Positions 1-64,000 of a stretch of DNA of 64,000 nt are shown here, piece after piece. Position 1 is the first letter of the stretch. Each line of letters opens with the position of its first letter. This DNA is from Mustelus asterias (taxonomy: Eukaryota). The translations under genes and the position numbers were made by a program. The notes under the pieces are model-generated. The model saw nothing but the letters and a program-made list of their open reading frames with translations, made no database searches and was not told where the DNA came from. The DNA is taken from positions 103,726,001-103,790,000 of the forward strand of contig NC_135809.1 in assembly GCF_964213995.1 (NCBI RefSeq), given 5' to 3'.

Positions 1-741
1 TGCCCAGTGATTAGCGCACATAATGATTGGGTAAACAACCTCCCTCACACTGCCCCATAGCACATGACCTGTGTAGTTTCAAACAGTCGACTGCATCCTG
101 AGCTCTCATCTCAGACTCAGGCATTGCCCTAACCTGCACTGTAAGTCCTTGCACTTTGCTTCAACTGTGAGGGGAACTTGTCCATGTGAACTTTAACATG
201 AATCAAGAGATTAGGAGCACACCCTCGGTCAGTGTTCAATGGCCACCTTTCCAAGGACATCCTTCAACTTACCCAGCCATCCAATGGTTCTGCCGAACCG
301 TATCACCCGTTGGATTTGGAAGTCTGCATGCGAGAGATTAAATGTAGACCAGCAATCATTGGCACTCTCAGACATTAGTGCTGCTGGAGTAGGCACAATT
401 GCTTGACTGACCTGATTCCAAGTGTGTTATCTGTATTCAAGCTAAACCAAACTGCGAAAGAGTGCTCATCTCCAACATGTTTTTCCATTTGCATGGCCAT
501 TTTCTTCACCCCCTGCCCACTGTTCCCTTGGCCCAGATTCCCTTTCCTCCCTTCTCCCCTGCACTGTACTCTGTACCACAAGGAAGCTGCTGCAGACACT
601 TGCCTGTGACCACCCCTCTTAATCCGCGGATCCAGGTCCTTGAATTGGGATCCTCACGAATGCTGCAGTTATCTCTAAGTTCCCCTCAGAGTTCAGGTCA
701 TCAGGTTGTACACCTTTTACATAGTAGTGTTCTGAAACCAA

Positions 742-948
742 GTAAGAAGTGTCACAACACCAGGTTAAAGTCTAACAGGGTTATTTGGTATCACAAGCTT
801 TCGGAGTGCTGCTCCTGAGTTCACTCACCTGATGAAGGAGCAGCACTCCGAAAGCTCATGATACCATATAAACCTGTTGGACTTTAACCTGGTGTTGTGA
901 GACTTCTTACTGTGCCCATCACAGTCCAACACCGGCATCTCCACATCA
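742..948 (+). mobile_element. Short fold-back Penelope-like element (pLTR-derived) with hammerhead core
   Basis: Inverted arms 741-816 / 836-911, a unique 3' tail ending ctccacatc, and flanking 12-bp direct repeat ttctgaaaccaa (730-741, 949-960). Same family recurs at 36745 and 56067/56228. Confidence 0.85.
825..861 (+). ncRNA. Minimal type I hammerhead ribozyme motif (stem I carries one mismatch)
   Basis: tcac-CTGATGA-a-ggag(cagca)ctcc-GAAA-gc-T-C-atga: conserved CUGAUGA/GAAA/UH core with stem II. Stem I tcac/atga probably decayed from tcac/gtga. Confidence 0.7.
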
Positions 949-1532
949 TTCTGAAACCAAACCAATGTGCAGTTTAAATTTGATGTGGAGGAATGATTCC
1001 GGTGTACGGCCACTACAATGAAATGTAAATTTATTTTAATTACATTCCCGATCAGCTGTGGGAAAGACGGTCCGCCATTGATGGGGGCAGGGGACAATTG
1101 TCTCCTGCACTGACACTGCATAGGACATTGTGATGATATTTTCCAAAGGCGCCACTGAACATGCCTGCCCCGATCGGCAAATTCCAGCCTAAGGGGGGAG
1201 TGATCTTACCAAAGAAATTCTGAATGAGCATGAAAACAGGAGAGAATCTCATCCAATTTTTTAGCGCACTTTCAGACATGATCTTATGTCACCTGGCGCA
1301 AAGAAGAGGTAAAGTGTGATTCACGCCAATAGGGGGAGTGGGTGGGGTCATGTTCGCCGGAAAGCTGGCTGCTCAGAGCTAGAAGGCACCATTGCACATG
1401 TACAGATCTCTGTGTTTTGTGTAAAGTGTACATAGAAAACTGAAGATCTGTTATTCCTTGGATGTTTATCGCTGATTGTTCCAATCTTGTTACCTGAATC
1501 TTCTTTATTTGTAATGATTTTCTAACTTCTAG

Positions 1533-1635
1533 CAAAAGATTGCTAGGCCCTATCCTTGTGTGGAAATATAATTTTGTGTTGAAATGGAAGGTAGCTCAAG
1601 TGGACTTTACCTATAAGCATTTCCCAAAATTACTG
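1533..1635. repeat. Copy 1 of a local 103-bp direct duplication (copy 2 at 2791-2893)
   Basis: Ungapped manual alignment with 2791-2893 gives about 13 mismatches in 103 bp. Not recognised as a TE. Confidence 0.9.
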
Positions 1636-1724
1636 AGATAATACTTCCAAGTTGGGATCGGCAGTGTGTGGATAAAATGCCTGCATCAGCCTGAGTTTCA
1701 GCCAGGCTGAAGCTTCATTGCAGT

Positions 1725-1960
1725 TATCAGAGACTGCTGCAGTGTTAGGAATGAAATCCTTTGGGTGAGGCATTAAATTCAGTTAGGTGGATGTAAAAGA
1801 TTTGATAGCACAAAGGAGCTATCTTGGTGCCCCAGCTAACATTCCTCCCTCAAGCAATTCATTGAATTTCTGTTGGCAAGATTTTACTGGAGTATTACAG
1901 TTACACATTTGCCAAGATGGCAATAGCCATTGTATTTGAACAATGAATCACCTGAAGTAC
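1725..1960 (+). mobile_element. Degraded Deu-domain SINE (SacSINE1/AmnSINE1-like)
   Basis: Motifs cctttgggtgaggcattaaa...aggtggatgtaaaagat...ggtgccccagctaacattcctccctcaagcaa resemble the DeuSINE core as I recall it. Confidence 0.55.
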
Positions 1961-1989
1961 CTGGAATTAAAATGGTTGTTTTCTGCACC

Positions 1990-2740
1990 CATGGCCATTT
2001 TGTCCTTGCTTTGGCTGTCTACAAATAAAAAAGCTTCATTACGTACCATTCCTCACAAGCAGGTAGGTGTCTCAAAGCATTTAATGATAAAGAGAGGCAA
2101 ATATCAAGTATGGGGAGGTAGAAGAGCATCCAAGATCTGGAACTGAGCGGAAAGACTTTTGAGAAGATTTTTGAAAATATGATAGGAGGTGGTTACGAAA
2201 GCAGGCCACGTTCAAGGAGGAGATCACAAAGCCAGCGTGCGGCTAGGCCATAGAGAGATGGAAAAGTAGAGAATGATTTTAATATCAACATTCTGGGGCT
2301 CTGTGAAGCTTTTAGGGGATATGCGCATTATGCAAAGATGTTAGGCTGCAATGTTTGGATAAACTGAAGCTTCTCTGGAGACTTTGAAGCAGCAAGGTGG
2401 AGTTGCTGTAGAAGATCAGCCATGATCTTATTGAATGGTGGAGCTGTCAGTACCAAAACGCCTACTCCAGCTCCTATTTCTTATGTGGGAGGTTGGAGAA
2501 TTTAAGTGTGAAGTGATGATGGGCATAACAGTTCTGGGAGGAACCTGAACCTGAACAGGTTCGATAATCTGTCAGGTTTCCTAACTCAGCTTGAGGAGAC
2601 ATTGACCAACTCAAGGCCAGGCTTTTGAAGGTGCTGACAACAGCTCAGGTGGTTGGCCTCCATTTTGCCGACAAAGACATTTTGGCTCATGCACCTAGAA
2701 TGAGGAGAAAGCTCAGTGAAATGGCAAGGCAGAGCAGAGA
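1990..2740 (-). mobile_element. Highly decayed L2-like LINE fragments with a CR1 3' tail fragment (about 2412-2486) inside
   Basis: L2-like phrases (agagaatgattttaat; tgcaatgtttggataaactgaagctt) and CR1 tail gatcagccatgatcttattgaatgg...cctatttcttatg. Confidence 0.45.
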
Positions 2741-2790
2741 TATCTTGTTATATTGCTAGCAAATAAAGTAAACACAATGAGGAAGAAAAA

Positions 2791-2893
2791 CAAAAGATAG
2801 CTTGACCCTCTCCTTGTATGGAAATATAATTTTGTGTTGTATTGGATGGTAGCTCAAATAGACTTTATCTTTAAGCATTTCCCAAAATTATTG
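2791..2893. repeat. Copy 2 of the local 103-bp duplication
   Basis: Aligns without gaps to 1533-1635. Confidence 0.9.
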
Positions 2894-3387
2894 TCATCAT
2901 TTGTTGAATTGCAAATCCAATATTGAGCTGTCAAGGAATATTCCTCCCCCATAATTGTCTTTTTTAAAAATCAATTATCTATTGCACTAAGTTCCATCCT
3001 ACTGGATTAGAATAATTGCAACCTAAATAACATTTTAATAAATCTATAGCAAGGCTTGTATTTTATCAATCTGTTCTGCTTGAGCCTCGGGGTATATAAG
3101 ATTCCCAAAGGAACCAAGCTCATTATGTTAGCCTAGTCTAAGTATTTTAGGAGTATCCATTTTCTTAGCAGATTTGAAGAACAAATCAATTAGCTTCTCT
3201 GTGCTCAGGTAATCATGGATGTCAAATGGAAAAATCACAGAGGTATTGACGATACCCAGGCTGAGTCTGTAGTCTTATAATTAACTGGAAAATGCACACA
3301 CTTTCATCTACAGTGAAAGCACTGTCACTGAGAGGGGCCTCAGGAGTAGAAAGGTGCTGCATTTTGAAGTAATATGATGTACCCATT

Positions 3388-4025
3388 AAGCCCAGCAACT
3401 ACAGGCCAGTCAGTTTAACCTCGATATTGGGGATGCTCCTAGAAACAATAGTTTGGGACAAAGTAAAAACCACTTGGACAAATATGGGTTAATTAAGGGA
3501 AGTCAGCATGGAATAGCTAAAGGCAAATCATGTTTAACAAACTTGCTGGAGTTTTTTGATGAGGTAACAGAAAAGATTGTGAGGATAATGTTGTTGATTT
3601 AGTGTACATGGACTTCCAGAAGGCATTTGATAAGGTTCTGCACAATAGAGTTGTGGGCAAAGTTATAGCTCATGGAATAAAAGGGACAGTAGCAACATGG
3701 ATACGGAATTGGCTGAGTGACAAGAAACAAGAGTACTGGTTAATGGATGCTTTTCAGGTTGGAGGAAGGTTTATAGTGGATTTCTCCCGAAGTCAATGTT
3801 GGAAACTCTTGCTTTCCCTGTTATATATTAATGACCTTGGTATACAGGGAACAATTTCAAAACTTGCAAATGATCCGAAATTTGGAAGCATTGTGAACTG
3901 TGAGGAAGATAGTGTAGAACTTCAAAAGGACACAGACAAATTGGTAGAATGGGTGGACAAGTAGCAGGTGACATTTAATGCAGAGAATTGTGAAATGATC
4001 CATTTTGGTAGGAAGAACGTTGAGA
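3388..4025 (+). mobile_element. CR1 LINE ORF2 reverse-transcriptase fragment
   Basis: NYRPVSL and SQHG..KGKSCLTNLLEFF motifs; ORF 3602-3964 contains YMDFQKAFDKV and WIRNWLSD; frameshifted. Confidence 0.9.
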
Positions 4026-4084
4026 GTACATAAAGCATACAATTCTAAAGTGGGTGCAGGAGTAGAGGGACACGAATATACAAA

Positions 4085-4990
4085 TGTTATATCAAGTTAC
4101 ACTGGATCTGCAGCGCAGAACCAGGTCCAACTGATCTACATCAGCATTTATGCTCCACACGAGCCTCCTCTCCTCTTTAACTTCATGTAAACTTTTAGCA
4201 TATTCTTCAATTCTTTTCTCCCTCAGGTAGTTCTCCTTACATATGCCCATGCTATTGCCTCAACCAGTCCTGCAGAGAGTTCTACATTTCAACCGCCATT
4301 TAGGACATGAAGATTGTCCTCAATTCTCTTTTGGATTTATTGGTAACTATTTTCTATTTATGACCTCCAGTTTGGACTCCGCACAAGTGGAAACATCTTT
4401 TCTATGTCCTCCCAGTTGTCAAACACTTTCATCATCATAAGGACCTCTATCAGGTCACCTGTTAGCGTTTTCCTGTCTGGAGAAAAGAGCCCTAGCTCAT
4501 TCAGCTTTTCCTGAAAGTATATCCTCTCAGTTCTGGTATCATCCTTGTGAATCATTTCTGCACCTATTCCAGTGCATTTATATTCATTATAAAGTATGGA
4601 GACCCGAACTGTGAACTGTAATCAAAGTGTAGCCTAGCCATAGTGTGATAACAAATTTAACATTGCTTCTCTGCCTTTCAACTCTATCCCTATAGAAATG
4701 AACCCCAGTGCTTGTTTTTTTTATATAGCCCTATTAACATCTGTTACTACTTTTAGTGACTTGTATATCCAGGTCATTCTGCCCTTTTACCCCATTTAGA
4801 CAATATATATTACCAAAGAACTATCTGTATTTTCCTGCCAAAATGTATCGCTTTTCACTTAACTGTATTCAAATTAATTTACCAATTACACACACGTTTT
4901 GCAACTTTATTGATATCCTGTCATATTTCATTGCATCCTTTCTTTGTATTCACCACAACCCACCCTCGGTTTTGTGTTGTCTGCAAATAC
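4085..4990 (-). mobile_element. Degraded CR1 LINE 3' portion
   Basis: ORF 4358-4555 reads EKLNELGLFSPDRKTLTGDLIEV, the CR1 C-terminal RL..LGLFSLE.RRLRGDLIE motif. Confidence 0.85.
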
Positions 4991-6626
4991 TAAAGTTGCG
5001 CTTCCAATTCCTGAGTCCATGAATTAAAATAGATTGTAAACAACAGTTTAGTAGCTAAATTGCTGGCATTGTAATAATCACTGATGTTCCTGTTATCATG
5101 GTTATTTAAACGTCACAGTATAAAAGAAATACTGCTCAAAGGTGCAAGGGCCATAATGATATTCATATAAATGTTTGTATGTTTTGTAATATATTGTAAA
5201 TTACCAAAGCACTGCATTTCTTTTAAATCTCAAAAATATTCAGTAGAAAAGGGATTAATCTAAAAGCAGAACATTCTAAAAGGACTACTATTATTCAAGT
5301 TTGGGCTGAGGCTCTGAGTAAAAGCTTTCGAGCCCTGAAAAGTTGTTTGTCCATATGCGCTGATGCGTGCATAGCTTTTAAAGCACTTGTATGAATGTGT
5401 GAAAATCCAACCATGGTGAGCTGTGCGGCCTCTCGCCGACTTAAGTCTGTCATTTGGTGTAATGTAAGCCATATAAACTCGTGAGGTAAGCCTGATACAG
5501 CATATGTGAGATACCAAAGATAAGGAACAATAAAAAATGGTTTCCAATGCAAAGCCTGCTGCAAATTTTAAGAGAGGTGGTCTATTTGTTTACCAGTTAG
5601 AAAAGCGGATTCAAAAGCATCCCCAGGATCTATATAACAAGCAGTTATATACCGAGAGCCTAATTTATTGTGGGTGGCACGGGAGCCCGTCATCCAGTGA
5701 AATCTGGTTGTTCCCCTGCCGATCTCCAGCAGTCCTGACGGAATAAAGTTCCTAATTGGCAGTGGGAACCCTGCCACCTGGACCCCCAGCTCCCCCGGGG
5801 TCACCAAATCACAGAACCGGCTCGTGCGGGGCAGATACCATACCCCCAAGAACTACTGGCCAATCAGAAGACAGCAGCTTTGCGTACTGGCAGTGCCACC
5901 AGAAGTAGCAATTAATCTCCCAGAGGCAGCTAAGTAAGAAGACAGCTGGTATTCACAGGAAGGGGTGGATACTGACTGGGGGAAGTGAGGTCAACAGCAA
6001 AGGCAGGAGGGTGGCTTCTTGTAGGCCCCTTATACCGATGCTTGGTCCTTCGATCAGGCACAGAGTGTCTTTGAGTCCAGGGAGAGATCAGCCATGATAT
6101 GATTGAATGGCAGAGCAGGCTCAAAGGGCTGGATTTGCCTTCTTCTGTTCCTATGTTCCTATGTCTTTGAACAAGAGACCCCCTCCCCTATAAGGCTGCA
6201 GACAAACCTGACAAGTGTTTAACAGGTGGTATTCTTGGATGGTGAGTATCCTGCCTACTGCTACTTGAATACCAGCAGTCGAGGAGACCCTTAAGTGGCC
6301 TTTGAATGACCTCCATTGGACTCCAAACAGGAAAGTCACCAGGAACATTCCTGTCCCAGACATAATCACTGGGAAATGGGAAGGCAGGGGGATCTGCACC
6401 ATGCAGCTTCCTGGACAATCACCCATCTCTGAACTCTTAGCCAGCCTGAGAAACTGCAAGGTTGCAACTCAAAATGAAACATTGCAGATGCAATGTGTAA
6501 AATTTACCTACTTTGGAAATAGTGCTGGACAGCATGAGCTACTCACCATGGCTACCAGTGATGGAGGTGCCTAAATAACTGATGTTAAAATGTTACTTAG
6601 CAAAAAATATAAAAGCTGGCTTTAAG

Positions 6627-7185
6627 TCCAAGGACAGAATTTTATGTTGCTTGGGGTGCACGGGGCGGACCCAGAACCATGTGAAATCAGCCAAGAGGTG
6701 GGACTCTCAAGCAATATTTCGGTGGGTGGGCATGAGTGAGAGTCAGAAGTGTGCCCGTCAGCAATGAAGCAGGCAACTTAGCCCTTTAAAGGGCCAGTGG
6801 AATGTAATTTTACGTGATCCATCTGCTTTTACAGTTGGTTAGTGGGTCGGCCGAATGGCCAGGCAGTCTTTACATTTCAGCTTCAACCTCAATCCAGGGC
6901 AGATGAACTGTCCGGGCTGAATTAAAATTAAAAGGTCCAGAGACTGAGGTTTGTGTTTGAATATGCTGCCTAGACAATCTTTGCTGTGTTTCTGCATTGC
7001 AATTTATTTTGCACAGGTCAGTAGCTCCCTGAGACAGCTCTGCTGTGGTTGTCTCCTGTGGGAGCACATTAGAAGCGCAAGTCCAGCCAGTGTGAAATTT
7101 CGCTCCGGGGCTATTACGGCCAGAAATGCGTTTCGCATCCACTTGCGAGTCTACTGAGCACGTGCCTGATGGGCGGAAAATTCAG
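6627..7185. mobile_element. Probable non-autonomous DNA transposon (Harbinger-type MITE remnant)
   Basis: GC-richer block bounded by gacagaatttta ... gaaaattcaga imperfect inverted ends; similar block at about 48199-49005. Confidence 0.35.
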
Positions 7186-7625
7186 ATGCAAGTCATACTA
7201 GGTGTCTCAATATATTATTAATCTGTGATAGGAGATAGTAGGCATCGGACACAGGAATGTAGATATTTACCATTCAATCTCCATCTGTGGCATGGTAAAC
7301 AGGCAATCAAGATGAATTGTAGGGATGGAGTTGGTACAAAGTTTAAATGATCTGATTAATGAGGAGGGATTTTTGAGTGGATTAGGGATTTTTGAGTGGT
7401 ACCTGGGTACCTAAGAATGGTGAAAGAAAAAAAGTTATTTGAAAAATGGTGACAATTGTCTTTAAAACTTTCAGCCTTCGAAACATAAAATGCACATACC
7501 AATACATTATCTGAGCAAAATGAACAACTACAATGACTTTGGCCTGTTTGACACTTAACTGAAGCAATTTTTGGAAGGGTGAGTATTGTCTTACAGCACA
7601 GCACCTCATTAAAAAAAACACAAGG

Positions 7626-7735
7626 AGGGGGAATTTTCCCATCCTGCCTATTGGGAATCGTAGCAGGCAGGGGGCAGACCATGCGGGATATTTTGGTTTT
7701 GGGGATGCGCGGTTGGGAATTCCCACCCAAGCAAT
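7626..7735. mobile_element. Short MITE, inverted relative of 19000-19126
   Basis: ggaattttcccatcctgcc...gtagcaggc...gaccatgc is the reverse complement of the 19069-19121 segment, with substitutions. Confidence 0.6.
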
Positions 7736-10715
7736 CTCCAATCTCATAACAGTGAGTTGGAGGTTTTACTGTAAAGGGGAAGAGGTTTGATAGGATTGTA
7801 TTTAAAAAGAATTGGAAACAAATTTAAAAGGATGAGCTGAGAGAGAGATTTGTATTGCATTGTACCAATTTAAATTTTGTAAGATTCAATTAGGATTTTT
7901 ATGTGACAATTTGTTCATTACCCAAGCATTAGATGCACACTTTTAATGCAATAGCTTGGCACAAGTTTTTTTACACTAGAACTGACCATCACTCAAAAAT
8001 AAATCCTGATATAGATATACTGTGACAACATGTTGTCTAGTTGTGTTGGATTTTTGACTTGCATTTTGTCGTGTCGGAAACAGCATGTCGGGGGTTAATA
8101 TCTAAAGTAATACAAGCTACTAATCAACAAAAAAGCTACTGGCTCAGTGTCCAGACAAACTGGCTGCAAGGAGTTCAAAAAGTGCAAGTTTTTATGGCAA
8201 AATCAGTAAATTGTATGGATTGTAATTCATTAAAGCCACCATATTCAATCACAAATATCATGGTCATTGTCAAAGAATGGCTATCTATTTAGTATTAATG
8301 AATGGTTGTTGGCATAATGGATTTAGGAGGCAAGCATTTGTCTACTTCCTTTTATTTTGTTATAATCTAAAAAGGGGTTGAATCATATTTTTGTGGTTAG
8401 ACTTGATTGTAATGATGCTCCAAAACCAATTTGGCACATATTGAAGAATCAAGCTTCCTCTGAAATCGTGTTTGATTGGTAGCTGAGTCTGAAAACTTTG
8501 AGAAGAGTGCAGGATTATTGATTGTTTGCAGTCTGCTTTGATGGATAGCCAGGGTTCCCCATCACGGGAGTATATTGGGCTGCACATAAGCAGTCTGACA
8601 GATTCTGGATCAGGATCAAGAATCTGGTAAAATAATTTTTATTGGGAAAAGCATAGGTGCTTAGGGTGGAAGTGGCAAAGTAATGGTGTGGTTGTTCAGT
8701 GAGCTTGGTGGGGAATGTGGCACAAGAGGTTTGGAATACGTATGGGTGAAGTTAAAAATAAATCCAAGATTCAGGTCAGGCAGGTTAGAAAACAATGGGT
8801 AGGATTGGATGCAAGATGGGAGAGGTAAGAGAAATGTGAGAGGGATTGGCTAGGAAAAGAGGCTAGGTGGAGGATTTATAGGGTGACAACTGGGAGCTGG
8901 TGGAGAAAAGGCCACTTTTTTTTTTTGTCCATTTTTTAATAGCATTTGTAGGGGTGAAGCAGATGGAGACGAATGGGAAAGGAAGTGGCAGAGAAGGATG
9001 GAGAGGAATTGGAGGAGATGGAGCAACAGTTGAGGAGAAGTGGTGCAAAGTGGCACTGAGCCAAGCTTCCTGAGGTGGGCATATTTTCTTGTTGAGTGAA
9101 TGTAGGGGGTTACATTACAGAGTTGTAGCCCATTTTGGGGATAGTGCTGAGTTGCCTCTTGGTGAGAGGTACGAGTTGCTTCTCAGCAAGTGGATGGGAA
9201 ATATGCCAGTTACTGGGTCCATAGTGAGTTATTACTGGGGGAGTGGCTGTGGCCTAATTATTCCTGAGTTGGGTGAGGGGTTGGCATGATTGTTTCTGCT
9301 CAGTGGGTGGAAATTCATCTGTGGTTCTGCACAATCAGGTGATAGTTGATTGAATTTTTGCATGGTGGGCAATGGGGTGGGTGGGTGATTTCTGCATTTG
9401 TGTGGGTTATGGATGGAGATGTGCACAAAATTACTGGTCAGTGGAAGATTGAGGAGAATTGTGCTCAACTCTTTGCTTTCAAGGATTCAGCACTTTTGTA
9501 CAGAATGCACCTTATTTATTTATTTAAACACTTATTTAACATCAATGGGGGAGAAAAGGTGTCTTGGTCACTGTGCAAGATGAGATGCTGAAATATTTTC
9601 TGAGTGTAGGGTGTTCAGTGAGGGAGGCAATATTTCTGCTGTAATTTATGCTGAATGGGGGCAGTGATCTCTGTTCGATGCTTGTGAGGTGGATTGTTAA
9701 TGTGTGAGTAATTCATATTGTTTTGTAGCATATTTATTGTTATTGGTTACAAAGCAGCAATGCCAGCACCCTGTGAGCAAGTTTTCTGGCTGCCATCTTA
9801 CCTGGGAAATGACACATTTTATTTAAATTGGGACGTGACGTTTTCTTCCTGTTATAATTATGTCTGCAACCTGAAAACTGCTTTATCCTCTTCAAGTTCA
9901 ACGGCTTTATCAGTGATAATGAATAACAATGAGTCTCTCAAGATGCTCTTAATGTTTACAGTGAAATGATTTTGGATTCAGATGATTGAAACATAATGGA
10001 AATCAATCCAACATAACTGCTAAACATCATAATCATTTCTGAGAGCCCTTCTTGCTCGAAATTTCCAGAAACGTGGCTGGATAAAAATGGTTGAAAATTG
10101 GTCATACCTTTCAGCTGCAATAAAAATGTATGAACCAGCAGGAACCACTTTAAATCTCACGTGGAATTTCGCACAACATTATTCACATCAACAAGAATTG
10201 TTCACAAATCATGAAGCAGCTTATGGTAATTGCGAGGGCTTAGAATATGTCAAAGTTAAGCAGACTTCCCATAGCTGTCATCTTTACAAACCAGAAGGGT
10301 GCTCTCGGAACATAATACTTAGAATCGGGGCTTTTAGCTGTCCAGTGTGCCTCCCTGAAATTGTAAGGAGAATCTTATTGCTCTCCCAGTCTCCCAATAA
10401 ACCAGCAGCCTTTAGTTCAGCTCCACAATGGGTACTCGCCTCTCTTTGAAAGGGTATATGCCACAAGGAGCTGAAATTGAGTACTCCCAATGGGAGAGAT
10501 ATCTGATTGCAGGTGTGATTTGTGCTGACACCTCGCTCATCAAATTTAAATGAGGCACAGAGCAGAAAAGGATCCATACATTGTGATGACATCGCCAGGC
10601 AAGCAACGTGCCTGCTTCACCAATTTTGTGCCGTTGAAAGTCTCCCCACTATATTTAAATGTATGATACTGAGTCTCTTGAGGGTGTGAATATTACTTTT
10701 GGTTTATTTATGTCG

Positions 10716-12170
10716 CTGACAAGGGTATTTCCCTTTCCAAATTGCCTTTGAGAAAGTGGTGATTATATTCTTGAACCACTGCAGTCCATATGATGAAATA
10801 CTCCCACAGGTGCTCTTCGGTAGTGAGTTCTCAGGATTTTGACCCAGAAATGAACAAGTGATATACTTCCAAGTCAAGATATTGTGTGATGTGGAGGGGA
10901 ATTTTCAGGTAGTGGTTTCCATGTGCTAACTGCCCTTGTCCTTCTAGGCAGTAGAGGTCGTGGATTTAAGAAGTGCTGCCAAAGGAGTAGCTGCAGTGGA
11001 TGTCATAGATAATACATTGTAGTGATGGAGGGAGTGAATGTTTGAGGTAGTGGATGGGTTGCTTTGTCTTGGATAGTGCCAAGCTTCATGAGTGTTGTTG
11101 GAGCTGCACGCATCCAGGCAAATGGAGAGTAGTTCATCTCATTCCTTACTTGTGCCTTGTAGACAGGCTTTAGGGAATTGGGAGATGAGATACTCACTGC
11201 ACTATTCTGACTTGCTCTTGTAGCACAGTATTTACGCAACAATTCCAGTGGTAATTCCAGGATGTTGAAGGTAGTAAAATCATCAGCAAGATTTCCCACT
11301 TTGACCTGATGTTGGAAGAGGTCATCAATGAAGCAGATGAAGGTGGTTGGACCTAAGACACTACCCTGAGGAATATCTTCAGGAATGTCCTGGAGTTGAG
11401 ATGATTGGCCTCCAGCAACCATAGCCATCTTCCTTTGTATTCGGTATGATTTCAGCGAGGGGAATGTTTTCCCCTGATTCCCATTGACTTCAATTTTAAC
11501 TAAGAATACAAGAAATAGGAACAGGATTTGCCCAAAATGCTCCTTAGCCTGCTCCACCAATCAATATGAGCATGGCCCTAACTGCACTTACCCGCCACAC
11601 TCTCCATATCTATGGCTCCTTGGTGCCATACTTGGACAGATACTGCCTTGACGTCAAGGGCAGTCACTCTCACTTCACCTCTGGAATTTAGCTCTTTTGT
11701 TCATATTTGGATCAAAACTGTAATGAAGTCTGGAGCTGAGTGGCCCTGGTGGAACTCAAGCTGAGCAGTGGCAGCAGGTTACTGGTAGGTAAGTGCCACG
11801 TGATAACACTGTTGACAACACCTTCTATCAATTTACTGATGATTGAAAACAGTTTGATTTGTAGTAATTGGCCATATTGGGTTTGTGGACAGGATGCATC
11901 TGTGCAACATGCCAGTTTGTCAGATACATGCCAGTATTGTAGCTGTACCACATCAACTTGGCTGGAGGTGCAGATAGTTTTGGACCACAGATAGTTTTGG
12001 AGCACAAGTCTTCAGCACCACAGTCAGGGCCCATAGACTTTGCTGTACCCAGTGCCTTCAGCCATTTTTTGATATTGTGTAGGCTGAATCTGATTGGCAG
12101 GAATTTAGTGATGGTGGGGCGGCCAAATCCATTTGGGTCTCCTGGCTGAAAATGGTTGTACTCCATATCG
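10716..12170 (-). mobile_element. CR1/L2-supergroup LINE (YKAQVR.xMxYSP family), RT and 3' end
   Basis: ORF 11003-11560 has PQGSVLGPTTF..FIDDL, ADD and YKAQVRNEMNYSPFAW; ORF 11828-12277 has KSMGPD. The 3' tail is shared with the SINE at 16232. Confidence 0.85.
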
Positions 12171-12231
12171 GAAGTGAAATTTTGATTGTAGAAGCAAATG
12201 AATCTAATAGATGGTGTAATTGTGATGTCAG

Positions 12232-15200
12232 TGACTTTGGGATGAGGGAGGAGTTGGCTAAGGTAGACTGGGAGCAAAGATTTTATGGTAGGACAATTGA
12301 GGAACAGTGGAGGACTTTGAAAGCGATTTTTTCACACTGCTCAGCAAAAGTATATGCCAGTGAAAAGGAAGGACTGTAGGAAAAGGGATAATCAGCCATG
12401 GATATCTAAGGAAATAAAGGAGAGCATTACATTGAAAGAAAATGCATACAAAGTGGCAAAGATTAGTGGGAAACTAGAGGATTGAGAAATCTTTAAAGGT
12501 CAACAAAAAGCCACAGAAAAAGCTATAAAGAAAAGTAAGATAGATAATGAGAGTAAACGAGCTCAGAATATATGAAGATATAGCAAAAGTTTCTACAAAT
12601 ATATAAAAGAGAGTGGCTAAGGTAAATATGGTCCTTTTAGAGGATGAGAAGGGGTATTTAATAATGGGAAATGAGGAAATGGCCGAGGCATTGAACAGGT
12701 ATTTTGTGTCAGTGTTAACAATGGAAGACATAAATAACATGCCAAAAATTGATGACAAGGAGGCTATGGCAGGTGAGGAACTAGAAACAACAATTATCAC
12801 TAAAGAGATAGTATTGGGCAAGCTAATGGGGCTAAAGGTAGACAAGTCTCCTGGCCCTGATGGAATGCATCTGAGGGTATTAAAAGAGATGGTGAGGGAA
12901 ATAGCAAATGCGTTCATGGTAATTTACCAAAATTTGCTGGACTCTGCGGTGTTTCTGGCAGATTGGAAAACAGCAAATATGATGGCACTGTTTAAAAAAG
13001 GAGGTAGACAAAAGGTGGATAACTATAGGCCAGTTAGCTTAACTTCTGTAGTTGGGAAAGTGCTTGAATCTATCATCAAGGAAGAAATAGCGAGACTTTT
13101 GGATAGAAATTGTCCCATTGGGCAGACGCAGCATGGGTTCATGAAAGGCAAGTCATGTTTAACTAATTTACTGGAATTCTTTGAGGACATTACAAGCGCG
13201 ATGGACAATGGGGAACTGGTGGATGTGGTTTATCTGGATTTCCAGAAGGCATTCGATAAGGTCCTGCACAAAAGGCTGCTTCATAAGATAAAGGTGCACA
13301 GCATTACGAGTAATATACGAGCTTGGACAGAGGATTGGTTAACTAACAGAAAGCAAAGTGTGGGAATAAGTGTGGTTGGCGTTCAGTGACTAGTCGTGCG
13401 CCTCAGGGATCAGTGTTGGGACCGCAATTGTTTACAATTTTCATAGATGATTTGGAGTTGGGGACCAAGTGTAGAGTGTCAAAGTTTGCAGATGACACTA
13501 AAATGAGTGCTAGAGCAAAGTGTGCAGAGGACACTGAAAGTATGCAGAGGGATATAGACAGTTTAAGTGAGTGGGCAAGGGTCTGGCAGATGGAGTACAA
13601 TGTTGATAAGTGTGAGGTCATCTATTTTGGTAGGAATAACAGCAAAATGAACTATTATTTAAATGGTAAAAAATTGCAGCATGCTGCTGTGCAGAGGGAC
13701 CTGGGTGTCCTTATGCATGAATCACAAAAGTTGGTTTGTAGGTGCAGCAGGTAATTAAGAAGGCAAATGGAATTTTGTCATTCATTGCTAGAGGCATGGA
13801 GTTTAAAACAGGAGGTTGTGTTGCAGCTGTATAGAACATAGAAAAGCTACAGCACAAACAGGCCCTTCGGCCCACAAGTTGCGCCAAACAATTTCCTTAC
13901 CTTCTAGGCTCATCTAGAACCCTCTATCTTACTAACCTCCATGAACCTATCCAAAAGTCTCTTAAAAGACTCAATCAAATCCGCTTCCACCATCACTACC
14001 AGCAGCCGATTCCACGCACCCACCACCCTCTGAGTGAAAAACTTACCCCTAACATCTCCTCTATACCTACTCCCCAGCACCCTAAACCTGTGGCCTCTCG
14101 TGACAACCATTTCAGCCCTGGGTAAAAGCCTCTGAGAATCCACTCTATCAATACCTCTCAACATCTTATACACCTCTATCAGGTCACCTCTCATCCTTCG
14201 CCTCTCCAAGGAGAATAGACCTAGCTCTCTCAACCTATCCTCATAAGGCATACCACTTAATCCCGGCAACATCCTCGTAAATCTCCTCTGCACCCGTTCT
14301 ATGGATTCCACATCCTTTCTGTAATAAGGCGACCAGAACTGGGCACAGTACTCCAGGTGGGGTCTGACCAGGGTCCTATACAGCTGCAGCATTATCTCCC
14401 GATTTCTAAACTCAATTCCTCTATTGATGAAGGCCAGTATTCCATACGCCTTCTTAACCACAGCCTCTACCTGCGATGCCGCTTTGAGCGTCCTATGAAC
14501 CCGGACCCCAAGATCCCTCTGTTCTTCCACACTGCCAAGCGTCTTACCCTTAATATTATATTATTCCATCCTATTCGACCTGCCAAAATGAACCACCACA
14601 CACATATCTGGGTTGAAGTACATCTGCCACTTCTCCGCCCAGTCTTGCATCTTATCTATGTCTCGTTGCAACTGCTGACATCCCTCTACACTATCCACAA
14701 CATCTCCAACCTTTGTGTCATCAGCAAACTTGCCAACCCATCCTTCCACTTTCCCATCCAGGTCATTTATAAAAATCATAAAGAGCAAGGGTCCCAGAAC
14801 AGATCCCTGGGGCACCCCACTGGTGACCGACCTCCACTCTGAAAAAGACCCATCTACAACCACTCTTTGCCTTCTGTGGGCAAGCCAGTTCTGAATCCAC
14901 AAAGCAACGTCCCCTTGTATCCCATGCCCCTTCACTTTCTCCATAAGCCTTGCATGGGGCACCTTATCAAACGCCTTACTGAAATCCATATAAACCACAT
15001 CTACCACTCTTCCCCCGTCTAAGTGTCTAGTCACATCTTCAAAAAACTCAATCAGACTCGTAAGGCATGATCTGCCTCGGACAAAGCCGTGCTGGCTACT
15101 TCTGATCATACTATTCCTTTCCAAATGCTCATAAATCCTGCCTCTCAGGATCTTCTCCATCAACTTACCTACCACTGAGGTTAGACTCACCGGTCTATAA

Positions 15201-15994
15201 TTTCCTGGGCTATCTCTTCTCCCTTTCTTGAATAACGGAACCACATCCTCCATCCTCCAATCCTCCGGAACCTCTCCTGTCTCCATTGACGATGCAAAGA
15301 TCATCGCCAGAGGATCAGCAATCTCTTCCCTCGCCTCCCACAGTAACCTGGGGTACATCCCATCCGGTCCCGGCGATTTATCTAAGGTGCTGTTGAGGTG
15401 TTGTACAAGGTGCTGTTAAGGCCACACCTGGAGTACTGTGTACAGCTTTGGTCTCCTTACTTGATAAAGGATATACTGGTACTGGAGGGGGTGTAGAGGA
15501 GATTCACTAGGTTAATTCCGGAGTTGAGAGGATTGGCTTATGAGGAGGGACTGATTAGGAATAGACTGGGGCTATAGTCATTGGAATTTAGAAGAATGAG
15601 GGGGGATCTTACAGAAACATACAAAATTATGAAGGGAATAGATAAGATAGAAGCCGGGAGGTTGTTTCCACTGGCAGATGAAACTAAAACTAGGGGGCAT
15701 AGCCTCAAAATAAGGGGGAGCAGATTTAGGACTGAGTTCAGGAGGAACTTCTTCACCCAAAGGGTTGTGAAGCTGTAGAATTCCCTGTCCAGTGAGGCAG
15801 TTGAGGCTACCTCGTTGAATGTTTTTAAGGCAAAAATAGATAGATTTTTGAACTGTAAAGGAATTAAGGGTTATGGGTGAGCGGGCAGGTAAGTGGAGCT
15901 GAGTCCACGAAAAGATCACTCATGATCTTATTGAATGACAGAGCAGGCTCGAGAGGCCAGATGGCCTACTCCTGCTCCTAGTTCTTATGTTCTT
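12232..15994 (+). mobile_element. 5'-truncated CR1 LINE (outer element, split by an inverted CR1)
   Basis: ORFs 12613-13389, 13386-13754 and 15581-15778 with KSPGPDG, NYRPVSLTS, QHGFMKGKSCLTN, LDFQKAFDKV, PQGSVLGP and FADD; ends in (ttcttatg)n tail at about 15980-15994. Confidence 0.95.
13831..15383 (-). mobile_element. Young 5'-truncated CR1 LINE nested in the outer CR1
   Basis: ORFs 14561-15358 and 13910-14530 are in frame and separated by one stop; FADD motif present; (ttctatg) tail at 13831-13843. Confidence 0.95.
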
Positions 15995-16231
15995 CATAGT
16001 ATATAAGCAGTCAGTGCTTCTCCCAGTCACTCAATGGGGAAAATGTATGGCCCAGTATGTTATTGAGCCATACATTACAGGAAGACTACAAGTTCCATGT
16101 TCAGCCTATGTTGAGATAACTGAATTCAGGCAAAGTAGCCATTCATAATTACAAATAGCATGAGCATGTTTGGACCAGGAAAAGGAAAAATAAGCTGAGA
16201 GAAGCTATTAAAAATCTCTTGGAAGATACTT

Positions 16232-16637
16232 AATGTTTTTTTATTCATTCATGGGACATGGGCATTGTTGGCTGGCCAGAATTTATTGCCCATCCCTCGT
16301 TGCCCTTGAGAAGGTGGTGGTGAGCTGCTTTCTTGAAATGCTGATACAGCAGCTAGGCCATTTCAGAGGGCATTTGAGAGTCAGCCACATTACTGTGGTT
16401 CTGGAGTCACACGTAGGCCAGACCAGGCGAGGATGGCAAATTTCCTTTCCTCAAGAACATTAATGAACCAGATGGGTTTTTCCGACAATGAACAATGGTT
16501 TCATGGTCATCAGTAGAGTCTTAAATTTTTTATTGAATTCAACCCTGCCATGGCAGGATTCGAACCCAGGTTCCCAGAACAATTGCTGAGTTTCTGGATC
16601 AATAGTCTAGCGATAATATCACTAGGCCATCACCTCC
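16232..16637 (-). mobile_element. tRNA-derived SINE with the tail of the YKAQVR LINE family
   Basis: B box GGTTCGAATCC on the minus strand (about 16556-16567); tail gggatgggcaataaat...cccatgaatgaa. Confidence 0.8.
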
Positions 16638-18564
16638 CCAATTGGACTTCTGAGACCATTAGATGAGGACATAGACCCCAGTCAAAACATTTCAGATTCT
16701 TAGCTTTCTGAAAAGCTGACAGATGAAACATGATTACTTGGTGCAGCATGAGTTGGGACTTCCAGAGAGTAAAAAGGGAATGAGAGGGAAAACAAAATTT
16801 GTAGGCCAGGATGCACTTTTGTCTCCTGAAGAATTGAGGATAATCAATGGTGAGAATACAGCAAAGCATACAGCTGCCATTGGTTTGGTGTCGGCAAATG
16901 CATAAGCATCATGTGAATAACTTCAGAAGGTGTTAGCAATAAAAGCAAGCATGCCATTAATTTATTTCGAACCACTTGTTGTTTTCTGCCATAAATTCCT
17001 TTCTTCTCCTTACTTTATTCTAAAAAAAAGTATCAAGGTTGAAGCTAGAATAGCTTGAAGTACATTAGTGAGGAACCTGTTGCCAGTGATGAACAGTGAC
17101 CATGAGATGTCAAAAGGGATTATGTCATAATAGATGCCTGATGTGGGAGGTGAAAAATTACAGAAATAATTTAGCATTCTACTGTAGATGCTTGTGTTGC
17201 TCACCCAGATCCAATATAAATGGCCAATTGCTTTTCAACAGCCAAGCACAGCACTTTAATAACTGAAAATTAATCAAATAGGAGATTCATTTTGAATGCA
17301 ATTGAAATATATTTGAAGGTCAAAATAAGGATAGTCAAGTAGGGAGGACAATTCTGAGAAATATTTAAGTTAACACTCAATAGGGATCCTTTATTTTGAA
17401 AGGTATGCTTTGGCTTCCTTAGAATAATTTTCTATGTTCAGAAACAGGATCCTTTTGAATATCACTTAGTTATTTTAGAATTCACATCCCTGATACCACA
17501 CTTTCGGAAATTCCACTAGGATTTTCCAGTAAACTATGATCTTGTGCAACCAATTTCTTGAACTTTGCTTAAAAAAATGTTTCAGAGCTATTTCCTGTGC
17601 AAAGATTAACAAAGTTATGCTACCAATTTTGTATAAGGATTATGTTGAATACCTGTCCACCTTTAAATAAAGCTAAGCTATTTTTGTGCCCAATTGAGGA
17701 GAATTGCTGGAATCATGACTAATTCTGCATTGAAGTTCTTAGTTTCTTGGTCAAAGACATGTGTTCAATAATTTCGCTGCAATCTGAGGTTCCAAATGAA
17801 TTAACCAAGAGCGAATTATTTTGTTACAATTTTACAATCTTTTACTCAGCTAACTCATTCTCAAAATGTTAAAAATGTAGAACTTCTTATTCAACATTCA
17901 TGTTCTGTTTTTAAACCTATCTAATCAAAAGTTATCAATTTTTTACCTGCTTTCAATTTTGCTGGTAATCTAAGTGTCAATTTGGTTGCATAGAAAAAAA
18001 AGGACAATTGTACTATTGTGTTTTCTGTTTAACATGAAGTAATGGTTGCTATCAAAGTTTTATTTCATTATAAGAAATAATGCAAAGATATAGCTTGAAG
18101 CAGGATACTGTTGGGATTATTAATGTAAATATGTCTCACTTGATGCCAAGAATCCCACTTAAATATTTTTCCCCATCAATCATATTGATTTCTAATCATC
18201 TCAGATGATGTATTGAATAATAATCATTAAAACATGCAGCATTAGGGTTGGATTTTCCTATATAGTCAGGAAAACCTGACCTATTTGTGCCTTCTGAAAT
18301 GCACACCAGACTCACCTGTGACTTAGCCTGGGATTTTTGTCTTTGCACACAGGGGTCAGGCTTACAGGATATTCTGAAAGCTGTGATGGTGTTTGTGAAG
18401 TGAGTGGGTACAGAGGTAGGCCAGTTAGAAGGCAGTTCCCAACATAGTTTGATGGCCCCCATAAAATCATTGGGGAAAAAACACTAAAACCCTGAATTCA
18501 AACACACTATTATTGATATTGGGGAAAAAAACTCCAGTGCAAAAAAAAGGGGTGTAATCCTTTG

Positions 18565-18935
18565 GGGAGACAATGCTTTAGTGGTATTGTCATTGGACTA
18601 GTGACCCAGGGACCCTGGGGAATTCTCTGGGGACCTGGGTCTGAATCCTACCAGACAGATGGTGAAATCTGAACTCAATTAAGAAAATCTGAAATCAGAA
18701 GTCCAGTGATGATCATGAAACCATTGCCAATTGCCATAAAAACCCATTTGGTTCACTCATGCCGTTGAGGGAAGGAATTGTGCCCTCCTTACCCAGTCTG
18801 ACCCACATGTGACTCTAGAAACTCTCAGCAATGTGGTTGACTTTTAAATGGCCTAGTGAGCTATTCAGTTGAAGGGCAATTAGGGATGGACAATGAATTC
18901 TGGTCCAGCCAGTGATGCCCACATCCCATGAATGA
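18565..18935 (+). mobile_element. tRNA-derived SINE (same family as 62003)
   Basis: tagtggtattgtcattggactagt head, gggtctgaatcc B box, tail gggcaattagggatgg...cccacatcccatgaatgaa. Confidence 0.85.
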
Positions 18936-18999
18936 ATTAGAATTGGATTACCTGACAGAGGAACTAAGGCCAGTTAACAAGCAAGGGGACAGAGATAAA

Positions 19000-19126
19000 G
19001 GGTGGGATTTTCCTGCCATGCTCACCCCAAGGTGGCTGGAAAATCCCACCCGAGGTCAACGGGCCTTTGCATGGTCACCCCACGCCTGCTACAATTCCCG
19101 TGGCAGGCGGGACAGGAAATTTCCAC
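19000..19126. mobile_element. MITE with nested inverted repeats
   Basis: gggtgggattttcc (19000-19013) is the perfect reverse complement of ggaaaatcccaccc (19038-19051); a third similar arm ggaaatttccac ends the element. Confidence 0.65.
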
Positions 19127-19571
19127 ACAGTGACCTTGCTGGATGGCCCTGACCCCACACATGTGAAGCTGAGAAAGCAAGCAAAGAGGCAGGTTCTCTT
19201 TGACAAAGTCTATGAGTAGCTCAACCTTCTGGAAAAAGATTACTTCATTTTGACGTTTCGAGACTCTGAAAATCAAAAGATCTTGGACTCAGCAGAGGAA
19301 ATTAAAAAGCAAATCTGAAGTGGTTTGTGCCAGTTTGTATCCAATGTAAAGTTTTATCCTCCTGACCTTGTCTAGTTCTCTGAGGACATTACCAGAACTA
19401 ATTTACAATCATGACAGTGAAATTGGGCTCAAACTTCGAATCAAATCAGGATCAAGGACTGAAGGAGGTTTTTGAAAAGGAAAGAGGGAACAGCTGAACA
19501 ACAGCAGTATGTTGAGAAAAGAAAGAAGAAATACTCAATTTGGAAAAAAGGACTGAAATGGTGTATACTAG

Positions 19572-20465
19572 TGTTATGTTTGAATGTTTAATGGTAGAGC
19601 ACTAATAATGGCTTTGAAAAATGAAGCCAGCTTTGCATAGTGATAGTTCATTTCTTTTAATGTCATGTCTCTTGTAAAGGGACTTCTTTTAAACTTCAGT
19701 TCTGATTACGGTGCCAATTATCTGCAACTGGCAGCCCACATGCTAATCATACAGAAGAATAATTGCTCCTAATAATTGGCGTATTTGTTTGAGTCAATGA
19801 AGTTTTTTCATTTTCGCATTGTCTCCTCGGGTTTCAGAGTAGTGTTTAATTCGGTTGATTGACATGTGCATGTTATGTGCTAATGGGAGGAGCGAAGCTT
19901 ACACAGAGTCAAGCAGGCAGTTGCTCTTTGAATTTGAAACGGTGCAGCAGCTCTTTCTCTCTCTCTCTGGAAATTGATGCCTGGGTCCTACTAGAAAATA
20001 GGATTCTCTCTCCAAAGGTCTGCAAAAGGCAAGTGGCATTTTTCCCCTCTCTGAAGCTCTACTGTGTGAAGACAGGTCTTTCTCTGGAGGCTGCTGTCTT
20101 AGAGTTAGAAGACAGATGGCTCTCTGTATCTCTGTCCAGAGGTGTTAAGGAGCTGGAAGACTAGAAACCCATGTAAGCCTGTGTGTTTTTGCTAACTGAT
20201 TCTGAAGAGGAGTTTTTGTCTATGGGGAATATTGCTTAAATTGGAACTAATAGAAATAGTTAGCAGATAAGAATTAGCCCTTGTCATGTTTTAGTATTTC
20301 AATTGGTAAAAGTTATGCTAATTCTTTTTATTATAGTTAAACTGTGTTGTTAAATAAAGTTTGTTTTAATAAATCTTCCTGGTGGGCCAATAGAAACACA
20401 CCTGGAGTGAACATCTTATGCTCACACTAATGCCAAAATCAAAAAGTAGTTGGGTTCTAGTCTAA
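19572..20465 (+). mobile_element. Probable solo LTR remnant
   Basis: Starts TGTTATG, has CT-rich body and aataaagtttgtttt polyA/U5-like region; no terminal CA or TSD confirmed. Confidence 0.4.
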
Positions 20466-20804
20466 TATGAGGGTGCAGCCTCCCTCACTCCAAATCGGAG
20501 GCTTCAGCACTGGGCCCTAGGAACACACTACACTATCTGTATATTGCCCAGGCAGAGTTGGAAGGTCAGGTGAGATGGGCACAGAAGAAATTTGATGCAG
20601 GTTATTGGGTACAGAGTGGCAATGTGACACAGATTGCTACTCCAAGGAAATTGCAGCCCAATAATTTTTATTAAAGAATCAAATGTTAGAAATTATAGAT
20701 AAATAATTTAGATTAAATACATTTTAAGTTACAATGAATGGCTTAATGTTCCTGTCGTCCACAAAAGCACTAAATTATTCACCACGACACTATTTCAGTG
20801 ATGA

Positions 20805-20972
20805 ACAAGAAGCCAAAAACTACAGATGCTGCAAATTGAAAAATGTTGGCAGCATCCAAAAGATCAATATATGTTAATTATTCTTATAAAGGATCTACAC
20901 CTGAAATGCGAACTCATCTGTTCTCCCCACGGATACCGATTAATTTACTGAGCAATTTCTATTGTTGTTTTC
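20805..20972. mobile_element. Decayed Penelope pLTR remnant (acagatgctg family), inverted arrangement
   Basis: aaaactacagatgctgcaaattgaaa ... aaggatctacacctgaaatgcgaactc..ttctccccacggatac..ctgagcaatttc; relatives at about 25540-25655, 46561-46640 and 46751-46860. Confidence 0.5.
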
Positions 20973-21944
20973 ATGCCTGTATTGACAATATTAAGCTCAT
21001 CCATTTGGTGGAGCTCTTGGTTTGCTCTAGGATCAAGCAAAGAAGAAACTGCAATGTCTACTCACTTATGTTAAACAACAAATATAATTTGCTGCGAAAA
21101 GTAACTACATTCATCAAGAAGTTCTCCGTTGCCAACAAATCCAAAACAGACCGAGTCTCATACTGATAAATAATATTAATTAGCAGTTAGATCGTCCACT
21201 ATGAATTCAAACTATCACTATAAACTGGTATTAGAATCGAAGACAAGGTTCATTTGTGAGGGAAGAGGTTTGCTATTGTCGTAAATTATAATTGAGTGGG
21301 GGGAATAAGCGGGGGAAATGAATTAGTATGATGAAAATGATGCGGTTAAACTCAATAGCCTGAAACTATTCAGCAAGCACAGCCACTTGTTTACTGTTGA
21401 CCGCACAGGAATTCGGTTACAGATTACTGCACTCAAAAGCAATTTATTGTAACAACAATAGTTGGATCAAATGTAGAGTATTGTCTCAGGCTTCGAATAT
21501 GTTGCAAGGCTGTAACACATCTGAAACATTCATATGCTTGCGTGCTTGAGCAATGTAACCTGAACTCCGTATTGTAATACATTATTTTTAAGGCCGTTTT
21601 ACCATTGATAGTCTTAATTTTTCATATCGTTCAACATTGCTTCTTGCTTCTTTGATAATGACTACCAAATTTAACAATTCAGGTTTAGGAACATAAATAA
21701 AAACTCCAGGCAGAGCAAAGGCTTTCAACTCATTGAAATTCATCCCTCAAACACCCTAATAAAATATAAAGATTGGTCTTGTGGTCAATGGACTGGTCAG
21801 GTGGGCAGAAGAATGGCAAATGCAGTTTAACCCCATGTTGCAAAATGCATTTCTAGCTGGCAAATAAAGCAATGGAATACACAATAAATGGCAGGATTTT
21901 GAGAAATGGAGCTAACTCTTATTATGTATGGGAGAATCTGTACC

Positions 21945-22550
21945 ATAGTTACAGCAGCTGTTCCTCAATATGGAATATTAGTGCAGCATCAGTGCAGAGT
22001 GACTCTCTGAAAATGGCTTTCCATACCTTTGCCTTGGATCTCAGGTGATCTGTATCACTGTCAGCACATCTGTCTGTGCTGAGAATGCCGTTTAAAGAGT
22101 CACAACTGGTGCTGAACTTCTCCATGACATCTTGTGGCATGGTTTGTTCTGAAAGGTGTCAGTTTTACAAAACTCATGGTAGCAGCAAAGTTCAAGGAGC
22201 CTTAGTTCATTTTCATTTATCTTTCCCAGGTTGTGATGTCCAAGAGATGAGGGCCATGATTCATTGTCCACATCTATTTGTGTTGAAATTTCCCAGTAGT
22301 TTAAGATGTTCTGTCTTATGGATTGTGCCGATGGCAGTGTCAATCTTCTCGTAAAACTTGTCTTTCACTTCTGCAGTGGAGTATAGCATTGAAGCATAGA
22401 TAGTCATGATGTTAACCAGCCATGTTTGAGTCGAGAGATGGATGGAGAAAACATGTTCGGAATCATTTGTTAAGAATAATGAGTTCCTTACGGTAAAGCC
22501 TACACCTTGCTCACCCGTTTCCACTGAACTCTTCTGCTACCAGATGAACA
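21945..22550 (-). mobile_element. RTE-clade LINE endonuclease fragment
   Basis: ORFs read EQGVGFTV, IYASMLYSTAEVKDKFY, LLGNFN and LGKINENELRLLELC...HKMSW, typical of the RTE APE domain. Confidence 0.85.
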
Positions 22551-22553
22551 TGT

Positions 22554-22689
22554 GGGCCGGGATTCTCCGGCCATTCATGCCCCGCCGCTGCTGCCAGCGA
22601 GAATGGAGAATTTGGGGTTCAGCCAAATCTCTGTTCACTCCAGTGGGACTGGAGAATCCTGCTGGCATGAACAGCTGAAGAATCCCATC
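22554..22689. mobile_element. MITE about 135 bp
   Basis: Terminal inverted repeat gggattctccggc / gctgaagaatccc (11 of 13 match) with internal ggagaat sub-repeats. Confidence 0.65.
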
Positions 22690-23444
22690 TATGGTGTTTT
22701 TCTTTCAGTATTCTGTTCTTGGCAAGCCTGGTTTCTTGGAGAGATGTAATGTTGATGGAGAGAAGCTATGTTGATGTTCAGCCTGTCAAAATCTGTCAAT
22801 CACAGACAACAAGTGATTGAAAATAAGATTTTTAATAATATACAGCTAGTTATATATTGCCATTACACAGGCTCCTTCCAAGATTATTATACTATGCTAG
22901 CTCCTAGTGAACAGGATAGATAATTATATAATGATACAAGTCCTCATTTAACAGGGACTACATTTCTATTGGGCTTGCTCGGGCCTAGAAAAATAACTTA
23001 AGTGGTGACATTTTAGGTTAATTAGAGCTAGCAGTGAGATCTTCCAATATTTCCTGCAGACATCATCAGCACTACAGTGAAGATTTCACATTGGATCCCA
23101 AAAGGTCACCCTATCTTTTTTGATTAAAATGACCAACACATGTAAAGGTTAGAAAAGATGGGGAAGGCTAAAAATATCAAACTATGAAATACACAAATTA
23201 CAAACCCTCTTGAAAATGTAATCCTATTTATACTTTCCCTATGTAAAAATAATTGCTAGAATTGTTAATGGTGCAGCTATAGATTCAGTCAGTCAGTTAT
23301 TTAGAGTTTGGGGTTTATATTATTATCATTTGTATTGTTTTGAAGACTAGCACATTTTCCGAACTATACCATTCATAGCAATGTAGTAATACTACATGGG
23401 GCATTTTTGTATTGCAAAGTAAATAATTAGAATAGCTATCCATT

Positions 23445-25137
23445 TTACAGGGAATGAGAGCCACTCAAGTGAAATGTTTGCCAGTTAATTTGCCTTGCAG
23501 TCATGCCAGTCTGCCAATTGCCGTGAGGCCTGGGATGGTTGTGCTGATTTTCCGTCACTGCCTGGGCACTGGGCTCCTCTGAAGTGCCCACTTTGTCGCC
23601 CTCTTCTTTCTCCTCCCCGTCCTCCTCAGAAAACATAGCGTTCCAAGTTCTCCTCTTCATTCAGCTCCATATCTCTCTCCATTGCCATGTTGTGCAGTGT
23701 ATAGCAGATGACCACACACAACACGAGATTCTCTGACTGGCTTATACTGGAGGGCACCACCTGACAGGTCAAGACAATGGAAGTGCATCTTCAAGATGGC
23801 AGTGGTCTGTTCAATGCAGGTTAATCTTTGTAGATGGTTTTGGCTGTAGCATCTCTCTTCATATGTGTTTGGAACCATTTAGTCAAGGGATAACACTAAT
23901 CCACCAGCAGCCACACAGAGTCTGGATGCAGGCTTGAAGAGGTGTGGAACCTGGGACTCTTCGGAGGGTGAAAGAATCTTGACAGCACAAATCTGCAAGT
24001 GGACACAGACCAGCTGGACATTCATTGATGGAAACCTTTTCCATTTGGGAATCTGGTTGGCTGGTCTGTCTGTGCCTTAATAACTACGCAGATGTTATCA
24101 ATGACCCTTTGCATCTGAAGAAATCCATTGATAGTGGCAAACACCAATACCCTCTGCGAAGGCCCAGCTGTCTCAAAATGGATGTATCCCCTGGCCCTTG
24201 GAAAAGGGCACCCGTGACTTGTCGGATGTGATGAGTTGTAACATAGGTCTGCAGTTGATCCCTGGAATGATCTAGATGCATAAACATTCAGGGCGATCAT
24301 CATAGAAATCATAGAAACCCTACAGTGCAGAAGGAGGCCATTCAGCCCATCGAGTCTGCACCGACCACAATCCCACCCAGGCCCTATCCCCACAATCCCA
24401 CCCAGGCCCTATCCGCGATGACCTTGATGGCTGCAAGTAGGGAATTGCCATGGGGGCTGGGAGGCCTGATCATCATTGTGGACCACAGTGGAATGTCTCA
24501 GATCAACTGTGATACATACAGTCTCCTACAATACCAACACTGTCATTTGCAGCCAGCAACTGTGCTTCGGAAATACTGCCAATGTATTGACTAGCATTCC
24601 TTTGGCCTTCTCCTGACCAGAGAATATATCTGCTGAAGCTCCTCCTCACTATTCTATCCAGTGCTTGAGTAGCCCGCTCCCATCTCAAAAGTCCTCTGCT
24701 GGTACTCTAGCCACCTCCGATGCCCATGTGATGCCTCATATCCTTCATCCAACCATTCACTGCTCACAAATACCTTGTGATGGCAACCCTGTGCCACTAA
24801 GTGGCTGAGCTCTATTCTCCATTTCTTAAATATGGTGACCATTGTAACTGTAAGCCTTTGAGGCTCCCCACTGTGTTCAGAGCAGCACCTCTTTGTGTCA
24901 GTGTCTGTTTTCCTGGTGCCTCCTGATTGATACTCTAAGACAGCTGCTCAAAAGTCTGTTAACAAGACCTACAACAAGCTCAACCACCAATTAATTAAAG
25001 GCATGCGGATTGTTGACTTTTCCACTCTCCATTTGAAAATCACTTTGTGTTCCAGAGATATTAGGATCCAGTGACGCAATTTCAATGCACACTTACACCA
25101 ATACATATAGTCACAGCAGTAATTGAAAATCCACCTC
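23445..25137 (-). mobile_element. PIF/Harbinger DNA transposon, degraded DDE transposase
   Basis: ORF 24022-24393 (YASRSFQG..ADLC...GFLQMQRVID....IKA...P.RF.NGKGFH) and ORF 23657-23878 (IEQTTAILKMHFHCLDLSGGALQY) match HARBI1-type transposase motifs. The outer boundaries are approximate. Confidence 0.85.
24299..24415 (-). mobile_element. HE1 SINE 3' fragment inserted in the Harbinger transposase
   Basis: catagaaatcatagaaaccctacagtgcagaaggaggccattc tail plus a duplicated cacaatcccacccaggccctatcc unit. Confidence 0.85.
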
Positions 25138-27489
25138 AGGATATCTAGTATTGTAATCTTTTAAATAATAAAAATATTATTCCCATCAAGAGCAGTAAGA
25201 ACACAAACAGTGATAAAAAGCTCTTTGTGTGACTCTGCATCGTTTTCTCTATTGTCACAATACAGCATGGAGAAAAATATCTGATGGTGAATCAGTAGTG
25301 CTGATGACAACTATTTTCTAGTTTCACTTTTCTGAATACTGGCAATAGCTCCCATTTGAGATAAATTGAAAGCCTACACCCAATACTAGTTGTGATTATT
25401 GAAGCCTAGATTTTTGGGAATGCTGTTGGTGCTTTTCCAATCTCTGTCAGCCCTAAAATGTTCTCCACTCACCCCACCCCATTCACCATGCCTCTGTATT
25501 TACTTAAAACCTATTAAATCTCTGACTTTTACCTTTTCTAATGCAAAGCCATATCTGAAGTGTTAACTCAGTTTCTCTCTCCATGGATGCTGAGTATCTT
25601 TGGTTGGCTAAAAAGATTGGATGCTGAGTATCTCCACCATTTTCTGTTTTTATTTTAAAATATTGCTCCCTGTTTAGAGAACTCAGTATCTCTTTAGTAG
25701 CATCATCTCGTTCTCTTTCATAGTGGTCATTGTCCGCAGTTCCATCTTATCATTTGCATCGCCTGATGCTTTTAACAAATAATTGTTTTTTTTCTTCCTT
25801 TCATGCTTTTTTGGAACACAAACTTCAAGAACTCGAGATACCAATACCTCTTGTTACAATCCCAGCTGCTGTTAATACTGGGCAAGTCAGATCCCAGATT
25901 GAAACCTGGCTTTGTAGATCCCAACTTTTTTTTAGGAACTGTGGAGGAAAGTTACTGAACAAATTCACAGGAGTCTGCTGATGAACTTTTACTGCAAAGA
26001 AAACAATATTTATTAAAACAAGGAAAGTGAACTTTTCTTACACCATACAAAATGGTTGGAAAGATTGCAATACAAACAGAAGATGATTCATAATTCCTTT
26101 GTCTCAGAAATATCTTTACATACACATAAGCCAGTCATAAGTTACCACGAGCTTCACACAAAGGCTTTTTGCTTGGGACTGGCGCAGTTGCAAATGGGTT
26201 GTCTCCAGTAAATTCCTAAGTATTTATTTGATGCTTCTCACCTAATGCATATCTCTCCTTGAGACACCCAAAGCCACACTTTAAACTCAGTTTTTCAAAT
26301 GTAAGAGCAAACAAAAGAGCTTCCTAAACTCAGTCTTCTTGTTACCTCCTCTGTTACATTGATCACTTCATTGAGTCACATAACTGATTATTCAGTTAAC
26401 TCATGTCCCACTAGCCTTGCAGGTTTTCTTCTGGGTGCTTCAAATCCCTATTTGACACACACACACACACTCACTGAACTCCTGTCTTTTCCATGTCTGT
26501 GTCCCTGGATCACTGTTGCTAGGCAACAGTAAAGCTCTTCCACTTTGTTTTACCCCCCTCAAATCACTGAACTTTCAATCCTTTTACTCACTTTTTTTTA
26601 CTTCAGGGGTTATAAGACTCATCTGTTATATAAATATACACACACAAATAAACCCAAAAGACCTAAAACCTCAGTCACAGGTCTATCCAGACTCCCAGGC
26701 ACCAAGGTTCATAAACAAAACAAACCATTTTGACTTTTCTGAACACACAAATTATATATATTATGATGCTGCAAAGGGTCAGGCAATGATATAGGTGGGG
26801 TTTAGAGACAAAAAAATAGGTAACCAGGTCAAACCAATAAACAATTTATTGATTTAACACATGAAGGCACATAGCCAAGTTCATGGTCATAGCAATGGAA
26901 AAACGTTCAAGTTACCAAGGCTGGTTCTCATACAATTCATAGTCAGCTTCCAAAGTGGATTCGTTGTCCGGTCCTGGTCATAATCCACAAAGCACACAGC
27001 AAGTAATCCACACAGGAATCCACTGCTGTCCCCACTTTACACACAAGTAATCCATACAGGAATCCAACCCCCTCTTATTTTCACCCTAAGATTTCCTTTC
27101 TTTACTATTGCTCAATGATTTACTAATATAGTCTATCTAAGGGTTTGCAACTGAACCTCATCTCCAAGTTTGATGTGAAAGTGCTTCCGGCTTGAAGGTC
27201 GCTAGTACCTTCTGGTGGTGGCCATCATGTGTGAGCCTGGCTGTACTCGACAGCCATGTTAAGTGAGGAATAGAAGTGATCTAGAAAATGGAGGAACAAG
27301 TATCAGAAATACCGTCCCTCCGGCTCCATGTGACATCGCTGTATATAAATTCAACTTAAAATTATACATTGTTCATAAAACCCTCCAGGACCTGTTTTAC
27401 CTTCTGTGACCCCAATTCATCTCCCCCCCCCGCTGCCCCCCTCCCCTTCAACATATACCCTGCTATGACATTCAATCACATATTCACCC

Positions 27490-27836
27490 AACAGTGTGCA
27501 GTGTGCCTCTACCTCCTTCTCAAGTTCACAATCAGAACAGCCCCATCATGTAAGTCTGTTCTTAATCAGTGAAACTTATTTATTTCTATCAAACTGTTTT
27601 GTTTTCTCACCATTTTAATAGTTTCCAGTTTCTTGGCCCTAACATTCACCTTTTCACCATGGATGTCTAGTCCCTCAAATCTTTTTTCCCCTTGAACTGC
27701 CCTTATCACTTCCACTTGCCTGACCTTGTTCTCACATTAAACAAAATCTCCTTGGACTCCACTCACTTACTCCAAATTAATGGGAGCCCACATGGATCCT
27801 AGTTATGACAACCTTTTTGTGGGACTCATGGAATAT
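27490..27836 (+). mobile_element. Penelope-like element reverse-transcriptase remnant
   Basis: Manual translation across frameshifts: LYLL.K.HN (FYLLPKIHK), LFTMDV*SL at 27653-27676 (FTMDVxSLY) and LVLTLN...HLLQIN..GAHMDPSYDNLFVGLME (QxxGxxMGxxxxPxxAxLF). Confidence 0.8.
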
Positions 27837-27844
27837 TTTTATTA

Positions 27845-28770
27845 TTATTTTATGGAATGTGTGCATTGCTGGCAAGGCCAGCATTATTTTCCATTACCTA
27901 ATTGCCTTTTAGAAAGTGGTGGTGAGCCACCATCTTGAACCTTTGCATTCCATGTGGTGTTTGGGAACCCACTGTACTGTTAGATAAGGAATTCCAGGTT
28001 TTTGATCCAGGGACAGTGAAGGAACGGTGATATAGTTCCAGGTCAGGATGGTGTGCAGCTTGGAAGGAAACTGAATGGGGGTCTTCCCAAGCATATACTA
28101 TCCCTGTCCTTTTCTGTCGTGGGTTTGGAAGTAGCTGCCAAAGGCAATTTATTGCAATGCAGCCTGTAAATGGTGCACGCTGTTGCTGTGCACCGGTGGT
28201 GAATAGAGTGCTGATGAAATGGGCTGTTTTGTTCTGGATGATGATGCTGATCTTCTTAAGCGTTGTTGGAGTTGCACTCATCTAGGCAATTGGAGAGTAT
28301 TCCTGAATTCTGCCTAGTAGTTGGTGCATTGTCTTTGGGAGTCAGATGTGTTACTCACCAGAAGGTTCACAACCTTGGATTTTATGCTGTAGCCATTGTA
28401 TTTATTTGGTTGGTCCACTTCAGTTTTTGGTCAGTGGTGACTCCTGAGATGGTGGGGGATTCAGTGATGGTAACGACACAAAGAAATGGTTAGTTCTCTC
28501 TTTCTGGAGATGGCCATTGCCTGGCATTTGTATGGCATGAAAGTTACTTGCCCATAATCAACCCAAGCCTGAATGTTGCTGCTGCAGGTGGGCAAGGACT
28601 GATTCAGTATGTGAGGAGTCATGTTTGGTACCAAACACTGTGCAGTTATCAATGAAGATCCCCATTTCTTACCTTTTGACCAATGGTTTGGCAATTGGTT
28701 GGATTGGATTTGTCCTGTTTATTGTGGACAGGACATCCCTGTGTTGTAGTTGTACTGGAACAGTCTAGCT
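27845..28770 (-). mobile_element. YKAQVR-family LINE 3' fragments
   Basis: ORFs with SATPTTLKK, HTILTWNYI and NIQAWVD..QVTFMPYKCQAM; same 3' tail as the element at 10716. Confidence 0.8.
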
Positions 28771-29599
28771 CCATCAGCATAGCAACACAGCGATGAATTT
28801 TGGTTGATTTTCCCACCTTGGTACCGGAGAGACCAATTGTGGCAATCCCACTGCAACAGAACTAGGAAAGTCATTGGGTCTTCTGGCCAATTTGGCTCAA
28901 CTACTTGCTGTTTAAACTTACTATGCTAGTTAGTTCATGTTTCATGATTGTTTTAAAACTATTGCTACAAACCAGTAAAAGACATAAAAAAGTGTTTTAA
29001 AACACTGGTTTTGAAAATAAATGTACCACATAAAGATAAATCTACCTACCCTATCAGAGGAGGGCTGTAAATTTCTGAGTGGGTGAATTGACACCGCACA
29101 GTATTGCAGTTCTTTCTTTGACTTACTCTTCAAGCGTGACTCCCATGTGGGGGTACAGAATGGGAGAAATGGCACAACACAATGATTAATATCCTAGCAA
29201 CAATAAACATATTTCAAAGCCTTAAAAGAATGTGCAGAAACCCAAATGCAAAACACAAGCAAAAAGCAATTATATTACAAAGAGTAAAGGAGCGAGAGAT
29301 ATTGTTCCCATGTCATTCAATTTTGTTTCAAAAAGGCAAGGGTAGCTAGGAGACCTGTGAAATCTCACTCATGAGGGCTGACTCACTTTTGTTGTATAGA
29401 GGTAACAAAAAAAATAAACACAATTCTGATTTGTTTGAATAGTTTGGCAAAAGTGTTTTATCTTTTTGAGAGCCTGACTCTAGTGTCCAACATTGCTTCT
29501 ATCCCTGAGGAGGGTGGTGGGGATGATAATAAGGTGAGGTTTGAGTTGTTCACTCACTCAATCTGCTCTCAGTGCTGCTGTAGTGGGCTGTCACTCAGC

Positions 29600-29935
29600 T
29601 GCAGGGTTTTGACTTGCGCTCTGGCTGCGCTCCAGGCCGGCCGGCCGGCAGCTTTGCTGAGCCTCGGAGCGCGCCGTAGCGGCAGCGGTTCCATGGTGAA
29701 AGTTTTCTCCGAAGTGTCCCGGGGGCAGCGAGTGAGCAGAAGGGAGAGCTCCCTCCCATCCGCGGCTCACAGAGATCCAGCACCGACACAGTGTGAGTAC
29801 CCGGTACCGGCGGCCGCCCGCTGCCAGCCCGCGGCGGCTCCAGCTGCTGTTTGCGGCCAACCGTCTCCCAGCCGTTACGGCGCGAGCTCGGTTACCGTGG
29901 CAGCGGCAGGTGGGCTCGGGGAGGGAGAGGGAGCG
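29600..29935 (+). promoter_or_regulatory. CpG island / probable promoter and first exon of an unidentified host gene
   Basis: The only dense CpG cluster in a CpG-depleted window (ggccggccggccgg, gcgcgcc, gcggccgc); strong donor GTGAGT at 29793-29798. Confidence 0.75.
29693..29792 (+). CDS. Candidate first coding segment or uORF (MVKVFSEVSRGQRVSRRESSLPSAAHRDPAPTQ, phase 1)
   Basis: ATG at 29693 (ttccATGG) is open to the GTGAGT donor. I do not recognise the peptide, so this may be 5' UTR. Confidence 0.3.
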
Positions 29936-31445
29936 CTGGGCAGGGGGAGGGGGGTGATGGGCAGGATGAGGGGGGGGGGGGGTGATGGGCAGGGTGAGGG
30001 GGGAGGGGGGTGATGGGCAGGGTGAGGGGGGAGGGGGGTGATGGGCAGGATGAGGGGGGGGGTGATGGGCAGGATGGGGGGGGGGGTGATGGGCAGGATG
30101 GGGGGGGGGTGATGGGCAGGATGGGGGGGGGTGATGGGCAGGATGGGGGGGGTGATGGGCAGGATGGGGGGGGTGATGGGCAGGATGGGGGGGGGTGATG
30201 GGCAGGATGGGGGGGGTGATGGGCAGGATGGGGGGGGTGATGGGCAGGATGAGGGGGGGTGATGGGCAGGATGAGGGGGGGTGATGGGCAGGATGAGGGG
30301 GGGTGATGGGCAGGATGGGGGAGGGTGATGGGCAGGATGGGGGGGGGTGATGGGCAGGGTGAGGGGGTGATGGGCAGGGTGAGGGGGTGATGGGCAGGGT
30401 GAGGGGGTGATGGGCAGGGTGAGGGGGGTGATGGGCAGGGTGAGGGGGGTTGATGGGCAGGGTGAGGGGGGGTGTTATGGGCAGGGTGAGGGGGGGTTGA
30501 TGGGCAGGGTGAGGGGAGGTTGATGGGCAGGGTGAGGGGGGGGTTGATGGGCAGGGTGAGGGGGGGGTTGATGGGCAGGGTGAGGGGGGGGTTGATGGGC
30601 AGGGTGAGGGGGGGGTTGATGGGCAGGGTGAGGGGGGGGTTGATGGGCAGGGTGAGGGGGGGTTGATGGGCAGGGTGGGGGGGGGTTGATGGGCAGGGTG
30701 GGGGGGGGGTTGATGGGCAGGGTGCGGGGAGTTGATGGGCAGGGTGGGGGGGGTTGATGGGCAGGGTGAGGGCGGGGTTGATGGGCAGGGTGGGGGGGGT
30801 TGATGGGCAGGGTGAGGGGGGTGCTGGGCAGGGTGAGGGGGGTGCTGGGCAGGGTGAGGGGGGTGCTGGGCAGGGTGGGGGGGTGCTGGGCAGGGTGTGG
30901 TGGGGGCTGCTGGACAGGGTGAGGGGGGGGTTGCTGGTCAGGGTGAGGGGGTGGTAATGGGCAAGGTGAGGGGGTGGGGGGTGATGGGCAAGGTGAGGGG
31001 ACGATGGGCAAGGTGAGGGGACGATGGGCAAGGTGAGGGGGTTGGGGTGTGATGGGCAAGGTGAGTGGGTTGGGGTGTGATGGGCAAGGTGAGGGGGTGG
31101 GTGTGATGGGCAAGGTGAGGGGGTGGGTGTGATGGGCAAGGTGAGGGGGGTGGGGTGTGATGGGCAAGGTGAGGGGGGTGGGGTGTGATGGGCAAGGTGA
31201 GGGGGGTGGGGTGTGATGGGCAAGGTGAGGGGGTGGGTGTGATGGGCAAGGTGAGGGGGTGGGTGTGATGGGCAAGGTGAGGGGGTGGGTGTGATGGGCA
31301 AGGTGAGGGGGGTGGGGTGTGATGGGCAAGGTGAGGGGGGCGGGGTGTGATGGGCAAGGTGAGGGGGGCGGGTGGGCTGTTGGGCAGGGTGAGGGTGGTG
31401 GGTTGATGGGCATGGGGGAGGTGATGGGTGGGGTGATGGGCAAGG
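29935..31445 (+). repeat. G-rich minisatellite, about 18-28 bp units (gatgggcagggtgagGn and variants)
   Basis: Dozens of tandem units with graded variants: gggcaggatg, then gggcagggtg, then gctgggcag, then gggcaaggtgag..gtgt. Confidence 0.97.
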
Positions 31446-31725
31446 TGAGTGTCGTGGTGGAGGGGATGGGAAGTGGGGGAGGGCAGGGGGGTGGAGTTGG
31501 GGGAGAGCAGGGTAGTGAGGGGTTGTGGGAGGGCAGGGGGGTCGAGTTGGGGGACAGCAGGGTAGTGAGGGGTTGGGGCAGGGCAGGGTGAGGGTGGGGT
31601 GGATGGGAAGGTAGATAGGGGATGGGCAAAGGTTTAGGAGATTAGGAGCAAGTGGGTGGGGTGTGTGTGCGGAGGGAAGTTGAGTGTGGAGGGGGCGATT
31701 GTTTGTGGGCAGTTGGGAAAGTGGG

Positions 31726-33254
31726 TCACAAAGTCATACAGCACATAAACAGGCCCTTTGCCTCATCATTTATGCTGACCATCAAATACCAATCTCTACT
31801 AATTCCATTTACCAGCATTTGGATCATAGCTACTATGCTGTGGCAAATTAAGTGCTCGTTCAGATGCTTCTGAAATATTGCGAAAGTACCTGCCTCCAGC
31901 ACCCTCGGGCAATGCGTTCCATATTTCTAACATCCTCTTGGTGAAAAATATTTTTCCTCAGGTCCCCTCTCGACCACTTATTCCTCACTTTAAACTTTAG
32001 TCCTCTGGCCTTAGACACCTCGGGCATGGGGAAAGGATTTTTATGATCTACCCTATCTATGGCTTTCATTTTGTATCTACTTCTATCGGATCCCCCCTCA
32101 GCCTCCACTGCTCCAGGGAAAGCCAACCCAGCCTATCCAGTGTCTCCTCGTAGCTGAAACTTTCCATCCCAGGCAACATTCTGGTGAATTTCCTCTGCGC
32201 CCTCTTCAGTGCAATCACAACTTTCCAATAGTGTCGTGACCAGAACTGCACACACTATTCCATCTGTGGCCTAACCAATGTCTAATCAATGTTTTTTAAA
32301 GTTGTAACAAGACCTCCCTGCGTCTATATTCTATGTCCCGACTAATGAAGGCAAGCATTCTGTATGCCTTCTTCACCAACCTATCTACTTGTGCTGCCAC
32401 GGGCGGCACGGTAGCACAGTGGTTAGCACTGCTGCTTCACAGCTCCAGGGTCCAGGGTTCGATTCCCGGCTCGGGTCACTGTCTGTGTGGAGTTTGCACA
32501 TTCTCCTCGTGTCTGCGTGGGTTTCCTCCGGGTGCTCCGGTTTCCTCCCACAGTCCAAAGATGTGCGGGTTAGGTTGATTGGCTAGGTTAAAAAAATTGC
32601 CCCTTAGAGTCCTGGGATGCGTAGGTTAGAGGGATTAGCGGGTAAAATATGTGGGGGTAGGGCCTGGGTGGGATTGTGGTTGGTGCAGACTCGATGGGCC
32701 GAATGGCCTCCTTCTGCACTGTAGGGTTTCTATGATTCTATGATGATTCTATGCCACCTGTGGGGATCTGTGGATTTGTATACTAAGGTCCCTTTGCTTC
32801 TCAATACTCTCTAGGATCCTATCATTTACAGTGTATCTTTGACCCTTATCTGAACCTCCCAAAATGCATCACCTCACACTTATCAGGATTAAATTCCATC
32901 TGCCATTGCTCTGTCCATCTTACCAGCTGATCAATATCAATCTGCACTCTCAGACTACTCTCCTTACTATCAACAACAGCACCAATTTTTGTGTTATCTG
33001 CAAACTTATTAATTATACCTTCTACATTCCCATCCAAGTCATTAATGTATATAACAAACAGCAAGGGTCCCAGCAACAATCCTATGGTACTCCGCTGGTC
33101 ATAGGCTTCCAATCACAAAAGCATCCCTCCACCATCACTCTTTGCCTCCTACTAACAAGCCACTTTTGGATCCATTTTGCCAACTTGCCTTGGATCCCAT
33201 GGGCTCCAACCTTTTGAACCAGCTTTCCATTTGGGACCTTGCCAAAGACCTTAC
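31726..33254 (-). mobile_element. 5'-truncated CR1 LINE
   Basis: ORFs with LLGPLLFVIYINDLD..KFADNTK, QFWS and RLGWLSLEQWRLRGD; split by an HE1 SINE. Confidence 0.92.
32401..32751 (+). mobile_element. Full-length HE1 SINE (tRNA-derived V-SINE with CR1 tail)
   Basis: gggcggcacggtagcacagtgg head, GGTTCGATTCC B box, V-core tgtgtggagtttgcac...tttcctcccacagtccaaaga, (ttctatga)n tail, TSD tgccac (32395-32400, 32752-32757). Confidence 0.95.
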
Positions 33255-33760
33255 TGGGGGGAGGGGGGAGGGGGCAGGGGGCGTAAGGGTGGATGAGTAT
33301 GGGGGGGGGTTTGTTGAGAGGCCCTAGAAGGGTGGGTGTGGGGAAGGGGGTAGGGGTGCATGTGGGGAGGCAGGTGGGTGCATAGAGAAGGTAAAGGGCT
33401 TGGGGTAGGGGAGAGGGAGGTGGGTGGTGGAGTGAGTAGAAGGTGTTGGCCACGGCAAAGGGAGGGGACAACAGGTGGGGGTGGAGACTGAAGGGTGGGG
33501 AGGGGAAAACGGAGGGGCACTAGGTGGTGGAAAACCCGAGATGAATCAGGGTAGCGGCAAGGGGAGGGAGGGGTGGGCCGAGAGGATGGGGATGGAGGAA
33601 GAGAGGGCAAGAGTTGGGAAGGGAGGGGATTAAGAGGAATCACAGGTGGGAGCAAGTGGGAAGGACTAGTTGGGGAAGGGGAAGTGCAGGGCTTCTGCCG
33701 GTGGAAGGGGGTAGGGGGGGGAGAGGATGTAGCAGGGGGCAAGTTATGAGGGGGGCATGC
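33255..33760 (+). repeat. G/purine-rich low-complexity tract, continuation of the tract left of the CR1
   Basis: Same strand bias as 31445-31720, resuming exactly at the CR1 5' truncation point. Confidence 0.75.
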
Positions 33761-34437
33761 TGGGTACCTAGTTTCCTCCTGAACCCATTTGCACTATCTG
33801 CTTTGGTGGCCCGTTCTAGCTGATTTCTGAAATGAAGTTTCTTTGTACTGTATATGAATCTGAGTTGGAGGGACCGGTTCACTAATTTGGACTTGGTTTG
33901 TAAAATTGAATTTTTGACGACCTTATTGAATTTTTCATGATTATAAAGTGAATTCACAAAATAAATCCACATTAATTGTTTGCAGACCATGGGGTTGAAA
34001 TAGTTGCTGTTAATATGTTTGTGTAAAAGTCGCGTGTGTACATGCTTCATATGTTTGCAAAATCACAAATAACATTTGCAATAGACTTACGGACCTCGGT
34101 TGCAAATGGGGTAAGGGAATAGTGATGACAGAAATGAATCCACAACTTCTACTTGGCTGATTCTAATGGCCAGGTCTCATTTATATAAGGCCTCTGAGTT
34201 TCCTGACCAAGCAGCGTGCCTAAAAGTTGAGCAGATCGAAACCATTGTGTTTAGTCTTCACTATAAAGTCCATTACCTAGCTGCTGACTCAGTCCCTCTC
34301 CCTGGCAACTACCTGAGACAGGCCAGACTATTCATAACCTAGGGGGTCATATTTAACTCTGAGATGAACTTCCAATCATATATTCACACTGTTGTTAAGA
34401 TTGTCCATTTCCACCCCCATTATCTCGCCTGCATCTT

Positions 34438-36238
34438 GTTATGATCCCCATGGAGACCAATAAACCAGATTTACTGAATGACCACAATGAGAAAACCAAT
34501 AGGCAAGATTTCACTTTTAAAAAAAAAACCTTATCAACCAAACCCAAGATCAACATAAATATGAATTAACAGGCAGATTGCGATTTATTATAAATTGTAT
34601 ATGTTAAATAGCAAATAGAACTAAGACAGATCTCACAAGTTTACTTGGCAGTCCACTCAACATATGTGGCATCAAACTTAACCCCAAAGTCCTTCAAAAC
34701 TATTGTCTTACCCAAGAAGAATTCCAGTTCCTCCTCCTCCTAGGATTCAGCCTGATCTCCAGTTGACAGCAGCACAAAACTGACCCGGGTTCCAGGGGCA
34801 TGGTCTTCACCAAAATGGCATATCCTGTCTACAAAACCGCCGTAGATCCATGAATAATATCTTCAAGCAACAGAAACAGCTGCAGCTACTGTGCATTTGT
34901 ACATTCCCAGCCTCCCAGCACTTCAGTACTGGGATCATCGTCTGCGTTCCAATGACCATGTGTCCTTTTATCTTGTTTAGGAACATAGAACATAAATTAA
35001 CCAGTTTCAGTTTCTCCAGACGCTTTTGTTTCCAATCTCAGTTTCAGTCTTAGTTTCCTTAGAAACCAAAGGTTTTCTAACGACCTTTGTGAGGCAAGCC
35101 GTACAGTAAGGAAAATCTGTAATTTCTTTAGGATGTCTTTAAATTATTTTTAATGTTTGAAAGGTACTTCTAAGAGCTTGCATGAATTGTAAAGTAATCA
35201 TTGTAATTTTCTTGGATGATAAGAAATATTGGTTCATGTGGCCTGGTGACCACCTGGCTGTCACTTCACCTAGAAGTAATACCTACAGGAAGGAAGTTAA
35301 CATACAAAAAGCCATGTGACTGGGCGACACAAAGTACACTGGAGGCAGAAGGCAGTCAGAACACAGATGCAGAACCTCTTGGAGGCACTGCATGAGCTGT
35401 TTAAAAACGTCTAAAACATGGAAAGCTGTGTGAATAGCTCAAAGATGCTAAAGAACTGGATGTTTCATCAGAAGTAGCCAAACCGTGAACTGGTGTGTTA
35501 TTGGTTGGCTGTTTGAAAAGGAACTTTGGATAGCTACACCATCACAACTGTCATGACCCAAGGGAGAAAGGCGTTAATAGAAATGTACTTTGCTGATGAT
35601 AATTGTACCTGTGAGACTCGGGGATGAAAGCTGTTGTCAGATAGGACTCCTGACCTACCCTGTGTGAATAAAGAAAAGCATATTGTCGAACCATGTAGCT
35701 ACGTTTGCCATTCATGCTGAAGGCGAATGCTTGCGTTTGTTTAAGAAGTATCTTTGTTGTGTCGACTATTTGAAGTTAAATTTACTTCTGTATTTGAAGT
35801 GTCATTGGCCTGTTAATTCATGTTTAATTTGCATTGGTTCTGAATGTTGCTGAAGTAAAAGTTACAAAAAGTGAAATTTTGTTGGTGATTTCTTCATTTT
35901 GGGGTCAAAGAACAAAGAAAATGACAGCACAGGAATAGGCCTTCAGCCCTCCAAGCCTGCACCAACCATGCTGCCCGACAGAACTAAAACCCCCTACCCT
36001 TCTGGGGACCATATCCATCTATTCCCATCCTATTCATTTATTTGTCAAGATGCCCCTTAAAAGTCACTACCATATCTGCTCCCACTACCTCTCCCGGCAG
36101 CAAGTTCCAGGGTCATTTGATAAATTTGATTATTTTGATTTATGGTTTTCTCCCACACTGATCCTGGTCCAGTTTCCTCTTTCAAGTTGTGGACTGCCTC
36201 AAAAAAATACAAGCTTTGAAACCAGCAATTCCATCACA
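34438..36238. mobile_element. LTR-like insertion(s) inside L2, containing a CR1 tail fragment (35908-36109)
   Basis: Begins TGTTATG and ends TCACA where the L2 reading resumes. The CR1 tail fragment has TSD gggtca (35902-35907, 36110-36115). Confidence 0.5.
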
Positions 36239-36744
36239 CACTGCCCCTGCATTAATTCATCTGCTGTTTTGAAACCCTCATCCATACGTTTGTTATCTCT
36301 AGATGACTATTTGAGTACACTTCAGATTGGTCTCCCATGTTCTATCCTCTGTCAACCTGAAGTCATTATTAAACTCGATTGGCCATGTCTTTACTCCAAG
36401 CCAAGTTCCATTCCTCTATTAGCCCTGTTCTTGCTGAGCAATATTATCTCCTGGTCAAGCAATGCCTTGATTTAAAATTCCCATCCTGGCCTCATACCTC
36501 ACTATCTCTAATTGCCTCCAACCCCACAACCTTCTGAGATATCTGCACTCATTTAGTTCTGGCCTCTTGAGCATCTCTGATTTTACTTGCTTCTCCTATT
36601 GGTAATCGTGCTCTTAGCTTCATAGCCCCTAAGCTGTAGAAATTCCTCCTCAAACCTCTCCATCTCACTACCTCTTTTTCCTCTAAGACACTTTAAAACC
36701 TATTTCTTTATCCAAGCATTGAGCCATCTGCCCTGATATCACCT

Positions 36745-37003
36745 TAAGAGTTTTAACAACACCAGGTTAAAGTCCAACAGGTTTATTTGGTAGCAAATGC
36801 CATTAGCTTTCGGAGCGCTGCTCCTTCGTCTGATGGAGTGGAAGTCATTTCCACTCGATGCTTTCCACTCCATCTGATGAAGGAGCAGCGCTCCGAAAGC
36901 TAATGGCATTTGCTACCAAATAAACCTGTTGGACTTTAACCTGGTGTTGTTAAAACTCTTACTGTGTTTACCCCAGTCCAACGCTGGCATCTCCACATCA
37001 TGA
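36745..37003 (+). mobile_element. Fold-back Penelope-like short element with hammerhead cores
   Basis: About 100-bp near-perfect inverted arms (36745-36843 / 36863-36961), unique tail ending ctccacatc, 12-bp TSD ctgatatcacct (36733-36744, 37004-37015). Confidence 0.9.
36870..36906 (+). ncRNA. Minimal type I hammerhead ribozyme, intact core
   Basis: ccat-CTGATGA-a-ggagc(agc)gctcc-GAAA-gc-T-A-atgg: stem I ccat/atgg, stem II ggagc/gctcc, predicted cleavage after A36902. Confidence 0.8.
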
Positions 37004-37619
37004 CTGATATCACCTAACATGGCTTGATGCCCATTTTGCTTCATAACACTTCTGTGAACCTCCTTGGGACAAGTTATTGCAATAACATATAAACTGTGGT
37101 GAAGGGGAGCTTCATTCAGTCAAAGCTCAATTCTGAGTAATTGTAAATAGCTGATTCAAAATCTCAATGTGCCTGGGGTTATGCCTTTTCTGCTGCCAAA
37201 CTGGTCAATGTTAGCTTATCCAACTTGGTACTTTCTGTTAGCTTACAGAGCAATGTGGAAATTCACTTATGCTCCTTGGTAGTGTAGCAGTAAAGGAAAA
37301 AGAGCTTCAGACAGTTATTGAAAAGGACTTTGAAGTGAGAACGAAATGTTGTCATGCGCTGTTCAGATATGAAATATGGGCTTTTGACTGGTATTCCAAT
37401 ATCCAGTGACTAACATTCCCGGCTGGTGAGCATTTGCTCATTGTCAGTGATTAATCTTGATATATAAAATCAGTTATTGCCTCAATTGTTCTCAAGATGA
37501 TCCTGTCCTGAACAATTAGTTACTCGGGGATAATGGACCTTACATAGACATAGCACCAGCTGGGCTATTCTCCTATGTTGCTTGGTCCTTATGTCACATA
37601 CTTTTGTTAAAATAATAAG

Positions 37620-38550
37620 GTTTATAAGAAATTTTATTTTTCAGACTAGCTTTAAATTTAGGGTAAATTTATGTGAATTGTTCTGCAGACTGTTTGACAA
37701 TAAGCCTGGATGGTTTGATTTGTTAGATCAAAGGCAGGCTTAGATTGTGTTACTGAGAAGAAGGTGCAAGATATTCACACTTTGAGACACTGGCCACAGT
37801 TTCTGAATTTATTTGGGGTAGTTTCTGGATCTCCCTCCCAACATCCCAGAAAGATGCTGTAAACAGTTGCGCTGTAACTGGACCATTTACTTCTAAGATG
37901 AAAGCGAGTTGGGACCAAAGACAGTCAATTAGCATTTCTATTTGGGTCCAGGGTTAATGTGTTTCATGTTTGCCGTGAGGAAAAGGGAGTCTTTTTCAGA
38001 TTAGGTTATAGGCTTCCCTGCAAATCAATTAGTATGATGGGCAGACAATGATGTTCTATGTGGTCAGCAGAGAAAAGGCAACTTAACTTTCACTTTGCAA
38101 GCCAGATGTGGGAGGGGAGATGGTCTCTGGTTGAGGGGAGACATCCTGTTGGCATCTAAGCATTCCGCAAGTTTCGTCCTGGCATACCCACGGGAAGACT
38201 AATCATTGGATCAAGCTTTACTGTTGGTGGTGAATTTAAAAAATGCTTCGAAAACTTGAATGTACTACTTGCCAAAATGGAGATTTGGAAACTTATTGGA
38301 AGCTGGAATCTGTTTGCTAAAAGGAATACGAGTTTGCGGGGATTGAAATGGGTAATAAGTATACAAGGATAATGTCACTTTCTGTAGTTAAAGTATAAGT
38401 TGCCTGAAAAATAAAAATAATGTTTAGTCAATTGTCTTTTTAGTCATTTTTGTTACAGTAAAAGTTTTAAAATTTGACAGTTTGTTCAGTCATTCTTTCA
38501 GATAATCGGAGGTTATGGAAATATTATCGGTCTCTATGGAGAGTGTAACA
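37620..38550 (+). mobile_element. Probable LTR remnant
   Basis: Ends in ...agtaaaagttttaaa...gtgtaaca, similar in organisation to the other LTR-like blocks; left boundary uncertain. Confidence 0.35.
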
Positions 38551-39029
38551 CAATCCATTGTAGTCATGTTGCTACCTTTGCCTCGCTATTTAATGTGGTT
38601 GGTTTAGCACATCAACCACGACAGTGATGAAACTAATCCTCTGACGTAGAACTATTCATGCAAGAAATTATCTTGCCTAGCCATTCATACAGTGTGATCA
38701 TCTGGACAGTGTACATATTATTCTGGTGTTTGACTTCCTCATGTAGTGCGTGGGGCGACTGACCTCTTCAAACCTTTTTGGACAAAGTCATTGAATTTCA
38801 AAACAAACGATACCGGCATAGTCACAGCCCACATTACAGTGAAAGATAATTGCTGGAGCAATAAACTCATCATCCCACTGTTATATTCACCACAATAAAC
38901 CGTGCTGATCCAGTCCTACCAGGATCCCCATGCCAATGATATCTATCTCCATGATTCCTGTGGCAATGTCAGGTGAAATCTAATTTTCATATATGCACCA
39001 ACCTTCCACACCTCCATAGTCCATTACAC

Positions 39030-40233
39030 CATAAGACATAGGAGCAGAATTAGGCTGCTTGGCCCATTGAGTCTGCTCCGCCATTCAATCATGGCTGATA
39101 TTTTTCTTATCCCCATTCTCCTACCTTTTCCCCATAACCCCTGATCCCCTTATTAATCAAGAACCTATCTACCCGGTCTTAAAGACTCAATGACCTGGCC
39201 TCCACAACCTTCTGCGGCAAAGAGTTCCACAGATTCATCACTCTCTGGCTGAAGAAATTCCTCCTCATCTCTCTTTTAAAGGATCATCCCTTTAGCCTGA
39301 GGTTGTGCCCTCTGGTTCTAGTTTTTCCTACTAGTGGAAACATCCTCTCCATGTGCACTCTATCCAGGCCTCGCAGTATCCTCTAAGTTTCAATAAGATC
39401 CCCCCTCATCCTTCTAAAGTCCAACAAGTACAGACCCAGAGTCCTCAACCATTCCTCATACAACAAGCTCTTCATTCCAGGGATCATTCTTGTGAACCTC
39501 CTCTGGACCCTTTCCAAGGCCAGCACATCCTTCCTTGGATACGGGGCCCAAAACTGCTCACAATACTCCAAATGGGGTCTGACCAGAGCCTTATACAGCC
39601 TCAGAAGTACATCCCTGATCTTGTATTCTAGCCCTCTCGACATGAATGCTAACATTGCTTTTGTCTTCCTAACTGCTGACTGGACCTGCACGTTAGCCTG
39701 AAGAGAATCTTGAACAAGGAAGGACTCGCTAGTTCCTTTGCGCTTCTGATTCTCTAAGCATTTCCCATTTAGAAAATAGTCTATGCCTCCATTCCTCCTT
39801 CCAAAGTGCATAACCTCACACTTTTCCACATTGTATTCCATCTGCCACTACTTTGCCCACTCTCCTAACCTGTCCAAGTCCTTCTGCAGCCCCCCTGCTT
39901 CCTCAATACTACCTGTCCTATATATCTGCAAACTTGGCAACAGTGCCTTCGGTTCCTTCTTCCAAATCGTTAATGTGTATTGTGAAAAGTTGTAGTCCCA
40001 GCATCGACCCCTAAGGCACACCACTAGTCACTGGCTGCCATCCTGAAAAAGTCACTGGCTGCCATCCTGAAAAAGACCCCTTTATCCCCACTCTCTGCCT
40101 CCTGCCAGTCAGCCAACCCTCTATCCATGCCAGGATCTTACCCTTAACACCATGGGCTCTTAATTTATTTAACAGTCTCCTATACGGCACCTTGTTAAAA
40201 GCCTTTTGGAAATCTAAATAAATCACGTCCACT
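39030..40233 (-). mobile_element. 5'-truncated CR1 LINE (same subfamily as 57322-60206)
   Basis: ORFs with DVIYLDFQKAFNKVP and MEYNVEKCEVMHFG...LVRPHLEYC; tail cataagacatagg; internal 24-bp tandem duplication at 40026-40073. Confidence 0.95.
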
Positions 40234-40639
40234 AGTGCTGGAGGCTCGTTATTTGTCTCCATTGACATTGTGGCAACCAGGATCACAGTGTGCAGGATTT
40301 TCATTTCCACTATTTTAACCCTTTGCCTAATTTTTTCTTGACTGTTGCGATTAGAGATTGGAAGGAGAAGGGTTTTAATCAAGACTATAGTTTCAGTGCT
40401 AAGAAATATTTTAAATTTGAAGAGAACATTTCAAATTGTAAGGAATGTTGAAAATTGTGCCATTTTGGTCTTTGTACTTCTGGACAAATCAATAATGAAA
40501 ATTTATCCTATTGAAGATGATTACCATTCATTTCCACGTTGCTGTTCTCTGGATTCCATTATATAACTGGATTATCAGGTGTGCGTATTGGATTTGCTTA
40601 TTAGTGCCCATGATTCATACAATAATTAAAGCTGACATA

Positions 40640-40875
40640 TAGAATTATAGAATCCCTACAGTGCAGAAGAAAGCCGGCCATTTGGCCCATCAGGCCTTCA
40701 TTGACAGAGCATCTTTTCCACCGCCCCCCCCGTAACCCCTCACATTTATCCTTCTAATCCCCCAAACCTACATATCTTGGGACACTAAAGGGCAATTTAG
40801 CATGACCAATCCACCTCAGCTGCACATCTTTGGGAGGAAACCGGAGCACCAACCCCCGCAGACACGGGGAAAATA
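40640..40875 (-). mobile_element. 5'-truncated HE1-like SINE
   Basis: tagaattatagaatccctacagtgcagaag tail and gggcaatttagcatgaccaatccacc...ggaggaaaccggagcacc V-core. Confidence 0.8.
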
Positions 40876-41934
40876 TGCATTATTATCTAAATAATTAATT
40901 TCAAAAATCGTAAGTAATACCAATGTCACTACCAGAGTTTCAATCAGAGCTACTGTTAGGAATTTTCCAATAACTTTTTCAGCTAGGTTTTTGCTTCCCT
41001 TTTCCCAGTATTTGAACTTGTATCACACTTAAGTTCCTTGCTGTTTAATTCTTAATCTTAATTTGCTCCATCATGTTGGCAGATGCAAGCTGGAAAAAGT
41101 TCAGCTTTTGTCAGTCCTTGTTACGATAACAAGCTGTTCTTTGTGTGCAGGTATCTTAGTTACCTTTTTTGTTAATCTTCACCATTATGATGACATTGCT
41201 TCAAAGTTATGCTAAGTTTTAAACTATCAATCATCTCTCCAAAATCCAAATAACCTGTGAGCAAATTAAATATTTCACTGAAGGACAAAGCAGTTTTACG
41301 ACACCATTTATAATGTTATAATATTTGAATATGATTTATGGCTAATCTGTTTAAGTTTTTATTGGCAGAGATAATAGTTTGTGCTACAGACGTTTGAAGG
41401 CATGTCAGGATTTGATTGCAGTTAATGATATATTACAGTGGAAGCTGCAGGAGGGTAATAGTACCCGTGAATAGGTGACTAGTAGTGAGTTACTAAGCTG
41501 CAACTAAATTGAGCAGTTCAGTGACGTCCTGGAAATGTCAATAATTTGTCGCCCCCCCCCCCCCCCCGCCCCCACACCCCTGCAATAAAATACCGCCTTG
41601 AACAAGCAAATGGATTATGCATTCTATTCCACTGTGATCCATATACTTTAGGGAGTTGGGTAGGAAGTAGGTGTATTTGATTTGTATTCAAATTTGCAGA
41701 ATTTGACTTGGAGATTCCCCCAGGGTATCTTGTACTTGGGCCTTAGCTTAAGAGGGCAAAACTGCGGCAGATGAAGTTCAATGCATGGAGGTGTGAGATT
41801 ACCCAATTTGGTCCTAAGAAAGATAGATCAGTACATTTTCTAAACACAAAGCTAGAAACAGTGGAAGAGCAGAGATTTAGAGGTCCAAGAACAGAAACCA
41901 CAAAAAGCTATTGGCAGGTATAAAAACTAATACT

Positions 41935-43130
41935 TCTGAGACAGTCCCTTGGGATCAAGGATTACTTAGCTTCCACTCCAGTTTGGTAGGATCTGAGATG
42001 CCTGAAAAGTCCAATGTGTATTCTGCAGACCCTGCCACATGCAGAGCAAGTGGTGCATGATGAGTTGGGAAGATGGGTTGTTTGAAAGTTTGTGCACGTC
42101 CTCTGACTTGGCTTCAGTCCTGCACATTCCAACAAACGTTCTCTCTGTTTGGTGCCTTCTCGAATGAGCCTTCTCATTTTGGTCAGTCATAAGCCAGGGA
42201 CTCCCTTGAGTTGGTGGGTACGCTTCATCTCTTCATCGCTTCAAGGAGATCCCTAAAACCTTCCCATGTCCTCCTGGGAGTCACCTGCCACAACCAAAAT
42301 CTGAGTAGAGCAGTTGCTTTGAGAGTCTGGTGACAGGCATACCAGTGACATGTCGCACTCAGTCAAGCTGGTTTTCAGTGATTAGCACCTTAATGCTGGG
42401 CATGTTGGCTTGGGAGAAGTCGCTGCTGGTGGACTGCCTTTCTTGCCACCGGATTTGGAGAATCTTGCAAAGGCACCACTAGTGGTCCTTCTCCAGGGCC
42501 TTTAAGTGCCTGCTGTAGATTGTCCAAATCTCTGACACACAGCAGCGGAAGGATCACTAGTTCCTGGTAACCATAAACTTGGCTTAGTTCCTCAAATATT
42601 CTTTCTCAATTGGCTGAAGGCTGAGTTGGCACATTGGAAATAATGAGGAAGTTTTCATCTATATCTTCCTTCATTGAGAGGAAGCTCCCAAGATACGGAA
42701 AGTCTCCAGGATCCCACTGTTGATCCTTATTGGTGGCAGGTGGTGTTTTGCTGTGGGAGCTAGTTGGAAGAGAACCGTAGTTTTCCAGGTATTTAGTGAA
42801 AGGCTCATTGTCTTATTTACTTCAGAGAAGGAGCCGATAATAACCTGAAGCTCAGTTTCTGAATGGGTACATATAAGAGTCGTCTGCATAGTGAAACTCT
42901 GAGGTGGGAGTGGTTTTGGCATAGGCTTTCAACCACACAGGCTTACCCTCGTGTTAAATTTGGTTGTGCTCAGAAATTTGTCACCAGCCTCTGTCTGCAA
43001 CGTTGACTTCCAAGCCGTGATCCTCACCAACTGCACCATCATAAGCCCCGTTTTGGTGAATGTGTCATTACATTAATTTTCTTCCCAGTTTCCTCACTGC
43101 AATACTGCTCCTCACCTCCAGCAAATTACC
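41935..43130 (-). mobile_element. RTE-clade LINE 3' portion
   Basis: C-terminal CSACGRVCRIHIGLFRHLRSY zinc-knuckle-like motif, HSETELQVI and LSLNTWKTTVLFQ. Confidence 0.85.
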
Positions 43131-43134
43131 CACT

Positions 43135-43480
43135 GGAATTCTACAATCATGGAATCTCTACAGTGCAGAAGGAGGCCATTCGGCCCATTCATTCTGCACC
43201 ACATTTCCAACAGAGCATTTCACCCAGGTCCTATCCCCACAACCCCACATATTTACCCCACTAATCACCCTTACACATCTTGGGACACTAAGGAACAATT
43301 TAGCATGGTCAATCCACCTAACCTGCACATCTTTGGACTGTGATAGGAAACCGGAGCATCTGGAGGAAACCCACGCAGACATGTGGAGAACGTGCAAACT
43401 CCACACAATCACCCAAAGCCGGAATCGAACCTGGGTCCCTGGCGCTGTGTGGCAGCAGTTCTAACCACTGTGTCAGCGTG
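43135..43480 (-). mobile_element. HE1-like SINE, near full length
   Basis: B box (ggaatcgaacc on the plus strand), V-core, CR1-type tail. Confidence 0.9.
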
Positions 43481-43932
43481 AAGATAATCTAAAGAACAGA
43501 CAGGAAACTGTTCAAACTATAAACACTAATTAAGGCTAAAAAGGCTTTATCTTAATAGGACTTGGACACAGAGTGGTGGAAGTGAAACTACAGTTAGATA
43601 AAGCTTTGAACTGTGTCCAGTTTTGGGCATCGCACCTCCAGGAATGATATGGAAGGAAGGGATGAAGCTTAGACTCACTAGGATGATACCATGACTAAAA
43701 GAGTTTAATTATGAGGACAGATTGCAGAGATGTGATTTGTGTTCTCTTGAGTATAGAAGTTTAAGGTTAGACCTGAATCCACCCTTAAGATGATTTAATG
43801 ACATTGGTTGCATAAATGGAGAAAAAACATTTCCTATGGTGCGCCGTTCAGAACAAGGAAGCCCACCTTAATATTAGGGTTAAGCTGTCCAGGAATGATG
43901 TTCGGAAACATAAAAGGTAGTCGTACATGTCT

Positions 43933-46560
43933 GGGGACAATGGCATTGCAGTCATACCATTGGTTTAGTAATCCAGAGGCCCAGGTTAATGCTCTGGGGA
44001 CATGGGTTTAAATCCCACCACAATAGCTGGTGGTATTTAAATTCAATTCATAAATCTAGGATTAAAAGTTTGTCTCAGTAATGTTGACTATGAAACCATT
44101 GTTGATTGTCATAAAAGTCCATCCAGTTCACTAAGCTCATGTAGAGAAAGAAATCTGCTACAGGTTGTCCAAGTCTCTGAATTGTGGTTGACTTCCAACT
44201 GCCTCTGAAATGGCACTGCATTGTACCAAACCTCTACAGAAAAGTAAATAAGGAATGGAACAGGCGGATCACCTGGCATCGACCAAGGCAGTGGAAACAC
44301 AATGACACACACAGCCCTGTCGACCCTGCAAATTCCTCCTTACTAACATCTGGGGGCTTGTGACACCGACTCATCAAGCAACTTCAATGTCCATCACCAA
44401 GAGCGACTTGGTAGCACCACTACTGATTCAGCTGACTGAGGGTCTGGGTCTGCAGCAGGTGGTGAGGAAACCAACAAGAGGGAAAAACCTACTTGACCAC
44501 ATTCTCACCAATCGATCTGTCGCAGATGTATCTGTCCGTAACACTGTTGTTGGGAGTGAACACTGCACAGTCGTTGTGGAGATCAAGTCCTGTCTTCACA
44601 TTGAGGATACTGTGTGGCACTACCACTGTGCTAAATGGGCTAGATTTTGAATTGATCTAGCAACTCCAGGAGGTGCGTGGGCCACCAGCGGCAGCAAAAT
44701 TGTATTCAACTGCAACCTGCAACCTCATGGCCTGGCATATCCCCAACACTATCATTACCCGCAAGCTAGGGAATTTACCTAGTTCAGTGAGAGTGGAGGA
44801 AGGCATGCCAAGAGCAGCGCAAGCATGCCTAAAGATGGGGTGTCAACCAGGTGAAGATACAGCACAGGATAATGCAGCATATGATAAACAACTAAATAAT
44901 TCCTCAACCAATACGATCTAGGCTCTGTGCTGCTACATTTAGTTGTGGGTGTTGGTGGACAATCAAACAGCTAACTGGAGGAGGAGGCTCCACAAATATC
45001 CCCACCCTCAATGATGGAGGAGCCAAGCACATCAGTGCAAAAGACAAGGCTGAAGCATTCACAGACATCTTTAGCCAGAAGTGCCAAGTGAATGATGCAC
45101 CTCGGCCTCCTCCTGCGGTCCCCAGCATCACGAATGCAAGTCTTCAGATAATTCTATTTACTGCACGTGATATCCAGAAACAGCCGAAGACACTCAATAT
45201 TGCAGTGGGGCTGTTTGTGCAATTATCAGCAATGTTCAGCACCACTCCTCAGAGACTAAAGCAGTTTGTGTTAAGGAACAGCTGGACGACACTCAAGCTT
45301 GGGCTGATAAGTGGCAAGTGCCACGCAAGTGCCAGTCAATGACCATCTCCCCTTGGGATTACAGTTGCTGAATCCCCCACTATCAACTTTCTGGAGGTTA
45401 CCATTAACCAGAAACCGAAGTGGACCAGCCATATAAAAATAGGTGGAAAGGCAAGTTGCGAGAGGGATACAAAGTTTAAAAACAGACATTGATAGATTAA
45501 GTCAGTGGACAAAAAGTTGGCACATGGAGTATAATATGAAGTTGTTCATTTTGAAAGGAAGAAAAACTGTAAAAAGCTGCAACACAAAGGGACTTGCGGG
45601 TACTTGTGCACGAAGCACAGAAAGCTAGCACACTGGTGCAGGAGGTATTCAGGAATAAGGCAATGGAATGTTGGCCCTTATTTCAAGAGGGTTGGAGTAT
45701 AATAGTAGGGAAGTCTTGCTGGAACTGTACAAGGTATTGGTGAGACCACAGAGCAGTTTTGGTCCCCTTTTTTAAGGAAAGATATCATTTTATTGGAGGT
45801 AGTTCAGAAAAGGTTCAGTAGGATGATCCCCAGTATGGACGGATTGTTTTATAAGCAAAGGTTAAACAGGTTGGAACTCTACTCATTGGAATTTAGAAGA
45901 ATGAGAGGTGATCTCATTGAAACAAATTGGATTCTTAAGGGGCTGCGAGGATGGTTCCCCTCACGGGAGAGACTAGGACCAAAGGGCATAGTCTCAGAAT
46001 AAAGGGATGCCAATTTAAGACTGAGATGAGGAGGAATTTCTTAGAGGCTTGTGATTCTTTGGAACTTCTTGCCACAGAGAGCTTTGGGACAGAGTCCTTG
46101 TGTATATTTAAGGCTGAGGTATATAGATTTTTGATCAGTAAAGAAATCCAGCGTTACGGGGAAAGGACAGGAAAGGACGAGAAGTATCAGATCAGCCATG
46201 ATCCTGTTGAGTGATGGAAAAGGCTTGAGGGGCCTAGCAGCCTACTCCTGTTCCTATTTCTTATGGTCTTATAAATACTGTGACTAGAAGAGCAGGTCAG
46301 AGGTTGAGAATTCTGTGGCGAGTATCTCGCCTCTTGACTCCCAAAGCCTGTCCACCATGTCCAAAGCACAGGTCAGGAGTTTGATGAAATACTCTGCACT
46401 TGCCTGGATGAATGCAGCTCCACACTCAAAAAGCTCAGCACCATCCAGGTCTCAAACAGCCCGCTTGAGTAGCACCCCATCCACCGCTGGTGCAAATTAG
46501 CTGCAGTGTGCGCCATCTACAGGATGCATTGTAGAAACTTGCCTTTGACAGCATCTTCCA
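43933..46560 (+). mobile_element. YKAQVR-family LINE with tRNA-like SINE head, APE endonuclease and deleted RT
   Basis: The SINE head/body (43933-44213) runs directly into KFLLTNIWGLV (about 44330), NFNVHHQE.LGSTTTD, PTRGKNLLDHILTN and SEH, and later KAQVRSLMKYSALAW. Confidence 0.85.
45438..46269 (+). mobile_element. CR1 3' fragment nested in the LINE above
   Basis: ORFs with LKTDIDRLSQW and RLELYSLEFRRMRGDLIE; TSD tataaa (45432-45437, 46270-46275). Confidence 0.9.
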
Positions 46561-46750
46561 GGAAACAATAATTCTGTTTTTCTCAACAGATGCTGCCAGA
46601 CTTGCCGAGTTTTTCCAGCAGTTTTTCTTTTTATTTCAGTAAAGCTGCTGACTCACTTCAACCATTGCAGCATTTCCATTTGCTGTACCAGGAATCCTTG
46701 TGACCTTCCTAAGCCACATTTCCTGCAAAGAGCAGTTTTGTTTTTAATGT

Positions 46751-46860
46751 TCTGACAAAAGATCATTGATATGAAACACTAACTTGAATTCCCTCTGTAC
46801 AGCTACTACCTGAGCTGCTGAATGTTTCTTGCTTTATTTGAGATTTTCAGCATCGACAAT
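46751..46860 (+). mobile_element. Decayed Penelope pLTR remnant with eroded hammerhead-like motif
   Basis: tctgacaaaagatcattgatatgaaacactaac resembles CTGAnGA-stem-GAAAC with substitutions; sibling fragment at 46561-46640. Confidence 0.45.
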
Positions 46861-47228
46861 ATCTTACTTTTCTATTAGTAACCATTTTGTGTTGCTTATC
46901 TACAATTTAATTTATTTCTGATGGAAATCTTGCGTATTCAAACTAAATTGATGAATCTAGTCAACAGCCTACACGCAATTCAATGTAAATTGATTCTGTT
47001 ATACAAGCTTTTTAATTTTGCAATATATATCTAATTACCGTAAATTACTGTAGAAACAATAGGTTAAAGGTTGTGTAAAATAAGTTATTAAAACAAAGGG
47101 GATTAAGTAATGATCTTACCGAGTTTCAATCTATAAGATGATTTAAAGCAATTTAGGTTGTGCAAATTTCATTTTACTTTTCAGGCCCTTTCATCCCACT
47201 TGTAAATTTTTATTAAAAAAGTGCAGAG

Positions 47229-47592
47229 TCATAGAAACCCTACAGTACAGAAAGAGGCCATTTGGCCCATCAAGTCTGCACCAACCACAATCCCACCCAG
47301 GTCCTACCCCCATATCGTTACATATTTACCCGCTAATCCCTCTAACCTACGCATCTCAGGACACTAAGGGGCAATTTTAGTATGGCCAATCAACCTAACC
47401 CACACATCTTTGGACTGTGGGAGGAAACTGGAGCACCCGGAGGAAACCCACGCAGACACGAGGAGAATATGCAAACTCCACACAGACAGTGGCCCAAGCC
47501 GGGAATCGAACCCAGGTCCCTGGAGCTGTGAAGCAGCAGTGCTAACCACTGTGCTACCGTGCCATCCCAACCACTGTACTACCGTGCCGCCC
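47229..47592 (-). mobile_element. Full-length HE1 SINE with tandemly duplicated 5' end
   Basis: Near-identical to 32401-32751 in reverse; aaccactgtgctaccgtgcc occurs twice (about 47544 and 47569). Confidence 0.95.
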
Positions 47593-48571
47593 CAGGAGGC
47601 AGACGAGTCAGGACATCAACTGGGATGTTCTTAAGGATTGGAATATGGCAGGAAAAAAGCATTAAGATTTAACAAGAAACTTTGACGTGAAGATGGCTTG
47701 AATTTTTAAGCGTACCATTTTTTTTCTTAACCACTATAGGAATGAAAATTACATTGGAAAGCATGTTGTTATAAGATACATTTTTGAGTTCATTTTGATT
47801 TGAATTTACAGTAATTCTAGCAAAAGAATAGTGATTAAATCACAATTATGTTTTTTAAACATTTCAGTGTTTAGCATTGTAAGACTTGGTACAAATCAGT
47901 TCTTTGTTTTTTTCTTTTCTGTTAATTTCACTTTGTTATTGAGCTGTAACATTTTATAGAGTAACAATACACTCTGCTTGAGAATTATGTGCTGTTGTGG
48001 AAGTCACAAGTGTTTTCTGTTTTCTTTGAGACAGCATGGGAGATGTGAATGTCTATAGGGAAGTGTGTTGAGATAGTACTCAGTACCTGTGGAAGATGAG
48101 GGGCCCAGTGGGGAGGGGAGAATAGAGAGAATTTATGATTGCAGAAGCTACCTTAGTGATGCTTCAGCTTTGGGAGCATGGGGTGAGTCTGCCAGTGCGT
48201 GGGCCAGAGTTTTATGTGCCCCCCCCTTGGGTGGGATTTGAGGTGGGGGAGTGAGTAACATTGAAGGGACAGGATTCCGTCCATAATTCCACGCATCCCA
48301 ACACAGCCAAAGTTTTACAGTGGGGCAAGTAGGGCCATTGGACTGAAAGTCCACCCATGCCCCTATTAAGGACGTTGAATGGCCACTTAAGGGTCTTTTG
48401 TGCCCAGTCTCCATTTTAAGGCTGGCGATGGTGGTTGGATTGGCCTGCCAAACAGAAAAAGTCCACTCTCAATTTTAGGCAGGAAGATGGGGGTGCCACA
48501 ATCTGAAAGCCCCTTCAGATTTGGGACGCCCTCCTCTCAGGGACCTGGGAGTTCTGACTCTCTTCCCCTCT

Positions 48572-48717
48572 GCCCCTACCCCTGACACTGAAATCGCTCC
48601 CGTCCTGACCCTTCAGGGCATCCCCTACCCCCCCCCCCCGTACCCCCCCCCCCCCCCCGCCCCTACCCCTGACACTGAAATTGCTCCCGTCCTGACCCCT
48701 CAGGGCATCCCCTACCC
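48572..48717. repeat. 59-bp direct duplication separated by poly-C
   Basis: gcccctacccctgacactgaaat.gctcccgtcctgaccc.tcagggcatcccctaccc at 48572-48630 and 48659-48717, 2 mismatches. Confidence 0.9.
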
Positions 48718-49314
48718 TTCCGCCACCTCACCGGGACCCCTGATACTTACGTGAAATGCGATCCTGCGACTTAGGCTCAGGCGCTGCAATACCTCATCCA
48801 GCCACTGCAGCTTTGTGCCTGCTTGGATGACTACTCTCCAAGGAAGGCCTTCTATTTAAGAGTGGACGAAAGTCTTGCCCGCTGCCAATCAACATTCAAC
48901 TGAGTGTAAAATGGCAGTGAGCCTATCAGAGTGGGCATGGATATGTTCCCTACCTACTCTCAGGATGGCGGGTGCCAAGTGCTTGCCATCCTGAACATGC
49001 AGGCCATGCATTTACTCTGCAAGTGAAAACCTCTTAAAAACCACTTGCTGTAAGTCTTGTGCAATGACCTCGCATGACTAGAACGACACTGAGACAGTCT
49101 TTATGATGCAGGCACTCAGAGTGGGACTGCATCATTTGACAGCAAGAGAGGTGAGGCAGATATTGTTTCTGTTTACAGAATAAAGAGGGAGTTACTAGGA
49201 TGTAAATCAGTCTGAGGGTTCAGATTTTGAATCATGAGAATGAAACTTTAAAACTTCATGTGTTTCTAATGCTGCACTTTTATTTCTATCTTTCTCTATT
49301 ATTTACTGTACATT

Positions 49315-50010
49315 GAAGAATCATACAGCACAGAATAAGGCCATTTGGTCCATCATGCCTGTGCTGGTGTTGGCTCTTTGAAAGAGCTACCCAGTTAGTC
49401 CCACTCCACTGCTCTTTTCACATGGAGCTGAACATCTTTCCTCCTCAATATCCAGTTCTGTTTGATAAATTCCTATTGAATCTGATTTCTTATATTTTTT
49501 CAGGCAGCAGATTCCACATTACAACAAAATTATCTCCTCATCTTCATTCCACCAATTCCTTTTAAAATGATCCCAAGTTTGTGTTATTGACCCTCCTAAC
49601 AGTGGAAATAGTTTCTCCTTATTGACTTCATCAATCCCCCTTAAAATTTGAAATGCTGTTAAAAATTCCTGACTTGCCATCTTCTTTTGTTTCTTGATAT
49701 AATTCAAATCTCTCATCTGTGGAAGCATTCCAGCAATTCTGCTCTGCTCCCTCACCAAGGCCTTCTCATCTTCCTAAAATATGTTCCACAGAATTGGACA
49801 TGATACTCTAGCCGAAGCTTTTATAATGCACCGGTGAAACTTCCTTGTTTTCGAACTCTCTTCCAGCTCAGGATCCTGTGTGCTTTTTAATAGCCGTGTC
49901 TATTTGAATTGCCACTGTCAATGGAATATGTGAACCTCCATGTTTCTCTGCACCGTTTTAAAATTGCGCCTTTTATTTTATATTGCATCTCTGCAATCGT
50001 CCTACCTTCA
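49315..50010 (-). mobile_element. Degraded CR1 3' portion
   Basis: gaatcatacagcacagaataaggccatttgg tail; ORF with FQILRGIDEVNKEKLFPL. Confidence 0.75.
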
Positions 50011-50204
50011 GTCATGTATGCAAAATGTATTACAATATAAAGATGTAGCAACCTTGTCATGCTAAAATGATGATCATTGATGAGAAATTGTGATATAAGA
50101 TATGAAGGTGTATAATGTCATATTATATAACCTGTATAATTATGTGAAACTATATATAGTGGTGGCGTGTGGAAGTTCTGTCTCATTGTATTCTCATTGT
50201 ATAT

Positions 50205-50410
50205 CACTTACCTGGGAGTTCGAGAGGCAATGGACTTGCAAGGGAATAGCCTGGAGTGGCAGCAGACAAATCGGGGCCAAGGCTTGAGGCCTATACTTAC
50301 CTGGGATTCAGAGAGGTGGCGGACCTGCGAGGGAGCAGCCCAGAGCGGGAGCAGATAAATCTGAGCCAAGGCTTGAGGCCTACATCACTTACCTGGGAGT
50401 TGGAGAGGCG
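50205..50410. repeat. About 90-bp tandem repeat, 2.3 copies, each starting acttacctggg
   Basis: Units start at about 50206, 50295 and 50387; each complete unit ends gccaaggcttgaggccta. Confidence 0.85.
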
Positions 50411-51987
50411 GCAGGCTGTTCAGAACTGGCCCTGGTTGAGTTCGAAAGAAGTGTGAGATCAAACAAATAATGCCATCACAGGAAAACAATAAGTTAATTG
50501 GTTGGTAAGGAACTGTTGTTAGGGACTGTCTTTAAATTGTAAATTAGAAAAACACACTATCTTTAAAGAAGTAGCTATGCTTGGATTTAAATGAGAAACA
50601 CCAGGAATATAAGGGAAAACCATGGCCAATATAATAAATTAATATAAATAATCCAAAGTTGAATGTTAATGTAAAAGAAGTAAAGTTAAAACATGGCAGG
50701 GCAGCTTGGTTGAGTGTGGCCTGCAATATGTGCAAAGTCATGGATACTACCCGTGTCCTATATGACCATGCGCAGGAAGTGTTACCAGCTGCAGAAACTT
50801 GAGCTCCAGGTTTCAGAGCATGAATGGCGGCTTCAGCCATTGTGACGCATCCGCAGGGCTGAGAGCTGTGTATAGCGCATTCGGAAAGGTGGTCACACCT
50901 CAGCTTAGGGGCCTGGAGGCAGAAAAGGAATGGCTGACTACCAGTCAGTCCAAGAGAACCAGGCATGTAGTGCAGGAGTACCTTGGGGTCCTGCTCACAA
51001 ATTGGTTTTATGTTTTGGAAGCTGGTGAGGGCACTGATTCCCCAGAGGAGTGTAGTCAGAACCAAGTCAGAACCACGAGCAGCTCGGTTGTACAGGAAGG
51101 GAGGAAGAAGAAAGGAAGAGCAATATTGATAGGGGATTTGTTAGTTAGGGGAACAGACAGGCGTTTTTGTGGCTGTAGACGTAATTCCAAGATGGCATGT
51201 TACCTCCTTGGTGGCAGAGTCCAGGATGTCACAGAGTAGCTGAAGGACATTCTTCTGGGGAGGGAGACCAGCCAGAGATTTTGGTCCATGTTGGTACCAA
51301 TGACTTGGGTAGGAAGGGGGTGGGGTCCTGCAATCAGAATTTAGGGAGCAAGAAGAAAATTAACAAGCAGGACCTCCAATGTAGTAACGTCCAGATTACT
51401 CCCAGTGCCACGTATAAGTGAGTACAGAAATAGAAGGCTAAGTCAAGTGAATGTGTGGCTGGAAAAGTGGTGAAGGAGGGAGGCCATAGACTCCTGGGCA
51501 TTTTGCCAATGCCTTTGGGAGGGCTTTGACTAACTCGGCAGGGGTGTGGGAACCAAGAGAGAAAATTACTATTAGAGAATAGTAAGTTAATCAGTGGAGT
51601 TGGAGTGAGGGAAAATTTATTGAAGTCTAAATCAGGGTTACTGCGCATGTATGTGAATGCACAAAGTATAGTAAATAAGATTGGGGGGGTACAGGCGCAG
51701 ATTGTCAAGTGGAAATATTATGTTGTCGCGATAACGGAGATCTAGCTCAAGAAAGGGTAGAACTGGGTGTGAAATATTCCTTGAGTACAAGGTGTTCAGA
51801 AAATCTAGGAAAAGAAGAAGGAGTGGTGGTATTGGTTATGGAGAGCAAAGCAGTGTCGGAGAAAGGATGTGCCAGAGGATTCAAGGACAGAATTAATTTG
51901 GCTGGAATTAAGGAACAAAAAGGGTGCAATTACATTGCTCAATATAGTCTATAGACTGCCAGTTAGTGGGAAGGATGTAGAACAAAT

Positions 51988-52330
51988 GGGCGGCACGGTA
52001 GCACAGTGGTTAGCACTGCTGCTTCACAGCTCCAGGGACCTGGGTTCGATTCCTGGCTTGGGTCACTGTCTGTGTGGAGTTTGCACGTTCTTCTCGTGTC
52101 TGCGTGGGTTTCCTCCAGGTGCTCCGGTTTCCTCCCACAGTCCAAAGATGTGCGGGTTAGGTTGATTGGCCATGCTAAAATTGCCCCTTAGTGTCCTGAG
52201 ATGCGTAGGTTACAGGGATTAGCGGGTAAATGTGTAGGGATATGGGAGTAGGGCCTGGGTGGGATTGTGGTTGGTGCAGACTCGATGGGCCGAATGGCCT
52301 GTTTCTGCACTGTAGGGTTTCTATGTTTCT
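51988..52330 (+). mobile_element. Full-length HE1 SINE inserted in the CR1 endonuclease region
   Basis: Same sequence as 32401; short TSD aaat (51984-51987, 52331-52334). Confidence 0.95.
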
Positions 52331-52344
52331 AAATCTGCAGGGAG

Positions 52345-52760
52345 ATGGTGGCTAGTGGTGATGTCACTGGACTATAGAAGTTTAAGTGTGGATCTGAATC
52401 CATCCTTAAGATGATTTAACGACACTGGTTGGGGTAAATGGAGAAAAATTATTTCCTATGGTGCCTAGTGCAGAACAAGGAAGTCCACCTTAAAATTAGG
52501 GTTAGACTATCCAGGAATGATCTTAGGAAACAGAAAGGATAGTCATTCATGTATGGGGGTATGCAGGCTAATGCTCTGTGGGACACGGGTTCAAATCCCA
52601 CCATGGCAGCTGGGGGAATTTAAATTAAATGAATAAAATCTGGAATTGAAAGCTAGCCTCAGTAATAGTGACCATGAAACTATCATCAATTGTGGTAAAA
52701 AAACAATGTGGTTCACTAATGCTCCTTTCGGGAAGGAAATCTGCCATCCTTACATGGTGT
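52345..52760 (+). mobile_element. tRNA-derived SINE whose head is interrupted by a 190-bp local copy
   Basis: ggtggctagtggtgatgtcactggacta, then insert 52373-52559, then caggctaatgctctg..gggttcaaatccc. Confidence 0.8.
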
Positions 52761-52859
52761 TTCCACGTACCCATCTCTCTTGTCCTTTTGTGTGGTAGAG
52801 GTTGGGGGTTTACAAGATGCTGTTGAAGAAGCCCTGCCTTTCTTTCTATTATTCTTTCA

Positions 52860-53545
52860 CAGGATCTGGGCATTTACTGGCTGGACTGACTTTTTTTTTA
52901 CTGCCCATGCCTAATTTTCCTTGAGAAGGTGTGGTGAGCTGCCTTTTTGAACCGCTACAGACCATGTGGTGTAGATATACCCACAATGCGGTTAGGGAGG
53001 GAATTGCAGGACTTTTACCAAGCGACAGTAGAGGCATGGCAATATAATTCCAAGTCAGGATGGTGTGTGCCTTGGAGGGGAACTTGCAGTTGGTGTTTCC
53101 ATGCATCTGCTGCCCTTGACCCAGGTGGCAGTGGTTGCAGGTTTGAAAGATATTGTCTAAGAAGCCTTGGTGAATTGCTGCAGCACATCTTGTTGATGGT
53201 GCACACTGCTGTCACTGTGCATCAGCGGCAATCATCAGCGTCACCCTACTTCTGACTTTTAGGAGGGAAGGTGAAGCAGTTGAAGATGGTTGGGCCTGGG
53301 GCATTACTCTGAGCAACTCCTGCAGTTATGCTGTGGGATTAAGATGATTGACCTCCAACAACTACTGCTATCTTCTTTTATCCTAGATAAAAGTAGTGGA
53401 GAGTTTTCCCACTGATTCTCATTGACTCCAGTTTTGCTAGGCCTCCTCAATGCCACAATCAGTCACTTGCTGCCTTGATGTCAAGGGCAGTCACTCTCTC
53501 CTCACCTCTGGAATTCAGTTCTTTTGTCCATATTTGAACCAAGGC
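52860..53545 (-). mobile_element. YKAQVR-family LINE 3' fragments
   Basis: ORFs with CKFPSKAHTILTWNYI and CSNSPRLLRQYLSNLQPLPP; shared tail. A further fragment lies at about 55040-55525. Confidence 0.8.
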
Positions 53546-53569
53546 TGTAATGAGGTCGGGAGTGATGTC

Positions 53570-54975
53570 AATAGCTTTTGGACTTTTATTTTTCTTTCCA
53601 GTCTTCCATGAATTCACAAATCTCATCGTTCCAATCCTCTTGGTGTTTTATGTGGTCTTTTACGAACTGTCCACTTGCCTGGACTTTTGCTGCTGTCTCC
53701 TGTGTCTCAGCACTGACAATACTTGCGATTTGGTGTCAAGAGTTGACCCTTCCAGATCACCTTGTGGTCTGTTTTTCTGCTAAATTTTTATTTGGCAATT
53801 CTGCAGGCCCTTTGTTGCCTCTGTAGCGCCCATTACTGAGGCAGATACATCAGTATTTTAACTTGAATCAGTTCTTTTCTCAACTGGATCACAGATGGGC
53901 AAGGAAGTTTTAATCACAGGAACAACTTTGGAATTGTGATACCCCATCCCAAGTAGTGGCAAAACTATAATACCTGCTATGTCATTGCCAAACATAAAGT
54001 CTACATTTTCAATAGGTAATTTCAGAATGACTCCGACCACACAAGGTCCCTTCACGAGAGCACAATTTAAATTTACTTTATGCAACAGAAAAGGCACACA
54101 TTAATACATTCTGATTCAGTAAGCTGTCTGAAAAAAAGGTCCAAATCCTTTGCTAACAATAAGCTCTGAGCTGAACCAGTATCTCTCAGGATAACAATTT
54201 TCCTGGGCTCTTTCTTGGACAAAAATTGAATAATTTTTCATTCAGATACTAACCCCTTATAACCATTTGCATCTGTATAGATTCCCAACGTAAAAAAAAA
54301 TTAGATGCAGTGGGTTTCTTACAATCTTCAACTTTTAGTGCAGATTTCCCTGTGGAAATTCTTATCACTTTGCATCATGCGACTGATTTAACACTGATTT
54401 CTTGAAGACCTTTCCTGAACACATCTTAAAACGTTCCTGTTACTGCTGCCAGTTTATCGTTCAGCTTCCAATAATTGGCTTGGAGATATCCCGTCTTATG
54501 GCAAAAAAAATGTCTTGGTTACGTTACATCACTTTTGTCTCTACGCTACCATTTTAATGACTGGACCAGCACCTGCCCTCTCCCTAAAGCTAGACTCTTG
54601 TGCCAGCTTTCCTATGCATTTATAAATGCCCCCTACTGTCCCCCAGCTGCCTTTGTGATATATCATATTCTTCTGTTTGTGATCAAGTCAACTGGTCCCA
54701 CCACATTCGTTTCTCCCTAGCAAATTCTGCAAATGTTTCATTTGGACTTTTCTTTAAAGCCTAGAAATTTCAAATGAGATGCTTCAGGGACAAGCTTGTA
54801 AACATTAATTGCCGCAGTTTTAACCACGTCATTATCTGAGGATTGTTCTGCCAAAAGGCTAGAGTACACATCTGAAGCCATCCCAACTTAAGCATCTTGC
54901 AAAATGAGAGTTCAAATGTCCTTTGCCACTTTAGTTTGTTGTTAACTTTTCAAACAAGATGAAATATCACTCAAT
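53570..54975 (-). mobile_element. Gypsy LTR retrotransposon gag/protease remnant
   Basis: Manual translation DVYSSLLAEQSSDNDVVKTAAINVYKLVPEA (gag YELVPEAYR motif); ORF 53858-54097 LHKVNL..ALVKG..VVGV..KLPI.NVDFMFGNDIAG (ILGNDLAG protease end). Confidence 0.75.
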
Positions 54976-55529
54976 GTGAGAGTACCTGCCTTCACCACAC
55001 TCTCAGGCAGCGCATTCCATTTTTCCACTGCCAACTCCCAGCCTGCTGCAGCCGTGGTGCCTTCGTGGTGGGGGAGGTAAATGTTTAAAGTGGTGGGCGG
55101 ATGGCTTGCCTATCGAGCAGGGCTGCTTTTTCCTGGATTCGAGATCCTCAAGTGTTTTTGGAGTTGCACTGATTCAAGCTCCTAACATGTGTTTTGTAGA
55201 TGGTGGATGAGCTTTGTGAATCCGGAGGTGAGTTACTTGCCACAGAATTCCCTGCTTTGGTAGCCACAGTATTTATGTGGCTGTCCTGTTACTTTTCTGA
55301 TTAATGGTCACTCCCAGGGTGGAGGATTCAGTGATGATAATGCCCTTGTGTTAAGGGGACACGGATAGATTCTCTCTTGCTGGAGATATTCATTACCTGA
55401 TATTTTTGTGGAACAAATGTCAGCCCAAACCCAAATGTTGTCCAGTTCTTACTGCTTGTGGACACAGATTACTTCATGATTTGAGGAGTTGCAAATGAAA
55501 CTGGATACTATGCAATGACCAGTGGATAT

Positions 55530-56053
55530 AGGGGCATAAAGCACAGGGGTTGGACATAAGCCCCTTGAACCAACTCTGCCATTCATTGAGATCATGGCTG
55601 ATCTTATTGTGGTCCTCATTCACTGCCTGCCCCCATAACCCCTGACTACCTTGCAGATCAATAATCTGTCTAGCTCAGCCTTGAATATATTCAATGATCC
55701 AGCCTTCACTGCTCTCTGGAGAACTTCATAGGTTCACAACTGTCAGAGAGAAGAAATTCCTCCTCATCTCTGACTTAAATGGGATATCCTATATTCTGAA
55801 ACTGTGCCTACTATTTCTAGATTCCACCGTGAGGGTGATACGTCCTCCCAGCATCTGGCCTGTCAAACACCTTCAGAAATTTATATGTTTCAAGAAGATC
55901 ACCTCTCATTCTTCTAACTCCAATCGGTATAAGCCCAACTTGCCTACATGTACAAGTGAACCTTCTCTGAAATGCCTCTAATAATGTCCCTCCTTAAGTA
56001 AGGAGATCAAAACTGTATGAAAATTCTAGGTATGGTCTCAACAATGCCCTGTA
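55530..56053 (-). mobile_element. CR1 3' fragment (host of the double Penelope insertion)
   Basis: ccattcattgagatcatggctgatc tail and aagaaattcctcctcatctc; resumes briefly after 56420. Confidence 0.8.
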
Positions 56054-56066
56054 CAGTTCTAACAAC

Positions 56067-56219
56067 GATGTGGAGATGCTGGCGTTGGACTGGGGTAAAC
56101 ACAGTAAGAAGTTTAACAACACCAGGTTAAAGTCCAACAGGTTTATTTGGTAGCAAAAGTGGCTCTTGCTACCAAATAAACCTATTGGACTTTAACCTGG
56201 TGTTGTTAAACTTCTTACC
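56067..56219 (-). mobile_element. Fold-back Penelope-like short element lacking the hammerhead
   Basis: Arms 56104-56156 / 56166-56218; tail on the left (gatgtggagatgctggcg...); 13-bp TSD cagttctaacaac (56054-56066, 56220-56232). Confidence 0.88.
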
Positions 56220-56265
56220 CAGTTCTAACAACACCAGGTTAAAGTCCAACAGGTTTATTTAATAG

Positions 56266-56300
56266 CACAAGCTTTCGGAGCATGCTCCTTCATCAGGTGA
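56266..56300 (-). ncRNA. Minimal hammerhead motif (minus strand)
   Basis: Reverse complement reads tcac-CTGATGA-a-ggagc(at)gctcc-GAAA-gc-T-T-gtg; stem I cac/gtg. Confidence 0.7.
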
Positions 56301-56333
56301 CCTGATGAAGGAGCAGCGCTCCGAAAGCTCGTG
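56300..56333 (+). ncRNA. Minimal hammerhead motif (plus strand; stem I shortened by the fold-back junction)
   Basis: ac-CTGATGA-a-ggagc(agc)gctcc-GAAA-gc-T-C-gtg. Confidence 0.65.
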
Positions 56334-57321
56334 CTACCAAATAAACCTGTTGGACTTTAACCTGGTGTTGTGAGACTTCTTACTGTGCCTACCTCAGTCC
56401 AATGCCGGCTTCTCCACATCAGTTCTATCAAGGCTTTCCAACTATTTTTGGGAGTGTGTCTTCAGTATATAGAGCTTTATGACTTGCATTTGGAGCAAAC
56501 AAATTGCCCTGTATTTATGAATTTCTTATTCTCAATTAAAGAAATGTTATCTACTTCAACCCAACCCTATTGTCTCTACATACTTTGTTTAGGAGGCCAA
56601 AAACAGAAAATGTGCAAATTAGCCCTAACAAAGCTAATTGAGTGGTTGATCTTTTATGTGACTTTGTTTACCATGAAGATGAATAGGATTAGAAAGTTAA
56701 ATACTGGGTTTGCCTGAGAGTTTTTAAAAAGGCAGCTGTACTGTATTACAATAACAACTTTGTTAATGCTGATGTCTCCAATCTAGTGCATTAATAGTAC
56801 CATATTTTCTGTAACACTATAGATTTATAAAGCTGCACAGAAAGCTGTGAACTATAAAACGCTTGAATATTGTGATATATATCGGTAATACAATACTATT
56901 ATTTAAAATAAAGGATTTAGGTTTCTATTTTCAAGAAGGAATTAGATATAGCTCTTGAGGCTAAAGGGATCAAGGGATATTGGGGAAGGCAGGATCAGGC
57001 TATTGAATTTGACAATCAGCCATGATAATGAAAGGCGGCGTAGGCTCGAAGGCCCAAATAGCTTACTCCTGCTTCTATTTTCTGTTTTTATTCTTCCTAG
57101 TTAGAAAACCTAGTTAGAACAAGTTAGTAAATGGCCAGGTCATTCAAAGAAAAATGGAGAAAGAAAATGTCTCTCCAAAGGATAATATTTAACTTTAAGA
57201 CTAGAACTCAATATGAATTACTTATCAAATTGTCAACGTCTGTTGTCTGTGTAAGAAAGCTGCCTAAGTCCCACAGGACCATAGGCTGTTCTCTCCCTTT
57301 TCAGAGAGAGAGCTGACTGGT

Positions 57322-60206
57322 AAGACCATAAGACATAGGAGCAGCATGAAGCCACTCGGCCCATCGAGTCTGCTCCACCATTCAATCATGGCTGATATTT
57401 TTCTCATCCCCATTCTCCTGCCCTTTTCCCATACCCCTGATCCCCTTATTAATCAAGAACCTATCTATCTCTGTCTTAAAAACACTCAATGACCTGGCCT
57501 CCACAGCCTTCTGCGGCAAAGAGTTCTACAGATTCACCACTCTGGCTGAAGAAATGCCTTCTCATCTCTGTTTTAAAGGATCGCCCCTTTAGCCTGAGGT
57601 TATGCCCTCTGGTTCTAGTTTTCCCTACTAGTGGAAACATCCTCTCCATGTGCACTCTATCCAGGCCTCGCAGTATCCTGTACGTTTCAATAAGATCCCC
57701 CCTCATCCTTCTAAAGTCCAATGAGTACAGACCCAGAGTCCTCAACCGTACCTCATAGGATAAGCTCTTCATTCCAGGGATCATTCTTGTGAACCTCCTG
57801 TGGACCCTTTCCAAGGCCAGCATATCCTTCCTTAGATATGGGGCTCAAAACTGTGCACAGTACTCCAAATGGGGTCTGACTAGAGCCTTATACAGCCTCA
57901 GAAGTTCATCCCTGCTCTTGTATTCTAGCCCTCTCGACATGAATGCTAACGTTGCATTTGCCTTCCTAACTGCCGACTGAATGGGTAACTATAGGCCGGT
58001 TAGCTTAACTTCTGTAGTAGGGAAAATGCTTGAATCTATCTTCAAGGAAGAAATAGCGAGACATCTGGACATAAATTGTCCCATTGGTAAGATGCAGCAT
58101 GGGTTTATGAAGGACAGGTCATGTTTGACTAATTTGGTGGAATTCTTTGAGAACATCACATGCGCAGTGGACAGTGGGGAACCTGTGGATGTGGTGTACC
58201 TGGATTTCCAGAAGGCCTTTGACAAGGTGCCGCACCAAAGACCGCTGCTTAAGATAAAGGTGCACGGTGTCACGGATAATGTATTAGCATGGATAGAGGA
58301 TTGGTTAACTAACAGGAAACAAAGAGTGGAGGTAAATGGGTGTTTTTCTGGTTGGCAATTAGTGACTAGTGGTGTGCCTCAGGGATCAGTGTTGGGACCG
58401 CAATTGTTTACGATTTACATAGATGATTTGGAGTTGGGGACCAAGTGTAGTGTGTCAAAATTCGCAGATGACACTAAGATGAGTGGCAGAGCAAAGTGTG
58501 CAGAGGATGCTGAAAGTCTGCAAAGGGATATAGATAGTCCAACTGAATGGGCGAGGGTCTGGCAGATGGAGTACAATGTTGGTAAATGTGAGGTTATCCA
58601 TTTTGGTAGGAACAACAGCAAAATGGACTAATATTTAAATGGTAAAAAATTGCAGCATGCTGCTGTGCAGAGGGATCTGGGTGTCCTTGTGCAAGAATCT
58701 CAAGGAGTTGGTTTGGAGGTGCAGCAGGTAATTAAGAAGGCAAATGGAATTTTGTCCTTCATTGCTAGAGGGATGGAGTTTAAAAACAGGGAGATTATGG
58801 TGCTGGTGAGGCCATACCTGGAGTACTGTGTGCAGTTTTGGTCTTCTTACTTGAGAAAGGATATACTGGCACTGGAGGGGCTGCAGAGGAGATTCACTAG
58901 GTTGATTCCAGAGTTGAGAGGGTTGGCTTATGAGGAGGGACTGAGTAGACTCGGGCTATACTCATTGGAATTCAGAAGAATGAGGGGGGATCTTATAGAA
59001 ACATATAACATTCTGAAGGGAATAGATAAGATGGAAGCAGGGAAGTTGTTTCCACTGGCGGGTGAAAATAGAACGAGAGGCATGCCCTCAAAATAAGGGG
59101 GAGCAGATTTAGGACTGAGTTGAGGAGGAACTTCTTCACACAAAGGTTTGTGAATCTGTGGAATTCCCTGCCCAGTGAAGCAGTTGAGGCTACCTCATTG
59201 AATGTTTTTAAGGCAAGGATAGATACATTTTTGAACAGTAAAGGAATTAAGGGTTATGGTGAGCAGGCGGGTAAGCGGAGCTGAGTCCACGAAAAGATCA
59301 GCCATGATCTTATTGAATGGCCGAGCAGGCTTGAGAGGCCAGATGGCCCACTTCTGCTCCTAGTTCTTATATTCTTATGAACCTGCACGTTAACCTTAAG
59401 AGAATCTTGAACAATAATTCCCAAGTCCCTTTGTGTTTCTGATTTCCTAAGCATTTTTCCATTTAGAAAATAATCTATGCCTCCATTCCTCCTTCCAAAG
59501 TGCATAACCTCACACTTTTCCACATTGTATTCCATCTGCCACTTCTTTGCCCACTCTCCTGACCTGTCCAAATCCTCCTGCAGCCCCCCTGCTTCCTCAA
59601 TACTACCCCTCCCTCTACATATCTTTGTATCATCTGCAAACTTAGCTACAGTGCCTGCAGTTCCTTCCTCCAAATCGTTAATGTATGTTGTGAATAGTTG
59701 TGGTCCCAGCACTGACACCTGAGGCACACCACTAGTCACTGGCTGCCATGCTGAGAAAGACCCCTTTATCCCCACTCTCTGCCTTCTGCCAGTCAGCCAA
59801 CCCTCTATCCATGCCAGGATCTTACCCTTAACACCATGGGCTCTTAACTTATTTAACAGTCTCCTATGCGGCACCTTGTCAAAGGCCTTCTGGAAATCTA
59901 AATAAATCATGTCCACGAGTTCTCCTTTATCTAACTTCCTTGTTACCTCCTCAAAGAACTCTAACAGATTTGTCAGACATGACCTCCCCTTGCCAAAGCC
60001 GTGCTGACTCAGTCCTACTTCATCATCCAAGTTATCTGTGATCTATAATAATGGATTCTAAAATCTTGCCAATGATCAAAGTCAGGCTAACTGGCCTAAA
60101 ATTTCCCATCTGCTGCCTCCCTCCCTTCTTAAACAGCGATGTTACATACGCTACTTTCCAGTCCTCTGGTACCCTCCCTGCCTCCAGTGATTCCTGAAAG
60201 ATCACC
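57322..60206 (-). mobile_element. CR1 LINE inserted in the SINE and itself split
   Basis: ORFs 59254-60030 and 57476-57823 with RT and C-terminal motifs; TSD actggt (57316-57321, 60207-60212). Confidence 0.95.
57982..59377 (+). mobile_element. Innermost CR1 LINE (same subfamily as 12232-15994)
   Basis: ORFs 57981-58631 and 58650-59096 (NYRPVSLTS, PQGSVLGP, FADD); TSD tgaa (57978-57981, 59378-59381). Confidence 0.95.
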
Positions 60207-60666
60207 ACTGGTGGCGATTTAACCTGAGGATCACCACACCTCAGGCGAGAGGTGAGGTTGAGAAGGTACAGCTTTCATGAATAACTTCAGCTGGTACGGG
60301 AATTGAACCCACGCTGTTGGCATCACTTCGCATCACAAACCAGCCATCCAGCCAACTGAGCTAACTGACCCCCTTGTCTGTGTAAACTGACCATAAGTTA
60401 ATAAAGATGCTCGGCAGAACCAATCTGCATGTGCACTAAATAAATGCAAAAATGCCATGTACCTTAGAGTGTGATCTGCTGCATGCCTGACTTACAAAGT
60501 GTCAAAATATTTTATAAAAGCAGTGAATATTCTTAAATCATTTAAATTTAAACATTTATCTCTAAATGCTGGATGTTGTTGGCCTACAGTAATAGAGAAA
60601 AAAAAGGAAAATCCTGAAAGCTTCTAATAAAAAAATAAAATTTCAATCATTAACCTTTTCACGTAG

Positions 60667-60839
60667 GTGTTAGTAGAGAGACGATTGGTGATTAAAGTTA
60701 AATGATACAGTTTGATATTGTGCAAAGTTTAGATGGACTATCTCTTCATTCTGATGATTGGGGGTGCAGCAGAGAAAGAAAAGAGAAAATGTTACTTCAG
60801 GAAAATTTAATCCAACTGTGTCGCAAACATATGAGCATG
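60667..60839 (+). other. Candidate host-gene exon
   Basis: Acceptor cattaaccttttcacgtag|G and donor ATG|gtaact; open frame from ATG 60702 (MIQFDIVQSLDGLSLHSDDWGCSRERKEKMLLQENLIQLCRKHMSM). No recognised homology. Confidence 0.25.
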
Positions 60840-60954
60840 GTAACTTTTCATATGATTCCGTTTTTAAAGACATGACTGGAGATTGGGAATGGGAACCTGA
60901 GCTGATAATTTTTTTTCCCAACCCAAGAAGGCTAAAGCTACCCCTACCACCCAC

Positions 60955-61800
60955 TGGCTGAGAGATTGCAACGGGATCTTGATCAATTGGGCCAGTGAGG
61001 AGACAAATGGCAGATGGAGTTTAATTTAGATAAATGCGAGATGATGCATTTTGGTAGATTGAACCAGGGCAGGACTTACTCAGTTAATGGTAGGACATTG
61101 GGGAGAGTTACAGAACAAAGAGATCTAGGGGTACGTACATGTTCATAGCTCCTTGAAAGTGGAGTCACAGGTGGACAGAGTGGTGAAGAAGGCATTCAGC
61201 ATGCTTGGTTTCATCGGTCAGAACATTGAATACAGGAGTTGGGATGCCTTGTTGAAGTTGTACAAGACATTAGTAAGGCCACACTTGGAATACCGTGTAC
61301 AGTTCTGGTCACCCTATTATAGAAAGGATATTATTAAACTAGAAAGGTAGGATGCTACCAAAGAGGCTGGATAGACTGGGACTCTTTTCTCTGGAGCGTA
61401 GAAGGCTGAGGGGTGATCTTATAGAGGTCTATAAAATAATGAGGGGCACAGATCAGCGAGATAGTCAATATCTTTTCCCAAAGGTAGGAGAGTCTAAAAC
61501 TAGAGGGCATAGGTTTAAGGTAAGAGGGGAGAGATACAAAAGTATCCAGAGGGGCAATTTTTTCACACAGATGGTGGTGAGTGTCTGGAACAAGCTGCCA
61601 GAGGTAGTAGTAGAGGCGGGTACAATTTTGTCTTTTAAAAAGCATTTAGACAGTTACATGGGTAAGATGGATTTAGAGGGATATGGGCCAAATGCGGGCA
61701 ATTGAGATTAGTTTAGGGGTTTAAAAAAAAAGGGCAGCATGGACAAGTTGGGCCGAAGGGCCCGTTTCCATGTTGTAAACCTCTATGACTCTATGAGTCT
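60955..61800 (+). mobile_element. 5'-truncated CR1 LINE 3' end
   Basis: ORFs 61153-61350 and 61352-61705 (LVRPHLEY, RLGLFSLERRRLRGDLIEVYK); tail ctctatgactctatga. Confidence 0.95.
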
Positions 61801-62002
61801 AATAGGGATGGGGTTAGCTGACACTTTGATCTTCCTGTGTTTCCTCAGTTTATTTTCAGATTTATGTTGATCACCTCGAGTTTGATTTCACAGGAAAACC
61901 TGACTTTCAAATGGGTGGTCTTCCATGTGGTCATGTGGTAAAGTGTTCATGTATGTGATCAACTCTCCAGGAATGCACAAACCAGTGTTGCAAGAGGATG
62001 TA

Positions 62003-62482
62003 GGGGAGGCAGTGGCGTAGTGGTATTGTCACTGGACCACTAATCCAAAGACCCAAGGTATTGCTCTGGGGACCTATGTTCGAATCCCGTCACGGCTGGT
62101 GCTGAAATTTGAATTCAGTAAAAGTCTACTGATGACCATGAAACCATTGCTGATTGTCGTAAAAACCCATCTGGTTCACTAATGTCCTTTAGGGAAGGAA
62201 ATCTGCCATCCTTCCCTGGTCTGGCCTACATGTGACTCCAGATCCACAGCAATGTGGTTGTCTCTTAAATGCCCTCAGGGATGGGCAATAAATGCTGGCC
62301 CAGCCAGTGATGTGTGCATCCCATACAAAGAATGAAGAAAAGTACAGCACAGAAACTGGCCCTTCGGCCCCCCCCAAGCCTGTGCCAATCATGATGCCCT
62401 AACTAACGTAAAAAACAAACTTCTGCCCTTACTCGGTCATATCTCTCTATTCCCTCTCTATTCATGTACCCATCCATGAATG
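62003..62482 (+). mobile_element. tRNA-derived SINE with a CR1 tail fragment (about 62325-62471) inserted in its 3' end
   Basis: A box TGGCGTAGTGG, B box GTTCGAATCC, tail gggatgggcaataaatgctggcccagcc...cccat, resuming ccatgaatga after the insert. Confidence 0.88.
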
Positions 62483-63444
62483 ATTTAAAAAGAAAAATTG
62501 CGCCTACATGTTGTCTTTTTGTAAAGTGGGCTGAAAACCACGAGTGTAAACCAGAAAAGTGGTTTATTTTACTTGAAAAACACGTGAAAAAAACCCCACT
62601 GCTTTCATAGCACAATTTGCCTATCTCCAAATGGCTCTAGCGTCACAGAACTACGCAAGTTTGTCCCCTGTTATGAGTTAAACTCATTTTATAAATTCTT
62701 GAAAGTGAGATCTTGCTATCTATCAGGCTGTTGCAGTTTCAGCTGTCACAAATTCACTTGTCCAGAAAGAAACTGATGATACATTACGCTGACCTCTCCC
62801 TCAGCTCCTTGTGTTGGAGATTACCTCATTGAGTTGCCAATCAAAGCTTCCAGTCGGAATGAGAAACATCCCCTTTTGGTGTGGAAGCTATGGCAACTGT
62901 ATTTTCTGTTTAGCTATGCAACCACTCCACACCTCCCACACTGAGTTTATTAAATGAACGTATTTCTAACAATGAAGGTGGGAATGTGCTCAATGACATG
63001 TATTATCTCAAAATTAATGAAAATACACACATCTGAGGTGGCCTGGTGGACTGGCATTTCAGCTAATTTGCTCTAAACATTCCAGAAAGTATCTTTCTCT
63101 AGGAGTTGACGCTTTATGAGGTAATTCTAACTTCATAGCAGCAATGTAACACAAATTAAAATCCCTTACAAACCAAGTAGGTAAACATCTCTGCTACACC
63201 AAGGTTCCAGGATTCTGATTACAGCTATAAGTATCAATCCTGGCACAGTCTGTCATGTTTAATTTCTCATGACCTCATCTTACTTTGGCAAATGTTACAG
63301 CTGTGTGGTCCATGTAAGGAATTTTTTAGTTTTATCCTTGAGTTAGAACAGCTTTTAAATAATAACACGTGAACATAGTAGTTGGACTTGTTCAAGGTTT
63401 TTCTAGATTGTCCCTTAATTTAGTTTGGTTTAAATTTAAAGTTT

Positions 63445-63742
63445 TAAAGTTTATTTATTAGTATCACAAGTCAGCTTACATTAATACTGCAATGAATTTA
63501 CTGTGAAAATGCCCTAGTTGCCACACTCCGGCTCCTGTTTGGGTACACGGAGGGAGAATTTAGCATGGCCAATGCACCTAACCAGCACGTCTTTCGGACT
63601 GTGGGAAAATAATGGTGCATCCGGAGGAAAGCCACACACAAATGGGAGAACGTGCAGACTCTGCACTGACAGTGATCTCAAGCCGGGAATTGAACCTAGG
63701 TGCCTGATGCTATGAGGCAGCAGTGCTAACCACTGTGCCACT
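63445..63742 (-). mobile_element. V-SINE with HE1-like head and core but a non-CR1 tail
   Basis: Head and V-core as in HE1; the 3' part reads ...cagtaaattcattgcagtattaatgtaagctgacttgtgatactaataaataaacttta instead of the CR1 tail. Confidence 0.8.
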
Positions 63743-64000
63743 CCGTTTTAGGAGATGCTTGTACTTTTTTTAAATCCATCATTCCATTTATCTGGAGAGA
63801 ATATTGGAATATACAACAAAGGAAAGATTTGGAGAGAATACAGTGCATTCACTAGGATGCTACCTGACTTCAGGAAGTACAAATACAAAGAAAGACTTTG
63901 AAGAATTGGGTCTTTATTTGGTGCAACAATGTGGATTATGAGGCAATACAATAGAATTTTTTTTAATTGATGAGGTAGGTAGAAACACTGTTTCCAGTGC

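Follow-up and report, generated by a model that had tools for sequence, protein, structure and literature searches.

What are the four short hairpins of this window (the whole stretch of DNA analysed here, 64,000 nucleotides long), and why does each carry a tail on one side only? All four lie where the first-pass annotation had placed them and are homologous to one another (BLAST E-values of 1e-63 to 1e-13). Each is flanked by a direct repeat (TSD), and three of the four contain a minimal type I hammerhead core. They are listed below as E1 to E4, described as fold-back ends of a Penelope-like element (PLE).

730-741 and 949-960: E1 TSD, left and right copies, 12 bp
742-948, plus strand: E1, a PLE fold-back of the short-stem subfamily; the inverted arm, ~742-815, has no tail, and the other, ~817-948, carries one at ~911-948, whose end falls on the ORF start codon
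825-861, plus strand: E1 hammerhead of minimal type I, with core 829-835, GAAA 850-853 and cleavage predicted after 857; the first pair of stem I is a mismatch
36733-36744 and 37004-37015: E2 TSD, left and right copies, 12 bp; the insertion site is a full TG-N16-CA target
36745-37003, plus strand: E2, a PLE fold-back of the long-stem subfamily without TATA; arms paired over 36745-36961, then a tail (36962-37003) that takes in the first four ORF bases
36870-36906, plus strand: E2 right-arm minimal hammerhead; core start 36874, predicted cut after A36902, stem I of 4 bp intact, stem II of 5 bp; the left-arm core has a U4A change
56054-56066 and 56220-56232: E3 TSD, left and second copies, 13 bp
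56067-56219, minus strand: E3, fold-back PLE end, long-stem type, oriented opposite to E1, E2 and E4; tail 56067-56103, arms 56104-56218
56220-56231 and 56420-56431: E4 TSD, 12 bp with one mismatch
56232-56419, plus strand: E4, fold-back PLE end, short-stem subfamily; arms up to ~56375, tail ~56384-56419
56298-56334, plus strand: E4 hammerhead on the plus arm; core 56302-56308, cleavage predicted after 56330, just 2 bp in stem I
56265-56300, minus strand: E4 minus-arm hammerhead, antisense to the plus-arm core; core start 56296, one-base deletion in loop II, stem I of 3 bp

Direct repeats of 8-13 bp had been annotated; TSDs were indeed found, and the 8-bp repeat of E4 is preferably taken as a 12-bp one containing a single mismatch, so that E3 and E4 have one triplicated target in common. 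The cores start at +829, +36874, +56302 and also -56296, and the cleavage position proposed at A36902 was correctly placed. The E2 right arm holds the only fully intact minimal hammerhead in the window, while E3 lacks a core because its apex sits just 3' of the cut site. Neither a fifth copy nor a coding remnant of the PLE was found in the 64 kb.

The tail, which had been proposed as a genome-wide probe for an autonomous GIY-YIG/RT partner, gave at least 87,065 matches. In exact form it occurred 60,142 times, compared with 0 for the reversed control, and is thus not a chance sequence. The search led to a parent unit of ~3.0 kb, arranged as ATG-RT-Cys linker-GIY-YIG-stop, a ~340-nt pLTR with the hammerhead, the tail and the next ATG. 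Element arm, hammerhead and tail therein come after the GIY-YIG ORF and before the RT ORF, which bears out the suggested Penelope origin; the link in cis to the ORF, on which this identity depends, is present. The parent ORF (883 aa, locus L072) starts directly after the tail and shows an RVT_1 match (E 4e-10), DKG at 288, YIDD at 524, a CX2-5CxxC linker between RT and EN (CHSNLCKTC at residue 745) and VVY..YIG at 782. A GIY-YIG Pfam match was obtained at L037 in the genome search; the whole-protein scan of the 883-aa ORF gave none. Its nearest relatives are shark proteins (81-94% identity). L072 has the structure pLTR-ORF-pLTR with a 462-bp direct repeat, L070 is a 2953-bp tandem, and short-stem copies of the E1/E4 type likewise run into the GIY-YIG C-terminus.

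These features agree with EN+ PLEs of the Neptune/Nematis type: a single ORF with RT and C-terminal GIY-YIG joined by the Cys linker, in cis with the element end; a pLTR with TATA and Inr-like motifs, arising from tandem or partial-tandem copies; and 5' truncation, an adjoining inverted copy, a one-sided 30-40-bp tail and a TSD. The linker is given as a feature of the Neptune/Nematis clades in the part of PMC8557442 drawn on here, and adjoining inverted 5'-truncated copies, one-sided tails and TSDs are published for this type (passages of PMC8557442 and PMC3846280). Judged from sequence, with the clade assigned by motif, the partner is an autonomous, recently amplified Neptune-type PLE. Inverted truncated copies, tails and minimal hammerheads have already been described for PLEs, and the element class itself is ordinary.

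The Rfam scan of the window, the check first suggested for the ribozyme, returned no hammerhead at E<=5, its 12 matches being chance hairpin families only; the motif call is therefore based on pattern, covariation and literature. Among 167 pattern-matched cores, stem I had at least 3 bp in 159 and stem II at least 4 bp in 163, and stem I covaried between subfamilies. The annotated minimal type I motif with a palindromic A-GC-U helix III, active only as a dimer by published analogy, fits the min-HHR of metazoan PLE pLTRs, which the consulted portion of PMC4209133 describes as type I cores, dispersed as single motifs from truncated PLEs. Shared features are the extra base before stem II, the palindromic 15.2-16.2 pair and the short stem I, whereas the shark stem II of 5-6 bp differs from min-HHR; the shark motif is a hammerhead by sequence only. 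The same portion already notes dual opposite-strand motifs 100-700 bp apart in Schistosoma, and sharks are not among the genomes it names.

In a hairpin element with two cores, each strand carries one of them. Folding of read-through RNA gave P(stem II) <= 6e-14, and the double-hammerhead fold of a dimer reached -19.1 kcal/mol, compared with -29.1 for the best dimer. The hairpin ribozymes are probably silent: their cores are mutually antisense and buried, and the cleavage site shows no clustering of copy ends; the view of these elements as functional ribozyme carriers did not hold. A 3' splice site preceding the hammerhead, of the D. virilis kind, was considered and dropped, as the AG is absent from the short-stem references, and no spliced junction was noticed near the hammerhead. 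The hammerhead would be a passenger of the pLTR and not the cause of mobility.

Fold-back was seen in 70 of 106 position-ordered tails. The 62 complete fold-backs ranged from 76 to 1040 bp (<=300 bp in 42 of them), within an overall continuum from 76 bp to 5.3 kb, and the tiny elements are the short end of this continuum of 5'-truncated head-to-head copies. Their outer ends are fixed: the start codon bounds one arm, and the other stops ~36 nt upstream of it; in 45/62 complete fold-backs the tail-less arm ended at -31 to -39. Contigs of other organisms' runs, used for presence and loose ends only since they cannot show transcription starts, had loose ends at the same two outer places.

The arms themselves bear on how the copies arose. 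In 22/69 copies, neither arm could have been copied from its partner, and non-nested arms were present in 12 of 16 young long copies (~99% identical), where the tail-less arm extends 23-2062 nt further 5' than the tailed arm, yet without the tail. The arms of young long copies mostly abut within a few bases. Microhomology of at least 2 nt was found at both junctions (52%, n=31, and 53%, n=30, versus ~18% expected). The target shows a dyad in 52/104 sites against a control mean of 2.8; in the long-stem subfamilies, the dyad TG-NN-[12]-NN-CA (TG-N16-CA) surrounds the ~12-bp TSD in 47/64.

We consider it reasonably probable that the four elements derive from the pLTR end of the PLE as 5'-truncated, head-to-head insertions that were dead on arrival, generated by twin priming by a dimeric RT-endonuclease. 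Symmetric nicks by this enzyme, placed two bases 5' of CA on the two strands, would leave 12-nt 3' overhangs. From each 3'-OH a separate cDNA would be primed on the element RNA, at the start codon in one case and ~36 nt upstream in the other; both cDNAs would stop early and then be joined head to head. In LINE-1 twin priming, both target strands prime cDNA as well, giving an inversion; there, the second primer anneals far upstream, yielding two non-overlapping pieces. The two shark PLE primings would instead lie ~36 nt from each other and copy one stretch twice, giving a palindrome.

Variants between arms bear on the template. Both arms belonged to the same subfamily in 54/57 copies (21.9 shuffled), and arms differed by a median of 0.5, versus 3 between loci. 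However, of five allele tests one did not exceed the shuffled value (14/23 versus 10.1), and only 4 locus-private variants were common to both arms versus 95 in one arm, so that the two arms may, but need not, come from the same RNA molecule. The short-stem subfamily, including E1 and E4, showed the dyad target in just 2/27 sites, with no clear target consensus among the 27, which counts against twin priming.

The strongest alternative, though an unlikely one, is that these are truncated PLE ends whose inverted arm arose by self-priming or snap-back, a single cDNA folding and copying itself; a variant proposed in PMC3846280 has self-priming on an antisense template. In either form, arm asymmetry would come from template jumps or from bases lost later at the centre of the palindrome. 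Near-symmetric apices are in excess (28/69 versus 6.6 expected if arms were independent), and snap-back would yield them too; it would also account for the subfamily alleles common to both arms and their small median difference, and older subfamilies have shorter arms than the youngest, as erosion would give. Later one-sided palindrome deletion could likewise mimic non-nested arms. Against it stand the non-nested arms of the 12/16 young long copies, for which self-priming as published offers no simple explanation, the microhomology at both target junctions and the dyad-symmetric target; moreover, ends 5' of the hammerhead are also seen in copies that lack an inverted arm.

Arm ends concentrate immediately 5' of the hammerhead, close to a TATA/Inr-like site (putative promoter), with an end hazard per 10 nt of 0.13-0.20 at -120 to -149, 0.06 at the cut-site bin and ~0.02 further upstream. 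The 150-300-bp class would result from cDNAs frequently ending 0-35 nt 5' of the hammerhead core, and a transcript 5' end set by the TATA/Inr-like pLTR promoter would most likely explain such ends. Run-off at one start is opposed by the breadth of the pile-up, whose mode, 6 nt upstream of the core, holds only 6/139 arms, and by the youngest subfamily, which shows little of it (39/54 arms extend at least 90 nt further). That the ribozyme sets the short class instead, RT running off a hammerhead-cleaved 5' end or stalling on the folded motif, appears quite improbable: E3 and a few others do stop immediately 3' of the cut site, and at -80 to -99 the hazard climbs to ~0.06 from ~0.01-0.02, but arm ends are not enriched at the site, 146/174 pass it, which rules it out as the principal truncation point, and their peak is beyond the core, on its 5' side. 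In the portion of PMC11167929 used here, the main substrate is uncleaved RNA, with no RNA-seq ends at the site.

A self-propagating non-autonomous family of tiny hairpins (retrozyme- or MITE-like), with hammerheads processing their own RNA, is very improbable: these are the majority class, their core covaries between subfamilies, and two copies 0.64 Mb apart with different flanks have a common apex and arm-discordant variants, but exact apices recurred only 5 and 14 times against 9,650 matches to that hammerhead type, sizes continue to 5.3 kb, the cores are antisense and sequestered, E3 lacks a core, stem I of E1 is broken, and selection on the parent pLTR explains the covariation. The 14 places with the exact E4 apex differ in subfamily background and alleles, with the tail on either side, and apices common to hundreds of copies at unrelated sites were not the case. 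The proposal of a separate family of tiny elements was accordingly abandoned, as was a MITE or clonal family, whereas their description as retro-insertions rather than MITEs was upheld by the unpaired tail at one end, continuous lengths and near-unique apices. Animal non-LTR retrozymes (bioRxiv 10.64898/2026.07.22.740005) are similarly small, non-coding, PLE-pLTR-related and equipped with a type I hammerhead. They form head-to-tail tandem arrays with same-strand ribozymes, however, whereas the window elements are single head-to-head palindromes, and this assignment was rejected.

The closest experimental parallel to twin priming is the Poseidon element of Anolis carolinensis, for which the part of PMC11167929 consulted reports, in vitro, a pair of internal RT start sites delimiting the tail, cutting and extension of both strands, a predicted dimer and a hammerhead dispensable for insertion; the inverted copy is not derived there from two primers. 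The two fixed outer ends of the shark PLE match these two start sites. Poseidon belongs to another clade; its starts lie 111-118 nt inside the ORF, whereas the shark outer end is the start codon, and Poseidon prefers AT-rich ATT targets, in contrast to the TG/CA dyad. The shark PLE also differs from published Neptune/Nematis PLEs in its at least 87,065 tails, in fold-back being the majority form, and in a ~12-bp TSD within TG-N16-CA, compared with AT-rich or microsatellite targets; rotifer examples have TSDs of 8-10 bp (passages of PMC8557442 and PMC3846280). Non-nested arms, a TG-N16-CA dyad target or an arm-end pile-up 5' of the hammerhead were not found for PLEs in the open-access literature searched, nor was a two-primer origin.

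The value of the finding is mechanistic and concerns the origin of PLE head-to-head copies with a one-sided tail, for which this family offers tens of thousands of recent events together with near-identical coding copies. More tentatively, the data may constitute a genome-scale footprint of PLE integration, in which a dimeric RT-GIY-YIG cuts the palindromic TG-N16-CA target with a 12-nt 3' stagger, both ends prime on one RNA at two sites ~36 nt apart, which would account for the tail, the TSD and the inverted copy together, the tens of thousands of tiny hairpins represent run-off on the 5' leader of the pLTR transcript, and target specificity is gained or lost between subfamilies. For the existing in vitro assay, the prediction is symmetric nicks two bases 5' of CA, 12-nt 3' overhangs and two cDNAs. 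The genome carries tens of thousands of near-perfect hairpins, which would probably invite false miRNA, MITE or ribozyme-gene calls and yield double-stranded RNA when transcribed.

All four insertions lie where the first-pass annotation had placed them and are mutually homologous. Each consists of an inverted pair of arms plus a one-sided unpaired tail, bounded by target-site duplications (TSDs), as follows:

E1, 742-948: short-stem subfamily; 12-bp TSD; hammerhead core starting at +829, with a mismatch at the first stem I pair
E2, 36745-37003: long-stem subfamily; 12-bp TSD; core starting at +36874, left-arm core with U4A; the only window element with both hammerhead stems intact, in its right arm
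E3, 56067-56219, minus strand: long-stem subfamily; 13-bp TSD; no hammerhead core
E4, 56232-56419: short-stem subfamily; cores starting at +56302 and -56296; TSD of 12 bp with one mismatch, where 8 bp had been reported

An Rfam scan gave 12 matches at E<=5, none of them a hammerhead, and no coding remnant of the Penelope-like element (PLE) was found in the window. The target of E2 is a full TG-N16-CA dyad, and a short duplicated arm piece at the apex of the element, the junction of its arms (~36848-36858), suggests an extra template jump during joining. At 56054-56431, E3 and E4, from different subfamilies, have one triplicated target in common. The 13-bp TSD of E3 lies within a TG-N17-CA whose CA is E4 sequence, which suggests that E3 was inserted after E4; this TG-N17-CA is formed where the host meets the E4 left arm, consistent with E3 as the second arrival and with its 13-bp TSD.

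Elsewhere in the window, a CpG-rich island at ~29500-29900 (CpG o/e reaching 0.68, GC 0.66-0.73) is a candidate promoter or first exon, and is followed by a 1.7-kb G-rich tandem array (29900-31600) of 23-28-nt units with strong GC skew. A 339-nt inverted pair (47225-47563 and 51992-52330; 94% complementary, 4.4 kb apart) has more copies in the window, e.g., at 32401-32739, suggesting an ordinary SINE-like repeat. Many decayed LINE reverse transcriptase (RT) fragments, presumably CR1/L2-like from their motifs, occupy both strands of 12600-15900, 39200-40400, and 57500-61700.

The proposed Penelope connection was borne out, with tail, arm, and hammerhead traced in cis to an ORF encoding RT and GIY-YIG domains. 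A GIY-YIG family search of the genome containing the window (3.68 Gb) returned 8 loci, at one of which (L037) the hammerhead and arm seen in the window recur ~210 nt downstream of the endonuclease ORF and on its strand. The ORF end of this locus gave 93,136 candidates, of which 150 were scored (identity 99-100%). The parent unit was ~3.0 kb, from 20 fetched loci; a pseudo-LTR (pLTR)-ORF-pLTR arrangement was seen at L072 and a 2953-bp tandem at L070, and the tail directly abuts the ORF ATG. The 883-aa protein carries RVT_1 (E 4e-10), DKG, YIDD, a CX4CxxC linker, and VVY..YIG, and its closest relatives are shark proteins (81-94% identity). Linkers of this type mark Neptune/Nematis (PMC8557442), and the motif would assign the partner there. 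Two of the three E1/E4-type hammerhead copies tested continued into the endonuclease C-terminus. The tail had 60,142 exact matches genome-wide, and 87,065 allowing CpG-type degeneracy, with none for reversed controls. Six other loci (L031-L034, L036, and L038) belong to another PLE family, now decayed, which differs in its Cys-linker/GIY-YIG sequence and retains remnants of RT; next to L031, an end of the E1-E4 family has inserted. L035 looks like a third family.

E1-E4 are almost certainly truncated fold-back PLE ends. All of the following have been published for PLEs (including PMC8969392): an inverted truncated copy, a tail, TSDs, promoter motifs in the pLTR, and minimal hammerheads. The elements fall outside the retrozyme definition (bioRxiv 10.64898/2026.07.22.740005). 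The earlier observation was confirmed, and its interpretation supported in part only: the tiny hairpins are not a family of their own but part of a size continuum (76 bp to 5.3 kb), with apices arising repeatedly and independently. Tails were sampled by position in one contig, over its first 4.5 Mb; de-duplication and a filter on 500-nt flanks left 106, comprising 70 fold-back, 30 simple (a few being missed fold-backs), and 6 long, cut-off cases. Complete fold-backs (n=62, three mis-parsed rows excluded) measured 76-1040 bp, with 42/62 at <=300 bp, and sizes of up to 5.3 kb were seen among coding copies, which were likewise laid out and had a TSD. Among the first 100 youngest-type hammerheads listed, 74 formed 37 head-to-head pairs (counted by eye) spaced 43 bp to 4.8 kb apart, with the stem II variant identical between arms in 37/37. 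The exact E4 apex was found at 14 places, versus 9,650 matches to its hammerhead type; alleles differed and the tail lay right in 8, left in 3, and unclear in 3, and apices therefore recur independently. One exception was L009/L251 and L017/L252 (G000:C22, 9.10 and 9.75 Mb, 0.64 Mb apart), which share an apex and arm-discordant variants within different flanks, possibly through rare secondary whole-hairpin copying.

We consider a twin-priming account of these ends, with a precedent in L1, to be moderately probable: a dimeric RT-endonuclease would leave 3' overhangs of 12 nt, a separate cDNA would be primed from each, and the two cDNAs would be joined head to head. Two outer ends are fixed, at the start codon and at -31..-39 from the ATG (45/62), and loose ends occur at both places in contigs of runs from other organisms; such ends are RT start sites in vitro, both strands being cut and extended (PMC11167929). 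Across 69 elements, the tail-less arm reached further 5' in 22 and the tailed arm in 19, while 28 had arms within 10 nt (6.6 expected under independence). In 16 long, ~99%-identical copies (20 examined, four not simple two-arm), the tail-less arm was longer in 12, the tailed in 3, and 1 was within 10 nt. Where the tail-less arm reaches further, neither arm was therefore copied from the other; these 22/69 and 12/16 cases count against self-priming as the origin of the inverted arm (PMC3846280), unless later deletion, which would accommodate longer tail-less arms, is frequent. Microhomology of at least 2 nt marks both target junctions (52%, n=31, and 53%, n=30; ~18% expected), with untemplated bases in 4/35 and 5/35. 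Arms shared subfamily alleles more often than when shuffled (54/57 vs 21.9, 36/40 vs 14.1, 33/41 vs 20.9, and 54/59 vs 35.1; more weakly in a fifth test, 14/23 vs 10.1), which time stratification or conversion could also explain; locus-private variants, as markers of a single template for both arms, were in both arms in 4 cases and in one arm in 95. At L164 (G000:C1:3935200-3937250; 11-bp TSD), a 33-nt tail is joined to an inverted ORF-start piece instead of a pLTR arm, which we read as the use of another priming site 3' of the ATG or as a template jump there.

A TG-N16-CA dyad was centred on the TSD at 52/104 sites (control mean 2.8, maximum 8), and sites with 12-bp TSDs (n=39) had T in 33, G in 35, C in 32, and A in 30 at its four positions. 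The dyad was found in 47/64 long-stem versus 2/27 short-stem insertions (p 4e-9). Independent insertions of unequal lengths occupy the same host-repeat position at L016, L061, and L154, and also at L089 and L110; the repeat bears the dyad, forming repeat-borne hot spots.

The abundance of tiny copies may, tentatively, be explained by run-off at a predicted transcription start. A transcript would begin at an Inr-like site, and RT starting within the 5' tail copy would reach the end of this template after ~135 and ~100 nt, for a product of ~235 bp; 14/62 complete copies measured 229-256 bp. Core-bearing arms (n=139) ended <=34 nt upstream of the core in 59 cases, in the next ~55 nt in 17, and beyond in 63. 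The mode, 6 nt upstream (6 arms), falls on the A of an Inr-like CCACTC; in the references for the short-stem and youngest subfamilies, a TATA-like motif precedes this base by 29-30 nt. TATA is absent from the E2-type subfamily, whose arms ended at 5-9 nt in 1/54 versus 9/31 (post hoc p 4e-4; a few subfamily labels are wrong). Run-off is the weakest step of the account because the end peak is broad and is barely seen in the youngest subfamily.

Cleavage as the size-setter was rejected, with arms ending beyond the cleavage position (-99 relative to the ATG) in 146/174, in agreement with Anolis Poseidon, whose main substrate is uncleaved RNA (PMC11167929). The end hazard per 10 nt was 0.06 at the cut site, 0.13-0.20 at -120..-149, and ~0.02 beyond -200. 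The motif itself is under selection in the parent pLTR, since stem I alternates between TCAC/GTG and CCAT/ATGG with pairing kept (at least 3 bp in 159/167 pattern-matched cores). It fits the minimal dimer-type PLE hammerheads, whose monomers are inactive and dimers weak (PMC4209133). The two cores of fold-back elements are antisense to each other, and read-through RNA was predicted to fold as a hairpin (-122 to -197 kcal/mol) in which stem II has a probability of <=6e-14.

The dyad target, the subfamily switch, and the non-nested arms were not found in the PLE literature searched, which comprised listings and main texts of openly accessible papers. The main value of these elements lies in the testable integration geometry that they provide.

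Follow-up and report, generated by a model that had tools for sequence, protein, structure and literature searches.

The palindromic elements that we describe from the shark Mustelus asterias are quite probably non-coding end-pieces of Penelope-like elements (PLEs), in which the hammerhead was selected in source elements and inserted copies decay neutrally. We analysed a 64-kb stretch of one M. asterias contig (the window), and positions below are window positions. The elements' family is abundant in runs from four organisms, and its minimal hammerhead, its tail on one arm only and its 12-bp target duplications amount to a PLE-type anatomy; an inverted truncated copy and a 30-40 bp tail are described as typical of PLEs in PMC8557442. 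Because no PLE reading frame could be linked to the elements (20 of the 92 long frames were scanned, giving five RT matches, none of them adjacent, and no GIY-YIG), the PLE origin is argued from non-coding anatomy. Master elements have likely been under selection in the past, since G accounts for less than 2% at the cleavage-site position H17 in each of the four runs and is avoided in unrelated AGCU-type motifs, and such selection can have acted only on source elements.

Palindromic elements and their hammerhead motif

All four palindromic elements in the window are flanked by 12-bp target duplications, have arms arranged head-to-head, and carry a tail on one arm only (42, 38, 52 and 37 nt), the tailless arm starting at variable places (Table 1). 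The E2 palindrome, whose centre is 36800-36906, has 109-nt arms that are 94% complementary, and its plus arm reads in full CCAT CUGAUGA A GGAGC AGC GCUCC GAAA GCU A AUGG; the stems of the minus arm are identical, around a CAGACGA core. In the spacer of E2 (36849-36862) a short piece of upstream sequence (TTCCACTC) occurs once more, possibly as a template-switch scar. E4 adjoins E3, and three copies of one 12-bp target site are common to both (56054-56431). This shared site resembles the element's own arm sequence, and the pair suggests insertion into or beside a self-like site.

Table 1. Window positions of the palindromic elements, their arms and their hammerhead parts
Feature	Position	Strand	Remarks
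E2 (subfamily A)	36745-37003		palindrome, both arms with hammerhead
E2 left target-site duplication	36733..36744	+	12-mer identical to 37004; no third copy in window
E2 right target-site duplication	37004..37015	+	12 bp
E2 inverted arm, tailless	36745..36848	-	hammerhead with U4>A
E2 minus-arm core CAGACGA	36832-36826	-	H17=A at 36804
E2 minus-arm stem I CCAT/ATGG	36836-36833 with 36803-36800	-	
E2 forward arm	36858..37003	+	intact minimal hammerhead and tail
E2 stem I 5' strand CCAT (subfamily A)	36870..36873	+	36873 is position 2.1
E2 core CUGAUGA and unpaired A	36874..36881	+	CTGATGA 36874-36880; A 36881 between A9 and G10.1
E2 stem II GGAGC/GCUCC	36882..36894	+	3-nt loop (AGC); G10.1-C11.1 closing pair
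E2 GAAA, palindromic AGCU and H17	36895..36902	+	GAAA 36895-36898; AGCU 36898-36901; H17=A 36902
E2 stem I 3' strand AUGG	36903..36906	+	36903 is position 1.1
E2 tail	36962..37003	+	42 nt; forward arm only
E1 (subfamily B type)	742..948	+	duplications 730-741 and 949-960
E1 plus arm	core 829-835		TCAC/ATGA, H17=C
E1 minus arm	791-816		without CUGAUGA; H17=U
E3 (subfamily B)	56232..56419	+	duplications 56220-56231 and 56420-56431 (1 mismatch)
E3 plus arm	core 56302-56308		AC/GT, H17=C
E3 minus arm	core 56296-56290		TCAC/GTGC, H17=U
E4, same family, without hammerhead core	56066..56219	-	target duplication 56054-56065 and 56220-56231

The original prediction was right to identify a hammerhead fold. 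A minimal type I hammerhead with the full core (C3 U4 G5 A6 N7 G8 A9, G12 A13 A14 A15.1, U16.1 and H17) is present in four of the six arms. The core had been called unchanged, which describes these four; the remaining two are the E2 minus arm, whose U4A change had itself been pointed out, and the E1 minus arm, where CUGAUGA is absent. G10.1-C11.1 is a G-C pair in all five aligned arms, an unpaired A follows A9 (36881), and every one of the six arms has the palindromic AGCU with no loop III. The closing pair 2.1-1.1 is Watson-Crick in 4/5 arms and C-A in the other (825). A motif descriptor found three matches in the window and none in any of 100 shuffles; the motif is not a product of chance. 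By analogy with the hammerhead consensus, the predicted cut in E2 lies between 36902 and 36903. The CAGACGA core on the opposite strand had been taken to be inactive, a verdict that we soften: CUGA mutations are described as giving low hammerhead activity (PMC9901934) and U4C as retaining enough activity in a viroid (PMC3088659), a literature search for U4A data returned nothing relevant, and the U4A arm is probably impaired.

Rfam covariance models gave no match at gathering score across the window, and no hammerhead was among the six matches at E up to 10 within 36500-37300, a miss that we attribute to the absent stem III loop. The miRNA, folP and intron matches obtained there were rejected as hairpin matches far below gathering score. 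Twelve of the 16 CUGANGA sites with a nearby GAAA lie outside these elements and fail the descriptor. Among them is a different repeat, present at 62129 (+) and 16513 (-), in which CTGATGA is followed by four bases and then GAAA; too short for stem II, this repeat was rejected as a hammerhead.

Stem I, the cleavage-site base and decay of copies

Compensatory covariation in stem I between subfamilies had been proposed, and the letters on which that proposal was built are correct: CCAT/ATGG in E2, TCAC/GTGC at 56296-56290, TCAC/ATGA at 825 and AC/GT at 56302. Copies described as decayed or shortened are indeed so, the C-A closing pair at 825 being broken and stem I at 56302 ending at the palindrome centre. 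The minus core at 56296-56290 forms three pairs, with a U-C mismatch at the fourth. What stands of the covariation is one compensatory pair, 2.1-1.1 (U-A versus C-G), and not the rest of the stem. Of the five core-bearing arms, two have U-A at this pair, two have C-G and one has C-A. Pairs 2 and 3 are free of compensatory change, 1.2 and 1.3 being invariant on the 3' strand; at the fourth pair, two arms have C-G, one has U-A and two are unpaired. Because the upstream sequences of the two subfamilies, in the window and in loose ends, align best with a one-base gap (CCACUCCAU versus CCACUC-AC), pair 4 probably changed by slippage rather than by compensatory substitution.

The sample behind this pair comprises three insertions in two subfamilies, and since the two arms of one palindrome are not independent, the covariation is one event between two subfamilies. 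Shuffles of the five core-bearing arms reached the observed number of pairs changed on both sides in 222 of 500 cases, the covariation score in 76 of 500 and the percentage paired in 88 of 500, and two changes at one pair would be complementary by chance with a probability of 0.33-0.53. The linkage of 2.1 with 1.1 is visible only in the window, because the four-run table has no rows before 36894 and is therefore silent on 2.1 and N7. R-scape applied to single copies would chiefly register neutral decay. Swapping a single stem I strand, which had been expected to cause loss, does so in an energy model in one direction (C-A); in the other, a U-G wobble keeps three pairs, so that loss is predicted in one swap direction only. 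The subfamilies do differ by a compensatory pair, but the difference is a single base pair, from which activity of the copies does not follow. Selection, which the original prediction had read from paired changes and H-only variation, is not shown by the window data.

At H17 the six arms carry A, A, C, U, C and U and never G, as had been noted; with two to three independent draws, G would be missing by chance with a probability of 0.42-0.56. A broader sample came from 161 bases placed on contigs from four organisms' runs, 4 of the 24 listed, in which 54,555, 34,402, 13,719 and 289 contigs matched. Depth in this comparison is summed contig depth, not copy number, and variant rows span 36894 to 36969 only; known variants outside that span have no row, and the rest was treated as unreported. 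Frequent G at the cleavage position is not what these runs contain: G remains under 2% in all of them, with U at 17.2, 6.9, 43.8 and 36.5% and C at 3.4, 2.1, 1.4 and 2.8%. With three H17 states seen, the chance beforehand that G would be the missing one is about one in four. Position 1.1 is G in 47, 49, 29 and 24% of depth, 1.2-1.4 have no substitution row in the four runs, and the pattern across H17, 1.1 and 1.2-1.4 suits a constrained fold in source elements.

Much of the remaining variation has the look of decay. C11.1>T reaches 8.5, 4.9, 4.3 and 3.3% in the four runs and G12>A 7.9, 3.8, 4.9 and 0.4%, the catalytic G12 and the tolerated CpG partner C11.1 decaying at similar frequencies in three of the four. 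Since G12, described as the general base of the hammerhead (PMC12192606), decays in copies, inserted copies are free to lose it. In subfamily B a CpG spans H17 and 1.1, intact in the loose-end consensus of three runs of the four; window copies read CG, UG, UG and CA at these positions, CG being the intact site and UG and CA the products of its deamination, and the CpG ratio of the window is 0.26. Both the C/U variation at H17 and the 'atga' strand are consistent with CpG deamination at one C-G step. GCTTGTG (GCUUGUG) is also a loose-end consensus in two runs, so that U may be fixed in some subfamily, and decay may not be the sole source of H17=U before G. Upstream of the core, depth falls (ratio 0.40-0.52) and tracks the A share at 1.1 (51-76%) across the four runs, a relation confounded by clipping and truncation and given no weight here.

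Unrelated motifs of the AGCU type provided an outside control. A relaxed pattern, with a fixed core and AGCU and with stem I and H17 left free, matched at least 133 loci in viral and metagenome contigs (13 viral and at least 120 metagenome) in at least 93 clusters; the loci listed have no likeness to the shark element beyond the motif, and a 23-nt family pattern had no loci in viral, metagenome and genome contigs. Among the matches listed, G occupies H17 in 1 of 20 clusters with a stem II of at least 4 bp versus 21 of 45 chance-like clusters (p=0.001), the chance-like control being G-rich at H17; against a flat 25%, p=0.024. Stem I of at least 3 bp occurs in 8/20 and 5/45 of these same listed clusters, respectively (p=0.016), 12 of the 20 stem-II clusters thus being without a 3-bp stem I. 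The 20 clusters are 22 from which two singletons were merged by eye into a 25-copy family (unmerged, the counts among listed matches are 1/22 and 9/22), and 26 listed clusters with a 3-bp stem II were left out of the comparison (G in six, stem I of at least 3 bp in two). The eight listed clusters with stem I cover all four Watson-Crick closing pairs. Within the 25-copy family (L017 and 24 loci), H17 is C in 20 copies, U in four and A in one, 1.1 shows G>A in 6/25, and closing-pair compensation is absent. Decay is a matter of copies, covariation one of families. The relaxed-pattern loci come from unrelated organisms and support the hammerhead class, not the shark family. The unrelated families in metagenome contigs, among them L017 with its 24 loci, L016 with seven, L121 and L122, have stem I versions such as CCC/GGG, GCCG/CGGC and a 7-bp stem, and are probably eukaryotic repeats.

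Folding, mechanism and competing explanations

In the folding model, stems I and II of the isolated E2 47-mer form with probabilities above 0.9 (stem I pairs 0.92-0.95), but the stem I probability drops to 0.007 once the downstream arm is included and to 0 in the whole element. Because the read-through RNA of whole E2 is predicted to fold into one long hairpin (-196.8 kcal/mol), the copies in the window are very unlikely to cleave. A double hammerhead is modelled at -20.1, versus 2 x -11.4 for two monomers and -30.1 for the best dimer, values that take no account of protein or of tertiary contacts in the core. A 12-bp intercopy duplex, which stem II with its loop (36882-36894) can form, beats the double hammerhead (-30.1 versus -20.1). 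It is extremely improbable that the E2 hammerhead itself is active and under selection, as a strong reading of the original prediction would have it. The plus arm does match the consensus fully, and on its own the 47-mer folds well; however, a 109-nt inverted arm buries the ribozyme, a monomer cannot close stem III, the sister arm has U4A and G12 decays across copies.

We favour a model in which a PLE protein encoded elsewhere would copy end-pieces into the genome. The PLE enzyme would make a 12-nt staggered cut, both DNA strands would prime reverse transcription at two RNA sites about 40 nt apart, and the two cDNAs would run toward the RNA 5' end before being joined head to head. Selection would keep the hammerhead in tandem or full-length sources, where two hammerheads may pair via AGCU and cleave slowly, probably with protein help; a dimer model of minimal hammerhead (min-HHR) cleavage is described in PMC4209133 and in PMC6765202, citing Lunse et al. 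2017. The U-A/C-G switch at 2.1-1.1 would represent one step in a master lineage, reachable via a U-G wobble, and inserted copies would decay neutrally, largely at CpG, by H17 C>U, 1.1 G>A and G12>A.

Alternatively, the motif could be vestigial, or only a protein-binding or start-region signal, the paired change being a coincidence of drifting subfamilies. We find this very doubtful, even though the shuffles were not exceeded and chance complementarity is considerable, positions 36916-36949 vary almost as little as the core in the four runs, Anolis PLE ribozyme mutants are described as inserting normally in vitro (PMC11167929), and hammerhead-less PLE clades are described as thriving (PMC8557442). 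Variation falls at H17, 1.1 and beyond stem I, not at 1.2-1.4, none of the three H17 states in the four runs is G, and the unrelated families listed show every Watson-Crick closing-pair type, all of which speaks against a vestige. It is also distinctly unlikely that the insertion mechanism, not selection, makes the compensation, with a cDNA ending in the 5' strand annealing via the stem I dyad to one ending in the 3' strand, and the 5' strand templated from the 3' strand, so that a change at 1.1 would be compensated at 2.1 in a copy that can seed a subfamily. All four opposite-strand joints among the 15 of 22 joints listed link 36864-36874 with 36909-36916, the two best supported being represented by 13 and 8 contigs in run X1, 15 and 5 in X13, 5 and 0 in X4 and none in X16, and these are the places expected of a stem I junction in the loose-end-table subfamilies. 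Yet the joints are known by position, not letters, and divergent subfamilies are generally clipped at 36874, 36911 and 36916 as well; before the 5' strand, E2 carries its normal upstream sequence rather than a reverse-complemented 3' flank, a joint at stem I together with a full core occurs in none of the four window elements, and templating leaves the conserved core and the missing G at H17 unexplained.

Junctions might instead record ribozyme action in the animal, a cDNA ending at the self-cleaved 5' end (1.1) annealing via the stem I dyad to a second cDNA that ends in the 5' strand. We regard this as unlikely. If true, it predicts an excess of junctions at the cut site, which would be evidence from the genome that RNAs serving for insertion are cut by PLE hammerheads; copies made in this way would have a re-templated stem I and show compensation without selection. 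One hint is that the arms of E4 meet within about 1 nt of the predicted cut site, the subfamily of E4 being taken from unlinked four-run frequencies; another is the stem I-like position of all four opposite-strand joints listed. On the other side, three of the four elements span the cut site, the joints are known by position, not letters, and the four runs show no place where many contigs begin or end. A literature search on junctions recording self-cleavage found no title concerning it.

Relation to known elements

Hammerheads with compensatory changes in PLE families have been known since 2014, and the closest likeness is to the min-HHRs of metazoan PLE pseudo-LTRs (Cervera and de la Pena 2014, PMC4209133). 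As described there, these share CUGANGA with an unpaired base, G10.1-C11.1, a 5-bp stem II, GAAA, a loopless palindromic 4-nt stem III and a stem I of 3-4 bp, and they too occur mostly as single truncated copies, with opposite-strand pairs and with families showing compensatory changes. A turtle min-HHR in that paper has the GAAA-GCU-U/GCAU-AUGC layout of the window elements, and the E2 core with its unpaired A fits the consensus of Fig S3. The rows examined of that figure include no shark and have AGCU more rarely than ACGU, and the window elements differ further in that no PLE reading frame is linked to them.

The Poseidon PLE of Anolis carolinensis, PAc (Frangieh et al. 2024, PMC11167929), likewise has a hammerhead upstream of its tail. 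In the account given there, both strands are cut and extended, two RT start sites flank the tail, ribozyme activity depends on protein, insertion mainly uses uncleaved RNA, and no reads ending at the ribozyme cut were found in Anolis. In the window, three of the four elements span the predicted cut site, in keeping with insertion of uncleaved RNA. PAc differs in being autonomous, with a frame that starts in stem II, whereas the core-AUG frame of E2 stops after eight codons.

MITEs, which derive from DNA transposons, are short, high-copy, near-perfect hairpins with a target duplication and fixed terminal inverted repeats. The window elements are also short, high-copy, near-perfect hairpins with target duplication, but we rejected a MITE reading because the tail (37-52 nt) is on one arm only and the other arm starts variably.

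Five RT fragments (PF00078) lie in the window in two clusters of opposite orientations, at 12607-13751 (+), 14564-15415 (-), 57981-58628 (+) and 59257-60042 (-), and are probably LINEs. A G-rich low-complexity stretch at about 29900-31700 contains long open frames, one of which was scanned without a Pfam match; GC is 0.65 and GC skew 0.75 over 30001-32000.

Our literature search on shark PLE hammerheads found none but one chondrichthyan in a 2026 preprint, whose supplements may list the family (Li, Clavereau, Pollet, bioRxiv 10.64898/2026.07.22.740005). The role of PLE ribozymes is still called unclear in PMC8557442, and a junction peak at the cut site, if found, would bear directly on it. The window family is useful material, being very abundant, with several subfamilies differing at H17 and the closing pair and with clear target duplications. 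The preprint describes animal non-LTR retrozymes as non-autonomous PLE derivatives with a type I hammerhead. Unlike these, the copies in the window are head-to-head with target duplications and form no tandem arrays there. A hint of likeness comes from single contigs that join the tail region (36946-37002) to the core start (36864-36874) via upstream-like sequence, and that are probably head-to-tail units of about 120-170 nt of the window family.
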